64,000 nt of DNA. It comes from Nannocystis bainbridge. GTDB taxonomy: Bacteria > Myxococcota_A > Polyangia > Nannocystales > Nannocystaceae. The notes under the pieces were generated by a model that was given only the letters and a program-made list of their open reading frames with translations, was not told the DNA's origin and made no database searches. The stretch is from positions 256,001 through 320,000 of the forward strand of contig NZ_JAQNDL010000001.1 of NCBI RefSeq assembly GCF_028368995.1, read 5' to 3'. Both the position numbers and the translations under genes were made by a program. This document shows, piece by piece, positions 1 through 64,000 of this stretch (positions within the stretch are counted from its first letter, which is position 1; the number at the start of each line of letters is the position of its first letter).

Positions 1-719
1 GCTACGCCGTCGGCAACGAGGGCCTGCGGCCCGAGCGCGGCACCGGCCTCGACGCCGGCCTGGTCGTCAGCACCGCGCCGGCGCGCACCAGCCTCTACGC
101 CCACGCGGCCGGGTTCGTCACCTGGTCCGAGGATCTGATCGCGTGGACCCAGACCGGCCCGTACCTGCGGCCGACCAACCTCGATCGCGCCCGCGTCGCC
201 GGCCTCGAGACCGCGGCCGCGCTGCGTCTCCTGGGCGGCGACCTCGAGCTGCGCGGCAACTACACCCTGCTGGCCACCCGCAACGGCAGCGCCGAGGCGT
301 CGATGCACGGCCAGCCCCTGCCCGGCCGCCCGCGCCACGAGCTGTTCGTGCAGCTCGCCGCCGGCCACGCCTACGACCTGCGCGGCCGCGAGTTCTTGCC
401 TCGCCTCGGCGTCACCGTCGAGCACGCCGCGCGCACCTTCCTCGATCCCAGCGGTCGCTTCGAGGTCCCGGCGCGCACCCTCGTCGGCGCCTTCCTCGAG
501 CTGCACCTGCTCGCGCGGGTCCACCTCGCCCTCGAGGTCCGCAACGTGCTCGGCGCGCGCGTCGCTACCTGGCGGCCGCCGGTCGCCGGGAGCCCGGCGG
601 TGACCGTCCCGCTCAGCGATTTCTTCTTCTTCCCCCTGCCCGGCACCAGCCTCTGGACCACCCTGCGCGTCGACCTTCAGCCGCCGCGCCGCCCGCGAAC
701 CACCGAGAGACCTTCATGA
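1..719 (+). CDS. TonB-dependent outer membrane receptor, C-terminal part (5' truncated), probably BtuB-like
   Basis: Frame from nt 3 reads YAVGNEGLRPERGTGLDAG (GNxxLxPE motif of TBDR barrels), then LELRGNYT, LPGRP, EVRNVL and a PLPG C-terminal strand. Its stop overlaps the next ATG (ATGA). Confidence 0.8.
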   Translation, partial: YAVGNEGLRPERGTGLDAGLVVSTAPARTSLYAHAAGFVTWSEDLIAWTQTGPYLRPTNLDRARVAGLETAAALRLLGGDLELRGNYTLLATRNGSAEASMHGQPLPGRPRHELFVQLAAGHAYDLRGREFLPRLGVTVEHAARTFLDPSGRFEVPARTLVGAFLELHLLARVHLALEVRNVLGARVATWRPPVAGSPAVTVPLSDFFFFPLPGTSLWTTLRVDLQPPRRPRTTERPS

Positions 720-1954
720 TCCGCCGCTTCGCCCTCCTCAGCACCGCCCTCGCCCTCGCCGCCTGCAACCCCTCCAGCGGCAGCACCGACACCGACACCG
801 GCACCGGCACCGAGACCGACGGACCTGGCACGACGGACATGTCCCCCACGACAGGTGAGGCGCCGGTCGTGGTCGAGCTCGACGCCCCCTGCGACTTCGG
901 TCCCGACGGCGCCACCGAGCTCGCGCTCGTGACCAACGACTTCGTCGCCCCCGCCGGGCTCGGCCGCGTCGACACCGGCGAGCGCCAGATCCTCGCCGAC
1001 CTCCTGCCGGCCACCACCGACACCGCCCTCGGCGCGACCGGCGAGTGGCTCGTCATGGTCCACCGCTTCGGCCACAACCGCATCGACGTGGTCGACCGCG
1101 GCGCATGGCTGCTGCGCGGCTCGGTCGACGTCACCCACAGCGCCGCCGACGACCCCAACCCGCAGGGCGTCACCTTCGCCGCCGACGGCCTCGCCTACGT
1201 GCCGCTGTTCGCCGCGCCGGCGGTCCAGATCTACGACTTCTCGGTCGCCGAGTCGTCGGCCTGGCTGCAGGGCGAGATCGATCTCTCGCCGTTCGCCGAC
1301 GCTGACGGCAGCCCCGAGGCCGGACTCGCGCTCGCGTGCGGCGGCGTGCTGTTCGTCGGCATCCAGCGCCTCGTCGACTTCGCGCCCGTCGACAGCAGCT
1401 ACCTCGTCGCCGTCGACCTCGCGGCGCGGGCCCTGCTCGACCTCGACGTCGCCACGGCAGGCACCCAGGGCATCGAGCTGCTCGGCGCCTACCCCAAGCA
1501 GGTCCGCCGCGATCCGGCCGACGCCGCCGGCCACACCGCGCTGGTCCTGACCTCCGGCGTCGAGCGCGTCGACCTGTCCCGAGGGACATCCGAGTGGGCG
1601 GTCGCCCCCGAAGTCCTGGCGGAGGCCAGCATCGACGGCTTCGACCCGCAGGCGTTCGTCGTCGCCCCCGACGGCGCCTCGATCTTCCTCACTGCCACCG
1701 ACGGTGACTATCCGGCCGCGGCCGTGTTCCAGGTCGGCCTCGATGGCGGCGAGCCGACCGCCCCGGTCAAGGTCGTCGCTGGCCTCAACTCCGGCGACAG
1801 GATGCTCGAGAGAATCGGCGGCACGCTGTGGATCGGCGACGCCAACGGGGCGGCGCCGCGGCTCCGCCTCTACGACGTCGCCGCCGCCGTCGAGGTCGAG
1901 GTCGACGGCCTGACGACCAAGGCCGCCCCGTGGACCTTCATCCCCCTGCCCTGA
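716..1954 (+). CDS. Lipoprotein, YncE/BtuG-like beta-propeller
   Basis: ATG716; MIRRFALLSTALALAAC lipobox; Thr/Gly linker; NPQGV..AYVPL and IDLSPFADADGSPE blades; lies directly after the TBDR. Confidence 0.7.
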   Translation: MIRRFALLSTALALAACNPSSGSTDTDTGTGTETDGPGTTDMSPTTGEAPVVVELDAPCDFGPDGATELALVTNDFVAPAGLGRVDTGERQILADLLPATTDTALGATGEWLVMVHRFGHNRIDVVDRGAWLLRGSVDVTHSAADDPNPQGVTFAADGLAYVPLFAAPAVQIYDFSVAESSAWLQGEIDLSPFADADGSPEAGLALACGGVLFVGIQRLVDFAPVDSSYLVAVDLAARALLDLDVATAGTQGIELLGAYPKQVRRDPADAAGHTALVLTSGVERVDLSRGTSEWAVAPEVLAEASIDGFDPQAFVVAPDGASIFLTATDGDYPAAAVFQVGLDGGEPTAPVKVVAGLNSGDRMLERIGGTLWIGDANGAAPRLRLYDVAAAVEVEVDGLTTKAAPWTFIPLP

Positions 1955-1967
1955 GAGACAGGTCCTC

Positions 1968-3188
1968 ATGAACATGTCCGTTCGCACCTGTGCTCTCGTG
2001 GTGGTCGGTCTCGGCTGCGAATTTGCCGGCCCACTGCCCGGCGACGGCCCGCCGGCCACCGACGCGCCGACGCCGATCGCCGGCTGGCCGCGCGAGGTCG
2101 GCGCCTGCGTCGGCGACTCGGCCGCGCCGACGCGGCTGCTCGTGACCACCACCGACTTCGCCACCGGCGGGGTCAGCACGGTCGCGCTGGCGGGCTTCAC
2201 CGCGCTGGCCGACGTCGCGCTCGGCAGCACCGACGCCAAGCCGTTCTTCTTCGACGGCACCGCCTATGTGCTGCACCGCTACGGCCTCGACGCCCTCGAC
2301 GTGCTCGACCCCGACGACGGCTTCCGCCTGCTGGCGCAGCGGGCGATCGTCGCCGGGGACCCCGAGGTCGTCAGCGCCAACCCGCACGCGCTGGTGGTCG
2401 GTCCCGACGGCCGCGGCTACGTCTCGCTGTTCGGCGCGCCCGAGGTGCAGGTGTGGGACCTGGCCGATGGGACAGCTCCGAGGTTGACCGGGCGCATCGA
2501 CCTCTCGCCGCTGGCCGACGCCGATGGCAACCCCGAGGCCTCCGAGGTCCTGCTGTGCGGCGGCGTGCTGTTCCTCGCCGTCGACCGCGTCGACCAGGAC
2601 GCCGGCCTGGTGCCGAACGAGCCGCGGGCCCGCCTCGCGGCCGTCGACCTCGCCAGCGGCGCCGTGCACGACCTCGACCCCGCGACGCCCGGCGCCCAGG
2701 GCCTGGCGCTGCTCGGCGGGTGGGCCCGGCAATTTCGCCTCGACCCTGCCGACCCGACCGGACGCACCGCGCTGGTCCTCACCACCGGCCTCGAGCGCGT
2801 CGACCTGTCCTCGGGGACATCCGCGTGGGCGGTCGCCGATGCCCGCCTGCAGGCCGCCGGCCTGACCGACTACCGCCTGCCGCAGGCGTTCGCGCTCGGT
2901 CCGGGCGGGACCGACGTCTATCTGGCCGCCTACCGCGTCGACTTCAGCGAGGTCGCGCTGTTCCGCGCCGCGCTGGACCGCGACGAGCCGCTCGTCGAGC
3001 TCGCGTCCGGCATGCAGTCGGTCGAGCAGAGCCTCGAGGTCATCGGCGACATCCTCTACTTCGGCGACCGCGCCCACGGGGCCTCGGGCCTGCGCGCGTG
3101 GGACCTGCGCCAGAGCCCGCCCGCGCCGCTGCCGGGCGCCCCGCTCGCGCTCGGCCTCGCCCCCTACGCCGCCGTGGCGATCCCCTGA
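1968..3188 (+). CDS. Lipoprotein, beta-propeller paralog of 716..1954
   Basis: LVVVGLGC lipobox; shares NPH, IDLSPLADADGNPE and ALVLTTGLERVDLS with the upstream paralog. Confidence 0.7.
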   Translation: MNMSVRTCALVVVGLGCEFAGPLPGDGPPATDAPTPIAGWPREVGACVGDSAAPTRLLVTTTDFATGGVSTVALAGFTALADVALGSTDAKPFFFDGTAYVLHRYGLDALDVLDPDDGFRLLAQRAIVAGDPEVVSANPHALVVGPDGRGYVSLFGAPEVQVWDLADGTAPRLTGRIDLSPLADADGNPEASEVLLCGGVLFLAVDRVDQDAGLVPNEPRARLAAVDLASGAVHDLDPATPGAQGLALLGGWARQFRLDPADPTGRTALVLTTGLERVDLSSGTSAWAVADARLQAAGLTDYRLPQAFALGPGGTDVYLAAYRVDFSEVALFRAALDRDEPLVELASGMQSVEQSLEVIGDILYFGDRAHGASGLRAWDLRQSPPAPLPGAPLALGLAPYAAVAIP

Positions 3189-3192
3189 GCTC

Positions 3193-4170
3193 ATGCCCGC
3201 CCACGATCCGCCCCCGTCCTCGCTCGCGCCCGGCGCCCCCGAACCGGGCGAAAATGGGTCGAAATGCCGCGCGCGCGGCCGTAGACTGCCCGCGGTGCTG
3301 CGCGGCCTGCCTGTCCTTTTCGCCCTGTCTGCATGTACAGGTGCGCCCGCGCCCGCGCCCGAGACCGGCGATGCGCCCGCGCACCGGATCGTCTCGCAGA
3401 CGATCCTCTCCGACGAGGTGCTGTGGGCGCTCGGTCCCGCGGCCCAGGCCCGCGTCGTCGGCGTCAGCGCGCTCGCCGACGACCCCCGCTACTCCGGCGT
3501 CGCCGGCGTATGGCCGCCCGCGACCCCGCGCCGCGCCCTCACCTCCGAGGGCCTGCTCGCGCTCGCCCCCGACCTGGCCGTGATCGCCAGCTTCACCTCG
3601 CCCGAAGTGCGCGAGCTGCTGACGAGCCACGGCGTGCGCCTGCTCGAGTTCACCCGCTTCACCGGCTTCGCCGACTACCGCTCCCACGTGCGCCAACTCG
3701 CCGCCGCGGTCGAGGACCCGGCCGCGGGCGAGCGCCTGATCGCCGACCTCGACGGCCGCCTGGCCCGCCTGGCCGCGCGTCGGCCGGCGATCCGGCTGGC
3801 GGCGGTCAGCTGGGGCGACGGCCACGCCGCGGCCGCCGGCACCAGCTTCGACGACGTCGCCGAGGCAGCTGGCCTTTCGAACATGGCTAAAGAGAAAGGT
3901 CTCGAAGGACATGTCCCTGTGGCCCTGGAGCTGATGGTCTCGTGGGACCCGCCGGTGATCGTCACCGGCTGCCCGGCGCCCGAGCCCGACGACCCGGCCT
4001 GCCGCGCCGCCGAGGCGGCCGTAGCCGCGCTGCCGGGCGTGCGCGCGACCGCGGCGGCGCGGGGCGGGCGGATCTTCGCGGTGCCCGCACGCGCGCTCGC
4101 CAGCACCGGCGAGGGCATGGCGCGCGCCGCCGAGATCTTGCAAGACCGCCTGCGCGCGGAGCCGCCGTGA
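3193..4170 (+). CDS. ABC transporter substrate-binding lipoprotein (BtuF/Fe-siderophore class)
   Basis: RIVSQTILSDEVLWALG and EGLLALAPDLAVI motifs. The real start may be GTG3295 (MLRGLPVLFALSAC lipobox). Confidence 0.85.
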   Translation: MPAHDPPPSSLAPGAPEPGENGSKCRARGRRLPAVLRGLPVLFALSACTGAPAPAPETGDAPAHRIVSQTILSDEVLWALGPAAQARVVGVSALADDPRYSGVAGVWPPATPRRALTSEGLLALAPDLAVIASFTSPEVRELLTSHGVRLLEFTRFTGFADYRSHVRQLAAAVEDPAAGERLIADLDGRLARLAARRPAIRLAAVSWGDGHAAAAGTSFDDVAEAAGLSNMAKEKGLEGHVPVALELMVSWDPPVIVTGCPAPEPDDPACRAAEAAVAALPGVRATAAARGGRIFAVPARALASTGEGMARAAEILQDRLRAEPP

Positions 4171-5168
4171 ACCGCACCACCTGGCTGGCCGCGGCCGCGA
4201 TCCCGCTCGCGCTGCTGCTGTCTCTCGGGACAGGTCCGGGCGAGATCGGCCTCGCCGAGGCGCTCGCCACCATCGGTCGCCGGCTCGCCGGCGACGAGCT
4301 CGATCTGCGCGGCGCGATCGTGTGGGATCTGCGGCTGCCGCGGGCGCTGCTCGCCGGCCTCGTCGGCGCCGCCCTGGCGGCCGCGGGCGCGCTGTGCCAG
4401 GGCCTGTTCCGCAACCCGATGGCCGATCCGGGGGTGCTCGGCGTCAGCTCCGGGGCCGCGCTGTTCGCCGTCGTCGGCCTGCTGTTGGGCTTCGACCGCG
4501 CCGGGTTGTGGGCGATCCCGGTCGTCGCGGCGATCGGCGCGGCCGCGGCCATGGGGCTCCTGCTCGCGGCCGCCGGGCGACAGGCCAGCCTCGCCGTCCT
4601 GCTGCTCGCCGGCGTCGCGCTCGGGGCCCTGTGCTCGGCGCTGATCACCGTGTGTCAGGCGCTCGCCTCGCATCAGTGGGACTTCGGGCTCAAGGTCATC
4701 TACTGGCTGATGGGCAGCTTCGAAGGCCGCAGTTGGCCCCACCTGTCGTGGGCCGTGCCCCCCTGCGGGCTCGGGCTCGCGCTGGCACTATGGCTGCGTC
4801 GCGACCTCGACGCGCTCCACCTCGGCAGCGACGCCGCGGCCTCGCTCGGTGTCGACCTCGCGCGCCTGCGCCTGCTCGTGGTCGTCGCTGTCGGCCTCCT
4901 CGTCGGCGCCGCGACCGCGCTGACCGGCGTACTGGCGTTCGTCGGGCTCGTCGCCCCGCACGTCGCTCGCATGTCCTCGGGGCCAGGTCATCGACGTCTC
5001 GTCCCGCTCGCCGCGCTCGTCGGCGCGAGCGCGACCATCCTCGTCGACGCCGTCGCTCGCTCGGCCAGCGGGGTCGTGATCCCTCCCGGAGTGATCACCA
5101 GCCTGGTCGGCGCGCCTTTCTTTCTGTGGCTGCTCCGGCGTCGCGGCCTGCGCGGACTCGCTGGCTGA
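4167..5168 (+). CDS. FecCD/BtuC family ABC permease
   Basis: WDLRLPRALL, QGLFRNPMADPGVLGVSSGA, AASLGVD, FVGLVAPH, GAPFFLWLL; GTGA overlap with the upstream gene. Confidence 0.92.
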   Translation: MNRTTWLAAAAIPLALLLSLGTGPGEIGLAEALATIGRRLAGDELDLRGAIVWDLRLPRALLAGLVGAALAAAGALCQGLFRNPMADPGVLGVSSGAALFAVVGLLLGFDRAGLWAIPVVAAIGAAAAMGLLLAAAGRQASLAVLLLAGVALGALCSALITVCQALASHQWDFGLKVIYWLMGSFEGRSWPHLSWAVPPCGLGLALALWLRRDLDALHLGSDAAASLGVDLARLRLLVVVAVGLLVGAATALTGVLAFVGLVAPHVARMSSGPGHRRLVPLAALVGASATILVDAVARSASGVVIPPGVITSLVGAPFFLWLLRRRGLRGLAG

Positions 5169-5662
5169 GCGCGACGCTTGCACATGCATCGTCGTCACGT
5201 GTCCGCGCGTCGTTCGGACGAACGCGGTCAACTGACCGCACCGCTGCACGCGCACGCCGATCCGTGTGACTTTGTCTGAGCCAGAGCATGCGTTCCTGCG
5301 CTGCGCATCAGCGGCGTGGTGACAGCGCGGCATTACGCGTGCGGCCCATAGACCACGGCGCTGATGTGCGCGACGTCGAAGTCGCTCCACATACAACATC
5401 TTGGGTTCACGCGCGGAGCGCTGTCCACAACTAGTGCCCTGCAGCAAACTCGAAGCGCGGACACGTGCGAACGACTGTCACATTCTCACGCCGGTCGCTC
5501 GTGCACATGCACGCGAGTGACGCGGCTGCACGCTCGCGCGCGGGCAGAATCCGGGACGTCCGCACTGGACGGACCACCGCTTTCGGTTTCTTCTTGTCGG
5601 CCTGATGAGCCCCGGCGCGGAAGACCTCAGCGAGCTCAGCGGAGACGAAGGAAGGTAGCGGA

Positions 5663-6724
5663 ATGAGATTGGTGCACCTGACAGCTCTGGCCTGCGCCGT
5701 CGCCGTCGTCACTGACGGCTTCGACGACGGCGCCAGCGCGGAAGCGGCCCACGATGTCCGGTTCGACGACCGCTACGACCTCGACGGCGACCTGAACACA
5801 GCCGGCCGGACCGGCCCGAGCAGCCTGGACGAAGTTCTGCGGGCGCCCGTTCGCGCCCTCGCGCCCGTGACACCTGCGCCCGTCGAGCCCGCGCTCGATG
5901 AGCCCGCGCAGGTCGCCGCCGACCGCGCACAGGTCGAGCAGTTCCTCCCCCACCAGTGCGTGCACGGCGTCGACGAGCAGCGCCCGCGGCTGACGCGGAA
6001 CGAGCAAAAACGGACCTACGACGTGCTCGCGCACGTCGTCAAGCGGCTCAAGGCCAGCGACGATTTCCTCAAGCTGCTCCAGCTGGTCGCCTCGCGCGAA
6101 TCGAGCCTGCAGCAAGGGCTCGTGCACCGCCTGTCACCTGACCTCGAGGCCAGCCAACAGGCGTGGCGCAAGACCGCCAAGCTCTACGAGGGCAACCCGC
6201 ACCACGCCGAGCACGAGCACTGGCAGACCTACGGCCTGTTCGGCATGAACTCCAACTACTTCACCCAGGTGTGGGACAACCAGGCCGACCCCCGCGTCCT
6301 GTGCGACGCGATCGTCGACATCCTCGTCTATCGCCGCGCCGTCGCCCGCGTCATCCGCAAGGCGGGCACCGCCATCGAGTGCACCGACGCCGCCGGCCGG
6401 ACCTATCAGCACACCACCCGCGCCACCTGGGAGAGCGTGCACCGGGCCGTCAGCGGCGGGAAGATGTGCCCGAGCAAGAGCGAGAACGTCGCCGCGATCA
6501 TGGGCAAGTACTTCCGCGGACGCGCGGCCAAGTTCGGGCTCGACCCTGACAAGCCCGTCACCCTCAAGATGTTGGGCGTGGAGCCGGCCAAGGGCCTCGA
6601 CGGCGCCGCCTGGGCCGACCAGGAGGCGATCGTCATGGGCCTGTGGGCCGAGCTCGAGGCCGAGTGGGCCGAGCACCCGCCGGACGAGCCCGAGCCGGTG
6701 AAGATCGCCCGCACCGGCGTCTGA
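5663..6724 (+). CDS. Secreted protein with possible lysozyme/lytic-transglycosylase-like domain
   Basis: Signal peptide; AAGGAAGG RBS; helix-ES (LVASRESSL) followed by YGLFGM, resembling SLT motifs I and II. Confidence 0.6.
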   Translation: MRLVHLTALACAVAVVTDGFDDGASAEAAHDVRFDDRYDLDGDLNTAGRTGPSSLDEVLRAPVRALAPVTPAPVEPALDEPAQVAADRAQVEQFLPHQCVHGVDEQRPRLTRNEQKRTYDVLAHVVKRLKASDDFLKLLQLVASRESSLQQGLVHRLSPDLEASQQAWRKTAKLYEGNPHHAEHEHWQTYGLFGMNSNYFTQVWDNQADPRVLCDAIVDILVYRRAVARVIRKAGTAIECTDAAGRTYQHTTRATWESVHRAVSGGKMCPSKSENVAAIMGKYFRGRAAKFGLDPDKPVTLKMLGVEPAKGLDGAAWADQEAIVMGLWAELEAEWAEHPPDEPEPVKIARTGV

Positions 6725-6875
6725 TCGGCGCCCGCGCACCCGGACCGGCATCGGACCCGGCCCCCGGGCCCGGCGCCCTGGCCACCGGAACGGCGCTCCT
6801 CGCCGACCCGGCCGGGGCCTCGTTCGCGGTCGCGCGCCGTCCCCGCTGGCGAAGCCGCGGCGGCCCCGCTATCTT

Positions 6876-8417
6876 GTGCCTGTGCTCGCTCGTACGCTGC
6901 ACCTTAACTTATTCGTGTGGACTGCGGCCGTCGCCGCGGCGGGATGTGACCCTTCGGACAGCTCGGGTCAGTCACCGCCGCCGAAGTCGCCTGGACCTGC
7001 GCTGGCCGCCCCTGAAGGCGGCGGCCAGCTGTGCGGCGACGACATCACGCTCGACCTGCGCCGCTCGCTGGTGCTGAGCGAGTTCACGGTGGTGGAGCCG
7101 TTCACCTTCACCCGCGTGATGTCGCAGATCCTGGCCACGAGCCCCGCGCCGGCCGTCACGCCGACGCAGCTCTACCAGCGCTGGTGGGACTACTTCAACG
7201 CCAAGCCCGGCGTCCACCCTGACGCCTTCCACTGCGACGACGAGCTCGTCGACGGCTCACCGGCGATGGGCGCCTTCCCCCACGCCTGCCCGCGCCCCGA
7301 GGGTCGGCTCGCCGACACCGATCCGTTCAGCGACCCGCAGAACAACTTCGACGGCTACATCCCGCTCGGCGTGTTCAACCGCTTCGACCTCGCCCCGCTC
7401 GACGGCAGCAACTGCGGCGAGTACCGCATCGTCTTCGCCAAGCAGTCGGGCTTGTTCGACACCAACGATCGCAACCTCATCATCTTCGAGGCCACCCTGC
7501 CCAACCCGAACCCGAGCTGCGGCATCGAGGGTTGCCGGCCGATCGCGCAGTTCTGGGCCGACCTCAGCGAGATCGACGACATCACCGAGATCCGTGACCG
7601 CGTCGAGGACTTCTACTTCGTCGACGCCGCCGGCGCCGGGCCCGTCGTGCACGCCGACAACTACGGCACCAAGGGCGGCCAGATCCGCACCAACATGTTC
7701 ATGAACGGGCCGAACGCCTGGCAGCTGCGCCAGTTCGAGTTCGTGCACGACTGCGGCGGCTCCGCCTGCATCCGTCCGGTCCTGCTCAAGGACAACCCGT
7801 TCCCCGAGCTCTTCCAGGACGACTCGCCGTGGCTCGGCGCCGAGGCGTTCCAGGAGTGGTTCGTGCGGCAGGTGCCCAACCTCGAGAAGGCCGGCAGCAA
7901 CCTGTTCTTCACCACCGACGTCGGCACCTTCGCCTCCGGCGCCAGCAACTCCGAGGGCGAGTTCGACAACTACCGCATCCAGTCCGGCATCAGCGGCTCG
8001 TTCCGCAGCAAGATCCAGGACGCGATCACCCTGCCCGGCCTCACCGCCGACCAGATCATCAACCGCGCGCTCGCGCTGTCGTGCGCCGGCTGCCACGAGC
8101 ACAACAACTTCGGCGACAACCTCGACTTCGGCGACGGCCTGCCGTGGGAGCCGAGCCTCGGGTTCGTCCACATCAGCGAGGAGTTCACCGCCGAGGGTCC
8201 GTTCGGCACCCGCTTCCCGCTGTCCGACGCGGTCCGCTTCGTGTTCTTGCCGCACCGCGGCGAGGTCCTGCAGAACTTCCTCGCCGAGACCGCCTGCGAG
8301 CCGTGCACCGACAAGGGCGTCAAGCAGTTCGGCCCGCCCGACCCGAGCAAGTTCTTGCCCGACGGCTTCGACAGCGTCGAGGGCATGACGATCGGCGGCC
8401 CGCGCAGCGGCCACTGA
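6876..8417 (+). CDS. Cys-rich lipoprotein with a single CxxCH (putative c-type cytochrome)
   Basis: AAVAAAGC lipobox; SCAGCHE near the C-terminus; strongly biased GC3 codon usage. Confidence 0.65.
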   Translation: MPVLARTLHLNLFVWTAAVAAAGCDPSDSSGQSPPPKSPGPALAAPEGGGQLCGDDITLDLRRSLVLSEFTVVEPFTFTRVMSQILATSPAPAVTPTQLYQRWWDYFNAKPGVHPDAFHCDDELVDGSPAMGAFPHACPRPEGRLADTDPFSDPQNNFDGYIPLGVFNRFDLAPLDGSNCGEYRIVFAKQSGLFDTNDRNLIIFEATLPNPNPSCGIEGCRPIAQFWADLSEIDDITEIRDRVEDFYFVDAAGAGPVVHADNYGTKGGQIRTNMFMNGPNAWQLRQFEFVHDCGGSACIRPVLLKDNPFPELFQDDSPWLGAEAFQEWFVRQVPNLEKAGSNLFFTTDVGTFASGASNSEGEFDNYRIQSGISGSFRSKIQDAITLPGLTADQIINRALALSCAGCHEHNNFGDNLDFGDGLPWEPSLGFVHISEEFTAEGPFGTRFPLSDAVRFVFLPHRGEVLQNFLAETACEPCTDKGVKQFGPPDPSKFLPDGFDSVEGMTIGGPRSGH

Positions 8418-8818
8418 GCCGCTTCACTCCGCCAGCCGCCTTCGCGCGCGAGCCGATCGCCGCGCGCCTCGAGTCGCTCTCCACTCGAGAGCGACGCGAG
8501 CAGCCTCGCGCGAACCGGCCGCCCGCACCGGGGCGCGTGCCCACGCGCTCGACGCACGCGATCGTCCGTCCCGGCCTCTCGCTCCTCGCGGATGCGCCTC
8601 CGCGATCTTGCATGCACGCGCGCTGACTCGCTCGCGCGTGCGACGTGCTGACGCGACCGTCATCTTTCGCTCCCGCCCGCCTCGCTCGTTGCGCACGCAC
8701 GCTGCGGATTCGCGGCCACCGCCTGCCGGAGCGGACCGGAGCCGCGCGTCCGCGTCCGCGTGACGCGACCTGGCCGGGTGGGACCTGCGTGATAGACTGC
8801 GCCGCCGGAGGACCCGCA

Positions 8819-9850
8819 GTGGTCAACGCTTACATCTCAGGGACTGGTTCCTACGTGCCGCCGCGGGTCGTCAGCAACGACGCTCTCATCCACGAGTTCG
8901 GCGTCGACACCACGCACGAGTGGATCGTCCAGCGCACCGGCATCGAGGCGCGCCGGTTCGCCGAGGCCGGGGTGGGCACCGCCGACATGGCCGCCGAGGC
9001 TGCTCGCGCCGCGCTCGCCGACGCCGGGCTCGCCGCCCACGACCTCGACCTCATCATCGTCGCCACCCTCTCGCCCGAGCACGCCTTCCCCGGCAGCGGC
9101 GTCTACTTGCAGCGCAAGCTCGGCCTGTGCGAGGGCGACGACGCCAAGTTCGTGCCCGCGCTCGACGTCCGCAACCAGTGCTCGGGCTTCCTCTACGGCC
9201 TCTCGACCGCGGTCGCCCACGTGCGCGCCGGCATGGCGAAGCACGTGCTCCTGGTCGGCGCCGAGACCCACTCCGCCGCGCTCGACCTCTCGCCCGAGGG
9301 CCGCTCCGTCTCCTCGCTGTTCGGCGACGGCGCCGGCGCCGTCATCGTCTCGGCCACCGACGACGACCGCGGCGTGCGGGGCGTCTACCTCGGCGCCGAC
9401 GGCCGCTTCGCCGAGGTCCTGTGCCAGAAGATCTGGGACATCCGCCAGCGCCCGTTCGTCGCCAAGAACCCCGACCGCAGCGGCACCGTCCCGCCGGAGA
9501 TGTTGTGGGCCAGCATGGACGGCAAGGTCGTGTTCAAGCACGCCGTCGGCGCCATGATCGGCTCGCTGATGCGCGCCTGCTCGTCGCTCTCGCTCGACCT
9601 GCAGGACATCGACCTCTTCTTTTTTCACCAGGCCAACCTGCGCATCAACCAGTTCATCGCCCAGCAGCTGCAGATCCCCGAAGAGAAGGTCCCCCACAAC
9701 ATCGAGCGCTACGGCAACACGACCGCGGCCACCATTCCGCTGCTGCTGGCGGAGAGCGCGCGAGACGGGCGCCTTGTGCGCGGTAAGAAGGTCGCGATGG
9801 TCGCGTTTGGCAGCGGATTCACGTGGGGCGCCGCTATCGCTGACTGGTGA
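8819..9850 (+). CDS. fabH: 3-oxoacyl-ACP synthase III (FabH family)
   Basis: GTGSYVP, WIVQRTGI, catalytic Cys (NQCSGF), His (FHQAN) and Asn (YGNTTAA), FGSGFTWG; GGAGGA RBS before GTG8819. Confidence 0.93.
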   Translation: MVNAYISGTGSYVPPRVVSNDALIHEFGVDTTHEWIVQRTGIEARRFAEAGVGTADMAAEAARAALADAGLAAHDLDLIIVATLSPEHAFPGSGVYLQRKLGLCEGDDAKFVPALDVRNQCSGFLYGLSTAVAHVRAGMAKHVLLVGAETHSAALDLSPEGRSVSSLFGDGAGAVIVSATDDDRGVRGVYLGADGRFAEVLCQKIWDIRQRPFVAKNPDRSGTVPPEMLWASMDGKVVFKHAVGAMIGSLMRACSSLSLDLQDIDLFFFHQANLRINQFIAQQLQIPEEKVPHNIERYGNTTAATIPLLLAESARDGRLVRGKKVAMVAFGSGFTWGAAIADW

Positions 9851-9894
9851 GCCCCTCCACACCTCCTTCCCCTGGCATCGATCAGGGTAGGAGC

Positions 9895-10296
9895 GTGGTA
9901 CGCCGCGCCGCATCGCTCCTCGTCCTCGCCGTTCTCGGGTGTGCCCCGTCGACGACGACGCAGGCGCCGTCGGAGCCGCCCACGGTCCGCACCGACACCG
10001 ACACCGAGCCCGTGCGGGCCCAGCCGCGCCGACCCCCGCCCGCGTTCGTCCAGGCCCTCGCCGAGCTCGAGCGCAACCCCAACCTCTGCCTCCGCCTCGT
10101 CGGCCCGCGCGCGGAGCCTGTCCGAAAAGCCTTGTTGCGAGCCTCCCGCGGCCGCATCGACGAGGCCCGGATCGTCGCCGAGACCGAGCCGGTCGAGCCG
10201 GTCGCCCGCAGCGTCGAATACCGCTTCTTCGTCCAGCCCCCCGCCGAGTCCGGCGGCGTCGGCCTGCACACGATCCACGCCTACATGCCGCAGTGA
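9895..10296 (+). CDS. Small hypothetical lipoprotein
   Basis: AGGAG RBS, GTG start, LLVLAVLGC lipobox. Confidence 0.55.
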   Translation: MVRRAASLLVLAVLGCAPSTTTQAPSEPPTVRTDTDTEPVRAQPRRPPPAFVQALAELERNPNLCLRLVGPRAEPVRKALLRASRGRIDEARIVAETEPVEPVARSVEYRFFVQPPAESGGVGLHTIHAYMPQ

Positions 10297-10381
10297 CCGC
10301 ATGTCCGCCGAGACATGTCCAATCGGGCATGCCTCTGCGGACATGACTTTTAAAAAGAAGCATGTCCCCGGGGACAGGCGC
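10297..10381. repeat. Array of GGACATGTCC-like palindromic decamers (14-bp period)
   Basis: ccgcatgtcc-gccg-agacatgtcc-aatc-gggcatgcct-ctgc-ggacatgact ... aagcatgtcc-ccgg-ggacaggcgc, in the gap between convergent genes. Confidence 0.85.
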
Positions 10382-10420
10382 GAGGACGGCGCGACGAAGC
10401 CTGAGACCTCGCCGGCTGGC

Positions 10421-10611
10421 TCCTCGCTAGCCTCCGAGCGCCCGCCTCGCCTTCGCGCCCTGTTCCTCGCTGGCCTCCGAGCGCCCGCCTCGCCTTCGCG
10501 CCCTGTGCCTCGCTGGCCTCCGAGCGCCCGCCTCGCCCTCGCGCCCTGTTCCTCGCTGACCCGCCTCGCCTTCGTGCCCTGTTCCTCGCTGGCTTCCGTG
10601 CGACCGCCTCG
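10421..10611. repeat. 43-bp tandem repeat, about 4.5 copies
   Basis: Unit tcctcgctggcctccgagcgcccgcctcgccttcgcgccctgt at 10421, 10464 and 10507, followed by degenerate copies. Confidence 0.85.
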
Positions 10612-10662
10612 CTCCTGCTCATCGCCCGCCTCGCCTCTGCTCGGCGCTCGTCTCGCCCGCGC

Positions 10663-11208
10663 TCACGGCCCCGCGAGGTAGTCCGGTGGCACGTGCTCGA
10701 CCAGCCAGACCCCGTTCTCGGCGCGGAAGAACACGAAGCCAGCGGCCACCATCCCCGCCGCGTCGACCCGCAGCACCGCCGGTCGGCCGTGGCGCGCGCC
10801 GACCTTGTGGGCTGTGATCGCGTCGGCCGACAGGTGCACGTGGTGGCGGCGCATCTTCAGCAGGCCCTCGCGCAGGATCGCCGCCACCGTCTGCTCACCC
10901 GTCCCGTGGAACAGCAGCGGCGGCGGCATCGCCGGCACCAGCTGCAGGTCGACCGCCACCGTGTGGCCCTGATTGGCGCGGATCTTCGTCCCCGTGTCGT
11001 CGAACGCGAACCGCTGCTTGTCGCTGGTGCGCACGATCTCCTCGAGCTGCGCCCGCGACATCGGCCGTCGCTTGTGGGCGCACGCGGCCAGCAGCGCCTC
11101 GACCTCGACCCAGCCGCCCGCCTCGAGCTCGAGGCCGAGGCCTGCCGGATCGTGGCGCAGGTGCAGCGACAGGAACTTGCTCAGGCGGACCCGGGAGTTC
11201 GCGTCCAT
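10663..11208 (-). CDS. kptA: RNA 2'-phosphotransferase (Tpt1/KptA)
   Basis: SKFLSLHLRH, SDKQRF, KIRANQGH, LFHGT, RHHVHLS, NGVWL signature motifs. Confidence 0.95.
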   Translation of the reverse strand: MDANSRVRLSKFLSLHLRHDPAGLGLELEAGGWVEVEALLAACAHKRRPMSRAQLEEIVRTSDKQRFAFDDTGTKIRANQGHTVAVDLQLVPAMPPPLLFHGTGEQTVAAILREGLLKMRRHHVHLSADAITAHKVGARHGRPAVLRVDAAGMVAAGFVFFRAENGVWLVEHVPPDYLAGP

Positions 11209-11595
11209 CGCCGCCACGATCGTCGATCTCGCCTCGGGAACAAACCCCTGACAGGCCTGTCGCGCGATCGGGCGACCGCCCGGGCACCGGCGTCGCGCGA
11301 TCTCCCGCCCCGCTCCTGCACCCTCACCAAAGCACAATCATTTCATGCACATCCACCGCAGGCCCCGGCGTTGCAAACCTGTGTTGGCACGGGCGGCGAG
11401 CTCCTTCTCCTTTTCGGCGAGCTGCCCGACTTTGGCTTACTTGGCTTGAACCTGGCTTATCCGCGAAATTAGCCTTCACCTAACTTAGCAGTCCGCCATC
11501 CGCACCACCCCATCGGGTCGAGCCACGCTCGGCCCGATGCCCTTTTGGTCGCCTGACGGCGTCCGCGCCGGGTTTTTCGGCTATCGTCACCGGCC

Positions 11596-12207
11596 ATGGC
11601 CACCGCGCTCCGCGGGACGTGCGTCGGCGCGCTCCTCGTCCTCGCCTGCGACGCCCCGGTTTCGCCCGAGCCGAAGGCCGCACCCGCGGTCCCCGAGCTG
11701 GCCGCCTGCGAGCCGGTCGGCGACGACGCCTGGCCCGAGCCGTGGGCTGACGCCGAGCTCGAGGTCCTGGCGCGGGTCAACGCGCTGCGGGCCCGGGGCG
11801 GCAGCTGCGGCGTCCTGCAGTTCTCGCCTGCCCCGCCCCTGCGCATGCAGCCCAACCTGCGCTGCGCCGCCCGCCTGCACACCGACGACATGGTCGAGCG
11901 CGCGTACGTCAGCTCGGTCGACCCTGACGGCCTCGGCGCCGGCAACCGGATCGCCAGGCTCGAGTACAACGCCGCCACCTTCGCCGAGGTCGTCGCCGTC
12001 GTCACCGAGGACGACATCGACGAGCTCGACGACGCCGACGACGTCGTCACCGCCTGGCGCGACAACCCGACCTCGTGCTGGCAGCTGTTCGCGCGCGAGC
12101 TCACCGAAGTCGGCGTCGGCGGCCGCGAGGCCACCTACATGGCCAAGGAAGCCGAGGAGCCGCAGCGCGCCGCCTACTGGACGCTGACCCTCGCGACCCC
12201 GCGCTGA
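11596..12207 (+). CDS. CAP/SCP-domain lipoprotein (degenerate)
   Basis: Lipobox LLVLAC; VNALRARG, LRCAARLHTDDM, EVGVG, YWT. Confidence 0.85.
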   Translation: MATALRGTCVGALLVLACDAPVSPEPKAAPAVPELAACEPVGDDAWPEPWADAELEVLARVNALRARGGSCGVLQFSPAPPLRMQPNLRCAARLHTDDMVERAYVSSVDPDGLGAGNRIARLEYNAATFAEVVAVVTEDDIDELDDADDVVTAWRDNPTSCWQLFARELTEVGVGGREATYMAKEAEEPQRAAYWTLTLATPR

Positions 12208-12361
12208 CGCCCGCCCGACGCCGACACGCCCCACCGCGCCCCGACCGCCTCGCTCGCCACTCACGCCCGATACGCCCGCCCCGCGCGTCTCCCCACGTCC
12301 CCGCGCGAGGCTCGCGGCCGGACCGTCGCCGTCGCGCGCGCGCCTCTGCTAACCTGCCGGC

Positions 12362-13054
12362 ATGCTCTCGCGCCGCGTTCGACTCACCTGTCTCTTGGCA
12401 CAAGTCTCTTCGACCATGTTCCTCGGGACAGCTTGCAGCGACGACGGCGATCCCCTGACCGCCGGCGAGAGCAACACCGTCGGGCCCGCCACCGACACCG
12501 ACGCGTCCACCGATCCCACCGCCGCCCCGACCGACACCGGCGACACCACCGGCGGCTCGGCCGACGACCCGGCGTGGATGACCCCGTACTGCTACACGGT
12601 GGCCGACACCAAGTGGCTGGCCCCGTGGATCGAGCGCGAGCAAGAGGTGCTCGCGCAGATCAACGCCGCGCGGGCCAAGGGCGCCGACTGCGGGTCGGAG
12701 GGCAGCTTCGGCCCCGCGCCGGCGCTCACCATGGACGTGCGGCTCCACTGCGCCGCGCGCAAGCACTCGCTGGACATGGCCGAGCGCGGCTACTTCGACC
12801 ACACCAACCCCGACGGTCAGGATCCGTTCGACCGCATCGACGAGGCCGGTTACACCGGCTGGGGCGCCGCGGGCGAGAACATCGCCGCCGGCTCCGACGA
12901 TCCCCCGCTGACCGTCCAGGGCTGGCTCGACAGCGACGGCCACTGCGCCAACCTCATGAGCCCCCAGTACAAGCACACCGGCGTCGGCTTCTACGAGGGC
13001 ACCGGCAACCTCACCTACTACTGGACCCAGACCTTCGGCGCGCTGCTGCCGTGA
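12362..13054 (+). CDS. CAP/SCP-domain lipoprotein
   Basis: INAARAKG, AARKHSLDM, GENIAAG, WLDSDGHCANLM, YWTQTFG. Confidence 0.92.
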   Translation: MLSRRVRLTCLLAQVSSTMFLGTACSDDGDPLTAGESNTVGPATDTDASTDPTAAPTDTGDTTGGSADDPAWMTPYCYTVADTKWLAPWIEREQEVLAQINAARAKGADCGSEGSFGPAPALTMDVRLHCAARKHSLDMAERGYFDHTNPDGQDPFDRIDEAGYTGWGAAGENIAAGSDDPPLTVQGWLDSDGHCANLMSPQYKHTGVGFYEGTGNLTYYWTQTFGALLP

Positions 13055-13098
13055 AGCCGCCTGACCCCGGGCCCCCCGCGGTGCTATCCTCGCCGCCG

Positions 13099-13905
13099 AT
13101 GCCCCGCACCCGCCGCAGCCTGCTCACCGGCGCCGCCGGCCTGTGCGCCGCCGCCTGGGCTCGCCCGCTGCGCGCCCAGGAGCCCGGCCTGTTCGGCCCG
13201 CTCGTCGGCGACGAGTTCCGCGAGCCGACCGCCGTCCTCACCGTCGACCTGCCGCAGCTGCAGTACCCCGGCAAGTGGAACCCGCGCCCCGGGGCCATGC
13301 GCGAGCTCGCCGTCGAGCTGCGCCTGCGCACCCGCCTCGAGCCCGTGCGCGAGCCCAGCGTCGTCACCGCCGACTCGCGGCGCCTGTTCGACACCCCGTT
13401 CCTCTACGTCGCCGGCGAGGGCAGCCTGCCGCCGCTCGGCGCCGCCGCCGAGACCGCGCTCGGCCGCTTCCTCGACCTCGGCGGCATGATCCTCTTCGAC
13501 TCCGCCGACGGCGGCGCCGACCTCGGCTTCGAGAAGGACGTCACCGCCTTGCTCGGGCGGATCTTGCCCGGCGCCGCGCTGTCCCGCGTCGCCGCCGACC
13601 ACGTCCTCTACCGCTCGTTCTACCTGGTCGAGACCCCGCTCGGCCGCACCAGCACCTTCGACCACGTGCTCGGGATCCACGAAGAGGGCCGCCTCAAGGC
13701 CCTGCTGGTCCGCAACGACCTCGGCGGCGCGCTGGCCCGCGGCGAGTCGGGCCTGTTCACCTGGCCGTGCGTCCCCGGCGGCGCCGAGCAGCGCGAGTGG
13801 GCCTTCCGCTTCGCCGTCAACATCCTGCTCTACGCCACCTGCACCGACTACAAGGCCGACCGCGCCCACGTCGAGACCCTCCTCCGCAACCGGCGGTGGC
13901 GCTGA
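13099..13905 (+). CDS. DUF4159 domain protein with Tat-like signal
   Basis: RTRRSLL twin-arginine motif; WNPRPGA, PFLYVAG, GGMILFD, DHVLYRSFY, NDLGGA, FAVNILLYATCTDYKAD. Confidence 0.8.
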   Translation: MPRTRRSLLTGAAGLCAAAWARPLRAQEPGLFGPLVGDEFREPTAVLTVDLPQLQYPGKWNPRPGAMRELAVELRLRTRLEPVREPSVVTADSRRLFDTPFLYVAGEGSLPPLGAAAETALGRFLDLGGMILFDSADGGADLGFEKDVTALLGRILPGAALSRVAADHVLYRSFYLVETPLGRTSTFDHVLGIHEEGRLKALLVRNDLGGALARGESGLFTWPCVPGGAEQREWAFRFAVNILLYATCTDYKADRAHVETLLRNRRWR

Positions 13906-13908
13906 TCC

Positions 13909-16260
13909 ATGGAGCGCTGGCGCATCACCGCGGGCCACGTCCCCGGCACTCTCGGCCTGCTGCTGATCCTCGCGGCCGTGGCCCTGGCGATCGTCGAGGC
14001 CGCCCGGGCCTACCGCAAACCTGTCCCTGGGGTCAGCCCGCGGCTGCGCGCCGGCCTGTTCGCGCTGCGCTGCGCCGGCGCCCTCGCGCTGCTGGCCGTC
14101 GCGCTCGAGCTGTCGCTCAGCTTCGAGACCACCAGCGCCGCCGGCCCGCGCCTGGTCATGCTCGTCGACGACAGCGCCAGCATGGGCATCGCCGACGCCG
14201 CGTCGGCCAGCCAGGCGACCATGCGCCGCATCGATCGCGTGCGCGACCTGTGGCGCCGCTCCGAGCCCGCGCGCGCCGACTGGAAGGAGCAGGGCCTCGC
14301 CGTCCAGGTGCGCCGCTTCGGCGAGGGCAGCGAACCGCTCTCCGGCCAGGCCGAGGCCACCCTCGACCTCGACGCCCGCCAGCCCGCCTCCGACCTCACC
14401 CGCGCCTTCGCCGAGCTCGCCGCCATCGACCCCGCCGTCGACCCGCGCCCGCTCGCTGGTGTCATCGTCGTCTCCGACGGCCTCTTCGACCGCGCCGACC
14501 GCGGCGGCGACGACCCGCTGGTGCTCGCCGCCCGCGAGCTCGGCGTGCCCGTCACGGCCGTCGCCGCCGGCGCCCCGCACCTCGTCGACCTCGCCCTCAC
14601 CGAGCTGCGCGCCGGCGAGTTCGCCTTCGTCGAGAACGTCGTCGAGTTCGCCGCCGACATCGAGGCCCACGGCCTCGAGGGCGTCAAGACCGAGGTCGTC
14701 CTGCGCCGCGACGGCCAGGTCGTCGCCACCGAGCCCTTCGTCGCCCCTGCCAGCGGCGAGACCACCGTCCGCTTCGAGGTCGCCCCTGACCGCGTCGGCC
14801 AGTTCGTCTACGAGATCGAGGTCCGCCCCGTCGACGGCGAGGCCAGCCCGCACAACAACCGCCGCGCCTTCGTGGTCAAGGTCCTGCGCGACAAGGTCCG
14901 CGCCCTGCACGTCGCCGGCCGCCCCGACTGGGACGTCCGGGCCCTCCGCACCCTGCTCGGCCGCGACCCCAACGTCGAGCTGCTCAGCTACTACATCTTG
15001 CGCGGGGCCGACGACGCCGACCGCGAGGACCCGTTCGCTCCGCTGTCGCTGATCGCCTTCCCCACCGACGAGCTGTTCAAGGAGCAGCTCGGCAGCTTCG
15101 ACCTCGTCATTCTCCACAACTTCGACGCCCTCAACCACCAGGTCGGCCGCTACTTGCCCGACATCGGCCGCTACGTCGAGGAGGGCGGCGCCCTGGTGAT
15201 GATCGGCGGCGACATGGGCCTCGCCACCGGTGATTATCCCGCGCCCGCGCTCTCGGCCGTCGTCCCGGTCGACCTGCGCGTGCCCACCGGCCTCGACGTC
15301 GAGCCGTTCCGCCCCGCGATCACCGACGCCGGCCGGCGCCACCCGATCACCGCGTGGATCGATCACAGCCGCCTGTCCGATTGGTCGACCCTGCCGCCGC
15401 TCGACAGCTACAACCCCGCCAAGCTGGCCCGCCACGAGGCCGAGATCGGCAGCGCCGTGCTGCTGCGTCACCCCGAGGGCGGCCCGCTGCTCACCATCGC
15501 CGAGCCCGGTCGCGGCCGCGTCCTCGTGTTCAGCACCGGCGCCAGCTGGCGGCTCGGCTTCCACGCCGACCTCCCGATCGTCGACGGCGCGCGGCCTTAC
15601 GATCTCCTGTGGCTCGGCGCGATCCGCTGGCTGCTGCGCGACAGCGCCGCCGACCGCCTCACCCTCGAGACCGACCGCCCCACCTATCTGCTCGGCGCCC
15701 CGATCACCCTGCGGGCCGCCGCGCTCTCGCCCTCCTACGCCCCCGAGGCCGGCGTCGAGGTCGGCTGGCGCGTGCAACCACTCGGCCACGCCGCCGACGA
15801 TCCCGGCGCCGATCCCAACGCCCCCGTCACGATCCTGTCCCAGGGGACATGGACCACCGACGCGCTCGGGCGGGCCAGCGAGACCCTCGGCGGCGGCCTC
15901 TCGGTCGGCGCCTACGAGGCCGTGGCCCAGCGCGCTGGCGGCGACGAGGCCTCCGCCGCCCCGCAGCAGGCGCGCCGCGTCTTCCTCGTCCAGGCCGCCG
16001 GCCGCGAGCTCACCCGCCTCGCCAGCGGCCCCGGCGACGAGCGGCTGCAGCGGCTCGCCGAGGCCACCGGCGGCCGCTTCTTGCGCGCCGGCAGCGACGA
16101 CCTGCCTGCCTCCCCGCCGCTGGCCCCCGATCGCCAGGATCGCGAGCGCGTCGACAGTCGCCGCGACGTCCCGGTCTGGAGCGGCGGCCTCGCCATGGTC
16201 TTGCTCATCGTCTGTCTCGGCGGCGAAGTCCTGGTGCGGCGCCGGGTCGGCCTCGCCTGA
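13909..16260 (+). CDS. Membrane protein with vWA-like and glutamine-amidotransferase-like domains
   Basis: N-terminal TM helices; LVDDSASM and VVSDG (MIDAS-like); NNRR; FDLVILHN and EEGGALVMIGG; ATGGRF; C-terminal TM ending RRRVGLA. Confidence 0.75.
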   Translation: MERWRITAGHVPGTLGLLLILAAVALAIVEAARAYRKPVPGVSPRLRAGLFALRCAGALALLAVALELSLSFETTSAAGPRLVMLVDDSASMGIADAASASQATMRRIDRVRDLWRRSEPARADWKEQGLAVQVRRFGEGSEPLSGQAEATLDLDARQPASDLTRAFAELAAIDPAVDPRPLAGVIVVSDGLFDRADRGGDDPLVLAARELGVPVTAVAAGAPHLVDLALTELRAGEFAFVENVVEFAADIEAHGLEGVKTEVVLRRDGQVVATEPFVAPASGETTVRFEVAPDRVGQFVYEIEVRPVDGEASPHNNRRAFVVKVLRDKVRALHVAGRPDWDVRALRTLLGRDPNVELLSYYILRGADDADREDPFAPLSLIAFPTDELFKEQLGSFDLVILHNFDALNHQVGRYLPDIGRYVEEGGALVMIGGDMGLATGDYPAPALSAVVPVDLRVPTGLDVEPFRPAITDAGRRHPITAWIDHSRLSDWSTLPPLDSYNPAKLARHEAEIGSAVLLRHPEGGPLLTIAEPGRGRVLVFSTGASWRLGFHADLPIVDGARPYDLLWLGAIRWLLRDSAADRLTLETDRPTYLLGAPITLRAAALSPSYAPEAGVEVGWRVQPLGHAADDPGADPNAPVTILSQGTWTTDALGRASETLGGGLSVGAYEAVAQRAGGDEASAAPQQARRVFLVQAAGRELTRLASGPGDERLQRLAEATGGRFLRAGSDDLPASPPLAPDRQDRERVDSRRDVPVWSGGLAMVLLIVCLGGEVLVRRRVGLA

Positions 16261-16328
16261 ACCCGCACGCGCGCCCTCGCCGGCCGCCCCTGCTTTATCG
16301 CGGCCGTCTCGGCTAGAGTCCTTGGCCG

Positions 16329-16751
16329 ATGCCCTCTCGCAGCAAGCCGCCCGCCGACGACGACCGCAGCCCGCCGGGACGCGTCTCGCGGCACATCCAA
16401 CCGCTCGGCCCGCGCGTGCTCGTGCGCCTGATCAAGAGCCCCGATCGCAGCGAGTCCGGGCTGTTCCTCCCGGCCGGCGCCAAGGACAGCCACAGCGAGG
16501 CCCTGCTCGCCGAGGTCGTCGAGGTCGCGCGCACCATGCCCAAGCCCGGCTTCGTCATCGACGAGGACGACGACGACGACGACATCAAGGCCGACCTCGG
16601 CGAGAACGTCAGCGGGATCCCCGTCGGCGCCCAGGTCCTCTTCGCCAAGGATCAGGGCATCGCCGTCCCCTGGGACGAGAGCCTGCGGATCCTCGGCGTG
16701 CGCCACGTGCTCGCCATCGTCGACATCATCTCCGAGGATCACCTGCAGTGA
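16329..16751 (+). CDS. groES: Co-chaperonin GroES-like protein with acidic insertion
   Basis: IQPLGPRVLV, mobile loop SESGLFLP, AEVVEV, VGAQVLFAK, VLAIV. Confidence 0.8.
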   Translation: MPSRSKPPADDDRSPPGRVSRHIQPLGPRVLVRLIKSPDRSESGLFLPAGAKDSHSEALLAEVVEVARTMPKPGFVIDEDDDDDDIKADLGENVSGIPVGAQVLFAKDQGIAVPWDESLRILGVRHVLAIVDIISEDHLQ

Positions 16752-19513
16752 AGCTCCGCGCGCCGCGACCCGCCTCCGACCTCCTGTCCGCGCCCGTCGC
16801 GGCGCCGCGCGCCGGCGCGCCCGACATGTCCTTCGGGACATCCGGAAGACCTCGCCGTCCCGCCACGGACCTGTCCTCCGGGACAGCTGCATCCACCCCG
16901 CGGCGCGCCGCCCTCCTCACCGGCCTCGGCGTCCTCCTGTCCTTCGGGACAGCTCACGCCCAGGAGCCACGCGCCCTCGACCGCGCCGTCTCTGACGGCG
17001 TCGAGCGCCCGATCAAGGACTACTCCGGCGAGGGTGACGCCAGCAGCATCGAGCTCAACCCCGCCCTGCTCTCGGCGGTCAAGGGCCTCGACTTCGTGTT
17101 CATGGGTTACCGCTCGATCAGCCCGTTCACGCGCGGCGGCGGCCTCGGCGGCTTCATGAGCTTCAACCTCGGCTTCGGCATGGCCACCGGCATCGGCGTG
17201 CAGGCGCTGCGGCCCGGCTTCGGCGGCGGGTATCCCGACCCCTTCGCCCTGCGCAACCCTGACGCCACCAAGATCTCGTGGGCCCTCTCGGGCGGCGACG
17301 GCAAGATCGCCGCCTTCGGCCTCGGCGTGCACTGGCTGCGGGCTGACGGCCTCCTGCGCGCCCCCGACCTCGACGTCGGCCTCCTGCTGCGGATCCGCAA
17401 CTACGCCTCGATCGGCGCCGTCGCTCGCTTCGGCGCCGCCGACCTCCGGGCCTACGGCGACCTCGCCAGCGAGCTCTCGATCCTCGGCGAGCTCGCCCTC
17501 CGGCCGCTCGGTAACCGCACCCTCGAGCTCGCCGGCGGCGTACGCGGCCGCTTCCGCGTCGACCAACCTGGCCTTCGGTTCAGCCAGTGGGACAACCTCG
17601 GCGCCCTCCCGCGCGGCCGCATCGCCGTGCGTCACAAGGGCCTCGAGCTCGCCGCCGAGGTCGAGCAGGTCCGCGTCCACACCCTCGATCCTTCGACCTA
17701 CAACTTCGTGCGCGCCGACAAGGCCGTGCGCGGCTCGGTCCAGCTCGCGGTCGCCTGGGACTTCATGAAGGTCAGCGGCGGCGTGCACGCCGGCCTCGGC
17801 GAGGGCGTCGACGGCTTCGGCCTCGCTGCCCGCTTCTCGACCGCGCGCCAGGGTCGCGTGTTTTGGCCGCGCCTCGTCGACGTCGAGCGCGTCGACCTGT
17901 CCGCGATCAAGGGCGAGCGCCACCTGCTCGGCCTCTTGCAGCGGCTCGAGCGGGCCGAGAAGGCCGGCGCGCGCACCATCCTGCTCGTCGACGCGCGCAG
18001 CACCGGCCTCGGCTGGGCCAGCCTGCAGGAGATCCGCGGCGCCCTGGTCCGGATCCGCAACGCCGGCGGCCACGTCTTCGCCTACCTCGAGGACACCAAG
18101 CTCAAGGACTACTACCTCGCCAGCGCCGCCGAGCAGGTGTTCCTCCACCCTGCCGGCGAGCTCGCCACCTTCGGCCTCGCCTCGACCACCTTCTACCTGC
18201 GCGGCCTGCTCGACAAGCTCGGCGTCCAGGTCGAGGCGCTGCACATCGACGAGTACAAGTCCGCCCACGAGATGTTCTCGCGGACAGGTCCGTCCGACAA
18301 GGACGTCGAGCAGCGCGAGGCCCTGCTCGACGACACCTTCGCCCAGATCACCCACGACATCGCCCAGGCCCGCGGTCTCAGCATCGCCCAGGTCCAGGGC
18401 CTCGTCGACGACGCCCCCTACGGCCCTGCCAAGGCCAAGCAGCTCGGCCTCGTCGACGCCGTCGTCTTCCGCGACCAGGTCGTCGAGAAGATCGGCGACG
18501 CCGTCGGCGCGCGCGTCAAGTTCGCCCAGTTCGACGACACCGAACCTGACCCGAAGACCTGGTCGACCGCGCCCTACGTCGCCGTCGTGCTCGTCGAGGG
18601 CACCATCGTCGACGGCGAGAGCCGCACCATCCCGCTGCTCGGCACCCAGTTCACCGGCGGCGACACCATCGTCGCCCAGCTGCGGGCCGTGCGAAACGAC
18701 CCCGCCTGTCAGGGCGTCGTCCTGCGCGTCAACAGCCCCGGCGGCAGCGCCCTCGCCTCCGACGTCATCTGGCGCGAGGTCTCGCGCACCCACGAGGCGT
18801 GGAAGAAGAACCCGCGCAAGAGCCCGCCGATCGTCGTCTCGATGGGCGACGTCGCCGCCAGCGGTGGTTACTACGTCGCCGCCGGCACCGACCACGTGTT
18901 CGCCCAGCCCACCACCCTCACCGGCTCGATCGGCGTCGTCTCCTTGCACTTCGACGTGAGCGGCCTGCTCGCCAAGCTCGGCGTCGCCACCCACACCTTC
19001 AAGCGCGGCAAGAACGCCGACATCTCCGGCCTCTACCGCCCCTACAGCCCCGACGAGCGCGCCCGCATGGACGCCTCGATCCGCCGCGTCTACGACCTCT
19101 TCCTCAAGCGCGTCGCCGACGCCCGCGGCAAGACCCCCGAGCAGGTCGACGCCCTCGGCCGCGGCCACGTCTACTCCGGCACCGACGCCAAGCAGCTCGG
19201 CCTCGTCGACGCCTTCGGCGGCCTGCGCGAGGCCGTCGCCCTCGTGCGCCAGCGCAGCGGCGTCGGCGAGCGCCGCGACCTCCAGCTGCGCATCGTCCCG
19301 GCCCGCAAGGGCATCCTCGAGCTCGTCCTCGACCTGCTCGGCCCCGATCGCGGCGACAAGGGCCTGCGCGGCCGGATCCAGGCCCGCCGCGACGCCGAGC
19401 CCCCGCTCCCGCTGGTCCTCACCACCGCGATCGCCCGCCTCCCCCTCGGCCTCCTGTTCCTCCCGCAAGATCAACCGAGCGCCCTCATGCCGGTCGTGCA
19501 CACGATCGAGTGA
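16748..19513 (+). CDS. sppA: Signal peptide peptidase SppA (S49) fused to an N-terminal beta-strand-rich domain
   Basis: YYLASAA, EYKSA, RVNSPGGSALASD, SMGDVAASGGYY, TGSIGV, GHVYSG. Start is GTG16748 or ATG16826. Confidence 0.88.
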   Translation: MKLRAPRPASDLLSAPVAAPRAGAPDMSFGTSGRPRRPATDLSSGTAASTPRRAALLTGLGVLLSFGTAHAQEPRALDRAVSDGVERPIKDYSGEGDASSIELNPALLSAVKGLDFVFMGYRSISPFTRGGGLGGFMSFNLGFGMATGIGVQALRPGFGGGYPDPFALRNPDATKISWALSGGDGKIAAFGLGVHWLRADGLLRAPDLDVGLLLRIRNYASIGAVARFGAADLRAYGDLASELSILGELALRPLGNRTLELAGGVRGRFRVDQPGLRFSQWDNLGALPRGRIAVRHKGLELAAEVEQVRVHTLDPSTYNFVRADKAVRGSVQLAVAWDFMKVSGGVHAGLGEGVDGFGLAARFSTARQGRVFWPRLVDVERVDLSAIKGERHLLGLLQRLERAEKAGARTILLVDARSTGLGWASLQEIRGALVRIRNAGGHVFAYLEDTKLKDYYLASAAEQVFLHPAGELATFGLASTTFYLRGLLDKLGVQVEALHIDEYKSAHEMFSRTGPSDKDVEQREALLDDTFAQITHDIAQARGLSIAQVQGLVDDAPYGPAKAKQLGLVDAVVFRDQVVEKIGDAVGARVKFAQFDDTEPDPKTWSTAPYVAVVLVEGTIVDGESRTIPLLGTQFTGGDTIVAQLRAVRNDPACQGVVLRVNSPGGSALASDVIWREVSRTHEAWKKNPRKSPPIVVSMGDVAASGGYYVAAGTDHVFAQPTTLTGSIGVVSLHFDVSGLLAKLGVATHTFKRGKNADISGLYRPYSPDERARMDASIRRVYDLFLKRVADARGKTPEQVDALGRGHVYSGTDAKQLGLVDAFGGLREAVALVRQRSGVGERRDLQLRIVPARKGILELVLDLLGPDRGDKGLRGRIQARRDAEPPLPLVLTTAIARLPLGLLFLPQDQPSALMPVVHTIE

Positions 19514-19757
19514 CGCCCTGCGAGGCGAGTGACCGCGTGATCCACCAGCGTCGCCTCGAGATCGCGCAGCTTCGTGGCGAGCACCGCGTGTGCCGCCGCG
19601 ACGAGCGACCTTTCGCCGCTGCGAGGTTCCCCGTGAGCGCCTTCTGCGACCGCGGCGCCGATCGCGTCGGGTTCACGCCGCACCTTGCTGCCGCCTTCAC
19701 ACGCAACCGCCTTCGTCTGGCGCGCCCGCGGCCGCTCGCGCACACTGCATCCGCCGC

Positions 19758-22786
<3,029 letters not shown>

Positions 22787-22787
<1 letters not shown>

Positions 22788-22880
22788 CGCCTGTCCTCCA
22801 GGGCATGTCCGCGAGGACCTGCGCGAAAGCGCATGTCTTTTCGAACATGCACGAAAGGGCATGCCCTCGCGGACATGCCC
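22787..22880. repeat. Seven-unit 14-bp-period palindromic array
   Basis: gcgcctgtcc-tcca-gggcatgtcc-gcga-ggacctgcgc-gaaa-gcgcatgtct-tttc-gaacatgcac-gaaa-gggcatgccc-tcgc-ggacatgccc, between convergent stop codons. Confidence 0.9.
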
Positions 22881-22904
22881 GTCACGCCCGCGTCCGCGAC
22901 CCGC

Positions 22905-23630
22905 TCACGACCCGCCGCCGAGCAGCTGCTCGACCTCGGCCTGCGAGCCGAGCACCCGGCGGGACAGCTCGAAGTACAGCTCGCGCTCGCGGCCGCCGCG
23001 GCGGCTGGCGCGGAGGATCGGCACCAGCGAGTGCAGCGCCTTGACCCGCTCCTCGAGGTCCAGCGTCAGCAGGCGCTCGACCAGCGAGTCCAGGGTCGGC
23101 GGCTTGTGCAGCAGCTCGGACAGCTCGACGCGGCGGCCGACCGGGATCGGCAGGCGCTCGAGCAGGTTGTCGAAGTGAATCGCCTCGTGGAAATCGAGGT
23201 GGCCGTCGAGGTTGACGAACATCGCCGCCAGGCCGACGGTCAGCTCGGCGCGCAGGTGGGCCTGCTGGGTCCAGGTGTCGCGCAGCTGGGCGACGTGGTC
23301 GAGGTCGACCCCGAGGCGGCGGGCGATGCGGTCGTGCACGGTCGCCTCGACGTCCGAGCCGGTGCCGTCGGCCAGCGCCATCTGCCAGCAGCGGCGCAGC
23401 ACGTCCTCGAACCGGGACTCGTCGGTCAGGGGCGCCAGGTCGTGGAAGCGGCGCTCGAGCTGCTCCTGGCGCGACAGGATCTCCATCCACACCATCTGAT
23501 CCTGCTCGCTCAGGGTCGAGCCGACGTAACGCAACACTTCGTCCCACTCGCCGATGTCGAGGATCTCGTCGGCGTGGGCGATGAGCCCGCAGCCCACCAG
23601 AATCCATTCTTGCTCGGAAGTGAGCGCCAC
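22905..23630 (-). CDS. TerB family protein (tandem TerB-like domains)
   Basis: Repeated A/LDG-x-E helical motifs: IAHADEILDIGE, MALADGTGSDVE, NLDGHLDFHE; GTG start. Confidence 0.72.
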   Translation of the reverse strand: MALTSEQEWILVGCGLIAHADEILDIGEWDEVLRYVGSTLSEQDQMVWMEILSRQEQLERRFHDLAPLTDESRFEDVLRRCWQMALADGTGSDVEATVHDRIARRLGVDLDHVAQLRDTWTQQAHLRAELTVGLAAMFVNLDGHLDFHEAIHFDNLLERLPIPVGRRVELSELLHKPPTLDSLVERLLTLDLEERVKALHSLVPILRASRRGGRERELYFELSRRVLGSQAEVEQLLGGGS

Positions 23631-23688
23631 CTTGCCTCTCTTTCGCCTGCCCGCAGGGTACAACAGATCGACCGGAGGGGCGGCCGGG

Positions 23689-26418
23689 CTACTCGACCTC
23701 GATCGTCTCCTCTGCCAGGGCCAGCTCGCTGGGATGCTCCGACAGCCACAGGCTCGGCGGGAGCCGGCGCAGCACCCACACCATCGCCGACTCCCCCAGG
23801 CCGAGCGGCGACGGCAGCTTGAGCCCGAAGAGCGCGCTGATCTGGTCGCCGAGGGTCGGCGGCGCCGGCACGTGGCGCACCTCGCCCTCACCCGGCTTCA
23901 GCGCGGCCCGCTCGCGGGCGTAGGCCACGGCCTCGCGCAGCCCGCCGTACGCGTCGACGAGGCCGAGCTCGCGCGCCCGCACCCCGCTCCACACCCGTCC
24001 GCGGGCCAGCGCGTCGACCTGCTCCGGCGTCAGCTTGCGCGCCTTCGCCACCCGCGCCGTGAACTCCCGGTAGCTGGCGTCGACGCCGGCCTGGGCCGCC
24101 GCCCGCTCGTCCTCGCTGTACGGCTTGAACCACGTGTAGAGCCCGCCGCGCGCGCCGTAGTCGACCGACTCGACCTTGACCCCGAACTTCTCGAGCACGC
24201 CCGACACGTCGACCTTCGGGCGGAACACGCCGATGCTGCCGGTCTTGGTGGTCGCGTCGGCGAAGATGTAGCTGCCCGCGGTCGCCACGTAGTAGCCGCC
24301 GGACGCCGCCACGTCGCCGAACGAGATCACGACCGGCTTGATCTTCGCCACCCGGTCGAGCGCGCGCGCCATGTCGTCCGACGCCGCCACCGACCCGCCC
24401 GGGCTGTCGATGCGCACCACCACCGCCTTGACCCGCCGGTCCTCGCGCAGGCGATCGATCGCCCGCACCAGCGTGTCGCCGCCGGCCAGCACGCTGCCGA
24501 CGATCGGGACCGTCAGGCTCGCGCCGTCGCTGATGGTGCCCTCGACGTGGACCACCGCGATCGCCGGACCTGGCCCGAAGGACATGTCATGCACCGGCAG
24601 CGCGCTCGGGGCCCGCAGCGTCACCTTGCGCGCCAGCCACTTCTCCAGCTCGCCCTCGAGCTCGTCGGCGTAGCCGATCGCGTCGATCATCCCGGCTCGC
24701 AGCGCCTGCTCGGCCGTGTGCGGCGCCGTGTCGATCCACTGCACCACCTGCTCCGGCGTGGTCTTGCGGTTCTGCGCCACCGTCCGCACCACGTGGTTCC
24801 AGATGTCGGTCAGCAGCAGCCGCCGCTGCGCGTCCGACTCCGGCGTCGGCCCCGTGCGCTCCCACTGCTCGGGCCGCGACTTGTACTCGTACGCCCGCAC
24901 GAACTCGGCCTTGGCCCCGAGGCGCCCGAGCAGCTCCGCGTAGTAGAACACCTCCGAGCGCATGCCGACGATCGACAGCCGCGCCCCCGGGTGCAGGATC
25001 ACCCGGTCGGCCGCGGTCGCCAGGAAGTAATCCTTCAGCCCCGCCCCGCGCAGGTACACCGCTACCTTGCCGCCGCGCGCCCGCACCCGCAGCATCGCCT
25101 CGCGGATCTCCTCGATCTCGCCCCACCCGTTGCCCGAGCCGTCGACCTCGAGCGCCACCACGGCGCGGCCCTGTCGCTGCTCCGACGCCTTGTCGAGCGC
25201 GTCGACCAGCCTGCCCGCCCCGCGGTCGCCGGCGTAGCGATCGACGTCGAAGCGCAGCGCCTCGAGCGGCGCCTGGGCCAGCGTCGCATAGCGCTCGGCC
25301 GACGCCCGCAGCTTGAACGCCCCGCCCTGCGCCCCGAAGCCGTCGGCCCCGTTCGGCCCGAGCACCGGCGCTGCCGCCACGCCGACGTGGGTAAAGTCGA
25401 GCTCGAGCCCGACCATCGCCCGCAGCGCGTCGGTGGCCTCGCGCTGGCCGACGGTGTTGACGTAGTAGCGCTCGACCTCGCCGAACAGCCGCCACGCCGC
25501 GCCGCCGGCCGCGATCCGCCCGCGCGGCGCCAGCACCGGCGTATGGAACCGCGGGTCGGCGTTCGGCAGCGGCACCACCCGCGCCCCGACCCCGAGCTCG
25601 AGCGCGCGCGAGCCCTTGATCGGCCGCACCGCCACCTCGGCGTCGAGCTCGAACGGCTGGCGGCGATCGAGGATGCCCGGCCGCGGCGGCTCGGGGATTC
25701 GCAGGTCCTGGCCCGCGCGCGGCGTGTTGATCGCCCGCGCCACCAACCCGAGCGCCACGTAGCGGCTCGGGCGATAGGCCAGCGACAGCTCGGCCTGGTG
25801 CAGCCGCTGCGCGTAGAGGTTGCGCTCCGACCACGTGCGCGCGTAGCTGATGCCGAGCGACAGCCCCGGGGCCCAGCGCATCAGCGGCACCGCGGCTGCC
25901 AGCGTCAGCTTGTTGTAGTCGAGGTCGGCCGGGTACCAGTCGTCGCGGTACCACTCGACGGAGTCCTGGCTCGGCAGGCGCCCGCAGCCGAACGGGCACA
26001 GCCGCTGATAACCTGCCCCGAGGGACAGGAAGGTGTCGGCGAGCTTCTGCCCGAACAGCTTGAGCTGCAGCGGCACCGCCACGAACACCCCGAAGCCGCC
26101 GCCGCGCCGCTGCGACGTCGCCCGCGTGTAGTTGCCCGCCAGCACCCCGCTGAACCCGCGCAGGAACCCCATCGCCGCCGGGTTGACCGCCACCGCCGCC
26201 GCGTCGATCTCGCCGGCCACGTGGCTCTGCGGCATGTCGATGTCGCGCAGCAGTGAGCGGCCCTCGCCCGCCCCGAACGGCGCCGGCTCCGGCGGGGCCG
26301 CGTGGGCCGACGTCGCCAGCGCGAAGGCCCCCAGCGCGCACACGCCCACGGCCCGGCGACGCCGCGACGTCGCGCCCGCAGGACCACCGTAAACCACCGA
26401 GCGAGCACGAGCGGCCAT
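23689..26418 (-). CDS. sppA: Second SppA (S49) with N-terminal beta-strand-rich domain
   Basis: EYKSRPE, RIDSPGGSVAASD, SFGDVAASGGYY, TGSIGV, GRVWSG; signal peptide; AVNPAAMG. Confidence 0.88.
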   Translation of the reverse strand: MAARARSVVYGGPAGATSRRRRAVGVCALGAFALATSAHAAPPEPAPFGAGEGRSLLRDIDMPQSHVAGEIDAAAVAVNPAAMGFLRGFSGVLAGNYTRATSQRRGGGFGVFVAVPLQLKLFGQKLADTFLSLGAGYQRLCPFGCGRLPSQDSVEWYRDDWYPADLDYNKLTLAAAVPLMRWAPGLSLGISYARTWSERNLYAQRLHQAELSLAYRPSRYVALGLVARAINTPRAGQDLRIPEPPRPGILDRRQPFELDAEVAVRPIKGSRALELGVGARVVPLPNADPRFHTPVLAPRGRIAAGGAAWRLFGEVERYYVNTVGQREATDALRAMVGLELDFTHVGVAAAPVLGPNGADGFGAQGGAFKLRASAERYATLAQAPLEALRFDVDRYAGDRGAGRLVDALDKASEQRQGRAVVALEVDGSGNGWGEIEEIREAMLRVRARGGKVAVYLRGAGLKDYFLATAADRVILHPGARLSIVGMRSEVFYYAELLGRLGAKAEFVRAYEYKSRPEQWERTGPTPESDAQRRLLLTDIWNHVVRTVAQNRKTTPEQVVQWIDTAPHTAEQALRAGMIDAIGYADELEGELEKWLARKVTLRAPSALPVHDMSFGPGPAIAVVHVEGTISDGASLTVPIVGSVLAGGDTLVRAIDRLREDRRVKAVVVRIDSPGGSVAASDDMARALDRVAKIKPVVISFGDVAASGGYYVATAGSYIFADATTKTGSIGVFRPKVDVSGVLEKFGVKVESVDYGARGGLYTWFKPYSEDERAAAQAGVDASYREFTARVAKARKLTPEQVDALARGRVWSGVRARELGLVDAYGGLREAVAYARERAALKPGEGEVRHVPAPPTLGDQISALFGLKLPSPLGLGESAMVWVLRRLPPSLWLSEHPSELALAEETIEVE

Positions 26419-29069
26419 CACGGCTGAACCCATACCACGGTCACGCCCTCGCCGCCCTCGCGCTGCAGGCCCGGGCGCTTGCGGTGGATGAACGGCTGCT
26501 CGGCCAGGTACTCGCGCACCGCCTTGCGCAGGGCCCCGGTGCCGTGGCCGTGGATCACCACCACCACCTCGAGGTCCTTCTGCATCGCCTCGTCGAGGAA
26601 GCGATCGATCGTCCGCAGCGCGTCCTCGGCCCGCGCCCCGCGGACATCCACGCTGTTGTCGATGCCGACCTCGATCGCCGCCGCCGACTCCCCGAAGTGC
26701 TTGCTCGCCGTCGAAGGCAGCGGCTCCGGCACCTCCCACCGGCGCACCGGCGCCGCCACGCCCGGCTTCACCTTCGCCCGCGTGCGCGTCGGAGTCCGCA
26801 GCGAGCGCAGCTCCGTCAGCGGCACCGTCGTCTTCAGCGCCTCGACCTGGACCACCGCGCGCTCGCCCTGCACCGCCAGCACCTCGCCCTGCTTGCCGAG
26901 CGACACCACCATCACCCGCTCGCCCGGCACCAGCTGCACCGGCGGCTCGCCCGGGGCCTTCGGGGCCGGCTCGCGCCGCTCCGCCAATTGCCCGCGCCCG
27001 GCCTGCAGCCCGCCCTTGGCCGCCTCCAGCGCCACGTCGAGCTTGCCCTCCTTCTCGGCCTTGCGCACCTGCTTGCGCAGATCGGCCACCTCGGCGTGCA
27101 GCGCCCGCAGCTCCGCCGACGCCGCGTCGTACGCCTTTTGCTTGCGGCTCTTGGCCTGCTCGAGCGCCGCCGCCTCGCGCCTGGCCACCTCCTGGTTGCG
27201 CCGGCGCAGCTCGTCCCGCTCGCGGTCGACCTCCAGCCGCGTCGTGATCAGCCGGTCGCGCTCCGCCACCACCTCCTGAAGCAGTTGGTCGACCCGCAGC
27301 CGGCCCTCGTCCATCAGCCCCTGCGCCACCTGCAGCACCGGCTCCGGCAGCCCCAGGCGGCGCGCCACCGTCAGCGCGCTCGACGGCCCCGGCACCCCGA
27401 TCAGCAGGCGGAACGTCGGCATCAACTTCTCGAGATCGAAGCCCACCGACGCGTTGATGAAGCGCCCGGGGAACCGCTGCGCCAGCAGCTTGAGCCGCTC
27501 GTAGTGGGTCGTCGTCACCACCGACGCCCCGTGCTCCGTCAGCGCCAGCAGGATCGCCTCGGCCAGCGCCGCGCCCTGCTCCGGATCGGTGCCGACCGCG
27601 ATCTCGTCGAGCAGCACCAGCGTCCCGCCGTGCTCGACCTGCGCCGACGCCAGCGCCGCGCACACGTGCTGCATGTGCGCCGAGAACGTGCTGAGGTTGG
27701 CCGCGATCGACTGGTCGTCGCCGACGTCCGTCACGATCGCCCGCACCAGGGGCAGCCGCGCCGGTCGCCGCGTCGGCAGCCGCAGCCCCGCCTGCGCCAT
27801 CAGGGCGCACAGCCCCAGCGTCTTGAGCGCGACCGTCTTGCCGCCCGCGTTCGGCCCGCTGATCACCAGCGCCGACCCGAGCTCGAGCAGGATGTCGTTC
27901 GGCACCACCTCGACGCCCGACAGCACCATCAACGGGTGGCGCGCGCCGATCAGCTCGAAGCGGTCCATCGCCGCCTCGTCCTCGCTCGCGCGCGCCGCCC
28001 CGACCTCGGGCGCCAGCCCGTGGTACGCGTCGGCGAAGCGCAGCCGCGCGTGGATGGCGTCGAGCGCGATCAGCTGCTGTTGATTGGCGCGCAGCTGGGC
28101 CGCCGCGATCCCGACGCTGCGGCTCAGCTGCTCGAGCACTCGCCGCTCCTCCGCCGCCGCTTGCATCTGCGCCGCGCGCAGCGAGTTGTTCTCCTCCATC
28201 AACTCGCTCGGCTCGACGAACAGCGTCTGCCCGGTCGCGCTGCTGTCGTGGATGATGCCGGTCAGCGAGCCGCGGCGCGTGAACGCGTCGGCGCGGACCG
28301 GCAGCACGATCCGGCCCTCGCGCTCGGTGTAGTACGAGTCCTGCAGCACCTCGGCCACACCTGACTGTTTGACCAGGCGACTCGCCGCCTTCATGAGCGA
28401 CGCCTTGAGCTCGCGGACCCGCTGCCGCGCCTTTTGCAGCCCGGGGCTGGCGCCGTCGACCACCCACGGCTCGCCCTCCGGGCCGTCGGGCGCGATCGAT
28501 CGGCCGAGCGCGCCGGCCAGCTCGCGCTGGGGGTGGAGCTCCCCGAGCCGGGTCGCCAGCGTGAGCACCCCGGGATCGCTCGCGTAGCCCCGCTCGGCCG
28601 CGACCGCCGCGTTCAGATCCACGCACAGCTTCACCGCCTGCAACTGGCGCAGGGCTGCGAGCAGTTCCGCGGGCAGCAGCATCACGCCGCGGCTCGCGCG
28701 CATGACCGCGTCGGAGATGTCGCTCAGTGCCCCCAGAGCGTCCGCCAAATTGCCGGGGCCGCCCGACTCGCGGGCCAGGGACGCCTGCACGGCCAGGAGC
28801 GCCTGCAGCCCGTCCTGCTCGGACAGCAGGGTTCGCACCTGCGCCGGTTCGGAGGTCCGCCGCAGCACCGGCGCCGCGTCGGCTTCGTACGGCTTGCGGG
28901 CCAGCTCCGCCGCGACCTCGGCCTGCAGCAGCGAGCGGGCCATCGGCGTGCGCAGGTGTTCGGCGAGGCGCTCGCACAGGAGCGGCCAGCCGAGGTGAAC
29001 GAGCACCGAGCGGCTGCTCGGCGAGCTCGTCCCGGTCTTGGTGGTTCGCGAATTCTCCGGGCCGTTCAC
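26418..29069 (-). CDS. mutS2: MutS2 family ATPase/endonuclease with Smr domain
   Basis: HDSSATGQTLFVEP, ARHPL, GPNAGGKT (Walker A), LSTFSAHM, LLDEIAVGTDPEQG, TTHY, Smr motif VIHGHGTGALR. Confidence 0.95.
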   Translation of the reverse strand: MNGPENSRTTKTGTSSPSSRSVLVHLGWPLLCERLAEHLRTPMARSLLQAEVAAELARKPYEADAAPVLRRTSEPAQVRTLLSEQDGLQALLAVQASLARESGGPGNLADALGALSDISDAVMRASRGVMLLPAELLAALRQLQAVKLCVDLNAAVAAERGYASDPGVLTLATRLGELHPQRELAGALGRSIAPDGPEGEPWVVDGASPGLQKARQRVRELKASLMKAASRLVKQSGVAEVLQDSYYTEREGRIVLPVRADAFTRRGSLTGIIHDSSATGQTLFVEPSELMEENNSLRAAQMQAAAEERRVLEQLSRSVGIAAAQLRANQQQLIALDAIHARLRFADAYHGLAPEVGAARASEDEAAMDRFELIGARHPLMVLSGVEVVPNDILLELGSALVISGPNAGGKTVALKTLGLCALMAQAGLRLPTRRPARLPLVRAIVTDVGDDQSIAANLSTFSAHMQHVCAALASAQVEHGGTLVLLDEIAVGTDPEQGAALAEAILLALTEHGASVVTTTHYERLKLLAQRFPGRFINASVGFDLEKLMPTFRLLIGVPGPSSALTVARRLGLPEPVLQVAQGLMDEGRLRVDQLLQEVVAERDRLITTRLEVDRERDELRRRNQEVARREAAALEQAKSRKQKAYDAASAELRALHAEVADLRKQVRKAEKEGKLDVALEAAKGGLQAGRGQLAERREPAPKAPGEPPVQLVPGERVMVVSLGKQGEVLAVQGERAVVQVEALKTTVPLTELRSLRTPTRTRAKVKPGVAAPVRRWEVPEPLPSTASKHFGESAAAIEVGIDNSVDVRGARAEDALRTIDRFLDEAMQKDLEVVVVIHGHGTGALRKAVREYLAEQPFIHRKRPGLQREGGEGVTVVWVQP

Positions 29070-29257
29070 GGCCGCGGATTATGCCCCGTTCCCGCGCCGG
29101 GGACTTCCGAGCGCGCGCCGCCTGCGAACACGCCGCGCCTGAAATCGCCCGCCGGCGCACGCGCGCCCGCGCGTCTCTGTCTCGGCCGTCACGTGTTGCG
29201 CGTGGCGAATTTTCGACTAGGCACGCATGGCGCAAACGGGATAGGGTACGTTACCCG

Positions 29258-29734
29258 ATGATGCGCGCCTTATCGCTTGTCATCCTCCTGGCCGGTTACT
29301 GGGCGCTGCTGTCCGGACAGTTCCACAACGGCTTCCTCATCACCTGCGGCGTGCTCTGCATCGCCTTCGTGTGCTGGATGGCGAGCCGGATGGGGCTCAT
29401 CGACGACGAGGGCGCCCCCGCGCGCTACTACGTCGGACTGCTGCTGTATGTGCCCTACATCGCCTGGCAGGTCATCCTCGCCAACTGGGACGTGCTGAAG
29501 CGGATCTGGTCCAGCGAGCTGGCCATCGATCCACGCCTCACCCGGATCCGCCACGGCACGCGGGCCGGCTTCGTCACCGTCACCTACGCCAACTCGATCA
29601 CGCTCACGCCCGGCACGGTGACGATGGAGGTCACCGAGACCGAGATGCTGGTCCTCTCGCTCACCAAGGAGGGCGAGGACGGCCTGATCGACGGCGACAT
29701 GGAGCGCCGCTGCAAGCGCCTGGAGGGCGGTTGA
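29258..29734 (+). CDS. mnhE: Na+/H+ antiporter subunit E
   Basis: WALLSG, ANWDV, ANSITLTPGTVT. Confidence 0.9.
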   Translation: MMRALSLVILLAGYWALLSGQFHNGFLITCGVLCIAFVCWMASRMGLIDDEGAPARYYVGLLLYVPYIAWQVILANWDVLKRIWSSELAIDPRLTRIRHGTRAGFVTVTYANSITLTPGTVTMEVTETEMLVLSLTKEGEDGLIDGDMERRCKRLEGG

Positions 29735-29997
29735 TGTCCACGGTCTACCTGATCACCGCCGTCGTCCTGATCGTCGGCGCCTTCATGCTCCTCTACCGCG
29801 CGCTGGCGGGGCCGACGGTCTACGACACGATCCTCGCCACCAACGCGATCGGCACCAAGACGATCGTGTTCGTGATCCTGCTCGGTTACATCAGCGGCCG
29901 GACCGAGTTCATCGACATGGCGATCATCTACGCGCTGATCACCTTCATCACCACGATCGCCATCCTCAAGTACATCGAGAAAGGTCGGCTCGACTAG
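29734..29997 (+). CDS. mnhF: Na+/H+ antiporter subunit F
   Basis: RALAGPTVYD, IDMAIIYAL; three TM helices. Confidence 0.9.
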   Translation: MSTVYLITAVVLIVGAFMLLYRALAGPTVYDTILATNAIGTKTIVFVILLGYISGRTEFIDMAIIYALITFITTIAILKYIEKGRLD

Positions 29998-29999
29998 CC

Positions 30000-30311
30000 A
30001 TGCACTGGAACGAAGTCGTCTGCACCGTCCTGCTCGCGCTCGGCTGCGTCATCAGCTTCTCCGGCTCCTACGGCGTCCTCAAGTTCCCCGACTTCTACGC
30101 CCGCTTGCACGCGGCCGGCAAGACCGACTCGCTGGCGCAGGTGCTCATGCTGCTGGGCCTCGTGTTCGTCACGCCCGACGTGCTGACGCAGATCAAGCTG
30201 ATGCTGGTCGCCTTCATCCTTTTGATCGTCGCGCCGACCGCCACCTTCGCCATCACCCGCGCCGCCCACCTCGACGGCCTGCGCCCGTGGACGCGAGGAG
30301 GCCCGCAGTGA
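30000..30311 (+). CDS. mnhG: Na+/H+ antiporter subunit G
   Basis: KFPDFYARLHAAGKTD and P-x-A-x-AITRAA. Confidence 0.9.
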   Translation: MHWNEVVCTVLLALGCVISFSGSYGVLKFPDFYARLHAAGKTDSLAQVLMLLGLVFVTPDVLTQIKLMLVAFILLIVAPTATFAITRAAHLDGLRPWTRGGPQ

Positions 30312-31516
30312 ACGCCGTCGTCCTCATCGACACCCTGCTGCTCCTGCTCGTCACCGCCACCGCGGTGGCGATCATCGAGGTCCGCAGCCTGTACGCCTCC
30401 GCGATCCTCACCGGCATCTACAGCCTCTTGATGGCGCTGGTGTGGGTCAACATGCACTCGATGGACGTCTCGTTCACCGAGGCGGCCGTCGGCGGCGGCA
30501 TCTCGACGATCCTCCTGATCGGCACGCTGGTCCACGTCGGCCGCGAAGAGAAGCCGATCAAGAAGCGGCTGCACGTCCCGGCCCTGATCTTCACCGCCCT
30601 GACCGGCGCCGCGCTGATCTACGGCACCCTCGACATGCCGCGCTTCGGCGACCCGGCGGCGCCGATCCACCACTACCGCGTGCCGGAGATGATGGCCCAG
30701 ACCGTCGGCTTCGTGAACGGCACGCCCGGCAAGCAGAAGCCGCCCGAGGGCTTCGACCTCGACCGCTACCGCCGGTTCGACGGCCGCGTCACCGGGCCCA
30801 TCCCGGACGACCCCAAGGACACCGCCTGGCGCGAGAAGTCGATCCTGCAGACCGAGGGCCTGATGGTCCCGCAGGTGCGCGCGGCGCATGAACCTCATGC
30901 GGAAGAGGGCCACCACCTCCACCCGCCCGACGACTTCAACGGCCACGTCCCGAACTCGGTCACCTCGCTGCTCGCGGCCTACCGCGGCTACGACACCATG
31001 TTCGAGACCACGGTCATCTTCACCGCCGGCATCAGCCTGATCCTGCTGCTGCGACGGCCGCGGCGCGAGGGCTACCTGCAGCCCGGCGCGGCGCTGAGCG
31101 ACCAGGTCATCCTCCGCGTCGTCACCAAGCTGTCGATCCCCTTCATCCTGATCTTCGGCTTCTACGTCATCACCCACGGCGAGCTCGGCCCCGGCGGCGG
31201 CTTCCAGGGCGGCGTGGTGCTGGCGACCGCGTTCATCCTGTACGCGCTGATCTTCGGCCGCGCCGCGCTCTACCGCGTGGTCCCGCCGCCGGTCAGCGAC
31301 ATCCTCACCGGCGTCGGCGTGCTGATCTACAGCGGCACGGGCGCCGCCTGCATGCTGCTCGGCGGCAAGTTCCTCGACTACTCGATGCTGAACCCGGCGG
31401 TGCCCGGCGACGGCGAGTCGCTGGGCATGACCCTCGTCGAGTACGGCGTCGGCCTCACCGTCAGCATGGTCATGCTCACGATCTTCAATCAGCTCGCGGA
31501 GGAGCGCTCCACGTGA
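30308..31516 (+). CDS. mnhB: Na+/H+ antiporter subunit B (DUF4040 + MnhB fusion)
   Basis: DVSFTEAAVGGG, YRGYDTMFE, HGELGPGGGFQGG. Confidence 0.88.
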   Translation: MNAVVLIDTLLLLLVTATAVAIIEVRSLYASAILTGIYSLLMALVWVNMHSMDVSFTEAAVGGGISTILLIGTLVHVGREEKPIKKRLHVPALIFTALTGAALIYGTLDMPRFGDPAAPIHHYRVPEMMAQTVGFVNGTPGKQKPPEGFDLDRYRRFDGRVTGPIPDDPKDTAWREKSILQTEGLMVPQVRAAHEPHAEEGHHLHPPDDFNGHVPNSVTSLLAAYRGYDTMFETTVIFTAGISLILLLRRPRREGYLQPGAALSDQVILRVVTKLSIPFILIFGFYVITHGELGPGGGFQGGVVLATAFILYALIFGRAALYRVVPPPVSDILTGVGVLIYSGTGAACMLLGGKFLDYSMLNPAVPGDGESLGMTLVEYGVGLTVSMVMLTIFNQLAEERST

Positions 31517-31971
31517 CCGGTGCCCTCGGGATCTACAACTACTGGATCTACGTCCTGTTGATGATGATCGGGCTCTACGGCGTCATCGCCAAGCCCAACC
31601 TGATCAAGCAGGCGATCGCGCTGGGCCTGTTCCAGACGGGGATCTTCCTCTACTACATCTCGATGGCGGTGGTCGACGGCGGCACCGCGCCGGTGTGGAC
31701 CACCATCCTCGACGGGGCCCAGAAGTACGAGGGCCCCTACGACAACCCGCTGCCGCACGTCCTGATCCTGACGGCCATCGTCGTCAGCGTCAGCGTCCTC
31801 GCGGTCGCGCTGGCGCTCATCATCAACATCAAGCGCGCCTACGGCACCATCGAGTACGACGAGATCGAGGCGATGGACCAGGCCGACAAGCGCGCCGACT
31901 ACCAGCGCGGCCAGGTCACCGACGCCGCCGACGACGTCGAGCACCGGCAAGAGGGGCATCACCATGCTTGA
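31513..31971 (+). CDS. mnhC: Na+/H+ antiporter subunit C
   Basis: NLIK and NPLPHVLILTAIVV. Confidence 0.9.
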   Translation: MTGALGIYNYWIYVLLMMIGLYGVIAKPNLIKQAIALGLFQTGIFLYYISMAVVDGGTAPVWTTILDGAQKYEGPYDNPLPHVLILTAIVVSVSVLAVALALIINIKRAYGTIEYDEIEAMDQADKRADYQRGQVTDAADDVEHRQEGHHHA

Positions 31972-33484
31972 TGCGTTCGAGATCGTCCCCAACCTCCCGG
32001 TCCTGGTCGTCACCGTGCCGCTGATCGGCGGCGTGCTCACGATCGTCATGGGCCGCGGCAAGGGCCCGTGGGCGTGGGCCACCCTCATCACCGGGCTGGT
32101 GTTCTACTTCACCGTCCTGCTGATGCAGCAGGTCCTGGCCGCAAAGACAGGTACCATCTCCTACGAGCTCGGCAACTGGCCGCGCCAGTGGGGCATCGAG
32201 TACCGGGTCGACGCGCTCAACGCCTTCATCCTGCTCACGGTCGCCGGCGTCGGCTTCGTCACCACGCTGTACGCCCAGAAGAGCGTCGAGAAGGAGATCC
32301 CGCAGGACCGCCACAACTTCTTCTACGCGGTGTGGATCCTGGCGATCTGCGGCCTTTTGGGCATCACGGTCACCGGCGACGCCTTCAACGTCTACGTCCT
32401 GCTCGAGATCAGCTCGCTCACCGTGTACGCGCTGATCGCCATGGGCAAGGACATGAACCGCCAGGCGCTCACCGCCAGCCTGCGCTACCTGATCCTCGGC
32501 TCGGTCGGCGCCAGCTTCATCCTCCTCGGCATCGGTTACCTGATGATGGTCACCGGCACGCTCAACATGGAGGACATGCACGACCGCCTGGCGGCCCTGC
32601 CCGACGCGGTCCACAACCGCACGGTCCTGGTCGCGTTCGCGTTCCTGCTGGTCGGCCTGGGCATGAAGATGGCCCTGTTCCCGCTGCACATGTGGCTGCC
32701 GAAGGCCTACACCTACGCGCCCTCGGCCGTCAGCGCCCTGCTGTCGGCCACGGCGACGAAGGTCGGCATCTACATGGCCTTCCGGTTCCTGTTTACGATC
32801 TTCGGCGTCGGCTTCTCGTTCGTCGCCATGCCGGCCAACGTGGTCCTCAGCGTCGCCGCCTGCACCGGCATCCTCGTCACCGGCGTCACCGCGGTGCGCC
32901 AGACCAACCTGAAGCGCATGCTGGCCTACTCCTCGGTCGGTCAGCTCGGCTACATCGTCGCCGGCTTCTCGCTCGCCAACGTCAACGGCGTCGCCGGCTC
33001 GGTCGTCCACATCTTCAACCACGCGGTGATGAAGGGCGGCATGTTCATGGCCGCCGGCGCGATCATGTACCGCCTCGGCCGCTGCGACCTGCGGGCCGTG
33101 CGCGGCCTCGGCAAGCGCATGCCGCTGACGATGGCCGCGTTCGTGGCCGGCGGCCTCGGCCTGGTCGGCTTCCCGCTGACGGCCGGCTTCATCTCGAAGT
33201 GGTACCTCGTGCAGGGCGCGCTCGAGGCCCCGCACATGTGGCCGGTCGCCGCCGTCGTCCTGGTCGGCTCGCTGCTGGCCGTCGCCTACACCTGGCGCGT
33301 GGTCGAGGCCGCGTACTTCCAGGAGCCCGAGGGCGACAGCGCCCTCGTCACCGAGGCGCCGCTTTCGATGGTCCTGCCGATGTGGATCCTCATCGGCGCC
33401 AGCGTGTACTTCGGCGTGTCCGCCACCTTCACCGGCGACATCAGCATGCGGGCCGCCAAGAGCCTGCTCGGAGGGGCCCCATGA
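31964..33484 (+). CDS. mnhD: Na+/H+ antiporter subunit D
   Basis: GDAFNVYVLLE, KMALFPLHMWLPKAY, KRMLAYSS, NHAVMKG, GFISKW. Confidence 0.92.
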   Translation: MLDAFEIVPNLPVLVVTVPLIGGVLTIVMGRGKGPWAWATLITGLVFYFTVLLMQQVLAAKTGTISYELGNWPRQWGIEYRVDALNAFILLTVAGVGFVTTLYAQKSVEKEIPQDRHNFFYAVWILAICGLLGITVTGDAFNVYVLLEISSLTVYALIAMGKDMNRQALTASLRYLILGSVGASFILLGIGYLMMVTGTLNMEDMHDRLAALPDAVHNRTVLVAFAFLLVGLGMKMALFPLHMWLPKAYTYAPSAVSALLSATATKVGIYMAFRFLFTIFGVGFSFVAMPANVVLSVAACTGILVTGVTAVRQTNLKRMLAYSSVGQLGYIVAGFSLANVNGVAGSVVHIFNHAVMKGGMFMAAGAIMYRLGRCDLRAVRGLGKRMPLTMAAFVAGGLGLVGFPLTAGFISKWYLVQGALEAPHMWPVAAVVLVGSLLAVAYTWRVVEAAYFQEPEGDSALVTEAPLSMVLPMWILIGASVYFGVSATFTGDISMRAAKSLLGGAP

Positions 33485-35055
33485 TCCACTTCGACGTGAG
33501 CCCGCCGCTGCTGGCGCTCTACATCCCGCTGCTCGGCGCCCTGCTGATCTCGCTCGCGGGCCGCTGGCCCAACCTGCGCGAGCTCGTCACCCTGCTGACC
33601 GCCGGCGCGCTGCTGTGGGTGGTCGGCGGCATGGCCCCGGCGGTGCTCGCCGACGACTTCTGGGCCAGCTTCGCCAAGGCGCCGGCGCTCAAGCTCGCCG
33701 AGGTGCTGCCCGGCGTGTGGCTCGAGCTCAAGGTCGAGCCGCTCGGCATGCTGTTCGCGCTGATCGCCAGCAGCCTGTGGATCCTCAACTCGATCTATTC
33801 GATCGGCTACATGCGCGGCAACCACGAGAAGAACCAGACCCGGTTCTACGTGTGCTTCGCCCTGGCGATCGCCAGCGTCATCGGCCTCGCCTTCGCCGGC
33901 AACCTGTTCACCCTGTTCGTGTTCTACGAGGCGCTGACCCTGACCACCTACCCGCTGGTGGCCCACAAGGGCTCGGCCGAGGCCATCCGCTCGGCCCGCA
34001 CCTACCTCGGGATCCTCGTCGTCACCTCGGTCTGCTTCCTGCTGTCCGGCATCATCGCCACCTACGCGTTCACCGACGGTGACATGACCTTCCGGCCAGG
34101 TGGCGTGTTCAGGCGCGCGCTGGCCGACGGAAGTCTCACCGCGCCCACCTTGGGAATTCTCTTCGTCCTGTACATGTACGGCATCGGCAAGGCGGCTTTG
34201 ATGCCGGTGCACCGCTGGCTGCCGGCCGCCATGGTCGCGCCGACCCCGGTGTCGGCGCTGCTGCACGCGGTGGCGGTGGTGAAGGCCGGCGTCTTCACCG
34301 TCCTCAAGGTAATCGTCTACGTGTTCGGTCCGGCCGTGCTGGTGCGCTACGGCGTCGGCTCGTGGCTGATCTACGTGGCTGGCGCGACCATCCTGATCGC
34401 GTCCTGCATCGCCCTGTTCCAGGACAACCTCAAGCGGCGGCTGGCCTACTCCACCGTCAGTCAGCTCAGCTACGTCATCATCGCCGCCGCCCTGCTGTCG
34501 CCGCTGTCGATCACGGCCGCGGCGCTGCACATCGCCGCCCACGCGTTCGGCAAGATCACCCTGTTCTTCGCCGCCGGCTCGATCTACACCGCCGCGCACA
34601 AGACCGAGATCAGCCAGCTCGACGGCATCGGCCGGCGCATGCCGTTCACCATGGGCGCGTTCACCATCGGCGCGCTGTCGATGATCGGCCTGCCGCCGAC
34701 GGCCGGCTTCGTCAGCAAGTGGTACCTGCTGCAGGCCACCTGGGAGACCGATGCCCCGTTCGTGCTGGTCGTCGTCGTCCTGTCGACCCTGCTCAACGCC
34801 GCCTACTTCCTGCCGATCGTCTATCGCGCCTTCTTCGTCGCCGAGGCCAAGCACGACGACGCGCACCACTCCTCGGCCGACGGGCACTTCGGCGACGACG
34901 GCGACCACCACGGCCACCACGCCGGCGACCACGGCGAGGCCCCGTGGCCGATCGTCGTCGCCCTGTCGTGCACGGCGCTCGCCACCATCGCCTTCTTCTT
35001 CTATAGCGACCTCGCCATCGGCCTGGCGAACCAGCTCCGGAGCGGCCTGCCATGA
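33481..35055 (+). CDS. Na+/H+ antiporter subunit D-like (MrpD/NuoL family)
   Basis: NLFTLFVFYE, HRWLPAAMVAPTPVSALLHAVAVVKAG, KRRLAYST; His-rich loop near the C-terminus. Confidence 0.9.
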   Translation: MIHFDVSPPLLALYIPLLGALLISLAGRWPNLRELVTLLTAGALLWVVGGMAPAVLADDFWASFAKAPALKLAEVLPGVWLELKVEPLGMLFALIASSLWILNSIYSIGYMRGNHEKNQTRFYVCFALAIASVIGLAFAGNLFTLFVFYEALTLTTYPLVAHKGSAEAIRSARTYLGILVVTSVCFLLSGIIATYAFTDGDMTFRPGGVFRRALADGSLTAPTLGILFVLYMYGIGKAALMPVHRWLPAAMVAPTPVSALLHAVAVVKAGVFTVLKVIVYVFGPAVLVRYGVGSWLIYVAGATILIASCIALFQDNLKRRLAYSTVSQLSYVIIAAALLSPLSITAAALHIAAHAFGKITLFFAAGSIYTAAHKTEISQLDGIGRRMPFTMGAFTIGALSMIGLPPTAGFVSKWYLLQATWETDAPFVLVVVVLSTLLNAAYFLPIVYRAFFVAEAKHDDAHHSSADGHFGDDGDHHGHHAGDHGEAPWPIVVALSCTALATIAFFFYSDLAIGLANQLRSGLP

Positions 35056-35297
35056 GCCTCGAAGACCCGCAGACGATTCGCAAGTTGTGGATTGGTTCGC
35101 TCGCCGTGCTGGCCCTGCTGGTGCTGGCTGACTTTTGGGCCAGGCAGGACCCACACCACCACGCTCACTTCGGCATCGACGGCGCGTTCGGCTTCTACAC
35201 CTGGTACGGCTTCGGCGTGTGCGCCGTCATGGTCCTGGTGTCCAAGTTCGTCGTCGGCCTGCTCTTGAAGCGGAAGGACACCTTCTACGATGACTGA
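35052..35297 (+). CDS. Small two-TM protein of the mrp operon
   Basis: ATGA overlap with the upstream gene and 8-bp overlap with the downstream gene; two hydrophobic helices; FGFYTWYGF and LKRKDTFYD. Confidence 0.8.
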   Translation: MSLEDPQTIRKLWIGSLAVLALLVLADFWARQDPHHHAHFGIDGAFGFYTWYGFGVCAVMVLVSKFVVGLLLKRKDTFYDD

Positions 35298-37089
35298 GTC
35301 GGTCGGCTTGCCTCCTCCGGGCCTCATCCTGGTCCTCGGCGGTCTCCTGCTGCCGCTGCTGCGCGGGCTCGGCCCGGCCGTCGCGCTGCTGCTGCCGCTG
35401 CTGACGCTGGCCGCGATCTGGGCCATCCCCCACGACCTCGTTGTCACGCTCCCGTTCATGGGCCAGTACGACCTCACGGTCCTGGCCTTCAATCCGCCGA
35501 CCCGCGTGTTCGCCACCATCTTCGCGGTGATGGCCTTCGCCGGGGCCCTGTTCGCCCACCCGATCGCCGGCCTCGACAGCGAACGCGGCCGGCGCTGGCG
35601 CGTCGAGCTGCCCGCGGCCTTCGTCTACGCCGGCTCGGCCATCTGCGTCACCTTCGCCGGCGACATCCTCAGCCTGTTCGTGTTCTGGGAGCTCATGGCG
35701 GTCGGCTCGACCACCGTGATCTGGAGCGCCGGCACCAAGGAGGCCGGGCGCGCCGGCTACCGCTACGCCCTGGTCCACTTCGTCGGCGGCGTGCTGCTGA
35801 TGGCCGGCATCCTCGCCAAGGTGTTCGCGCTCCAGGCCGCCGGCGTGGCCGACCCGCTGGCGCTGCACCACTTCTTCTTCGGCGCCGCCGGCTTCGAGGG
35901 CCTGTCCTTCGGGGCAGGTGACGCCGCCGCCTGGTTGATCCTGCTCGGCATCCTCGTCAACGCCGCCGCCCCGCCGCTCGGCTCGTGGCTGGCCGACGCC
36001 TACCCGGAGGCGTCCGAGAGCGGCACCGTGTTCCTGTCGGCCTTCACCACCAAGACGGCCGTCTACGTGCTCATGCTGCTGTTCGCCGGCACCCAGCTGC
36101 TGATCTACGTCGGCCTGTTGATGGCGGTGTACGGCATCGTCTACGCCATCCTCGAGAACGACATGCGGCGGATCCTCGCCTACTCGATCGTCAACCAGGT
36201 CGGGTTCATGGTCTGCGGGATCGGCATCGGCACCGCCATGGCGCTCAACGGCGCCGCCGCCCACGCCTTCGCCCACATCGTCTACAAGGCGCTGCTGCTG
36301 ATGTCGGCCGGCTCGGTCCTCTACATGACCGGCAAGCGCAAGTGCACCGACCTCGGCGGCCTCTATCACTCGATGCCGATCACGATGACGTGCGGCATCA
36401 TCGGCGCCCTGGCGATCTCGTCGTTCCCGCTGACCTCGGGCTTCGTCACCAAGTCGATGATCAACCAGGCCGCCGCCGACCAGCACCTCGCGCTCGCGTG
36501 GTTCACGCTGACCGCGGCCTCGGCGGGCGTGTTCCTGCACGCCGGCATCAAGTTCCCGTGGTTCGTGTTCTTCCAGAAAGACTCGGGCCTGCGCCCGCCG
36601 GACCCGCCGTGGAACATGCGCGCGGCGATGATCTTCTTCGCCGCCGTCTGCATCCTCCTCGGCGTCCCCGGCGTCTACGGCCCGCTCTACAGCATCCTGC
36701 CGTTCCCGGCCGCCGCGGGCGAGACCCTCTACGCGCCCTACACCGTCCCGCACGTCATCAACCAGCTGCAGCTGCTGCTGTTCTCGGGCCTGGCGTTCTT
36801 CGCCCTGCTCCCGGTCCTCAAGCGCACGCTGACGATCACCCTCGACGCCGACTGGTTCTACCGCCGCCTGTTCCCCGGCGTGTGGAAGCACCTCGTGCGC
36901 CCCGTCGTGCTCGCCTTCCGTGAGCTGTTCGACTACCTGTTCGGCCACATGCCGCAGATGGTCAAGGACCTGGTCTACTCGCCGCCGCAGGAGTCGGCCA
37001 TGTTCAAGGAGTGGGGCCTCGGCGGCGCCATGGTCGTGATCACCGGCTTCCTGTTCGCCTTCCTGGTGCTCGGCTACATCGCCGTCTGA
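35290..37089 (+). CDS. Na+/H+ antiporter subunit D-like (third MrpA/D paralog)
   Basis: FVFWELMA, WLADAYPEAS, FLSAFTTKTAVY, RRILAYS, HAFAHIVYKALL, SGFVTKS. Confidence 0.9.
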   Translation: MTESVGLPPPGLILVLGGLLLPLLRGLGPAVALLLPLLTLAAIWAIPHDLVVTLPFMGQYDLTVLAFNPPTRVFATIFAVMAFAGALFAHPIAGLDSERGRRWRVELPAAFVYAGSAICVTFAGDILSLFVFWELMAVGSTTVIWSAGTKEAGRAGYRYALVHFVGGVLLMAGILAKVFALQAAGVADPLALHHFFFGAAGFEGLSFGAGDAAAWLILLGILVNAAAPPLGSWLADAYPEASESGTVFLSAFTTKTAVYVLMLLFAGTQLLIYVGLLMAVYGIVYAILENDMRRILAYSIVNQVGFMVCGIGIGTAMALNGAAAHAFAHIVYKALLLMSAGSVLYMTGKRKCTDLGGLYHSMPITMTCGIIGALAISSFPLTSGFVTKSMINQAAADQHLALAWFTLTAASAGVFLHAGIKFPWFVFFQKDSGLRPPDPPWNMRAAMIFFAAVCILLGVPGVYGPLYSILPFPAAAGETLYAPYTVPHVINQLQLLLFSGLAFFALLPVLKRTLTITLDADWFYRRLFPGVWKHLVRPVVLAFRELFDYLFGHMPQMVKDLVYSPPQESAMFKEWGLGGAMVVITGFLFAFLVLGYIAV

Positions 37090-37273
37090 GCGGACCCGTC
37101 CGCACGCCGCCCGCGGGCCGCGCGAACCTCCAGGTTCCGCGGCCCGTCGCACGTTCGAGGTCCGATCGGCGCCCGAGCCTGGGCACGGCGCCCCGGGCCA
37201 CATTGAGAGCGTACGCGCCCGCAGGTCCGGCGCTCCGCGTCGCCGGCGATTGCTCGACGCCATGCACCCCTGT

Positions 37274-37353
37274 GGACATGTCTCATCGAGAATGTCTTGA
37301 AGGACATGCTCTTTACGACATGTCTTCGAGGACATCCACGTCATGACATCGTC
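37274..37353. repeat. Six-unit 14-bp-period palindromic array
   Basis: ggacatgtct-catc-gagaatgtct-tgaa-ggacatgctc-ttta-cgacatgtct-tcga-ggacatccac-gtca-tgacatcgtc. Confidence 0.88.
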
Positions 37354-37401
37354 CGATCGCAGTCGGGGCCATGCACGGGCCGCTCGCGCTACACCGGGAT
37401 C

Positions 37402-40026
37402 ATGACGATCCGGCTGTCTGCGCTGTTCGGCCTCGGCATCCTCCTCGCGTGCAGTCGCTCCGCGACCACCCCGCTCGCCTACCCCGAGCTCTTGCCCGAG
37501 CCCGACTGGCAGCAGCTCGAGGTCCCCGTGCGCGCCGCCGAAGCGCGACCCGAGCCCCCGCCCGTCGCCCTCGCCGACGGTGAAGTCCGCGACGTCGTCT
37601 ACACCGACCCGGGCGCGCTCCCGCAGCTCATGCACGCCGGCGTCGCCTTGCCCCTGCGCAACACCGACGTGCGCGCCCACCTGCGCGGCCCCGTCGCCGA
37701 GGTCGTCGTCCGCCAGCGCTTCGTCAACGACAACGCCGCCGCGCTCGACGCCGTCTACACCTTCCCCTTGCCCGAGAACAGCGCCGTCACCGACATGCGC
37801 ATGATCGTCGGCGCGCGCACGATCGAGGCCGAGATCCGCGAGCGCGCCCAGGCGCGGGCCGAGTACACCGCGGCCCGCGACGCCGGCCACACCGCCGCGC
37901 TGCTCGAGCAGGAGCGGCCCAACGTCTTCACCCAGTCGCTCGCCAACATCCCGTCGGGCGAGACCGTCGAGGTCGAGCTGCGCTACCTGCAGACCCTGAG
38001 CTACGACGCCGGCGAGTACGAGTTCGTGTTCCCCACCGTCGTCGGCCCGCGCTACCTCCCCGGCGATCCGCTCGCGCGCCGCAGCGAGGGCAGCGGCACC
38101 CGCTCCGACACCGACCGCGTCCCCGACGCCTCGCGGGTCTCCCCGCCCGTGCTCGGCCGCGGCCTGCGGACCGGGCACGACCTCTCGATCTCTGTCGTCG
38201 CCGAGGCCGCCACCCCGATCGTCGCCTGGGCCGCACCCGCGCACGTCGTCACCGCCGACGCGACCGACGGCCACCTCCGCGTCGCCCTCGCCCGCCGCGA
38301 CGAGATCCCCAACCGCGATTTCGTCCTGCGCTACCGCAGCGCCGCCGCCCAGCCGGCCGCCAAGCTGTTCCTCGGGCCAGCCGACGGCGCCTCGGGCGGC
38401 CACTTCCTGCTCGTCGTCGATCCGCCGCGCCTCGACGTCGAAGCCGCCGTCGGCCGCCGCGAGCTGCTGTTCGTCGTCGACGTGTCCGGCTCGATGTCGG
38501 GCGCCCCGCTCGCGCTCGCCAAGGCCGCCATGCGCGAGGCCCTCGCGCGCGCCCGGCCGGTCGACACCTTCGACGTCATCACCTTCGCCGGCAGCTCCCG
38601 GCGCCTGTTCGGCGCGCCGCGGCCGGCCAACGCCGAGAACCTGGCCCAGGCCGTCGAGTTCGTCGACAGCCTCGGCGCCGGCGGCGGCACCGAGATGCTC
38701 GCGGCCGTCGACGCCGCGCTCGCCAGCCCGGTCGAGGCTGGCCGTCACCGCTACGTCTTCCTCATGACCGACGGCTACATCAGCGAGGAGGACGCGATCG
38801 CTCGCGCCGCGCACGACCTGCTCGAGCGCCAGCGCGCCCACCATCGCCGCGCCCGCGTGTTCGGCGTCGGCATCGGCGACGCGCCCAACAGCCACCTGAT
38901 CGCCGCGATCTCCAGGGCCGGCGACGGCGCCGCGCTGCACGTGCGCCGCCCCGCCGACCTCGCGCGCGCCGGCCAGGTCATCGAGCGCACCATCGACGCC
39001 CCCGTGCTCACCGGCGTCACCATCGACTGGGGCAGCCTCGCGCCGCGCGACCTCTCGGTCTCGCTGCCACCTGACCTTTTGGCCAGCCATCCGCTGGTCG
39101 TGCACGGCCGCTACGAGGGCGCCCCGCCGGCCGAGCTGCGCCTGCGCGCCCGCGTCGGCGAGCGCTCCGTCAGCTTCCCGATCGAGGTCGTGCGCAGCGA
39201 CGAATCGGGCCGCACCCTCGCGCGCCTGTGGGCCCGCGAGCAGATCGGCGCCCTCGACCTCGCGCGCGCCACCGCCGGATCGGCCGAGGACGCGCAGCAG
39301 GCCCGGCGATCGATCTTGCAGCTCGGCCTGCAGCACCACCTCGTCACCGCCTACACCAGCCTGGTCGCCGTCGATCGCACGCGCCGCGTCGAGGGCCTCG
39401 CCGCCGAGGTCGTCCAGCCGGTCGAAACGGTCGCCGGCACGGACAACGCCCAGGTCACCAGGCTCCGCTCCGATCAGGTCCGCTACATCCCGGTCGGCGG
39501 CACCAACCGCGACTTCACGGCCGTCGTCGAACTGGCACCCACCGCCAGCCGCGACGCCGCGGGCATCCGCCTCGGCGGGACCACGGCCGCCGAGGCGCGC
39601 TACGTCATCGACGCTCAGCGCGGCGACCTCGCGACCTTCGGCGCCCCGCCCTCGGAGGCCCTGGGCAACCCCGGCCGCGGCTTCGCCGGCGTCGAGCCGT
39701 ACGCCCGCGCCCGCATCGGCGCCGTCAGCGGGGCCAGCGACGCCGAGGCCGTCCGCCTGCGCGCCCTCCTGCGCGCCGACGCCGAGTCGCTCGCGCTGTG
39801 TTTCCTCGACGCCGGCGACACCACCTACCGCGTCCACCGCCGGTTCGTGCTCGTCGTCCACCTCACCGCCGCCGGCGGCCTCGCGCGCATGGAGGTCAAG
39901 GGCCGCTCGCCGCTCAGCCCGGGCCTCACCGCCTGCCTGCGCCAGAAGGTCTACCCGCGGGTCCGCGGCGTCGTCAGCCCCGGAACCACCATCGAGATCG
40001 ACCTCGGCGTGTGGATGCGCTTCTAG
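37402..40026 (+). CDS. VIT + vWA domain lipoprotein with C-terminal plug-like and AgmX/PglI-like segments
   Basis: Lipobox GILLAC; VIT motifs AVYTFPLP and LLEQERPNVF; MIDAS DVSGSM and FLMTDG; LVTAYTSLVAVD. Confidence 0.88.
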   Translation: MTIRLSALFGLGILLACSRSATTPLAYPELLPEPDWQQLEVPVRAAEARPEPPPVALADGEVRDVVYTDPGALPQLMHAGVALPLRNTDVRAHLRGPVAEVVVRQRFVNDNAAALDAVYTFPLPENSAVTDMRMIVGARTIEAEIRERAQARAEYTAARDAGHTAALLEQERPNVFTQSLANIPSGETVEVELRYLQTLSYDAGEYEFVFPTVVGPRYLPGDPLARRSEGSGTRSDTDRVPDASRVSPPVLGRGLRTGHDLSISVVAEAATPIVAWAAPAHVVTADATDGHLRVALARRDEIPNRDFVLRYRSAAAQPAAKLFLGPADGASGGHFLLVVDPPRLDVEAAVGRRELLFVVDVSGSMSGAPLALAKAAMREALARARPVDTFDVITFAGSSRRLFGAPRPANAENLAQAVEFVDSLGAGGGTEMLAAVDAALASPVEAGRHRYVFLMTDGYISEEDAIARAAHDLLERQRAHHRRARVFGVGIGDAPNSHLIAAISRAGDGAALHVRRPADLARAGQVIERTIDAPVLTGVTIDWGSLAPRDLSVSLPPDLLASHPLVVHGRYEGAPPAELRLRARVGERSVSFPIEVVRSDESGRTLARLWAREQIGALDLARATAGSAEDAQQARRSILQLGLQHHLVTAYTSLVAVDRTRRVEGLAAEVVQPVETVAGTDNAQVTRLRSDQVRYIPVGGTNRDFTAVVELAPTASRDAAGIRLGGTTAAEARYVIDAQRGDLATFGAPPSEALGNPGRGFAGVEPYARARIGAVSGASDAEAVRLRALLRADAESLALCFLDAGDTTYRVHRRFVLVVHLTAAGGLARMEVKGRSPLSPGLTACLRQKVYPRVRGVVSPGTTIEIDLGVWMRF

Positions 40027-40033
40027 CTCCCGA

Positions 40034-40099
40034 GGACATGCCCGATCGAGCATGTCCGTACGGACATAAACCAAGGGACATGCTCCGAGGAGCATGTCC
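40034..40099. repeat. Five-unit 14-bp-period palindromic array
   Basis: ggacatgccc-gatc-gagcatgtcc-gtac-ggacataaac-caag-ggacatgctc-cgag-gagcatgtcc, between convergent genes. Confidence 0.9.
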
Positions 40100-40118
40100 C
40101 TTCATGGTACCCGCAGCG

Positions 40119-41999
40119 CTACTTGCCGCCGGCCGCCTTGAGCTGCCGCTTGGCCTCGTCGAGCGCCTTCTTCACGTCCTTGTCGTTCGAGCGCATCTTG
40201 GCCGCGGCGGCGTAGGCGTCGACCGCCTCCTGCCAGCGGCCCTTGCCGGCCATGCCCTGGCCCTTGAGCACCAGCGGGTCGAAGCCGGGCTTGACCCCGA
40301 GCTTCTCGTACTCCTCGAGCAGGGCCGCCAGCTCGTCCCAGGCCTTCATCAGCCGCAGGATCTTGCCCTCGCCGATCAGCGCCTCGGCCAGCAGCTCCTT
40401 GACCCCGGGGGTCTCGGGGGCCAGCGCCTGCACGCAGCGGAACACCTGACCCGCGTCGTGGAAGCGCTTGTCGGTCAGCGCCTTGCGGCCGGTGTCGAGC
40501 GCGGCCGACGGGATCTTCTTGGTGAGCCGCTCGATCGCCTCGTGCTTCGGATCGATCTCCCGCAGCGCGGCCAGGTAGTCGCGCACGCACTCGCCGGAGG
40601 GCTGACAGAAGCGGCCCTCGCTGAGCGCCAGGTCGGCGCGTCCGGCCAGGACCAGCGGGTCGCCGGCGTTGTCGACCGCCTGCGGGATCGCCAGGTCGAG
40701 CGGCTTCGGCGGCTCGGCCGGCGTCGAGTCGTCGACGTCCTGCGTGACCCCCGTCAAGACCGCCGGCCCCTCGCTCGGCGGCTTGGCCTCGCCGCCGAAC
40801 AGGCGCGGCCCGAACAGCACCAGCACCACCGCGATGGTGCCGGCGCCGACCAGCCACAGCCACGCGTGCGGGTGCTCCTTGACCGGCGGCGGCGCGACCA
40901 GCCGCGGCTCCGCGGTCGGCCGCGGCGCGCTCATCGACGCGCTCGCCAGCAGCATGTTGGGGTGCGACGCCGCGGCGATCGGCTCGCTCGGCGGCAGCAG
41001 CGAGCCCGAGCTGAGCGACGTCGCGGCTGACCTTTCGGACCTGTCCGAATCGCCAGACGACGAGCGAGCGGCCCGCGGCGCCGCCGGGTCGAGCGAGCGC
41101 AGGAGGTCGACCTCGAGCACCCGCATCGAGCGGATCCGGTTGTCGGGCCGGGGCGCCAGGCAACGCGCCACGAGGTCCGCCAGCGCGGCCGGCACGTCGC
41201 GCACCAGGTCGTCGACACGCGGGGCCTCCTGGCGGCCCTTCTTCATCATGATGTCGTAGTCGTTGCGGCCGGTGTACGGCAGCCGCCCGGTCAGCATCTC
41301 GAACAGCACCGTGCCGAGCGCGTAGATGTCGGAGACCGGGTCGGCCTCCTCGCCGGCCGCCTGCTCCGGCGCCATGTAGGCCGTCGACCCCACGAGCTTG
41401 TCGATCGTCGACACGCCCGAGCGCTCGCTGTCCATGTGCGAGCAGACGCCGAAGTCCAGCACCTTGACGACGTCGAGCTCGCCGTCCTCGGTGACGAGGA
41501 CGATGTTGCTCGGCTTGAGGTCGCGGTGGATGATGCCCATGTCGTGGGCGGTCCCCAGCGCGCGGCACACCTGGCTGGCGATGTGGACCGCCCGCCCGGC
41601 CGAGATGCGCTTCTCCTCGTCGAGCACGGCGCGCAGGTTCTGCCCGTCGAGCAGCTGCATCACCGAGTACACGCCGCCGTCGTCGAGCTTGCCGGTGCTG
41701 AACACCTCGATGATGTTGGGGTGTTGCAGCACCTGCGCCGCCTCGGCGTCGCGCAGGAAGCGGTCGCGGATCTCGGGGTCGCGCGCGTAGATCTCGGGCA
41801 GGATGCGCAGGGCGCAGGGGGCCCCGCGCTCGGTGTCGCGTGCCCGGTACAGCGCCCCCATCTCGTCGAAGGAGAGCAGCTCCTCGACGCGATAGCGGTG
41901 CGCGATCATCGTGCCCCAGCGCTGCTCCGCGGCCTCGCGCGGCGAAACCATCGCCCTGTTGGGGTTGCTGAGCAGGCCGTCGTTCTCGATATCCGCCAT
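40119..41999 (-). CDS. Membrane Ser/Thr kinase-family protein (probable pseudokinase) with TPR-like C-terminus
   Basis: HRDLKPSN, DFG, YMAPE, DIYALG; one TM helix; degenerate Gly-loop and VAIK motif. Confidence 0.88.
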   Translation of the reverse strand: MADIENDGLLSNPNRAMVSPREAAEQRWGTMIAHRYRVEELLSFDEMGALYRARDTERGAPCALRILPEIYARDPEIRDRFLRDAEAAQVLQHPNIIEVFSTGKLDDGGVYSVMQLLDGQNLRAVLDEEKRISAGRAVHIASQVCRALGTAHDMGIIHRDLKPSNIVLVTEDGELDVVKVLDFGVCSHMDSERSGVSTIDKLVGSTAYMAPEQAAGEEADPVSDIYALGTVLFEMLTGRLPYTGRNDYDIMMKKGRQEAPRVDDLVRDVPAALADLVARCLAPRPDNRIRSMRVLEVDLLRSLDPAAPRAARSSSGDSDRSERSAATSLSSGSLLPPSEPIAAASHPNMLLASASMSAPRPTAEPRLVAPPPVKEHPHAWLWLVGAGTIAVVLVLFGPRLFGGEAKPPSEGPAVLTGVTQDVDDSTPAEPPKPLDLAIPQAVDNAGDPLVLAGRADLALSEGRFCQPSGECVRDYLAALREIDPKHEAIERLTKKIPSAALDTGRKALTDKRFHDAGQVFRCVQALAPETPGVKELLAEALIGEGKILRLMKAWDELAALLEEYEKLGVKPGFDPLVLKGQGMAGKGRWQEAVDAYAAAAKMRSNDKDVKKALDEAKRQLKAAGGK

Positions 42000-42186
42000 G
42001 ATTCGAACTTGCTTGCCCGGCGCTGCAGCGCCGGGCCCCCAAGGCTAACGCGAGCCGGTCACACCCTCAAATTTGTGCCCCCGCGCAATTTCAGGCTGCG
42101 CCCGTCCCAACCTGCCGAATCGCGCCGCGAACGTTCCAGCGCACATGGGCGCGGAGAACTTCCGCATCACCCGCCGGACCCCGAGG

Positions 42187-43500
42187 TCACGGCGAGTCGT
42201 CGACCTCCATCCGCCCCGTCCACGGGCCCCCGTCGTCCGCGGGCACGGTCACCTGCCCGCGTTGCGAACGCAGCCCGCGCACCCGCACCCCGAGCGTGTA
42301 GGTCCCCGGCAACACCGCGGCCGCGCCGATGGTGCCCTCCTCGTCCGTGCGCGCGCCGGCGAAGGGCCCGCCGTCGACCACCGCCCCGACCACGGGCAGG
42401 TCGCTGCCGCGTCGTATCACCGCCACGGTCACCGCGCGGCCGAGCGCCGGCACGCTCCCGACCAGCGTCACCGCCTCTCCGGCCACGTGTCCGGCCGAGA
42501 CCGCCAGCTCGACCCCGTCCTGGACCACGCGCAGGTCGTAGCTGCCCTCGCCGAGCTCCGCGAGGCTGAACTGCCCGGCCTCGACCCGCGCCTGGTGAAC
42601 CTCGTAGCCTCGCGCCTGCGCCCGCGCCAACACACGCGCGCGCGCGTAGGCCCGACCCTCGGCGTCGGTCACCGTGCCCTGCAGCGGCGTCAGCGGCGGC
42701 GCCAGCACCAATTGCCAGCCGTCCTCGTCGTCGACCGACACCTCCTTCTCGGTCGCGCGGAAGCCCGGCGCCCGGGCGATGAGCATCAGGGACGCGTAGG
42801 TCGGCACGTCGCGGGCGTCGCCCGGCTCGCAGCGCCCGCTGGCCTCGCCGCACGGGTCGCACGGCGGCTTCTCGACCCGCGCGAAGCTGAAGAAGCCCTC
42901 GCCGTCGCTGACCGTGTTGCGCGAGGTGAACGGCGGCAGCGCGCCCGGATCGTCGTCGGCCCCGCGGCGGACCCAGATCTGCGCCCCCGCGACCGCCCGG
43001 CCCTCGCCGTCGCTGACCGAACCAACCACCCGGCCCAGCGATTGCGCGACCAGCGTCACCGGCGCCCGGTTCGGCTCGAGCACCCACGGATCGCGCGGCA
43101 CCATCGTCGGGTGCCGCAGCTCGGCGCAGACGATGCCGCGGCAGCCCGGCCCGCTGAAATCGCCCTCGGCCCCGAGCTCCACCACCCCGCCGTCGATCGG
43201 CGCGCTGCGGCCCGTCCCGCCGGCCAGGCAGTGCAAGATGATCCGCCCGTCGCTGACGGGGCTGCCGTCGCGGTCGACGATCCGCCCCTGCACGACCCCT
43301 CGCCCGCTGCGATCGACGTCCGCACGGCGCGCCACCCCCTGCGTCGGCGCACCGACCTCGACCGCCGCCGTCACCTGCGTCGCCGTCGGCTTGTTCTTGC
43401 GCGCCCCCGGGCGAGCGGTCGACCGCGCGCCGGTCCCGAGCCAGACGGCCAGCGCCGCCAGCAACGCCAGCAGCGCGGCCACCACCGCCGCTCGCCTCAT
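42187..43500 (-). CDS. Carboxypeptidase-regulatory-like (beta-sandwich) repeat protein
   Basis: N-terminal anchor; repeated G-x-V-x-D-x-G-x-P/A-V-x-GA modules (QGRIVDRDGSPV, GSVSDGEGRAVAGA, QGTVTDAEGR). Confidence 0.75.
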   Translation of the reverse strand: MRRAAVVAALLALLAALAVWLGTGARSTARPGARKNKPTATQVTAAVEVGAPTQGVARRADVDRSGRGVVQGRIVDRDGSPVSDGRIILHCLAGGTGRSAPIDGGVVELGAEGDFSGPGCRGIVCAELRHPTMVPRDPWVLEPNRAPVTLVAQSLGRVVGSVSDGEGRAVAGAQIWVRRGADDDPGALPPFTSRNTVSDGEGFFSFARVEKPPCDPCGEASGRCEPGDARDVPTYASLMLIARAPGFRATEKEVSVDDEDGWQLVLAPPLTPLQGTVTDAEGRAYARARVLARAQARGYEVHQARVEAGQFSLAELGEGSYDLRVVQDGVELAVSAGHVAGEAVTLVGSVPALGRAVTVAVIRRGSDLPVVGAVVDGGPFAGARTDEEGTIGAAAVLPGTYTLGVRVRGLRSQRGQVTVPADDGGPWTGRMEVDDSP

Positions 43501-45299
43501 GAAGCCGAACCCAGCCAGGGTCGCATCATCGCCTCGATCTGCGCGTGCGCGTCGGCCAGCACCGCCTCGACCACCGCGTCGATCTGCGACACCAGCGCCG
43601 GCAGAGCCGCCGGCTCGATCCCCGGCGCGCTGCGAGCGAGCCCGTAGATCTTCAGCTTCGGCTCCGTACCGCTCGGGCGCAGCACCAGCCGGCATTTCTT
43701 ACCGCCCTCGCCCTCGAGCTCGAGGCTCAGCACGTCGCCCGGCAGATCGCGCGTCGGCGATCCGGTGCCGCGCGGCCGCAGCCGATCCTCGAAGTGACGC
43801 GTGGTGAGCCCGGCGAAGCCCGCGGGCGGCGACGTCCGCCACGCCTGCATCAGCGCCGCGATCGCCTGCCGCCCGGCCAGGCCCGGCGCCATGTAGTTGA
43901 GCGTCTTCTCGCGGTGGTAGCCGAAGCGGCACCAGATCGCGTCGAGCGAGTCGAGCAGCGTCTCGCCGCGCAGCTTGGCCAGCGCCGCCGCCTCGGCCAG
44001 CAGCAGCGCCGCGATCGAACCATCCTTGTCGCGGATCTCGTCGCCGCGCAGGTACCCGTGGCTCTCCTCGCAGGCGAACACGACCGTGCGATCGGGGTGC
44101 TCCGCCGCCATGCCCGCGTGGTGCTTGAAGCCGACCAGCAGATCGTCGACCGCCGTCAGCCCGCGGGCCGCGGCCATCGTCGCGATCAGCGGCGTCGTCA
44201 CCAGCGTCGTCAGCACCCACCCGTCTTCGTCGAGCGTCGCGTTGGCGAGCACGTGATCGAGCATCAGCACCCCGAGGCGGTTGCCGTCGAGGGCCACGAA
44301 CTTGCCGTCGCGCCCGCGCACGCACGCGCCCAGGCGGTCGGCGTCGGGGTCGGTGGCCAGGACCAGGTCGGCACCTGTCTCTTCGGCCAGCTCAATCGCC
44401 ATCGCCATCGACTCCGGCGCCTCGGGGTTGGCCGAGCGGACCGTCGAGAACCTGCCGCCGTCGGGATCGCACTGGCGCTCGACCGGCAGCACCTCGATCT
44501 TCCGCGCGCGCAGGGCCGGCAGCACGCTGGTGTGACCGACCCCGTGCAGCGGGGTGAAGGCCACCTTCAGCCCCGCGGCCGACAGGTCCGCCGGCGCCAC
44601 GCCTTGCGCCAGCACGTACGCGTGGTACGCCGGGTCCGCCTCGGTCGCCACGCGCTCGGGCGGCAGCACGTGGATCAACTTGCGCTGCTCCTCTTGCAGC
44701 CCCGGGAGCTCCTGCACCGCCAGGATCGCGCGCATCAGCGCCGCGTCGCGCTCGCCCAGCACCTGCGCGCCGTCAGGCCCGTAGATCTTGATGCCGTTGT
44801 CCTCCGGCGGGTTGTGGCTGGCGCTGATGACCACACCGGCCCCGCAGCCGAGCCGACGCACCAGGAACGACAGCTCGGGCGTCGGCCGCGGTGCGTCGAT
44901 CAGAACCACTGTCACGCCGCCGGCGGCGCACTGCTCGGCCACCGCGTAGGCGAAGTCCCGCGAGTGCGTGCGCGTGTCGTAGACCACGGCCACCTGGGGC
45001 GTGTCGCCGGCCGCGCGCATGGCCTCCACCAGCCCCTGAGCTGTTTCGCGCACCACTACCTTATTAAAGCGGTTGGGACCGGGCCCGACCTTGCCGCGGC
45101 GCCCGCCGGTGCCGATCGGCAGCACCTGCGAATAGGCGTCGAGGATCTCCGCCACCGCCACGGCCGACCCCGCTTCGGCGGCGGCGACCAGCGCCTGCAG
45201 CGCCTCGCGCTCGGGGGTGAATCGGGGCTCGGCGAGCCAGTGGGACAGGGTGCGCTCGACATCGGCGGGGAGGCGGAGGGCGCTCAGGCTCGGGGTCAC
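43497..45299 (-). CDS. Phosphoglucomutase/phosphomannomutase family protein
   Basis: ISASHNP phosphoserine loop, DPDADR metal loop, FACEESHG, RPSGTEPKLK. Confidence 0.95.
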   Translation of the reverse strand: MTPSLSALRLPADVERTLSHWLAEPRFTPEREALQALVAAAEAGSAVAVAEILDAYSQVLPIGTGGRRGKVGPGPNRFNKVVVRETAQGLVEAMRAAGDTPQVAVVYDTRTHSRDFAYAVAEQCAAGGVTVVLIDAPRPTPELSFLVRRLGCGAGVVISASHNPPEDNGIKIYGPDGAQVLGERDAALMRAILAVQELPGLQEEQRKLIHVLPPERVATEADPAYHAYVLAQGVAPADLSAAGLKVAFTPLHGVGHTSVLPALRARKIEVLPVERQCDPDGGRFSTVRSANPEAPESMAMAIELAEETGADLVLATDPDADRLGACVRGRDGKFVALDGNRLGVLMLDHVLANATLDEDGWVLTTLVTTPLIATMAAARGLTAVDDLLVGFKHHAGMAAEHPDRTVVFACEESHGYLRGDEIRDKDGSIAALLLAEAAALAKLRGETLLDSLDAIWCRFGYHREKTLNYMAPGLAGRQAIAALMQAWRTSPPAGFAGLTTRHFEDRLRPRGTGSPTRDLPGDVLSLELEGEGGKKCRLVLRPSGTEPKLKIYGLARSAPGIEPAALPALVSQIDAVVEAVLADAHAQIEAMMRPWLGSAS

Positions 45300-45413
45300 G
45301 GGCGGATCTTACCTCAGCGACATGCACGCCAGTGAAATCATCTGCGCCGCGCCTACGTTTTGTGGAACACTCAAAGGCTGCCGGTTGTCCGGGCCAGCAC
45401 GTAAGGCGGGTTT

Positions 45414-47765
45414 ATGGCGAACCAGGATCCTCGTACTCCTTCACGACCGACTGGGGCCCAGAGCCCGACGCGGTCCCTCTCCCAACGACTTCGTCCCTTC
45501 CTCCGCCGCGACCTCCGGTCGCGCACCGCCTCGGCCCTGGTCGCCGCGACCCTGATCAGCGGCCTGACATGGCTAGGGACCTCCGCGCTGACGCGCATGG
45601 ACAGCCCCGCCGCTCAGGACGTGCGCGTCGCCGTCGGCCTCGAGGACGCCTGGGCCGTGTGCGACGGCCCGCAGATGCCGCGCTGCAGCTTCGACGACCG
45701 CGAGCAGGCCGTCGTCGACCGCGAGTTCGCCGCGCAGCAGCGCGTGCGGATCGCCGTGCTCACCGAGCTGCGCGCCCGCGTCGACCAGGCCGTGCGCAAC
45801 CTCGACCGCGCCCAGTCGATCCTCAAGCGCGAGACCGTCGACCTGCGCGGCGACCTCCTCGGCGGGCGCAGCGACCTCCACGAGCTCCTGCTCTCGACCG
45901 TCGACCTCCGCCCGCTGACCACGCGTGACGAGGACCTGGCCCGCACCGCTGCGATCCAGGCCGCCGCCTTCGCGGTCGACGTCGACAACGGCAAGCTCGG
46001 CGAGCCCGCCGGTCCGCTGCTGCGCGAGATCGACGGCCAGCGCCGCCAGCTCGTCGCGCTCGGCGCCCGCATCGATCGCCTCGAGCGGCGCGACGGCCCC
46101 GTCGCCATCGACACCAACGGCACCGATCGCCAGGCGCTGTGGGCCGACCTCTTCAACAACGATCCGTACGGCGACGGCGGCCAGCTCGCCGGCTGGGTGC
46201 TGAGCTCGGGCGGCCTGCCGCACATCTCCAACACCCTCGTCAACCTCGCCAAGGGCGACCTGCGGACCCTCGCCGAGGCCGTGTTCAACCCCAGCGCCGC
46301 GCTGTGGCAGGGCGGCCTCGTCGACCCGATCGCCGAGTTCACCGCGCTGCAGAAGCCGTCGGTCCGCTACCGTTCGCCGGTGTCCGACAACCAGCGCGGC
46401 CAGCTGATCGGCTCCGTGCTGTTCGGCTTCGCCGCCTTCATGCTCCTGTTGGTCGGCCCGGTCGTCACCGCCACGCACACCGCCCGCGAGCGCGAGGCCG
46501 GCACCTTGCCGGTCCTGCGCATGACCGGCCTGTCCGCGGGTGACCTCGCCCTCGCCATGTCGGTCGGGCCCAACGTGTTCGCCATGGTCGCCGGCGCCCT
46601 GCTGCTGCTGCCCGCCCTGGCGCTGCTCGGCCTCACCGTCGGCTTCGGCCCGCTGCTGCTCCCGCTCGGCCTCCTCGTGCTCTTCACCGGCGCCACGCAC
46701 CTCACCGCGATCGGCCTCGGCGACGCGCTCGGTCAGCGGGTCAACGCCTTGCTCGTCGGCGCCTTGATGGCCGTCGGCATCGCCGGCGCCGGCCTCTTCG
46801 GCACCGCGCTCGTCGGTGCCAACATCGCCAGCGCCGGCCTCCTCCTCGGCCCCCTGCCCACCGTGCTCGGCGCGATCCTCGGCTTCACCGGCCTGCCCGG
46901 CTCCGCCGATCTCATGACCGCCGGCGACCCCGAGCTCGGCTCCTCCTTCCTCGCCTACGCCGTCGGCACGCAGGTCATGCTCGCCACGATCTGCCTGTTC
47001 AGCTGGCGCCGCCGCGTCGAGCAGGCCTGGGCCCCGCTGTTCCGCCCGGCCGAGGGCGTCGCGCTCGCGCTCGCGTGCGTCGGCTGCTCGGGCCTCACGC
47101 TGCTCGACCTCTCGTCGCGCACCAACACCCAGACCTTCGACGGCCTCAACCTCGTCACCTTCCTCGCCAGCGCCTTCTTGCTGCCGGTGCTCGGGTGGCT
47201 GCTGGTCGCCAGCCTGCGTCGCCCGGCCCGCGCCCACGCGGTGCCGAGCCACGTCGAGGCCCGCGGCGCCTTCCTGCGCTTCCAGGGCGTGCTGGCCGTC
47301 GCCATGCTCGTGGTCGGCTTCGCCTACAGCGCGGTGATGCAGCGCAACGGCCTCGCCGGCGAGCAGAGCGAGATCATGTACGCCACGCTGACGCAGGTCC
47401 TGCTGATCGCCGAGACCGCCGTCGCCACCTTGCTGCTCGCCTCGCGCAAGCGCGACGGCAAGCTCGGCATCGCCATGATGGGCGGCGCCCTGCTGCTCCT
47501 GCAGATCGTCTTCGCCGTGCTGGTCTACCGCCTCGAGGTCGACCACGTCGCCCTCACCCACAGCGCCGGCCTGCCGTTCCTCTACGGCATGAACGCCTCG
47601 CCCTACTGGATCGCCCTCATGATCCTCACCTGGGGCGCCGGCTTCGGCCTCATCCTCACTGCCCTGCTGCGTGAGCGCGACCAGGCCCGCGCCGCCGCGG
47701 CCGACGCCGACGAGCAGGCGGACGAGGACGCCGACGACGAGCGTCGCGGCCGCTGGCTCCACTGA
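45414..47765 (+). CDS. Multi-pass membrane protein, ABC-2 permease-like with large extracytoplasmic domain
   Basis: AREREAGTLPVLRMTGLS (ABC-2 E-x-E-x-GT-L motif); more than 10 TM helices. Confidence 0.7.
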   Translation: MANQDPRTPSRPTGAQSPTRSLSQRLRPFLRRDLRSRTASALVAATLISGLTWLGTSALTRMDSPAAQDVRVAVGLEDAWAVCDGPQMPRCSFDDREQAVVDREFAAQQRVRIAVLTELRARVDQAVRNLDRAQSILKRETVDLRGDLLGGRSDLHELLLSTVDLRPLTTRDEDLARTAAIQAAAFAVDVDNGKLGEPAGPLLREIDGQRRQLVALGARIDRLERRDGPVAIDTNGTDRQALWADLFNNDPYGDGGQLAGWVLSSGGLPHISNTLVNLAKGDLRTLAEAVFNPSAALWQGGLVDPIAEFTALQKPSVRYRSPVSDNQRGQLIGSVLFGFAAFMLLLVGPVVTATHTAREREAGTLPVLRMTGLSAGDLALAMSVGPNVFAMVAGALLLLPALALLGLTVGFGPLLLPLGLLVLFTGATHLTAIGLGDALGQRVNALLVGALMAVGIAGAGLFGTALVGANIASAGLLLGPLPTVLGAILGFTGLPGSADLMTAGDPELGSSFLAYAVGTQVMLATICLFSWRRRVEQAWAPLFRPAEGVALALACVGCSGLTLLDLSSRTNTQTFDGLNLVTFLASAFLLPVLGWLLVASLRRPARAHAVPSHVEARGAFLRFQGVLAVAMLVVGFAYSAVMQRNGLAGEQSEIMYATLTQVLLIAETAVATLLLASRKRDGKLGIAMMGGALLLLQIVFAVLVYRLEVDHVALTHSAGLPFLYGMNASPYWIALMILTWGAGFGLILTALLRERDQARAAAADADEQADEDADDERRGRWLH

Positions 47766-47785
47766 TCCCGCGTTCGCTTGAGTCT

Positions 47786-47832
47786 CGGGCGGCGGCAGGG
47801 CTATAAGGCCCGGCCTCCGCCCGGAGTCTTTT
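47786..47832 (+). terminator. Possible GC hairpin with short T-tract
   Basis: Imperfect stem cgggcggcggcagggc-tataag-gcccggcctccgcccg followed by gagtctttt. Confidence 0.3.
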
Positions 47833-47863
47833 AAGAACCCCCGGACCTCTCGAGTCGCCCAAA

Positions 47864-48694
47864 ATGCCCTGGCTTTACGAGCACTACCACGACCTCTCCG
47901 CGATCGGCCTCCACGTCACCGACAAGGTCCACGAGGAGCAGAGCCCCTTCCAGCGCATCGAGGTCTACGACACCAAGGGCCACGGCCGCCTGCTCATGCT
48001 CGACGGCATGGTCATGCTGACCGAGCTCGACGAGTTCGTGTACCACGAGCTCATCAGCCACATCCCGCTGTGCATCCATCGCGACCCGCGGCGCGTGCTC
48101 GTCGTCGGCGGTGGCGACGGCGGCACCGTGCGCGAGGTGCTGCGGCACCCCGGCGTCGAGCAGGTCGTCCTGTGCGAGATCGACGAGCGAGTCACCCGCG
48201 TCTGCCAGCAGTGGATCCCCGCCGTCGCCGGGCGCCTCGAAGACCCGCGCGTCGAGCTCGTGTTCGCCGACGCCGTCGAGTACGTCCGCAACCATCCTGA
48301 CAGCTTCGACGCCATCCTCGTCGACAGCTCCGAGCCGATCGGTCCCGCCGCCGGCCTGTTCGGCGGGGCCTTCTTCGCCGACCTGCGCCGCGCCTTGCGT
48401 CCGGGCGGCATCATCAGCGCCCAGACCGAGTCGCCGTTTTACGCCGCCGACACCGTGCGCGGCGTCTTCAAGGAGCTGCGGGGCGTCTTCGCCGGCGTGC
48501 ACGCCTACTACGGCAGCATCCCCACCTACCCGAGCGGCTGCTGGACCTTCGCCCTCGCCGGTGACGACCTCCGCCTCGGCGATCTCGACGCCACCCGCCT
48601 CGCCGCCGTCGCTGGCCGCTACGTCGGCCCGAGCCTCGGCCTCGGCGCCTTCGCCTTGCCCGAGTTCGTGCGTCGCCTCGTTGAGGGCGACTGA
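47864..48694 (+). CDS. speE: Spermidine synthase (polyamine aminopropyltransferase)
   Basis: QSPFQRI, LMLDG, DEFVYHE, VLVVGGGDGG, CEID, DSSEP, PTYPSGCW. Confidence 0.95.
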   Translation: MPWLYEHYHDLSAIGLHVTDKVHEEQSPFQRIEVYDTKGHGRLLMLDGMVMLTELDEFVYHELISHIPLCIHRDPRRVLVVGGGDGGTVREVLRHPGVEQVVLCEIDERVTRVCQQWIPAVAGRLEDPRVELVFADAVEYVRNHPDSFDAILVDSSEPIGPAAGLFGGAFFADLRRALRPGGIISAQTESPFYAADTVRGVFKELRGVFAGVHAYYGSIPTYPSGCWTFALAGDDLRLGDLDATRLAAVAGRYVGPSLGLGAFALPEFVRRLVEGD

Positions 48695-48771
48695 CACCAG
48701 CGAAAACGGGTGATCACACACACGCAGCGCGCGCCGCATCGCTGCAGAGGCCGTCTGGTACCGTCGCCACG

Positions 48772-50175
48772 ATGGCCCCTCAAAACGCGCGCACCCGTCT
48801 TTCCTGCCTCGTCCTGACGCTGCTCCTCGTGCCTGGATCGGCACTCGCGGACGGGCCTGACGACGTCGCCGCCGCCATCCCGATCACCTCGCCGTTCCAC
48901 CAGCCGCTGGTGTTCGGCGCCGACCTCGAGCAGCCGCCGCTGCCCGCCGGCGAGTGGATCGTGTTCACCAACTTCGACGGCGCCGACATGAACTTCTGCG
49001 GCTGGGGCAACAACGACCCGCAGGACAACTGCTCGACGATCTTCGACGGTCAGGTCCTGCCGTTCGGCGGCGACGCTGGCCGGCGCGCCGCCGTCGTCCA
49101 GGTCATGCGCAACGACCTCGGCAAGTTCAACATCCACGTCACCGACGTCCGCCCGGCCAGCGGCGACTACGACATGGAGATGATCGGCGACTGGAACCCT
49201 GCTCCGGGCGGCGGCTTCGCCGGCGTCGCGCCGAGCATCGACTGCTTCAACAGCGACGGCGGCGAGGTCAGCTTCACCCTCGACTACACCAGCTCGCCGA
49301 CCGGCATCGCCAAGGCCGTGTTGCAGGAGATCGCCCACACCTGGGGCCTCGAGCACGTCGAGTCGAAGTCCGACCTGCTCTACCCGACCACCCAGAGCGT
49401 GCCTGACCCGACCTACGTCGACGAGTGCTTCCGGATCGTCCGCCTCGACGACAACAACCAGCCGGTGCCCGAGAACAACATCGAGTGTCCCAACCAGCAC
49501 TCGCAGTTCTGCAACGGCAGCACCTTCCAGAACAGCTACCAGGAGCTGATGCAGATCTTCGGGCCCGGGTCGCCCGACCTCACCGCGCCGACGATCGACA
49601 TCACTGCCCCGGCCGAGGGCGCCGAGCTCGACGGCAAGTTCGACCTCACGCTCACTGCCGCCGACAACCAGTCGCCGCAGCAGCTCACGCTCACCCTCAA
49701 GATCGACGGCCCGAGCGCCACCGAGACCGACCCGACCGCCTGGCCCAGCCCCTCCGATCTGACCTTCCCGATCTCCGGCCTCGCGCCCGGCGAGTACACC
49801 GTCACCGCCACCGTCCACGACGAGGACAAGAACGAGGCGATCGACACCGTACACTTCACCATCAAGGGCGAGCCCGTCCCCGGCACCACCGGCGAGCCCG
49901 ACACCACCGGCGAGCCTGCCACCACCACGGGCGACGACAGCACCACCGGCGAAGCCCCCGACACCACCGGCGACGCGCCGACTACGAGCGACGGCAGCGG
50001 CGACCCGACCACCGGCGTCACCAGCGCGACTGGCGGCACCGACTCGGCCACCACCGGCGACCAGAGCGGCGGCGATGACGGCTGCGCCTGCCGATCGGAC
50101 CTCGCTCCGACCTCCGGCGCGCCCGCCCTGCTGCTCCTCCTCGGCCTCGCCCGCCGTCGCCGCCCCCGCTCGTAG
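48772..50175 (+). CDS. Secreted zincin-like + Ig-like protein with MYXO-CTERM-like tail
   Basis: Signal peptide; QEIAHTWGLEH; DLTAPTIDITAP Ig-like domain; TTG repeats; GCAC..LLLLLGLARRRR tail. Confidence 0.8.
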   Translation: MAPQNARTRLSCLVLTLLLVPGSALADGPDDVAAAIPITSPFHQPLVFGADLEQPPLPAGEWIVFTNFDGADMNFCGWGNNDPQDNCSTIFDGQVLPFGGDAGRRAAVVQVMRNDLGKFNIHVTDVRPASGDYDMEMIGDWNPAPGGGFAGVAPSIDCFNSDGGEVSFTLDYTSSPTGIAKAVLQEIAHTWGLEHVESKSDLLYPTTQSVPDPTYVDECFRIVRLDDNNQPVPENNIECPNQHSQFCNGSTFQNSYQELMQIFGPGSPDLTAPTIDITAPAEGAELDGKFDLTLTAADNQSPQQLTLTLKIDGPSATETDPTAWPSPSDLTFPISGLAPGEYTVTATVHDEDKNEAIDTVHFTIKGEPVPGTTGEPDTTGEPATTTGDDSTTGEAPDTTGDAPTTSDGSGDPTTGVTSATGGTDSATTGDQSGGDDGCACRSDLAPTSGAPALLLLLGLARRRRPRS

Positions 50176-50215
50176 CCCCTGCGCCCGCGCGCCAAACCGC
50201 GTACCCTGACCGCCC

Positions 50216-51793
50216 GTGGACTTCGCCCTCGCCCCCGCCCTGCTCGCCGCGCTCGTCGGCGATCCGGGCGTGGCCGCGACCGCGGCGACCGCCGTCCGTC
50301 TACCTGTCCCGGTGGACATGTCTCAAAAGGCCAAGACCGGGACCGCCGAATCACATGTCCCCGCGGACATGTCCCAAAGCGCATCCGGAAGCCCCGCCCC
50401 CGAATCACATGTCCCCGCGGACATGTCCCCAGAAGCAGCCGGTAGAGACGCCGCCACCTCCTCACATGTCCCCGCGGACATGTCCCAAAACGCAGCCGGC
50501 AAAGCCGCCGCGCCCCCCGGCGGAGCACCTGCCCCCACGGACCTGTCCCCAAGCACAGCCGACCAGGAGACCCAGCTCGCGCTCCGCCCTCGCGCCTCCC
50601 GACCCGCCGCCGAGCCGCTGCGCCCCGGCGGCACCCCGCCGCTCGCCGCCCGCGGCCCCGACGCTCTCCCTGTCGAGCCCGGCACTCCGCACACCCTGTT
50701 CATCAACTTCGACGGCGCCGTCCTGCGGCGCGGCTGCGGCAACGACTCGCGCCACGACTGCAGCACCCTCGCCGACATGTTCGACGGCTACATCGGCCCG
50801 TTCGTCGGCACCGAGGCGCGGCGGGTCGCCATCATCGAGTCGGTGCGCAAGGACCTGCGAGAGATCGGCGTGCGCACCACCTGGCGGCGCCCGCCCGACG
50901 ATCCCGGCTACACCATGGTCCTCTACGGCGACATCGGCGCCCAGGACTTCGCCGGCATCGCCCCCTACATCGACTGCGGCAACCTGTGGGCCAACGACAC
51001 CTGCTTCGCCGGCGCCTTCAAGGGCTCCAACACCGGCGCCACCATCGTCTTGCAGGAAGCTGCGCACACCTGGGGCCTCGAGCACGTCAACAGCCCGTTC
51101 GACAACCTGCACCCGTTCGTCGAGGCGCCGACCCCGTACTTCCAGGATCAGTGCAACAAGATCGTCGCCAACACCGACCTCGTCGAGACCTCCGGCGTCT
51201 GCAACCTCGTGCACGAGATGTTCTGCGAGACCGGCTACCAGAACAGCTTCCAGGAGCTGCTCTATCTGTTCGGCCCGGCCCAGCCCGACATCACCGCCCC
51301 GACTCTGAAGCTCACCAGCCCGGCCGACGGCTCGTACCACGTGCTGCCGGTCGACCTGTCGCTCTACGGGGAGGTCGTCGACGATCTCGAGCCGCAGTTC
51401 TACGCCGTGGAGATCCAGCAAGCCGGTCAGACGCTGTTCAGCGACGAGGCGATTCGCGTCGACCTGCGGCTCAAGAACCCGCCGCCGGGCGAGTATGATC
51501 TGCTCGTCACCGTGCGCGACGAGGGCGGCAACGCCGGCAGCGATCGCGTGCGCTTCACGATCCTCCCCGAGGGCAGCGAAGACCCCGACAGCACCACCGG
51601 CGACGGCGACACCGGCAGCACCGGCGACACCGACGACACCAGCACCGGCGGCCTGTCCGAGACGCAAGGCTGCGACCTCGCCGTCGCCGCGGGAGGCCCT
51701 GCCTGGCTCCTCGGGCTCGCGCTCGTGCGTCGGCGCCGGCGATCACCCGCGGCCCGCCGCACCGCGCTGGCAACCCCGACCGCGCCGCGCTAA
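50216..51793 (+). CDS. Paralogous zincin-like + Ig-like surface protein with N-terminal HVPADMS repeats
   Basis: LFINFDGA, QEAAHTWGLEH, QNSFQELL, DITAPTL, GC..WLLGLALVRRRR. Confidence 0.78.
   Translation: MDFALAPALLAALVGDPGVAATAATAVRLPVPVDMSQKAKTGTAESHVPADMSQSASGSPAPESHVPADMSPEAAGRDAATSSHVPADMSQNAAGKAAAPPGGAPAPTDLSPSTADQETQLALRPRASRPAAEPLRPGGTPPLAARGPDALPVEPGTPHTLFINFDGAVLRRGCGNDSRHDCSTLADMFDGYIGPFVGTEARRVAIIESVRKDLREIGVRTTWRRPPDDPGYTMVLYGDIGAQDFAGIAPYIDCGNLWANDTCFAGAFKGSNTGATIVLQEAAHTWGLEHVNSPFDNLHPFVEAPTPYFQDQCNKIVANTDLVETSGVCNLVHEMFCETGYQNSFQELLYLFGPAQPDITAPTLKLTSPADGSYHVLPVDLSLYGEVVDDLEPQFYAVEIQQAGQTLFSDEAIRVDLRLKNPPPGEYDLLVTVRDEGGNAGSDRVRFTILPEGSEDPDSTTGDGDTGSTGDTDDTSTGGLSETQGCDLAVAAGGPAWLLGLALVRRRRRSPAARRTALATPTAPR
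50300..50562 (+). repeat. In-frame repeats built on the palindromic motif
   Basis: Exact 25-mer tcacatgtccccgcggacatgtccc at 50351, 50405 and 50462, plus degenerate copies at about 50300 and 50525. Confidence 0.9.
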
Positions 51794-51803
51794 AGGAGAC
51801 CCC

Positions 51804-52547
51804 GTGACGCACCGCCTGCGCCTCGCCCCGTTCGCCCTCGTGCTCCTCGTCGCCTGTCCGCAAGCACAGGCGCCCGCGCCGACCCCGACCGTCGACGGCG
51901 CGCACCCGACCCCCGACGACCCGCGCGTCGTCGAGGTCGCCGGCGACCTCTACGCCGCCCAGAGCGCCCCCGTGACCACCCAGCCGCCCGAGGTCCCGCC
52001 CGCCAAGTCGCCCGGCACCGGCCGCCCCGACGAGACCAACGGCGTGTGCCGCCTCTACGCCCCCGAGCTGCCCGACCCCGCCTGCTGCGAGCACACCCTC
52101 GGCTTCGACAGCAAGGCCGCCGCCGAGATCTGCGGCCTGCAGGTCTACCTCGGCGAGTCGTTCCACAACAGCTGCGGCTTCTACTTCGTGCCCGAGCCCA
52201 ACAGCCCCGCCCAGTGGTTCCGGATCGCCACCATCCTCGGCGACACCCCGCAGAAGGCCGCCGAGGACAACCTCTACACCATGCGCCGCACCGACCCGAA
52301 CGTCACGGTCGAGCCCGTGCCCGACGTCCCCGGCGCCTTCTGGACCCGGCAAAACGAGTACCGCTGGGCCTTCCTGCCCGGCTGGTCGACGGTCCGCATG
52401 TTCGCCTGGAAGACCAGCAGCTGCAGCGACGAAAAGATCGGCGGCCTGCTGCGCCTCATCATCGCCGCCCCCGAGCAGGTCTCCGCGCCCCGCCGCGCCG
52501 GCCTGTTCCCGGTCGACGCCCCGCCACCGCCCGCGCCTGCCCCCTGA
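51804..52547 (+). CDS. Cys-rich hypothetical lipoprotein
   Basis: AAAGGAG RBS; GTG start; LVLLVAC lipobox. Confidence 0.7.
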   Translation: MTHRLRLAPFALVLLVACPQAQAPAPTPTVDGAHPTPDDPRVVEVAGDLYAAQSAPVTTQPPEVPPAKSPGTGRPDETNGVCRLYAPELPDPACCEHTLGFDSKAAAEICGLQVYLGESFHNSCGFYFVPEPNSPAQWFRIATILGDTPQKAAEDNLYTMRRTDPNVTVEPVPDVPGAFWTRQNEYRWAFLPGWSTVRMFAWKTSSCSDEKIGGLLRLIIAAPEQVSAPRRAGLFPVDAPPPPAPAP

Positions 52548-52602
52548 GACATGTCCTGAGGGACAGGCGCCATCGCCACGACATGTCCCGAAGGACACGT
52601 CA
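52533..52602. repeat. Palindromic motif array between convergent genes
   Basis: gcgcctgccc-cctg-agacatgtcc-tgag-ggacaggcgc ... cgacatgtcc-cgaa-ggacacgtca. Confidence 0.85.
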
Positions 52603-52613
52603 TCCGCGGCGCC

Positions 52614-53039
52614 TCAGCCCGCGCGCCAGCCGTCGAATCGCGTCGGCCCCGCGATCCCGCGCGCGGCCGCCAGCGCTCGCTTGCCGAGCGCGTATACGCG
52701 GAAGAACAGCTCGAGCCCGCCTCGCTGCGCCCGCGTCAGCGGCCCGGCGCTGAAGATCACCTTCGGGTCTTCCTGGCCCACGTCGATGAAGCCCACGATC
52801 GCCACCACTGCCAGCTCGACCTCCGCCCCCGCTGGCAGGCGGCGCCCCAGCACCACCGCGTCGAGCGGATCGCCGTCGCCCGACATGACCCCCGGGACAT
52901 GTCCGTAGTTGTAAGGGCACGGCAGCGGCGACACGAAGTCGATACTGCCGTCGCTGCGGCGCTTGACGAAGCTGAGGCGCGGGTACTCGATCGTCACCCG
53001 GCGGCGCGCCCCGATCTCCGGCAGGTCCATCGCCGACAT
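52614..53039 (-). CDS. ppa: Family I inorganic pyrophosphatase (short form)
   Basis: IEYP, PYNYGHVP, GDGDPLDAVVL, DVGQEDPKVI. Confidence 0.85.
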   Translation of the reverse strand: MSAMDLPEIGARRRVTIEYPRLSFVKRRSDGSIDFVSPLPCPYNYGHVPGVMSGDGDPLDAVVLGRRLPAGAEVELAVVAIVGFIDVGQEDPKVIFSAGPLTRAQRGGLELFFRVYALGKRALAAARGIAGPTRFDGWRAG

Positions 53040-53227
53040 CTACGCCAGCCTCGCCGCGCCCGCAACGGCGCGGTCCCCGTCCACCTGTCCCCAAGGACAC
53101 GCGAGAATCGCCGCGGAGTTCGCCCGGCTCCGCCCATCGTCCCGTGACCACCGCGCCGACGTCGATCCCGGCGAGCCCATGCGGCAGACGAAGCGCTCAG
53201 CCGCCTCGGCCTCGCCTCGACGCTCGC

Positions 53228-54130
53228 TCAGAACTGCCCGAACGCCGTGATCCCGGCCCCACCGGCTCCGAACGTCGGCGCCGCGCGAGCCGCTCGCCGC
53301 TTGCGCTCCTGCACCCGGTCCGCGAACAGCAGGCTCGCCCCTGCCAGCAGGATCCCCGCACCCGCAGCCAGCGTCAGATAGCCCGCGTCGTGGTAGCTCG
53401 CCAGCGCCGCGTCCGAGCAGTCCGGCGTCGCCGTCGTGCACTCCGCGCGATACAGCAGCAGCCCCACCCCGACCGCCGAAGTCACCGCACCGCCGACCGA
53501 CACCCCGAAGCCCGCCGCCAGCAGCTCGAGCGACGGCTCCGACGGCGCCGCCCAGCTCGTCTGTCCCCGCCACTGACTCGGGCGCGGCGGCGGCAGCCGC
53601 TTCAGCGCCGGCGTCGGCGTCGGCGCGCTCGTCGGCGCAACCTCGCTCACCTCGTTCGCCTCGCTCGGCTTCGGGCTCACGAGCGGCGGTGGATCGGCGC
53701 ACACGTCCCGCCCCGCGGTCTGGCTGATCGCGCGCAGCTGTTGATCGATCCGGTCGGCCAGCCCCAGCGCCCGGCGTCGCAGCCGGATCGCCTCGGCCTT
53801 CTGCGGCCGCTCGAGATAGTCGCGCACCACTCCCGCCGCGCGGCACATCGAGCTCGTCTCGCCGTCGCGCGCATGAGCCTGCTCGTACGCCGCCACCGTG
53901 TCGCCGAGCACATTGAAGAGATCGCGGCTCGCTCGCCCGTCGAGCTCCGTCAGCCCGACATAGATCCGCTCGAAGCACGCCCCTGCCTCGCCGCTGCGGC
54001 CCTCCTTGCGCAGCGCCTGACAGCCCTCGTGATCGCGTCGCAGCGCCTCCGTGGCCGGGTTCGCCGCCGCGACCGGACCGCTCGCCAGCGCCACCGCGCA
54101 CGCCAGCGCCGTCGTCCTGCGCCTCGCCAT
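53228..54130 (-). CDS. Hypothetical exported helical protein with C-terminal hydrophobic segments
   Basis: MARRRTTALACAVALA signal; TPR-like helices; two TM-like segments; C-terminal GITAFGQF. Confidence 0.65.
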   Translation of the reverse strand: MARRRTTALACAVALASGPVAAANPATEALRRDHEGCQALRKEGRSGEAGACFERIYVGLTELDGRASRDLFNVLGDTVAAYEQAHARDGETSSMCRAAGVVRDYLERPQKAEAIRLRRRALGLADRIDQQLRAISQTAGRDVCADPPPLVSPKPSEANEVSEVAPTSAPTPTPALKRLPPPRPSQWRGQTSWAAPSEPSLELLAAGFGVSVGGAVTSAVGVGLLLYRAECTTATPDCSDAALASYHDAGYLTLAAGAGILLAGASLLFADRVQERKRRAARAAPTFGAGGAGITAFGQF

Positions 54131-54226
54131 CCCTGCAGTATCGGCCACTTCGGCCTCGCGGACAGCGGTCGCTTCCGCGCCTTCAGGATGCGCCGGCGCC
54201 GCCGCGCACACCTTTATACTCGCCGC

Positions 54227-55816
54227 ATGGCGGGCGACGACATCGACGGCACCGGCCCCACGCAGGCCAACCCTGCGGGTGACGCCCCGACCGACCTCGC
54301 CTCTGGCGTCACCCGTCGCGCCGACGCCCCTGACTCGCTGCTCGGGGGCGTGCTCGCCGGTCGCTACCGCATCGATCGCCGCCTCGGATCTGGCGGCATG
54401 GGGGCCGTCTACGCCGGCACCCACCTCCTGCTCGATCGCCCGATCGCCGTCAAGATCATCAAGCCGCGCTTCGGCGACGACCCTGGCATCGCCCAGCGCT
54501 TCATTCAGGAGGCGCGCGCCGCCTCGGGCATCGGCCACCCTCACGTCGTCGAGATCACCGACTTCGGCGAGACCGAGGGCGGCACCGCCTACTTCGTCAT
54601 GGAGCGGCTCGAGGGTGAAGACCTCGCCGACACCGTCACGCGCGAGGGCCCGCTCGCCTGGCCGCGCGTCGTCCACATCAGCGAGCAGATCGCCCGGGCC
54701 CTCGCCGCTGCGCACAAGCACGGCGTCGTCCACCGCGACATCAAGCCTGCCAACTGCTTTCGCCTCACCCGCGACGACGACCCCGACTACATCAAGGTCC
54801 TCGACTTCGGCCTCGCCAAGGTCGTCGGCAGCGCCTCGCGGGCCGAGCAGGACGCCTCGCTGACCCAGACCGGCGCCCTGCTCGGCACCCCCGGTTACAT
54901 CGCCCCCGAGCTCTACCGCGGCCTGTCGGCCGACCACCGCGTCGACATCTACGCTCTCGGCGCCCTCATGCACAAGCTCCTCACCGGCGAGCTGCCGCCG
55001 ATGCGACTCGGCAGCGACGGCCCCTCCGAGCTCTCGCTGGCCGCCGTGCCACCTGGCCTTCAGGCCATCTTGCGTCGCGCCCTCGCCGACGAGCCCGCCG
55101 CCCGTTACCCGACCGCCCAGGCGCTCGCCGTCGACCTGCGCCACCTGGCCGCAGGGACAGGTGTCAGCCTCGACCCTGGCTCCGAGCCGCCGGCCGCCAG
55201 CGGCCCGCTCCTGGCCGTCACCCACGACGCCCGCGGCATCTCCTTCACCATCGGCGCGCCGCTGCTCGGCGCCCTCGTGCTCGGCCTCGGCCTGTTCGCC
55301 TTCTTCAGCTTGCGCGCCGGCTCGCTCCCTCCCGCCGATCCTGCCGGCGTCCCCGTCGAGCCCGCGCGCATCACCGCCGAACCCGGCCCGCCCGTCATCG
55401 CCGCCGCCGCAGCGCCACCGACCTCGCCCTCCGAGCCGCCGACCGTCGAGCCGCCCACCCCAGCCTCGCCCGACGTCCTCGGGCCGAACACCCACGAGCC
55501 CGCGTCACCCGGCGAAACCACCGCGCCCGCCACCACCTCCGGCGCCGACGAGCCCGAACCACGCGCCGCCCTCCCGAAGGGCAGCCCCGCAGCTGTCCAA
55601 AAGGCCATCCGCCGCCGCTGCGCCGGCACCTTCGGCTACACCGTCAAGCTGCAGTGGAAGGCCGACGCCGACGGTCATCTGATCCCCGGCTCGGTCAAGG
55701 TCCTGGGCACGCCCCAGCACAACGACGCCGAGAGCTGCGCCCTGCGTCAGCTCGTCCGCAGCGAGCTCGCCTGGACCCCGGGCGAGACCTACGCCCACGC
55801 CTTCAAGAGCGGCTGA
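54227..55816 (+). CDS. Membrane Ser/Thr protein kinase
   Basis: LGSGGMGAVY, IAVK, HRDIKPAN, DFG, GTPGYIAPE; TM helix; Pro-rich linker. Confidence 0.93.
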   Translation: MAGDDIDGTGPTQANPAGDAPTDLASGVTRRADAPDSLLGGVLAGRYRIDRRLGSGGMGAVYAGTHLLLDRPIAVKIIKPRFGDDPGIAQRFIQEARAASGIGHPHVVEITDFGETEGGTAYFVMERLEGEDLADTVTREGPLAWPRVVHISEQIARALAAAHKHGVVHRDIKPANCFRLTRDDDPDYIKVLDFGLAKVVGSASRAEQDASLTQTGALLGTPGYIAPELYRGLSADHRVDIYALGALMHKLLTGELPPMRLGSDGPSELSLAAVPPGLQAILRRALADEPAARYPTAQALAVDLRHLAAGTGVSLDPGSEPPAASGPLLAVTHDARGISFTIGAPLLGALVLGLGLFAFFSLRAGSLPPADPAGVPVEPARITAEPGPPVIAAAAAPPTSPSEPPTVEPPTPASPDVLGPNTHEPASPGETTAPATTSGADEPEPRAALPKGSPAAVQKAIRRRCAGTFGYTVKLQWKADADGHLIPGSVKVLGTPQHNDAESCALRQLVRSELAWTPGETYAHAFKSG

Positions 55817-55964
55817 CCTGTCCGCTCAAGGGCGAGGCTGCCCGAAGGGACAGGTCAGCGCAGCACCCGAAGACATCGAGCTGCATCCTTCACCTGTCCC
55901 TGAGACCAGGCTCGGCCTCACTCCCTGGTTGACCCCTCGCCTGTCTCACAGACCACTCGCGCGC

Positions 55965-57470
55965 TCACGGCCTCGCTCGCCACAGCGCCCGCCCCACCAG
56001 CCCCGCCATCACCAGCCCGATCGCCGCCACCACGGCGAAGCCGATCAGCAGCCCCGGGTGCCCCGCGCGTGCCAGTCGCACCGCCCCGAGCATCAGCACA
56101 TCTGGTTGCAGCGACCCGAACCCCACGATCGGGCTCGCCCACCCCGCGAAGTGTGAAGTCTCGAGCACGTGCCCGGCCGAGCGGGGGTCGTTCGTCAGCG
56201 CGATCATCCACTCGAAGATCGATCGCGTCGCCAGCCACCCCGTCAGCGCCGCGCTGGCGGTCAGCCCCGACCAGACCCACCGACGCACCCGCACCGACCG
56301 CCGCGGCAGGTCTTCGATCAGCGCCGCCAACCCGATCATCACCAGCGGGATCGCCGGCACCAGGTGACGCGGTCCCAGGCTCCATCCGCCGTACCAGTCG
56401 GTGCGCGCCGACACCACCAGCCAGCGCGTCGCCAGCAGCGACAGCGCCAGCCACGTCGCCGCCGGCGCCCGTCGCAGCGCAGCCCGCATACCGAACAGCC
56501 CCAGCGTCGCCGCCGGCGCGTACAGCCACAGGCTCCGGCCTGGCGCCAGCATCTGCGCCCACAGCCCCGTCCACGGATTGGTCCACGCGCTGTAGTGGCC
56601 GAACCTGCCGGTCTCGAGTGCATCGCCGAAGCGCAGCCACTGCCCGAGCAGCAGCAGCCCGAGGCCGAGCCCTGCCAGCAGCGCCGCGCCGATCAGCCCG
56701 CGCCGCGCCGGCGCCAGCGCTTTGAGACATGCCCCAAGAGACATGCCCTTTCCATCATGCCCCTTCGAACCTGTCCAAAAGGGCACCAGCGCGTACGCCG
56801 CCAGCCACGGCCACGCCACCAGGTTGAGCACGTGGACGTGGACCGCGAAGCCGGCCGCCGCCCCGGCCAGCCACAGTCGGCAATCGGCCGCCCGCGGTCG
56901 GCCGGCCCGCAGCGCCTGCGCCTGAGCGATCGCCACGGCCGCCGCCAGCAGCACCATTGCCGAGAGCGGCTCGCTGAGGAACGTGCGCGTATACGGCCAC
57001 GCCGCCGTGCCGGTCGCGTACGCCAGCCCCGTCCACAGCGCCGCTCTCGGCGACAGCCCGACCCATGCCAGCCAGCGGACCAGCAGCCACGCCGTCGCCG
57101 CCGTCACCAGGCAGTTCGTCAGGCTGACCACCAGGTGCAGCCAGTCGGCCCGCGGCTCGCGCGCGTGGAACGTGAAGTGGTCGGAGCGGACCGCGCGCGT
57201 CCACGCGAACGGCACCCGCGGCGGCGCGGTCGCGCGGCCCAGCGCGTACATCGGCGCCGCCACCAGCGACAGCCCGTGGCCGAACAGCCCGTAGCGGCGG
57301 CCCTCCGGCCCCTCGGCCCAGCCGAACGTCCCTGGCGGGCGTCCTGGCGGTTCACCGGTGCGGTGGGCGATGCCGGCGATGGTCAGCGAGCCGCGCTCGA
57401 CCAGGCTCGCCGTCGTCTGGAACACGATCTCGTCGTCGGGGAACTGGATGCGCCCCGGCGCGGTGCACAA
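55965..57470 (-). CDS. GT-C fold (PMT/ArnT-like) membrane glycosyltransferase
   Basis: FPDDE acidic loop, WPYTRTFLSEP, WYGGWSLGPRHLVP; many TM helices. The frame extends upstream to about 57543, so the start is uncertain. Confidence 0.7.
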   Translation of the reverse strand: MCTAPGRIQFPDDEIVFQTTASLVERGSLTIAGIAHRTGEPPGRPPGTFGWAEGPEGRRYGLFGHGLSLVAAPMYALGRATAPPRVPFAWTRAVRSDHFTFHAREPRADWLHLVVSLTNCLVTAATAWLLVRWLAWVGLSPRAALWTGLAYATGTAAWPYTRTFLSEPLSAMVLLAAAVAIAQAQALRAGRPRAADCRLWLAGAAAGFAVHVHVLNLVAWPWLAAYALVPFWTGSKGHDGKGMSLGACLKALAPARRGLIGAALLAGLGLGLLLLGQWLRFGDALETGRFGHYSAWTNPWTGLWAQMLAPGRSLWLYAPAATLGLFGMRAALRRAPAATWLALSLLATRWLVVSARTDWYGGWSLGPRHLVPAIPLVMIGLAALIEDLPRRSVRVRRWVWSGLTASAALTGWLATRSIFEWMIALTNDPRSAGHVLETSHFAGWASPIVGFGSLQPDVLMLGAVRLARAGHPGLLIGFAVVAAIGLVMAGLVGRALWRARP

Positions 57471-57569
57471 AAATAGCGCGGCGCAGGCCGCAAAGAGAGC
57501 GGCTGCGCCGGGCGTACGCGGATTTGGGGTTGTCGGGTCCAGGGCCGAGCCGGTCGGCGAGCGCAGCGG

Positions 57570-58085
57570 CTAGCCGGAGGTGCCGCTGGAGCTGTTGCCC
57601 ATGCACAGCGAGGTGTCGAACGTGCAGGTCACCGGGTCGCAGCCGAGCTGGCCGCCGGCGTTGCCGAGCGACTCGCAGGTGAACCCGTTGAGGTTGCCGC
57701 CGTCGCACTGCTCGTTCGGATCGATGTTGCCGTTGCCACAGCCGGCGGGGTCGGTCGTCTGCGTGGTCGTCGTGGTCGACGTCGAGGTGTCGGGATCACC
57801 GGTGGTGGTGGTGTCCGGCAGCGTGGTCGACGTCGGCCCGTTGGTGGTCGGCGTCACCGTCGTGCTGGTCGTGTCCGGGCCGGTCGTCGGGTCGCCGGTG
57901 GTGGTGCTCGTGCCCGGGGCGCCGGTCGAGGTGTCCGTGCCGCTCGACGTGTCCGTCGTCTGGTTCGTGTTGCTGTTGGTGTTGGGGTTGTTGGTACTGA
58001 AACCGCCCGCACCACCATCGTCCCCGCAAGCGGGAGCGAGACACAGCAAGGAAACGGAGCAAGCGAGCGTACGCCAGGCGGTCAT
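57570..58085 (-). CDS. Thr-rich lipoprotein with myxobacterial Cys-rich (CGNG..EQCD) module
   Basis: LCLAPAC lipobox; TTTGDP linkers; CGNGNIDPNEQCDGGNLNGFTCESLG..C..CTFDTSLC. Confidence 0.8.
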   Translation of the reverse strand: MTAWRTLACSVSLLCLAPACGDDGGAGGFSTNNPNTNSNTNQTTDTSSGTDTSTGAPGTSTTTGDPTTGPDTTSTTVTPTTNGPTSTTLPDTTTTGDPDTSTSTTTTTQTTDPAGCGNGNIDPNEQCDGGNLNGFTCESLGNAGGQLGCDPVTCTFDTSLCMGNSSSGTSG

Positions 58086-58688
58086 GGCGCCTTTATCCCC
58101 AAGGCGCAGCCCGAGGGTCAAGAGAAAAGCGAGCACGACCTCAGAGGCCGTCCGAGCCGGCCCAGAGACCTGCATCACGGGTTTTAGCGACATGCAGGCC
58201 AGTGGAGCCGCGAGCACCCACGCGTCGTCACTGGCACTCGCGCGGTACTTCAAGGACGACCGAGTTGGTGAGTGAGCATTGAAAAATCAGTCCGCGAAGC
58301 GAGACGGCCACGCGGGTCGGCGGCACCACCTTCTGGGCCACCTTCATCGCCGGCCCACGACCGGACCGCGGGCCAATCACCACATGAACTTTGGGACAGC
58401 CAAACCGACGCCGACGGGCCCAGCGAGCACCCGGACATCCGACCGTGACGGACGGGCGAGCCACGGCTCGGCCCGCCCGCTCGCAACCCCTTGTTCGTCG
58501 CATACCCCGCCATGAGTCCGCTGCCGCCCGCGGCGAGGCCCGCCCTCGCGGCCTTCGGGTCCGATTATACCGTATATTTTTAGATCTATTATGACGAAGA
58601 CTTACGCCACTGAACATCAAGTAAATCCGAGCTTGCGAAACAGCCCCTTTGCGCCCCCCACGGCGCGAGTGCTACCACGAAGGTCCAC

Positions 58689-61439
58689 GTGACACTCTCC
58701 GATGCTCCTGCCATGACCCCGACCTGGCGCGAGAGCCTGGAACGCGTCTGCGCGGCCGTCGTCTCGGTCCGGATCGACGCCCCGCGCCCCTTCGACACCG
58801 AGTGGAACGGCAGCTCCCAGGCCACTGCGTTCGTCGTCGACGCCGAGCAAGGCCTCCTGCTCAGCAACCGCCACGTCGTCCAGCCCGGCCCCGTGGTCGC
58901 CGAGGCGGTCTTCCTCAACCACGAGGAGATCCCGCTGCGACCGGTCTACCGCGACCCGGTCCACGACTTCGGGTTCTTCCGCTACGACCCCACGGCCCTG
59001 CGCTTCATCCGGCCGCCGGCGCTGCGCCTGCGCCCCGACAAGGCCCTCGTCGGCACCGAGCTGCGCGTGGTCGGCAACGACGCCGGCGAGAAGCTCTCCA
59101 TCCTCGCCGGCACGCTCGCCCGCGTCGATCGCCCGGCGCCGCTCTATGGGTCGAGCAAGTACAACGATTTCAATACCTTTTACCTGCAGGCTGCAAGCGG
59201 AGCGTCAGGTGGATCTTCCGGCTCTCCGGTGGTCGACATCGAGGGCGACGTCATCGCCCTCAACGCCGGCAGCCGGACCCAGGCCGCCTCGAGCTTCTTC
59301 CTCCCGCTCGAGCGAGTGCTGCGCGCCTTCGAGCTGCTGCGTGCGGGTCAGCCGATCTCGCGCGGCACCTTGATGACGACTTTCTCGTACACCCCGTTCG
59401 ACGAGCTGGCGCGCCTCGGCCTCCGCCCCGAGACCGAGCAGGTCTGCCGCGCCGCCGACCCGGGCGGCATCGGCCTGCTCATCGTCGACAAGCTGATCCC
59501 CGGCGGCCCGACCGACAACCTGCTCGAGCCGGGTGACATCCTCCTGCGCGTCGAGGGCGAGTTCATCCCCCGCTTCGTCCCGCTCGAGGCCCGCCTCGAC
59601 GCCTCGGTCGGCCAGACCATCACCCTCGAGCTCGAGCGCGGCGGCCGGCCCCTCACCATCCGCGCCAAGGTCCACGACCTCCACGCCGTCTCCCCCAGCA
59701 CCTATCTCGAGGTTGGCGGCGCGATCCTCCACGACCTCTCCTACCAGCGGGCCCGCAACCCCCAGGTTCCCCTGACCGGCGTGTACCTCGCCAACAGCGG
59801 CTACCTGTTCTCGCCCCTCGACCTCGACCGCGGCGCCGTGGTCCGCGCCATCGCCGGCGTGCCGACGCCGGATCTGGCGGCCGCCGAGGCCGTCCTCGGC
59901 AACTTGCCGCACGCGGCACCCTTCATGGTCCGCTGGATCGACCTCGACCAGCCGACCCGCGAGCACGTCACCGTCCTCACCATGGACCGGCGGTGGTTCG
60001 CCATGACCCGCTCGACCCGCGACGACGCCTCGGGGCGCTGGCCGTCGGCCGAGGCCCCGCCGCCCCCGGCACCTCCGGTGCGCACGCCGGTCACCACCAA
60101 CCTGCCGCCCTCCGACGACATCCGGGTGCAGCAGGTCCAGCCCTCGCTGGTCACGGTCACCTGCAACATCCCGTTCAAGATCGACGGCATCCACGCCACC
60201 CGCTTCGTCGGCGCCGGCCTGGTCGTCGACGCCAAGCGCGGGCTCGTGCTCGTCGACCGCAACACCGTCCCGATCGCGCTCGCCGACATCACCCTCACCG
60301 TCGCCGGCGCGGTCGAGATCCCCGGCGAGATCGCCTTCCTCCATCCGCACCACAACTACGCCCTCGTCGCGTACGACCCGGCCCTCCTCGGCGACACGCC
60401 GATCCGCGCCGTCGACCTCGCCCCGCGCCCGCTCCACCCCGGCGATCCGGTGTGGCTCGTCGGGCTCAAGTCGGGCCACCGCGTGTTCGCCCAGAGCACC
60501 GCCGTCGCAGCCGTCGAGGCCGTCGACTTGCCGCTGCCGCGCCCGCCCCGGTTCCGCGCCATGAACCTCGAGCGGATCTCTCTCACCAGCGCCACCGCCT
60601 CGCTTGGCGGCGCCATCGTCGACAGCGAGGCCCGCGTGCTCGCGCTGTGGGCCGGCTTCTCCTACCAGGACGGCAAGGACCACCGCGTCGCCGAGTACGG
60701 CATCGCCGCCGACCTGTTCGCCGAGGCCGTCGAGATCTTCCGCCGCGGCGAGTCGCCGATCGTCTGCGACCTCGGGGTCGAGTTCGGCACCGTCACCCTC
60801 GCCGAGGCGCGTCACCGCGGCCTGTCCCCAGAGGCAGCCGCCGAGCTCGAGGGCCACGACCCGCTGCGCCGCCAGGTGCTCGTCGTCCAGCGCCTGGCCG
60901 CGTTCGCCCGCGGCTGGCAAGCGGGCGACCTGGTCCTTCGGGCAGGTGGCGCCGCCGTCACCTCGGTCCGCGAGATCGAGCGATCGCTGCGCGGCGGGCG
61001 GGTCACCGTCCGCCTGCTGCGCGACGGCCGGGAGCTCGACCTCGAGGTCGAGACCCGCCCCGACGACGGCCGCGGCACCGACCGCGTGCTCCACTGGGCC
61101 GGCGCGCTGCTGCAGGCCCCGCACCACGCCGCGCTGATCCAGCGCGCCGTCCCCGACGAGGGCGTGTACATCTCGCTCTACTGGTACGGCTCGCCCGCCA
61201 GCCGCTCGCGCCTCCGCGCCGCCCGCCGGATCGTCGCCGCCGAGGACCGCCCCACCCCCGACATCGACAGCTTCCTCGCCGCCGTCGCCGGCAAGCCCGA
61301 CCGCGCCTCCGTCCGCCTCAAGACCGTCGACCTCGACGGCAAGGTCGACCTCCTGACCCTCCGCCTCGACCTCGAGTACTTCCCGACCTACGAGCTCCGC
61401 CGCACCGGCGACGGCTGGATCCGCATCGACCACGCCTGA
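58689..61439 (+). CDS. DEG7/Nma111(Ynm3)-type HtrA serine protease (duplicated protease-PDZ-PDZ)
   Basis: SNRHVV (His), YRDPVHDFG (Asp), GGSSGSPV (Ser), VVGNDAGEKLSILAG, YNDFNTFY; second degenerate protease domain (VDRNTVP); C-terminal YGSPA PDZ. Alternative start ATG58713. Confidence 0.88.
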   Translation: MTLSDAPAMTPTWRESLERVCAAVVSVRIDAPRPFDTEWNGSSQATAFVVDAEQGLLLSNRHVVQPGPVVAEAVFLNHEEIPLRPVYRDPVHDFGFFRYDPTALRFIRPPALRLRPDKALVGTELRVVGNDAGEKLSILAGTLARVDRPAPLYGSSKYNDFNTFYLQAASGASGGSSGSPVVDIEGDVIALNAGSRTQAASSFFLPLERVLRAFELLRAGQPISRGTLMTTFSYTPFDELARLGLRPETEQVCRAADPGGIGLLIVDKLIPGGPTDNLLEPGDILLRVEGEFIPRFVPLEARLDASVGQTITLELERGGRPLTIRAKVHDLHAVSPSTYLEVGGAILHDLSYQRARNPQVPLTGVYLANSGYLFSPLDLDRGAVVRAIAGVPTPDLAAAEAVLGNLPHAAPFMVRWIDLDQPTREHVTVLTMDRRWFAMTRSTRDDASGRWPSAEAPPPPAPPVRTPVTTNLPPSDDIRVQQVQPSLVTVTCNIPFKIDGIHATRFVGAGLVVDAKRGLVLVDRNTVPIALADITLTVAGAVEIPGEIAFLHPHHNYALVAYDPALLGDTPIRAVDLAPRPLHPGDPVWLVGLKSGHRVFAQSTAVAAVEAVDLPLPRPPRFRAMNLERISLTSATASLGGAIVDSEARVLALWAGFSYQDGKDHRVAEYGIAADLFAEAVEIFRRGESPIVCDLGVEFGTVTLAEARHRGLSPEAAAELEGHDPLRRQVLVVQRLAAFARGWQAGDLVLRAGGAAVTSVREIERSLRGGRVTVRLLRDGRELDLEVETRPDDGRGTDRVLHWAGALLQAPHHAALIQRAVPDEGVYISLYWYGSPASRSRLRAARRIVAAEDRPTPDIDSFLAAVAGKPDRASVRLKTVDLDGKVDLLTLRLDLEYFPTYELRRTGDGWIRIDHA

Positions 61440-61861
61440 GCCTGTCCCTCGGGACAGGCCATTTCCACATGTCCTGAAGGACAGGCAACCCGGCACGCCC
61501 CGAGCGCTGCCGTGGCACCTGTCTCGAAGGACATCCGCTCGCGGCCAAATCTCGGTGCCGCAGCCATCGACCAGCGCATATGCGGAGCCGCCTGCGTGCT
61601 CGGACAACATGTCCCCGAGGACATCTCATTCCCTCGCGCACCTGCCTCGCGAGCCGACGCGAACATGTCCCAAGGGACACATTCATAATTGCCGAGTTCG
61701 GCCCCGTCGTCGTCACGCGGATCGAACCCCGGGGTCGGGACGAGCCTGTCCCCAGGGACACCTGCTCATCTGCGCGGAGATTTCCCGAACATGTCCTGAC
61801 GGCCACCCGCTCGACCTCGGCCCCGCGCCGCCGTGATGGACATGTCCCGAAGGACATCCCC
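61438..61861. repeat. Cluster of about 8 TGTCC-N4-GGACA dyads
   Basis: Dyads begin at 61438, 61465, 61515, 61605, 61661, 61742, 61787 and 61838. Confidence 0.88.
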
Positions 61862-61991
61862 CTGTGACACCTGAGTCTCCCCGCACGCTCGCGGCCGCGG
61901 CCCGCGGCCCCGTCGCTTCGGCCCCGCCCGTGCTCGCGGCTCGCCCCGTCAACCGCTTCCTCGGCCGACGCATTCCCGCTACGCTGACTCG

Positions 61992-63032
61992 ATGCGGCTC
62001 GCGTTCGTCGTCGGCCTCGGGCTTCTCGGCGCCTGCGTGCCCAGCGATCATCCCCCGTGGCTCGTCGACCACCCGATGCCCTGGGGCATCGTCGCCAGCG
62101 TCGTCGAGCCGGGCGGTTACTCCACCGGGCTCGTCGTCCCCGAAGGTCGCGTGCGAGCCTCCGCCCTCCCGCTCGACACCCTCGAGCTGCAGTGGATCGC
62201 CGCCACGCCGCCCGGCGTCACCGTCCCCCCGCCGATCTGGTTCATCTGTCCCTCCTACTGCGGCGCGCTGCTCGCCGAGCCCCTCCCGACCTGCCCCTTC
62301 CCGTTGCCGCTGGCGATCACCGAAAATTGTCGCCTCGACGAGGGCGAGCGGGTCCGCCTCAGCCTCGGCGGCGCCTATACGGCCGACGAAACCTTCCTCG
62401 GCCACTTCGGCGTCCTGGCCATCACCGGCGACGGCAGCATCGACGCCGAGACCTGCGTGCAGCGGCTCGGCACCATCCCGCGCAGCGGCCTCGAACGCTG
62501 CCTCGTGCAGACGCGCCTCATCGAGCTGGGCCCGCTAGGCCGGCTCCTTACCACCGTGCCCGGCCTCGTGGACGACGACGCCATCGCCGAGTTGCCCGAC
62601 GACCTCGCCGACGAGCCGGCCGACTTCCACCCCGTGCTCGCCGGCGTGCGCGTGCGTCACTTCGGCCGCGGCGGCCTTCAGGAACAGCTCGCCCAGCCCG
62701 GCGACACGATCGAGGTGCGCGTCGACGACATCGTCCACCTCGTGCCCGAGTTCACCGTCGACTCCGAGCAGGACTACTACGAGATCACGCTGTCGTCCGG
62801 CACCCCGCAGCGCCTGTCGGCCATCCTCAAGAGAGAGTGGTTCTTGACCCGGACCGGCATCACCACGCTGGTCGACACCCTCGACCCTCCCGACGCCGAC
62901 AACATCAGCACCTGGCGCGTCCCCGACGAGCCCGAGCCCATCCTCTTCTACTTCTACTCCACCGACATCCGCCAGGGCCGCGCCTTCGCCAGCCTGCGCT
63001 TCGTCGTCGCGGACGCGACCCCCGCGCCATGA
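61992..63032 (+). CDS. Hypothetical Cys-containing lipoprotein
   Basis: GLLGAC lipobox; ATGA overlap with the downstream TBDR. Confidence 0.72.
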   Translation: MRLAFVVGLGLLGACVPSDHPPWLVDHPMPWGIVASVVEPGGYSTGLVVPEGRVRASALPLDTLELQWIAATPPGVTVPPPIWFICPSYCGALLAEPLPTCPFPLPLAITENCRLDEGERVRLSLGGAYTADETFLGHFGVLAITGDGSIDAETCVQRLGTIPRSGLERCLVQTRLIELGPLGRLLTTVPGLVDDDAIAELPDDLADEPADFHPVLAGVRVRHFGRGGLQEQLAQPGDTIEVRVDDIVHLVPEFTVDSEQDYYEITLSSGTPQRLSAILKREWFLTRTGITTLVDTLDPPDADNISTWRVPDEPEPILFYFYSTDIRQGRAFASLRFVVADATPAP

Positions 63033-64000
63033 TCGCCGTCGCGCTCGGCCTCCTCCTCGCCGCCCCTCCGTCGGCCGCGGCGCAAGAACCACATGTCCCT
63101 TCGGACATCTCACCTCGCGACGCCCCGGCCTCTGCTCGACCTGTCCCTTCGACCAGTTCACGCCTCGACGCCCCAACCTCCGCGCGACCTGTCCCTTCGA
63201 CCAGCCGCCTCGAGGCCCGCGGCAGCTTGCGCAGCGCCGGCGAGCGCCAGCCGCTGGTCGGCGCGCGGGTGTTCGCCGGCGGCCGCCGCGGCCCCGCGTG
63301 GACGCGCGAGGCCGTCACCGCCGCCGACGGCAGCTTCGTCCTCGCCGACCTGCCCGCCCTCGACTTCGACTTCATCGTCGTCGCTGCCGGTCACGAGCGC
63401 CTCGAGCAAGCGACCACCGCCGGCTTCTGGCGCCGCCGGCGGCCGCCCGTCGTCTACGTGCAACCGGCGGGCGCGGGCCGCTACCGCACCATCGTCGCCC
63501 AGGAGCGCTACCCCAAACCGAGCCCCTTCAGCGTCCAGCTCGCGCCCGACGAGATCGCCGCGCTGCCCGGCAGCCAGGGCGATCCGCTGCGCGCCCTGCA
63601 GAACCTGCCCGGCGCCGCGCGTGTCCCCGGCGGCCTCGGCCTGCTGATCTTCCGCGGCGCTGCACCCAATCAATCGCAGGTGTTCTTCGGCGAGCACCCC
63701 GTGCCGCGCGCCTTCCACGTGCCCGGCCTCGCCAGCATCGTGCCCGCCGGCGTGCTGTCGGGCCTGCAGTACGTGCCCAGCAACTTCGCCGCCAACTACG
63801 GCAACGCCACCGGCGGCCTCGTCGTCCTCACCCCGCGCGTCGGTCGACGCGACGGCGTGCACGGCCACGCCAAGCTCGACATCATCTCCGCCGGCGCTCT
63901 CGTCGAGGGGCCGATCGGTCGCGGCTCGTTCATGATCGCCGCCCAGCGCGGCTACCTCGACGTCGCCCTCAAGACCGTCGGCCGCCTCGCCTTCGGGAGC
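63029..64000 (+). CDS. TonB-dependent receptor, N-terminal part (3' truncated)
   Basis: Signal peptide; carboxypeptidase-like domain (TAADGSFVLADLP); plug LPGSQGDPLRALQNLPG..LIFRGAAP..FH; YGNATGG. Confidence 0.85.
   Translation, partial: MIAVALGLLLAAPPSAAAQEPHVPSDISPRDAPASARPVPSTSSRLDAPTSARPVPSTSRLEARGSLRSAGERQPLVGARVFAGGRRGPAWTREAVTAADGSFVLADLPALDFDFIVVAAGHERLEQATTAGFWRRRRPPVVYVQPAGAGRYRTIVAQERYPKPSPFSVQLAPDEIAALPGSQGDPLRALQNLPGAARVPGGLGLLIFRGAAPNQSQVFFGEHPVPRAFHVPGLASIVPAGVLSGLQYVPSNFAANYGNATGGLVVLTPRVGRRDGVHGHAKLDIISAGALVEGPIGRGSFMIAAQRGYLDVALKTVGRLAFGS

Follow-up and report, generated by a model that had tools for sequence, protein, structure and literature searches.

A genome-wide TGTCC-N4-GGACA palindrome in Nannocystis, possibly the site of a symmetric dimeric DNA-binding protein

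A short interrupted palindrome, TGTCC-N4-GGACA, is dispersed through the 11.05-Mb genome of the soil myxobacterium Nannocystis in about 10,000 units when degenerate copies are included, and these units often abut in arrays with a strict 14-bp register. The tests described below all point to symmetric recognition at the level of double-stranded DNA (dsDNA), and with moderate confidence we take the unit to be where a dsDNA-binding protein docks as a symmetric dimer, a site that has been massively expanded at gene ends.

Abundance, spacing and clade range of the dyad

In the window, i.e. the whole 64-kb stretch of DNA that was analysed, 23 exact copies of TGTCC-N4-GGACA are found, whereas 100 dinucleotide shuffles averaged 0.04 copies and never had more than 1. 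Units with at most two mismatches number 99, against 26.3 +/- 4.9 in the shuffles, and those with at most one mismatch number 52, or about one per 1.2 kb, in genes as well as intergenic DNA and on both strands. These counts bear out an earlier note on this DNA, which had described the dyad as recurring throughout at high density. Furthermore, every position listed in that note holds a unit with at most two mismatches, including those at 826/840, 1947-1988, 3870-3925, 12389, 19838, 32136, 44376 and 56730, which usually lie 5 nt further downstream because flank bases were counted in the note.

Genome-wide, the exact dyad has 1987 copies. Varying the spacer k from 0 to 15, a check of the kind that the earlier note had suggested, gave these 1987 copies at k=4 and only 0-19 at any other k. 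There are 956 copies of the sequence GGACATGTCC and 638 of GGACA-N14-TGTCC, while the same pattern read backwards has 3 copies. The half-site owes its enrichment essentially to dyads with this single exact spacing: the TGTCC 5-mer is near its composition expectation once the dyads are set aside, and 74% of the CATGTCC copies have a partner with at most two mismatches at N4, compared with ~8% at other spacers. When at most two mismatches were allowed per unit, an offset of 14 bp gave 1451 two-unit, 363 three-unit, 95 four-unit and 50 five-unit arrays, and beyond these 18 arrays with six units, 3 with seven and 2 with eight, the maximum; on the other hand, only 4 and 5 pairs were found at offsets of 13 and 15, respectively. 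Chaining is confined to 14 bp, and the strict period claimed previously is thus confirmed. Units are present on all contigs at 10-108 per 100 kb with no macrodomain, and the dips in density coincide with lower-GC, zero-skew segments, which may be acquired DNA.

The motif does not extend beyond Nannocystis and two sister genera. Exact copies number 333-2090 in Nannocystis (7/7 genomes), 87-169 in one sister genus, g2 (5/5), and 67-696 in the other, g4 (7/7), and the motif is at control level in 13 other genera of the family; a scan of genome contigs for the two-unit chain returned 4 records, all from Nannocystis, in line with the Myxococcota origin assumed in the earlier note. In one sister genome, G011, 20 sites were examined, and at least 5 of these precede the first start codon by no more than 50 nt, one of the 5 inside a 67-bp divergent gap, although the sites were chosen by eye for AT-rich flanks and the ORF starts are uncertain; the ORFs concerned have Pfam support as fatty acid desaturase, OmpA, FG-GAP, DUF4215 and CAP.

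Positions of the units relative to genes

The gene calls were made with a crude GC3-based ORF filter and positional percentages are therefore approximate; on these calls the units peak 0-50 nt past stop codons, where exact sites are found in 401 of the 4903 ORFs, and 29.5% of the ORFs have a unit on the 3' flank, compared with 8.1% on the start side. The density decreases from convergent gaps (5.9 units per kb) through tandem to divergent ones (0.8). A positional rule (gene 3' ends, convergent gaps) was not part of the earlier note. Copies are also numerous inside genes. In the last 70% of the 4903 confident ORFs (4.84 Mb), 398 exact sites are present, whereas 10 synonymous-codon shuffles averaged 10.3 and reached 16 at most; with this 39-fold excess the motif also stands up to the codon-preserving control proposed earlier. 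Coding phase is found on both sides of 384 of the 1987 exact sites; inside ORFs the two mirror-image frames are favoured (181 and 166, vs 37 for the third), and the densest in-ORF loci are Pro-rich low-complexity repeats.

Many units in the window lie just behind genes. At 10302..10376, a three-unit array begins 6 nt past the stop at 10296 and is followed by an AT-rich stretch and an exact unit at 10363, with spacers changing and CATG kept in 4/4 relatives. Three exact units at 16827, 16872 and 16938 (16827..16951) occupy the region past ORF 16329-16751, the first two being missing or rearranged in some relatives, and units 52538, 52552 and 52584 (52538..52597) lie just downstream of a pyrophosphatase-like ORF at 52614-53039 (-). 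Eight units, 6 of them exact, are found at 61443..61856 in the 500-bp gap after an HtrA-like ORF (58689-61439), the first being 4 nt past the stop; this gap (61441-61940) is unalignable between species, yet each species has its own set of units there. At 63094..63203, an exact unit 62 nt past the stop at 63032 is accompanied by two degenerate units in a 48-bp tandem repeat. A phased array (22792..22875) with a TRF period of 28 bp, i.e. two units, fills the space between two convergent genes, one with its stop at 22787 (+) and the other an ORF ending at 22905 (-), and another convergent gap, from 40026 (+) to 40119 (-), holds an exact unit at 40053..40066. On the promoter side, an exact unit at 53086..53099 lies in the divergent gap from 53039 (-) to 53144 (+), and two units 28 bp apart with one mismatch each (37293..37334) are found at the 5' edge of ORF 37297-40026.

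Within genes, an exact unit at 15836..15849 in a GATase1-like ORF (13909-16260) is unchanged in 4 relatives, as are two abutting units at 21506..21533 in an M16 peptidase ORF (19590-22787). The exact units at 1575..1588 and 2806..2819 are twins with identical flanks in paralogous ORF segments; the former has kept its arms and differs in its spacer between species, and the latter is read as L-S-S-G-T in ORF 1968-3188. Further arrays comprise an abutting pair at 826..853, conserved in 4/4 aligned relatives, whose members have 2 and 1 mismatches and GGACATGTCC in common, a three-unit degenerate array in 14-bp phase at 1947..1988 (units 1947, 1961 and 1975), and a degenerate phased array at 3870..3925 (units 3870, 3898 and 3912). 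A 54-57 bp tandem repeat of ~3 copies at 50305..50557 is variable between relatives, and a third half-site accompanies the exact unit of each copy (CATGTCC-CCGC-GGACATGTCC).

Some arrays have adjacent or alternate units with identical spacers (ctga five times; tggc and gaac alternating), and species differ by indels of 14-15 nt within arrays; slippage therefore does create units. These observations, together with the order convergent > tandem > divergent, which would fit tolerance alone, are consistent with a dyad that has no dedicated function and is made and maintained by mutational or repair drive, either biased mismatch correction or quasi-palindrome template switching followed by slippage, with promoters cleared by selection. 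Insertion tolerance of 3' gaps alone could indeed produce the positional pattern. However, we consider this reading very unlikely, as the specificity for a 10-14-bp interrupted dyad would still need a sequence-specific symmetric protein, generic palindrome perfecting cannot explain a single sequence with a single spacing, and the site is as old as the three-genus clade; moreover, a Vsr-type system would have nothing to build on in this genome, which lacks a C5 methylase.

Symmetry and conservation of the unit

In the position matrix of the 1987 sites, conservation ends 3 nt outside the 14-bp core. The N4 spacer is nearly free in sequence, with only a symmetric YYRR bias. Information per position is equal in both arms, G1 and C12 being almost invariant and T2 and A11 loose; the base before TG is A in about half of the copies, and C is found at position -1 in 43%. 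The arms vary independently, with one-sided variants in the hundreds and complementary doubles near the product of the single-variant frequencies. A mild excess of complementary variants is seen at the outermost pair C..G (65 doubles vs ~16 expected), and the flank positions -1/+14 show a weak pairing correlation (A:T 652 vs 560 expected); these two effects leave some room for a hairpin form. Relative to transcription no asymmetry was detected: the loops oriented by the upstream gene include CGAA 39 times and TTCG 39 times, and the oriented flanks (n=219) have A and T at 0.148 and 0.155 upstream and at 0.151 and 0.156 downstream, with no T-tract. Single changes in tandem gaps include 111 of the G·U type and 94 of the C·A type, i.e. 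no G·U preference.

These data bear directly on whether this GC-rich organism uses the units as intrinsic (hairpin) terminators of transcription, as might be suggested by their peak behind stop codons, by a symmetry that would make them bidirectional, by their frequency between convergent genes and by the presence of a unit inside 42 of 290 crude hairpin-plus-T hits. Yet the tRNA genes use GC-rich hairpins with T-rich tails, and a unit lies within 100 nt downstream in only 8/102 of them; oriented units have no T-tract, neither a G·U-over-C·A preference nor compensatory maintenance is seen, a hairpin would not need an exact loop length, and about 400 copies are inside ORFs. We therefore regard this explanation as extremely improbable.

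In comparison with genome G005, noncoding units (n=55) have kept 81% of arm, 66% of spacer and 69% of flank positions, and gene-edge units (n=90) 87%, 64% and 77%, respectively. The best-kept positions, G1 (93%), C3 (93%) and C12 (95%), are those of highest information in the matrix, and the examples in the window agree, i.e. the arms outlast the spacers, which could also result from molecular drive instead of selection for binding. At the same time, 88 noncoding units lie in unalignable sequence, compared with the 55 aligned.

Known systems, candidate readers and proposed role

The earlier note had compared the motif with HIP1, DNA uptake sequences, REP and chromosome-organising sites such as matS, SBS and parS, but each of these likenesses fails in at least one defining feature. 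REP/BIME elements likewise are short lineage-specific palindromes found in hundreds to thousands past stops and in convergent gaps, often clustered. As defined in PMC3733652, a REP is an imperfect palindrome 20-40 bp long, which has a conserved sequence and is tagged at one end with GTAG or CGTC. The Nannocystis motif, in contrast, fixes only two 5-8-bp arms with a free spacer and no tag, abuts in arrays at exactly 14 bp, and is not restricted to extragenic DNA in spite of its strong 3' bias, given the 384 coding-phased sites and the 398 in confident ORFs. A search for Y1/RAYT transposases (PF01797) gave 0 matches in the genome (90.5% complete), whereas the same search matches 6/14 control genomes. 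RAYT-mobilised REP/BIME was rejected, as both the tagged 20-40-bp palindrome and the RAYT gene are lacking. A more general version would have the palindromes copied as single-stranded hairpins by a not-yet-recognised transposase and accruing where insertion is tolerated, i.e. in 3' gaps and disordered protein segments, perhaps with a secondary role in mRNA-end stabilisation or gyrase binding. The lineage-specific clustering behind genes, the fast intergenic turnover (the 88 unalignable units, and the species-specific sets at 61441-61940) and the Pro-rich in-ORF loci would fit such an element, and no transposase is known for the CGTC-type REPs either (PMC3733652). We nevertheless find it quite unlikely, since conservation ends at +/-3 of the core, pairing is not selected for, and the arms are conserved at orthologous positions across ~10% DNA divergence; furthermore, a master element spread by copy-and-paste would hardly give a spacer that is nearly free, and the only IS-type sequences found, three small multi-copy IS-like families, have ends unrelated to the motif.

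The cyanobacterial HIP1 (GCGATCGC) has eight contiguous bases and is linked with two orphan methyltransferases. As with the Nannocystis motif, it is a palindrome occurring about once per gene, over-represented in ORFs and gaps, and conserved beyond background, but the Nannocystis motif differs as an interrupted dyad with a free 4-bp centre, a 3'-end bias and phased arrays. HIP1 is hyperabundant, conserved between genomes beyond background and of unsettled function (PMC5861425, PMC4390886). The dyad may similarly be the target of an orphan methyltransferase or of a modifying, repair, uptake or recombination protein, hyperabundant for chromosome-level reasons (nucleoid structure, marking of own DNA or help in recombination) with no gene-end function. 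A symmetric protein would still read the dyad, so that this possibility, which we hold to be unlikely, overlaps with our preferred explanation and differs mainly in function. The hyperabundance in coding and noncoding DNA with recruitment of synonymous codons, the coverage of all contigs, the conservation beyond flanks, as for HIP1 (PMC5861425), and a genome rich in methyltransferase genes (about nine of the N6/N4 type, one D12 type and several N6_Mtase type) all speak for it. On the other side, the 3' bias and the abutting 14-bp arrays are not among the HIP1 features reported in the abstract of PMC5861425, and the half-sites are mostly dyads instead of uptake-type single words. A C5 methyltransferase is absent from the genome and present in 2/7 Nannocystis genomes, and the single N6/N4 methyltransferase profiled occurs throughout the family, in 17/17 genera, so that its distribution does not follow that of the motif.

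Uptake sequences (DUS of Neisseria, USS of Pasteurellaceae) share the frequency of about one per kb, a clade-specific 'dialect' and the occurrence in ORFs and gaps; they are single asymmetric 9-12-mers, which work alone too and form inverted pairs behind genes. An uptake sequence was rejected, as TGTCC is not enriched as a single oriented word and the dyad occurs at one spacing only. In MetJ met-boxes and other ribbon-helix-helix operators, short palindromes abut in tandem and neighbouring dimers bind side by side, but the arrays have 2-5 units with an 8-bp period at a handful of promoters, whereas the Nannocystis arrays have a period of 14 bp and are genome-wide.

Lux-type boxes, of which there are a few to tens per genome at promoters, are 16-20-bp sites of helix-turn-helix homodimers, and some sister-genus copies of our motif likewise lie just upstream of genes. 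The operator CTGNCC-N4-GGNCAG is bound by the LuxR-type dimers CviR/CsuR; the 'CC' form of the motif, CTGTCC-N4-GGACAG, agrees with it letter for letter, and the CsuR operator CTGTCCGATAGGACAG fits the motif exactly (PMC12114271, operator data), so that a helix-turn-helix dimer can read such a geometry. This likeness of the variant had been missed in the earlier note. The dyad CTG-N10-CAG is present in the motif, but the fit is full only in the 43% with C at -1, A stands before TG in half, and the ~10,000 units are mostly at 3' ends and in arrays. A CviR-type regulon was rejected for Nannocystis, where an AHL-LuxR receptor was matched in only 2/11 genomes and the units are not promoter-proximal (0.8 units per kb in divergent vs 5.9 in convergent gaps).

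Among 31 genomes, AHL-binding LuxR (PF03472) was matched in 2, with marginal scores and in 2/11 Nannocystis, and did not track the motif. The GerE and Crp-type HTH genes of G011 have no telling adjacency to sites, and 20 promoter-side sites examined in the Nannocystis genome of the window have unrelated neighbour genes, including one MarR, one TetR and one GyrB-like ORF; the cognate protein was not found among these groups. The survey of relatives suggested earlier thus gave the clade range but no motif-tracking gene, with LuxR, C5 methylases and one N6/N4 methylase profiled. Likewise, the earlier idea of a site for a dimeric DNA-binding or DNA-modifying protein is supported by the symmetry and the dsDNA-level tests, and only in part because neither a cognate protein nor a modification was identified. 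The judgement that the element is undescribed agrees with the literature searched, in which no description was found.

Symmetric recognition of dsDNA is indicated by the strict N4 with a free spacer, the independent half-sites, the lack of transcriptional asymmetry, the recruitment of synonymous codons, the arms outlasting the spacers and the promoter-proximal copies in the sister genus, and we infer that a dimeric protein reads the site. The unit would be a 20-bp symmetric site, R-C-M-TGTCC-YYRR-GGACA-K-G-Y, and its reader a C2-symmetric (homodimeric) sequence-specific protein touching two 7-9-bp half-sites on dsDNA, whose centres would be about one helical turn apart, with the central 4 bp largely uncontacted. 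Protein and site would have been inherited within the clade of three Nannocystaceae genera; some sites would remain by promoters in the sister genus, like ordinary operators, while in Nannocystis the family would have grown to its present size, chiefly in the first 50 nt past stops and in convergent gaps. Abutting sites share CATG and form phased arrays, which would grow and shrink by unit-length slippage, and in-gene copies would be placed in the frame best fitting the codon bias. It should be noted for this binding-site reading that most Nannocystis units are at 3' ends, not promoters, and that ten thousand sites are far beyond any regulon known to us. As to the role at gene ends, we can only guess: binding might block or insulate convergent transcription units from each other, organise DNA topology or the nucleoid in a manner analogous to REP/BIME, or titrate a regulator. 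A bolder version, which we think improbable, is that the protein polymerises in the 14-bp register, where three dimers would span four helical turns, and acts as a bidirectional stop, insulator or supercoil barrier at a third or more of the protein-coding genes, largely replacing RNA-hairpin terminators; it would have originated from a promoter operator, which would remain visible in the sister genera.

High-copy lineage-specific palindromes such as REP, HIP1 and DUS are already known, and their origins and functions are still debated. The Nannocystis motif is unusually clean among them, with one exact spacing, a free centre, a strict register and ~10,000 copies in 11 Mb. Its copy number is graded over three genera, which offers a rare chance to watch a regulator site become a genome-wide element and makes the search for the reader protein tractable, either by phyletic profiling or by pull-down. 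Annotation of promoters, terminators and repeats in these natural-product-rich genomes should also mask or model the motif. Should the arrays turn out to stop or insulate transcription, they would represent a new bacterial way of ending genes.

Abundance and architecture of the dyad

The exact dyad TGTCC-N4-GGACA, with no mismatch in either arm, occurs 1987 times in the genome (11.05 Mb, 71.5% G+C, five contigs), compared with 0-19 times at each other spacer length from 0 to 15 and three times for a genome-wide control in which the letters of the dyad are read backward. The window holds 23 exact copies versus 0.04 expected, 52 units if one mismatch is allowed, and 99 if two are, versus 26.3 +/- 4.9 in shuffles; at every position listed in the earlier note, which had described a dispersed palindrome, a unit is indeed present. 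Genome-wide, one-mismatch units number 4258 at spacer 4 versus 98-267 at spacers 3, 5 and 6, and two-mismatch units 7530 versus 2058-4617; in all there are therefore some 10,000 units, or about one in every kb.

The strict 14-bp period claimed for the window was borne out: units chain in exact 14-bp register only, offsets of 13 and 15 being represented by 4 and 5 pairs, and arrays of 2, 3, 4, 5, 6, 7 and 8 units number 1451, 363, 95, 50, 18, 3 and 2 across the genome, and a related species shows the same chaining pattern over 460 kb. The dispersal likewise extends over the whole genome (10-108 units per 100 kb), with no domain around the origin or terminus. Dips in density fall in lower-GC, zero-skew segments. 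In one region, contig C1:1100000-1300000, there are ~10 units per 100 kb over 200 kb (elsewhere 30-100), with 69% G+C and a GC skew of ~0; it may be acquired DNA or contain giant biosynthetic genes.

A position matrix of the 1987 exact sites reads R-C-(A/C)-TGTCC-YYRR-GGACA-(T/G)-G-Y, and shows no conservation further out. The unit is a palindrome of 20 bp. Its outer ACATGT can also belong to the neighbouring unit (GGACATGTCC), and it is this sharing that gives rise to the 14-bp period. The true unit is the dyad and not the half-site: at a distance of exactly 4 bp, 74% of CATGTCC copies are paired with a second half-site (no more than two mismatches), versus ~8% at other spacings. Within the arms, numbered T0 to A13, G1 and C12 are nearly invariant, followed by C3/G10 and T0/A13, and T2/A11 is loose. 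One-sided arm variants number in the hundreds, and complementary double variants are about as frequent as multiplying the single-variant frequencies predicts, mild excesses aside. The spacer preference is symmetric (Y, Y, R, R), CG and TC/GA being favoured, and GC and GG/CC depleted.

Placement at gene ends and within genes

Exact sites lie 0-50 nt past the stop codon of 401 of the 4903 confident ORFs, and 46 have one 0-50 nt ahead of the start. Units with at most one mismatch are found within 100 nt past the stop of 1446 ORFs (29.5%) and before the start of 397 (8.1%), percentages that, like those for the gaps, are approximate because the genes were called with a crude GC3-based ORF filter. 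Convergent gaps contain a unit in 56% of cases (5.9 units/kb), tandem gaps in 23-28% (2.1-2.5 units/kb) and divergent gaps in 11% (0.8 units/kb). The longest arrays run from stop codon to stop codon across convergent gaps of ~100 bp; gene-end or gap units in the window include those at 10302-10376, 22792-22875, 40053 and 61443-61856. A C-rich tandem repeat of another kind, free of the motif (period 43, 4.7 copies), occupies 10421-10665, immediately beyond the array that follows the stop at 10296.

Whether the element acts as RNA or DNA bears on the possibility that these units behind stop codons are plain intrinsic terminators. Loops oriented by the upstream gene are symmetric (CGAA 39, TTCG 39), and single changes in tandem gaps, for which the direction of transcription is clear, show no preference for keeping a G·U pair (111) over giving C·A (94). 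No T-tract was found at 219 isolated oriented units, the flanks of which are symmetric. The tRNA genes are typically followed by a GC-rich hairpin and a T-rich tail, i.e. ordinary terminators; of 102 tRNA genes, just 8 have a unit in the 100 nt that follow. Moreover, an RNA hairpin would not need a single loop length. On these grounds we conclude that what is recognised is symmetric double-stranded DNA, and the terminator reading appears highly improbable. Mutual exclusion of units and hairpin-plus-T terminators was not seen (odds ratio 1.5) in a crude scan that matched 14 of 102 tRNA genes and 5-8% of ORFs. Canonical terminators 3' of tRNA genes (e.g. C1:1004619, C1:2344487 and C1:4245794) have a common tail, ...TTGCTTTGGTC, after the GC-rich hairpin. 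About 30 tRNA genes are densely clustered in AT-richer DNA free of motif units at C2:2556665-2559163, and seven more form a second cluster at C2:2356727-2357431; both clusters may derive from a phage or an island.

A genuine minority of sites is intragenic: coding phase extends on both sides of 384 of the 1987 exact sites, and the enrichment withstands a codon-preserving shuffle, since the last 70% of confident ORFs holds 398 sites versus 10.3 (maximum 16) after synonymous shuffling. The main frame, nnT-GTC-CNN-NNG-GAC-Ann (V-P/L-x-D), is the one that fits the GC3 bias best. Within ORFs, units are densest in proline-rich repeats of low complexity, e.g. PVPEDS. At C2:2066860-2068000 and C5:659416-660640, long ORF-like stretches consist of Pro/Ala/Asp/Ser-rich repeats, nearly every one of which contains the motif (17 and 16 units per 1.5 kb, respectively), and here the DNA motif and the coding repeats seem to have spread jointly. 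In the window, the paralogous segments 1061-1756 and 2274-2990 are ~70% identical and each carries an exact unit (1575 and 2806) with the same flanks; the ORF at 1968-3188 has no Pfam match.

Conservation and taxonomic range

The window is collinear with its counterparts in four congeneric genomes at ~90% identity. At orthologous sites, e.g. 1575, 10302 and 22792, spacers and flanks vary and the arms stay, and the gap 61441-61940 is unalignable between species, each of which has its own set of units. When 520 kb of the genome was compared with 460 kb of a relative (G005), such relatives not being independent, arms, spacer and flanks were kept at 81%, 66% and 69% in noncoding units (n=55), 87%, 64% and 77% in gene-edge units (n=90), and 96%, 91% and 91% in coding units (n=55), with G1, C3 and C12 the best kept positions. 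Another 88 noncoding units fall in DNA that could not be aligned, and unit turnover is therefore high.

An 18-letter form of the motif is present in all 10 genomes of the genus, in two of eight other genera of the family (2-5 copies), and in none of 12 families elsewhere in the class. Counts of the 14-letter form cover 61 genomes of the family: all seven Nannocystis genomes have 333-2090 exact copies (backward control 2-6), and those of two sister genera, g2 and g4, have 87-169 (5/5 genomes) and 67-696 (7/7). Genus g28 is marginal (7/7 genomes, 5-20 copies, control 2-7), and 13 other genera are at control level. In a scan of one genome per GTDB species, the two-unit chain was found in four records, all Nannocystis. 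A sequencing-run search with window positions 52001-62000 listed no RNA data set, only five metagenome matches with word shares of 0.07-0.09. Among g2 and g4 orthologues of the HtrA-like gene, one of five has a gene-end unit, the sequence available downstream being shorter than 120 nt at two of the five loci.

In one g2 genome (G011, ~61% G+C in the loci read), 20 sites were hand-picked by eye for AT-rich flanks, and at least five of these precede the first start codon of Pfam-supported ORFs (fatty acid desaturase, OmpA, FG-GAP, DUF4215 and CAP) by no more than 50 nt; one of the five falls within a 67-bp divergent gap. By position, these promoter-proximal sites look like ordinary operators. 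At loci L031, L113 and L139, three sites adjoin genes of DUF4215 proteins and two adjoin genes of CAP-domain proteins, which may represent a small ancestral regulon of secreted proteins.

Search for a binding protein, mobile elements and interpretation

The best-supported reading, which in our judgement has about an even chance of being right, is that the unit would be the site of a symmetric dimeric protein binding double-stranded DNA, inherited in the three-genus clade and hugely expanded at Nannocystis gene ends. The element has the same form as a lux-type box, its 'CC' variant CTGTCC-N4-GGACAG being the exact operator form given for the LuxR-type dimers CviR and CsuR in the available text of PMC12114271. 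However, the distribution of PF03472, the AHL-binding LuxR domain, does not follow the motif. Of the ten GerE genes in G011, two have a site 1-1.5 kb away, in both cases within an adjacent ORF, and a Crp-type HTH match has a site within its own coding sequence. Genes at promoter-side sites in the Nannocystis genome showed no pattern (one MarR, one TetR and one GyrB-like among 20 neighbouring ORFs scanned), and no candidate emerged from either set.

A modification or self-mark system like HIP1, which the element resembles in abundance and conservation, would share with the dimer reading the idea of a cognate protein; we regard it as unlikely. A drive by a C5 methylase with a Vsr-type partner was rejected, as PF00145 is not found in the genome and is patchy across the family. 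An N6/N4-type DNA methyltransferase domain at C2:2306632-2307279 is 67-96% identical in 17 of 17 family genera sampled, and this family-wide presence rules it out as motif-specific; it is probably an orphan methylase with a housekeeping role. The genome contains about ten further methylase genes.

The placement is similar to that of REP/BIME elements, and the units might be selfish REP-like hairpins mobilised by an unrecognised transposase, which we consider quite unlikely: a PF01797 profile search of the genome for a Y1/RAYT transposase gave no match, and the GTAG or CGTC tag, as defined in the available text of PMC3733652, is absent from the site matrix, nor is the spacer copied between sites. 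Multi-copy elements are very few (three IS-like families of three copies each, besides rRNA operons and contig-end overlaps), and none has ends related to the motif; an excision footprint, with a CATG target duplication and a 10-bp scar, is likewise unsupported, as no multi-copy element has matching ends. Shared 28-mers (at least three occurrences) extend over several kb at the contig ends C1:4515655-4536530, C2:3022058-3033751, C2:1-3513 and C5:710377-717528, an indication that large repeats were left unresolved where the assembly breaks.

Arrays do lengthen through slippage: spacers are often identical in neighbouring or alternate units, 28-bp periods are detected by TRF at 22800-22878 and 37292-37349, and a few 14-15-nt indels within arrays separate species. 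That functionless drive plus slippage accounts for the element as a whole we hold to be very unlikely.

The element departs from each of REP/BIME, HIP1 and the lux-type box in some defining features. The earlier note did not recognise the motif as described, and we too found no account of it in the papers searched on Nannocystis and myxobacterial genomes, REP or palindromic repeats; the N. exedens genome note, in its available text, mentions only unresolved large repeats. We therefore rate this variant as new, though its class, that of lineage-specific palindromes in high copy number, is known. Binding of a dimeric protein at gene ends might serve as a roadblock or insulator between converging transcription, play a REP/BIME-like role in supercoiling or the nucleoid, or act by titration.

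Follow-up and report, generated by a model that had tools for sequence, protein, structure and literature searches.

A palindromic 14-nt word in conserved genes of Nannocystis, probably written in place by base substitutions

The array in the binding-protein gene and other sites in the window

We analysed a 64,000-nt stretch of the Nannocystis bainbridge genome (hereafter the window). A gene for a periplasmic substrate-binding protein, identified from its translation, from Pfam and from our own gene call, lies there on the plus strand at 3193..4170, with its start at 3193 or 3295, and overlaps a FecCD permease gene (4167-5168) by 4 nt. The Pfam match to Peripla_BP_2 (E 3e-16) spans residues 69-300 and thus covers the segment studied here, consistent with the original prediction that this segment is plausible for the protein family. 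The same prediction had described a sequence, which we located in frame in this gene at 3865-3930, as five 14-bp-phased units of a palindromic motif. We scored the units with a weight matrix trained on 1479 intergenic units; the 99.9th percentile of unit scores over all coding positions was 7.2 bits. Three units were borne out: those at 3879, 3893 and 3907, each a 10-nt core with a 4-nt spacer, scored 10.6, 5.4 and 15.9 bits (sum 31.8) and form an array at 3879..3920 that codes SNMAKEKGLEGHVP, although the middle unit is weak by itself. The outer two are not motif-like; the first (3865..3878) scored 1.2 bits while still being rich in rare codons (GCA GCT ... CTT), and the fifth (3921..3934) scored -4.1 bits. 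The unit at 3907 holds the perfect palindromic core GGACATGTCC (3907..3916), read as GGA CAT GTC C(CT) and coding GHVP.

The array stretch is a local A/T-rich island within a gene of 75% GC. Half of the codons at 3865-3930 (11/22, in frame) end in A or T in a genome with a GC3 of 0.943, and only 112 loci across all called CDS are as rich in such codons. The A/T-ending codons named in the original prediction are indeed rare, with genome shares of their amino acids from 1.2% to 9.6% (GCA 2.0%, GCT 2.8%, CTT 1.2%, AAA 4.9%, GGT 5.7%, GGA 2.6%, CAT 9.6% and CCT 3.5%). The three-unit score of 31.8 was reached at 109 coding loci; when all CDS were shuffled synonymously 12 times, with the protein and each gene's codon usage kept, there were on average 0.1 such loci and never more than 1.

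No indel was found at the array segment in 16 orthologs (35-100% identity), and its residues pair one to one with those of motif-free genera. The three-unit score ran from -4.5 to -25.4 in seven genomes of other genera; it was 22.7 to 27.0 in the distant congeners (n=3) and 23.5 to 33.0 in the close ones (n=5), compared with 31.8 in this genome. The core at 3907-3916 is retained in 8 of 9 same-genus orthologs, the remaining one having GTG, while the nearest other genus codes GHVP with the common codons GGT CAC GTC CCC in place of the GGA CAT GTC CCT of Nannocystis. Among six genomes, 4 of the 42 array columns were variable versus 172/831 in the remainder of the gene; for third positions the figures were 3/14 in the array and 99/277 outside it. 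The conservation contrast is small when the binding-protein gene is taken alone. A blastn-short search of the genome found no further copy of the array longer than 19 nt (control coding stretches gave 17-29 nt), and neither terminal repeats nor a duplicated target are visible at the array. Among public sequencing runs, only soil-metagenome contig sets contain parts of the stretch; four of them, over positions 1-20000 of the window, are fragmentary, low-depth pieces.

The motif had also been claimed for the active-site region of a pyrophosphatase-like gene (52614-53039, minus strand), where we found a perfect core at 52895-52904 (16.7 bits) and a weaker in-phase unit at 52881 (6.4 bits), together coding GHVPGVMS (52881..52904). 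The site adjoins a conserved DGDP segment and has altered residues. There is no indel in 15 orthologs; the motif is confined to the close clade, and the others have GSIPGRRS or similar. The claim of motif copies at equivalent positions of two paralogs held as well: exact TGYCC-N4-GGRCA units code LSRGT at 1575..1588 in paralog 1 (716-1954, plus strand) and LSSGT at 2806..2819, in the equivalent column, in paralog 2 (1998-3188, plus strand). Distant congeners and other genera have DLAQRT, DLATLQ or DLRAGQ, of equal length, at the paralog 2 site; no Pfam family was found for either paralog. Two further sites that had been cited were at chance level and were left out of our count of motif copies, namely an MnhD-type site (32126..32158; claimed at 32131), whose best unit scored 6.6 bits, and a phosphomutase site (44371..44384) with a best unit of 7.3 bits.

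Other copies in the window lie in the N-terminal T/D-rich linker of paralog 1 (a perfect core at 835..844, coding (T)DMS(P)), in a gene at 13909-16260 on the plus strand (an exact unit at 15836..15849, coding LSQGT), in an M16 peptidase gene (19938-22787, plus strand; a unit plus perfect core at 21506..21524, coding YVRSDMS), in an S49 peptidase gene (23689-26349, minus strand; an exact unit at 26014..26027, coding LSLGA) and in a gene for an Mrp/NADH-antiporter-type subunit (35290-37089, plus strand; an exact unit at 35903..35916, coding LSFGA). The unit at 15836 is retained in seven same-genus orthologs; three other genera have different residues there and no gap. The M16 site is length-neutral, with about ten adjacent codons differing from orthologs without the motif. 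In protein alignments with motif-free orthologs, which also bear out that the sites lie in coding sequence, the array and eight other coding sites of the window were all length-neutral (9/9). The N-terminal region of an S49 peptidase gene holds three more units (16827, 16872 and 16938), but this region aligns poorly even among close congeners.

Abundance, codon usage and conservation of the word

The underlying word is TGYCC-N4-GGRCA, an interrupted, two-fold symmetric 14-nt palindrome with 10 of 14 bases specified; equivalently, it is GGRCATGYCC plus a 4-nt spacer, tiled at 14-bp steps. Over the whole genome, a CATG-to-CATG spacing of 14 occurred in 3736 cases, versus about 100-300 for adjacent distances, and exact-CATG chains at a 14-nt step numbered 801 with at least three units and reached a maximum of 12. 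TGYCC-N4-GGRCA was found 2828 times across the genome, compared with 21 for a reversed control word. Within CDS there were 985 copies against 73.8 (sd 7.2) expected from 30 synonymous shuffles, a 13.3-fold excess; GGRCATGYCC gave 445 against 106 in the same test, and nine control words stayed at 0-1.5-fold. With genes called by our own codon-likelihood caller in place of a curated annotation, 979 exact units lie entirely within called CDS, and 503 of them pass strict interior and flanking-GC3 filters. The coding copies are distributed evenly along gene length and unevenly among the reading frames (531, 370 and 78).

The double unit GGRCATGYCC-N4-GGRCATGYCC occurred 184 times in this genome and 1-127 times in nine of ten congeners, so that Nannocystis species range from word-rich to word-poor (184 down to 0-15 double units). 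None of 20 genomes from other genera contained it, and its reversed control was absent throughout. The word appears, from these genome sequences, to be specific to the genus Nannocystis. Literature searches on Nannocystis palindromes, repeats and genomes and on myxobacterial REPs brought up no paper on it, judged by title and start of abstract.

Between genes, the density of the word was 2.23 per kb in convergent spacers versus 0.26 per kb in divergent ones, and in tandem spacers 598 of 806 copies lay closer to the upstream stop. The ends of the 4-nt spacer are symmetric, position 1 being C/T in 75% and position 4 A/G in 73% of cases, and strand asymmetry is weak.

The codon choice expected of a constraint on DNA was found. 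In motif-compatible peptides, the rare motif codons were used 7- to 30-fold more than in the genome as a whole. In LSxGT (n=186), Thr was ACA in 64% of cases versus 2.1% overall, and all four motif codons occurred together in 95 cases versus 0.1 expected. Similarly, in GHVP (n=82), GGA made up 72% (versus 2.6%) and CAT 79% (versus 9.6%). The word thereby overrides a codon bias of 94% GC3. It has also raised the frequency of its encoded peptides two- to five-fold: LSxGT was found 186 times, compared with 64-98 for seven permutations, GHVP 82 times (16-40) and DMS 411 times (87-233).

We compared the window with five syntenic congeners. A/T-ending codons were identical in 61/64 cases within motifs and in 1439/3564 outside them over the whole window, while G/C-ending codons were identical in 165/177 and 66639/75567 cases, respectively. 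Between species, rare codons at word sites are thus kept much more often than those elsewhere. Coding sites do decay: among six close genomes, 11 of 18 were polymorphic, and of the 34 genome-by-site combinations without the exact word, 23 differed from it by one or two bases.

Comparison with known repeat systems

HIP1, the Highly Iterated Palindrome (GCGATCGC) of cyanobacteria, resembles the Nannocystis word in being a short palindrome that is hyper-abundant in a single lineage, inside genes and between them. The accessible text of PMC5861425 describes HIP1 as hyper-abundant, in and between genes, and conserved beyond its constituent codons elsewhere; this is the same conservation test, with the same outcome, as that made here with A/T-ending codons. 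For HIP1, proposals include a role at the level of DNA and a drive through methylation-linked repair, according to the portion of PMC4390886 available. As for HIP1, the coding sites in Nannocystis, multi-unit arrays in variable segments aside, appear to have been gained by substitution, given the length-neutrality of the nine window sites and differences of mostly one or two bases. The two words differ in sequence and phylum, the Nannocystis word being an interrupted 14-nt palindrome that demands rare A/T-ending codons at a GC3 of 94%. Furthermore, it tiles into phased arrays of up to 12 units behind stop codons, and HIP1 is not so described in the accessible parts of PMC5861425 and PMC4390886. 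Three traits of the HIP class are thus present here (a many-fold over-represented palindromic word, conservation in CDS beyond codon conservation, and spread by substitution), but dispersal as single words is not.

Uptake sequences (USS of Pasteurellaceae, DUS of Neisseriaceae) likewise occur in thousands of copies, many in coding DNA, and the accepted model for them is drive by substitution and not transposition. Encoded peptides are enriched and frame counts uneven in Nannocystis, too. In the available part of PMC2817400, accumulation in coding sequence is reported to have about doubled the frequency of encoded peptides, and certain frames, with preferred codons, to be favoured; the Nannocystis word, in contrast, forces the rare codons ACA, GGA and CAT. 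It also differs from uptake sequences in being palindromic and in forming phased arrays.

REP elements are extragenic. The word resembles REP/BIME sequences, imperfect palindromes clustered at gene ends, above all those of convergent genes. However, its unit is far shorter, the 979 exact units (503 strict) lie inside called genes and are conserved there, and the coding copies in the window carry no insertion signature. MITEs share with the word a small repeated sequence with inverted symmetry, but the nine tested coding sites had no presence/absence length polymorphism, and neither a target duplication nor a long shared copy was seen in Nannocystis.

Origin and maintenance of the coding copies

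We consider it probable that the array at 3879-3920 is a real three-unit copy of the word, made in place by base substitutions, not by insertion, in an old conserved segment. The GHVP peptide predates the genus Nannocystis, and its codons became the perfect core when GGT changed to GGA and CAC to CAT, both of them synonymous steps to rare codons. The adjoining units and spacers were then improved stepwise by further changes, some of them synonymous and others in amino acids (such as Ser to Glu and Leu to Met), and this process has been at work throughout the genome. The absence of indels, the rare-codon excess and the conservation together argue for substitution in place and against a MITE, and so uphold, at the real sites in the window, the original prediction of in-place substitution under DNA-level constraint or drive. 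Its more specific term, point mutation, suits the flagged array, but at the pyrophosphatase-like and M16 sites point mutation is indistinguishable from a length-neutral templated patch.

The sample of multi-unit coding arrays elsewhere, seven compared out of a draw of the two longest and six random of 64 interior loci, looked different. Three arrays (L083, L085 and L088) fall in segments that no homolog from another genus has; three others (L086, L087 and L090), when aligned with distant homologs, show gaps of 2-15 residues within the array or next to it, although some of these homologs share only about 30% identity and may be paralogs; for L089 no homolog was found beyond the close clade. All seven thus lie in indel-rich or lineage-specific segments, with length-neutrality demonstrable for none, and either insertion or origin in place could account for them. 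For this reason the in-place model holds for single units and for the 3879-3920 array, and not for all coding arrays.

The pressure behind the word would act at the level of DNA and not through the protein or an mRNA fold; a putative two-fold-symmetric factor most likely recognises the word in duplex form. Dense arrays would sit at gene ends because tolerance is greatest there, and the coding copies would be sites of the same kind, found at any place where the protein accommodates the encoded residues. They may be kept either by selection for the factor's action or by a self-reinforcing drive.

A purely molecular drive in place of selection is possible, though less likely than not. DNA copying or repair would then be biased towards the word, through biased uptake and recombination as for uptake sequences or through mismatch repair linked to methylation, the mechanism suggested for HIP1, and the coding copies would burden the proteome. 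The word overrides a strong codon bias and has changed residues beside the conserved DGDP segment of the pyrophosphatase-like protein, and its sites turn over in single-base steps. The two- to five-fold enrichment of encoded peptides parallels that of uptake sequences, as given in the accessible text of PMC2817400, and the core contains CATG, a short palindrome of the methyltransferase type, which would fit the HIP1 model as set out in the available part of PMC4390886. Against a drive stands the positional conservation of the rare codons (61/64 versus 1439/3564), which is the argument of Xu et al. for selection on HIP1 (PMC5861425, in the part available). Moreover, uptake or repair bias by itself does not predict the phased gene-end arrays, which run to 12 units. 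The conservation of rare codons would, however, be the same under a drive that restores near-matches.

Coding copies might instead have been written by length-neutral, gene-conversion-like tracts copied from arrays elsewhere, which we regard as unlikely overall. The pyrophosphatase-like and M16 sites appear to fit such a templated patch as well as stepwise substitution, because five to ten adjacent codons changed together: GSIPGRRS became GHVPGVMS in the former and DYTRRSTPAGP became DYVRSDMSCGP in the latter, each by about 14 base changes over 21-30 nt, with conserved sequence on both sides. However, the array score in the binding-protein gene builds up gradually over three tree depths, its core required two synonymous changes only, and most polymorphic sites differ by a single base. 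The array, pyrophosphatase-like and M16 tracts also have no match longer than 19-23 nt to other loci, with controls in the same range.

It is improbable that the word acts in RNA, with mRNA hairpins (5-bp arms and a 4-nt loop) that serve stability, processing or translation keeping the coding copies. The concentration of intergenic copies behind stop codons, their mild arm covariation (C..G 146 versus 85.7 expected) and their slightly raised number of pairs compatible with G.U on the transcribed strand (104 versus 70) leave some room for a hairpin role. In the coding copies, however, arm covariation was not significant (C..G 22 versus 15.5 expected, p = 0.08) and the G.U asymmetry was reversed (85 versus 120). 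RNA folds of 3865-3934 and 3879-3920 on both strands were unremarkable (z = -0.9 to -2.1), those of the sense strand being no better than shuffles (z = -1.07 and -0.91), and the whole window had no Rfam match at gathering thresholds. The symmetric spacer ends, too, suit a site in duplex DNA.

In-frame insertion of a mobile element, MITE- or REP-like, into the binding-protein gene is very hard to sustain. The array is an A/T-rich island, and three of the seven multi-unit arrays sampled elsewhere lie in segments that other genera lack. But the array segment is free of indels in the 16 orthologs, aligning residue for residue with motif-free genera, has no visible terminal repeats or target duplication, has no long copy elsewhere in the genome, and is built of a 14-nt unit, a length that is not a multiple of three. 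The Y1 transposase (Y1_Tnp, PF01797, RAYT) gave 0 matches in this genome (90.5% complete), compared with matches in 6 of 14 control genomes. Together with the length-neutrality of the window sites and with no array copy above 19 nt, these results speak against a simple MITE, as had been argued originally. Chance resemblance, with rare codons and CATG cores reflecting protein needs or local composition only, deserves almost no credence: the outer two claimed units, like the MnhD-type and phosphomutase sites, are no better than chance, but the 109 coding loci stand against 0.1 in shuffles, and other genera code the same or a similar peptide with common codons.

Since HIP1, it has been an open question why a single short palindrome should come to fill the genomes of some bacterial lineages (PMC5861425, in its accessible text). 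Because the Nannocystis word is long and chance copies are therefore few, its gains and losses can be traced site by site, and under the extreme codon bias each synonymous step towards the word is visible. With word-rich and word-poor species in one genus and sister genera that lack the word, Nannocystis offers a clean comparative system, suited to measuring how far a DNA signal overrides codon usage and even amino-acid sequence, to finding the reader of the word and to separating selection from drive. For annotation, A/T-rich islands within Nannocystis genes need not mean insertion, frameshift or foreign DNA. Tentatively, Nannocystis may have an active, genus-specific system that converts near-matches to the word wherever the protein tolerates it, neighbourhoods of catalytic segments included, through a symmetric reader tied to uptake, recombination or repair. 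If so, a non-coding signal that works chiefly at the gene-end arrays would be constantly reshaping the proteome of a whole genus, and a HIP1/USS-like phenomenon would be at hand in a culturable myxobacterium, with a word that is much longer and hence more traceable.

A phased 14-nt word between and within genes

In the 11.05-Mb genome of Nannocystis bainbridge (71.5% GC), CATG follows CATG at a distance of 14 nt 3736 times, whereas distances close to 14 give roughly 100-300 each; echoes recur at 28, 42 and 56. Interior units of such chains share the consensus GGRCATGYCC followed by a spacer of 4 nt, which amounts to the interrupted palindrome TGYCC-N4-GGRCA repeated with a 14-nt period. The exact word is present 2828 times; 1822 of these copies fall between called genes, 979 entirely within genes and 27 at gene edges. 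It is densest in convergent spacers, at 2.23 per kb, followed by tandem spacers (0.7-0.8), divergent spacers (0.26) and coding DNA (about 0.11). The double unit occurs 184 times here and 1-127 times in 9 of 10 congeners, and was absent from all 20 searched genomes of other genera. Literature searches on Nannocystis and on repeats of myxobacteria gave no description of the word.

Phased intergenic arrays of the typical kind stand behind stop codons at 37261-37357, 22800-22878 and 61443-61860; one directly follows the Mrp-type antiporter operon (29258-37089). A 54-57-nt tandem repeat at 50305-50511 (about three copies), just upstream of the gene at 50480-51793 and extending into its start, has in each repeat an exact TGYCC-N4-GGRCA overlapping a perfect core, GGACATGTCC. 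Because each repeat holds this unit-plus-core pair, an array can itself be multiplied as part of a larger repeat. A 43-nt tandem repeat (4.7 copies) and related 22-33-nt repeats at 10421-10665, between the genes at 9895-10296 and 10663-11217, bear no relation to the word.

Insertion or substitution in coding sequence

The stretch at 3865-3930 (forward strand) is in frame within the gene at 3193/3295-4170 (forward strand), whose product matches Pfam Peripla_BP_2 over residues 69-300. A FecCD permease gene (4167-5168) follows with a 4-nt overlap, which puts the stretch in the middle of an operon for ABC-type uptake; an antisense ORF across it had no Pfam match. The original prediction placed five phased units here. 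Scored with a weight matrix trained on 1479 intergenic units, these gave, in order, 1.2, 10.6, 5.4, 15.9 and -4.1 bits; the array thus comprises three units (3879-3920), and the outer two do not score as motif. Its three-unit score of 31.8 was reached at 109 coding loci, whereas 12 shuffles preserving every protein and each gene's codon usage averaged 0.1 such loci. The rare codons were as described: 11 of the 22 codons end in A or T, against a GC3 of 0.943 (112 loci in all coding sequences do likewise), and each codon named makes up 1.2-9.6% of its amino acid's codons in the genome.

The closest named relatives, judged by a binding-protein ortholog of 89-90% identity, are four Nannocystis records. 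We aligned 16 orthologs (35-100% identity; nine from Nannocystis, seven from other genera). The alignment is gap-free through the segment and preserves the family pattern AGL.N...e.G..GH....lE.l..W(D/N)P. Three-unit scores climb from the other genera (-4.5 to -25.4) through the distant congeners (22.7-27.0) to the close clade (23.5-33.0). GHVP is encoded by GGT CAC GTC CCC in the nearest other genus and by GGA CAT GTC CC(T/A/G) in eight of the nine Nannocystis orthologs, the ninth having GTG in place of GTC. In the close clade Glu (GAA) replaced Ser (TCG) and the run AAA GAG AAA was gained, and a CTG to ATG change (Leu to Met), which creates a second in-phase CATG, is present only in this genome and one relative. 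Elsewhere in the genome the stretch recurs over at most 19 nt, no more than control coding stretches do.

Eight further coding sites in the window (835, 1575, 2806, 15836, 21506/21515, 26014, 35903 and 52895) are likewise free of indels relative to word-free orthologs. At several sites residues were altered to fit the word (DLAQRT to DLSSGT, FLALGI to FLSLGA, GSIPGRRS to GHVPGVMS). The last replacement, at 52881-52904 in the gene of a short pyrophosphatase-like protein (52614-53039, minus strand), is found only in the clade with the word there; in this genome the site comprises a perfect core at 52895 and an in-phase 6.4-bit unit. The replacement directly precedes the conserved GDGDPL and looks as if a DNA signal had prevailed over residues of a conserved region. 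Two adjacent paralogs without a Pfam family carry exact units at equivalent alignment columns (1575-1588 and 2806-2819); in distant congeners paralog 2 lacks the word and paralog 1 has a half-site or full site, suggesting either parallel separate gains or conversion between the paralogs. Of the other sites originally cited, those in MnhD (6.6 bits) and the phosphomutase (7.3 bits) score at a level reached by about one coding position per thousand and are spurious. The observation was therefore right in part, and its reading as point mutation rather than insertion is supported for the binding-protein array and the window's other true sites.

Longer coding arrays may differ. We compared seven multi-unit coding arrays from the rest of the genome with homologs, in each case from a close congener, a distant congener and three other genera. 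Length-neutrality was demonstrable for none: three occupy segments that every homolog from outside the genus lacks, three have nearby gaps and one has no distant homolog. Insertion or local growth within tolerant linkers may therefore be the source of long coding arrays. One of the first three, a nine-unit array of 126 nt (G000:C1:2998365-3000764, nt 511-636), read through as protein in an 800-aa gene, falls in a segment missing from the distant congener and the three other genera, and is a candidate insertion or in-situ expansion within a coding linker. The binding-protein array stands out because of its location in a conserved domain segment. Within the window, a four- to five-unit array (56719-56785) lies in an ORF call of weak score (minus strand, 55965-57470; 501 aa, without a Pfam family), whose protein diverges strongly among close congeners exactly at the array; this could reflect a miscalled gene, a pair of convergent genes or an array within hypervariable coding sequence. 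In one S49 peptidase gene (16748-19513), three exact units fall within 130 nt (16822-16951) of the poorly conserved N-terminal region, where close congeners show indels and unalignable stretches.

Codon choice and conservation

Coding DNA contains TGYCC-N4-GGRCA 985 times, where 30 synonymous shuffles of the complete set of 7818 called genes gave 73.8 (sd 7.2); the corresponding counts were 445 against 106 for GGRCATGYCC and 302 against 35.6 for GGACATGTCC. Nine controls stayed at 0-1.5-fold: reversed words, words with an altered core or with a spacer of 3 or 5, and CATG pairs 13 or 15 apart. The 979 copies inside genes are spread evenly along them, and 503 remain after strict filtering for a position in the gene interior and for normal GC3 in the flanks. 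As predicted, motif-compatible peptides favour the rare codons. In LSxGT (n = 186) Thr is ACA in 64% of cases versus 2.1% genome-wide, and all four motif codons occur together 95 times where 0.1 would be expected; among the 82 GHVP peptides GGA reaches 72% versus 2.6% and CAT 79% versus 9.6%. The bias is gone where the neighbouring residue is incompatible (CAT 8.3% in [^GED]HV). The peptides themselves exceed same-residue permutations (186 versus 64-98 for LSxGT, 82 versus 16-40 for GHVP, 411 versus 87-233 for DMS).

The entire 64-kb window is syntenic in five congeners, and codon conservation was counted across it wherever the amino acid was shared. A/T-ending codons were identical in 61 of 64 comparisons inside motifs versus 1439 of 3564 outside, and G/C-ending codons in 165 of 177 versus 66639 of 75567. 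The binding-protein gene alone shows the same direction with a small contrast (variable columns 4/42 in the array, 172/831 elsewhere). Among coding sites taken as the union of six genomes, 11 of 18 are polymorphic; 23 of the 34 cells without an exact copy are one or two bases away from it, and those with at least four differences all come from three sites in poorly aligned segments. Many orthologs in one relative, G007 (loci L028-L031), align piecewise (for example residues 1-203 of 333 and 297-605 of 921), which suggests frameshift-type assembly errors; these rows were used only where aligned. The word is written and kept at the DNA level by in-place substitutions, against codon bias and partly against protein sequence.

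Reading, upkeep and analogues of the word

Identity as a MITE or as REP/BIME failed on the defining features tested; no Y1/RAYT transposase was found in the genome, and no Rfam family matched in the window. A minor hairpin component may exist in intergenic copies. Because the spacer ends are symmetric, with Y as the first and R as the fourth nucleotide, strand asymmetry is weak, coding copies show no significant arm covariation, and sense-strand folds of the binding-protein stretch are ordinary, we infer that the word would be read as duplex DNA by a putative two-fold-symmetric factor. Its sites could be kept up either by selection for the function of such a factor or by drive; the latter, if any, could be uptake and recombination, or methylation-linked repair.

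Published work describes HIP1 of cyanobacteria as a hyper-abundant palindrome of unknown function, conserved in genes beyond codon effects (PMC5861425; PMC4390886), and, for DNA uptake sequences, about doubled frequencies of the encoded peptides and a frame bias (PMC2817400). Of known systems, these two come closest to the coding copies. In contrast to both, the Nannocystis word is an interrupted palindrome of greater length, tiles in strict phase into arrays at gene ends and requires rare, not preferred, codons. Judged by these likenesses, Nannocystis has a genome-wide word of the HIP/USS kind, with features of its own.
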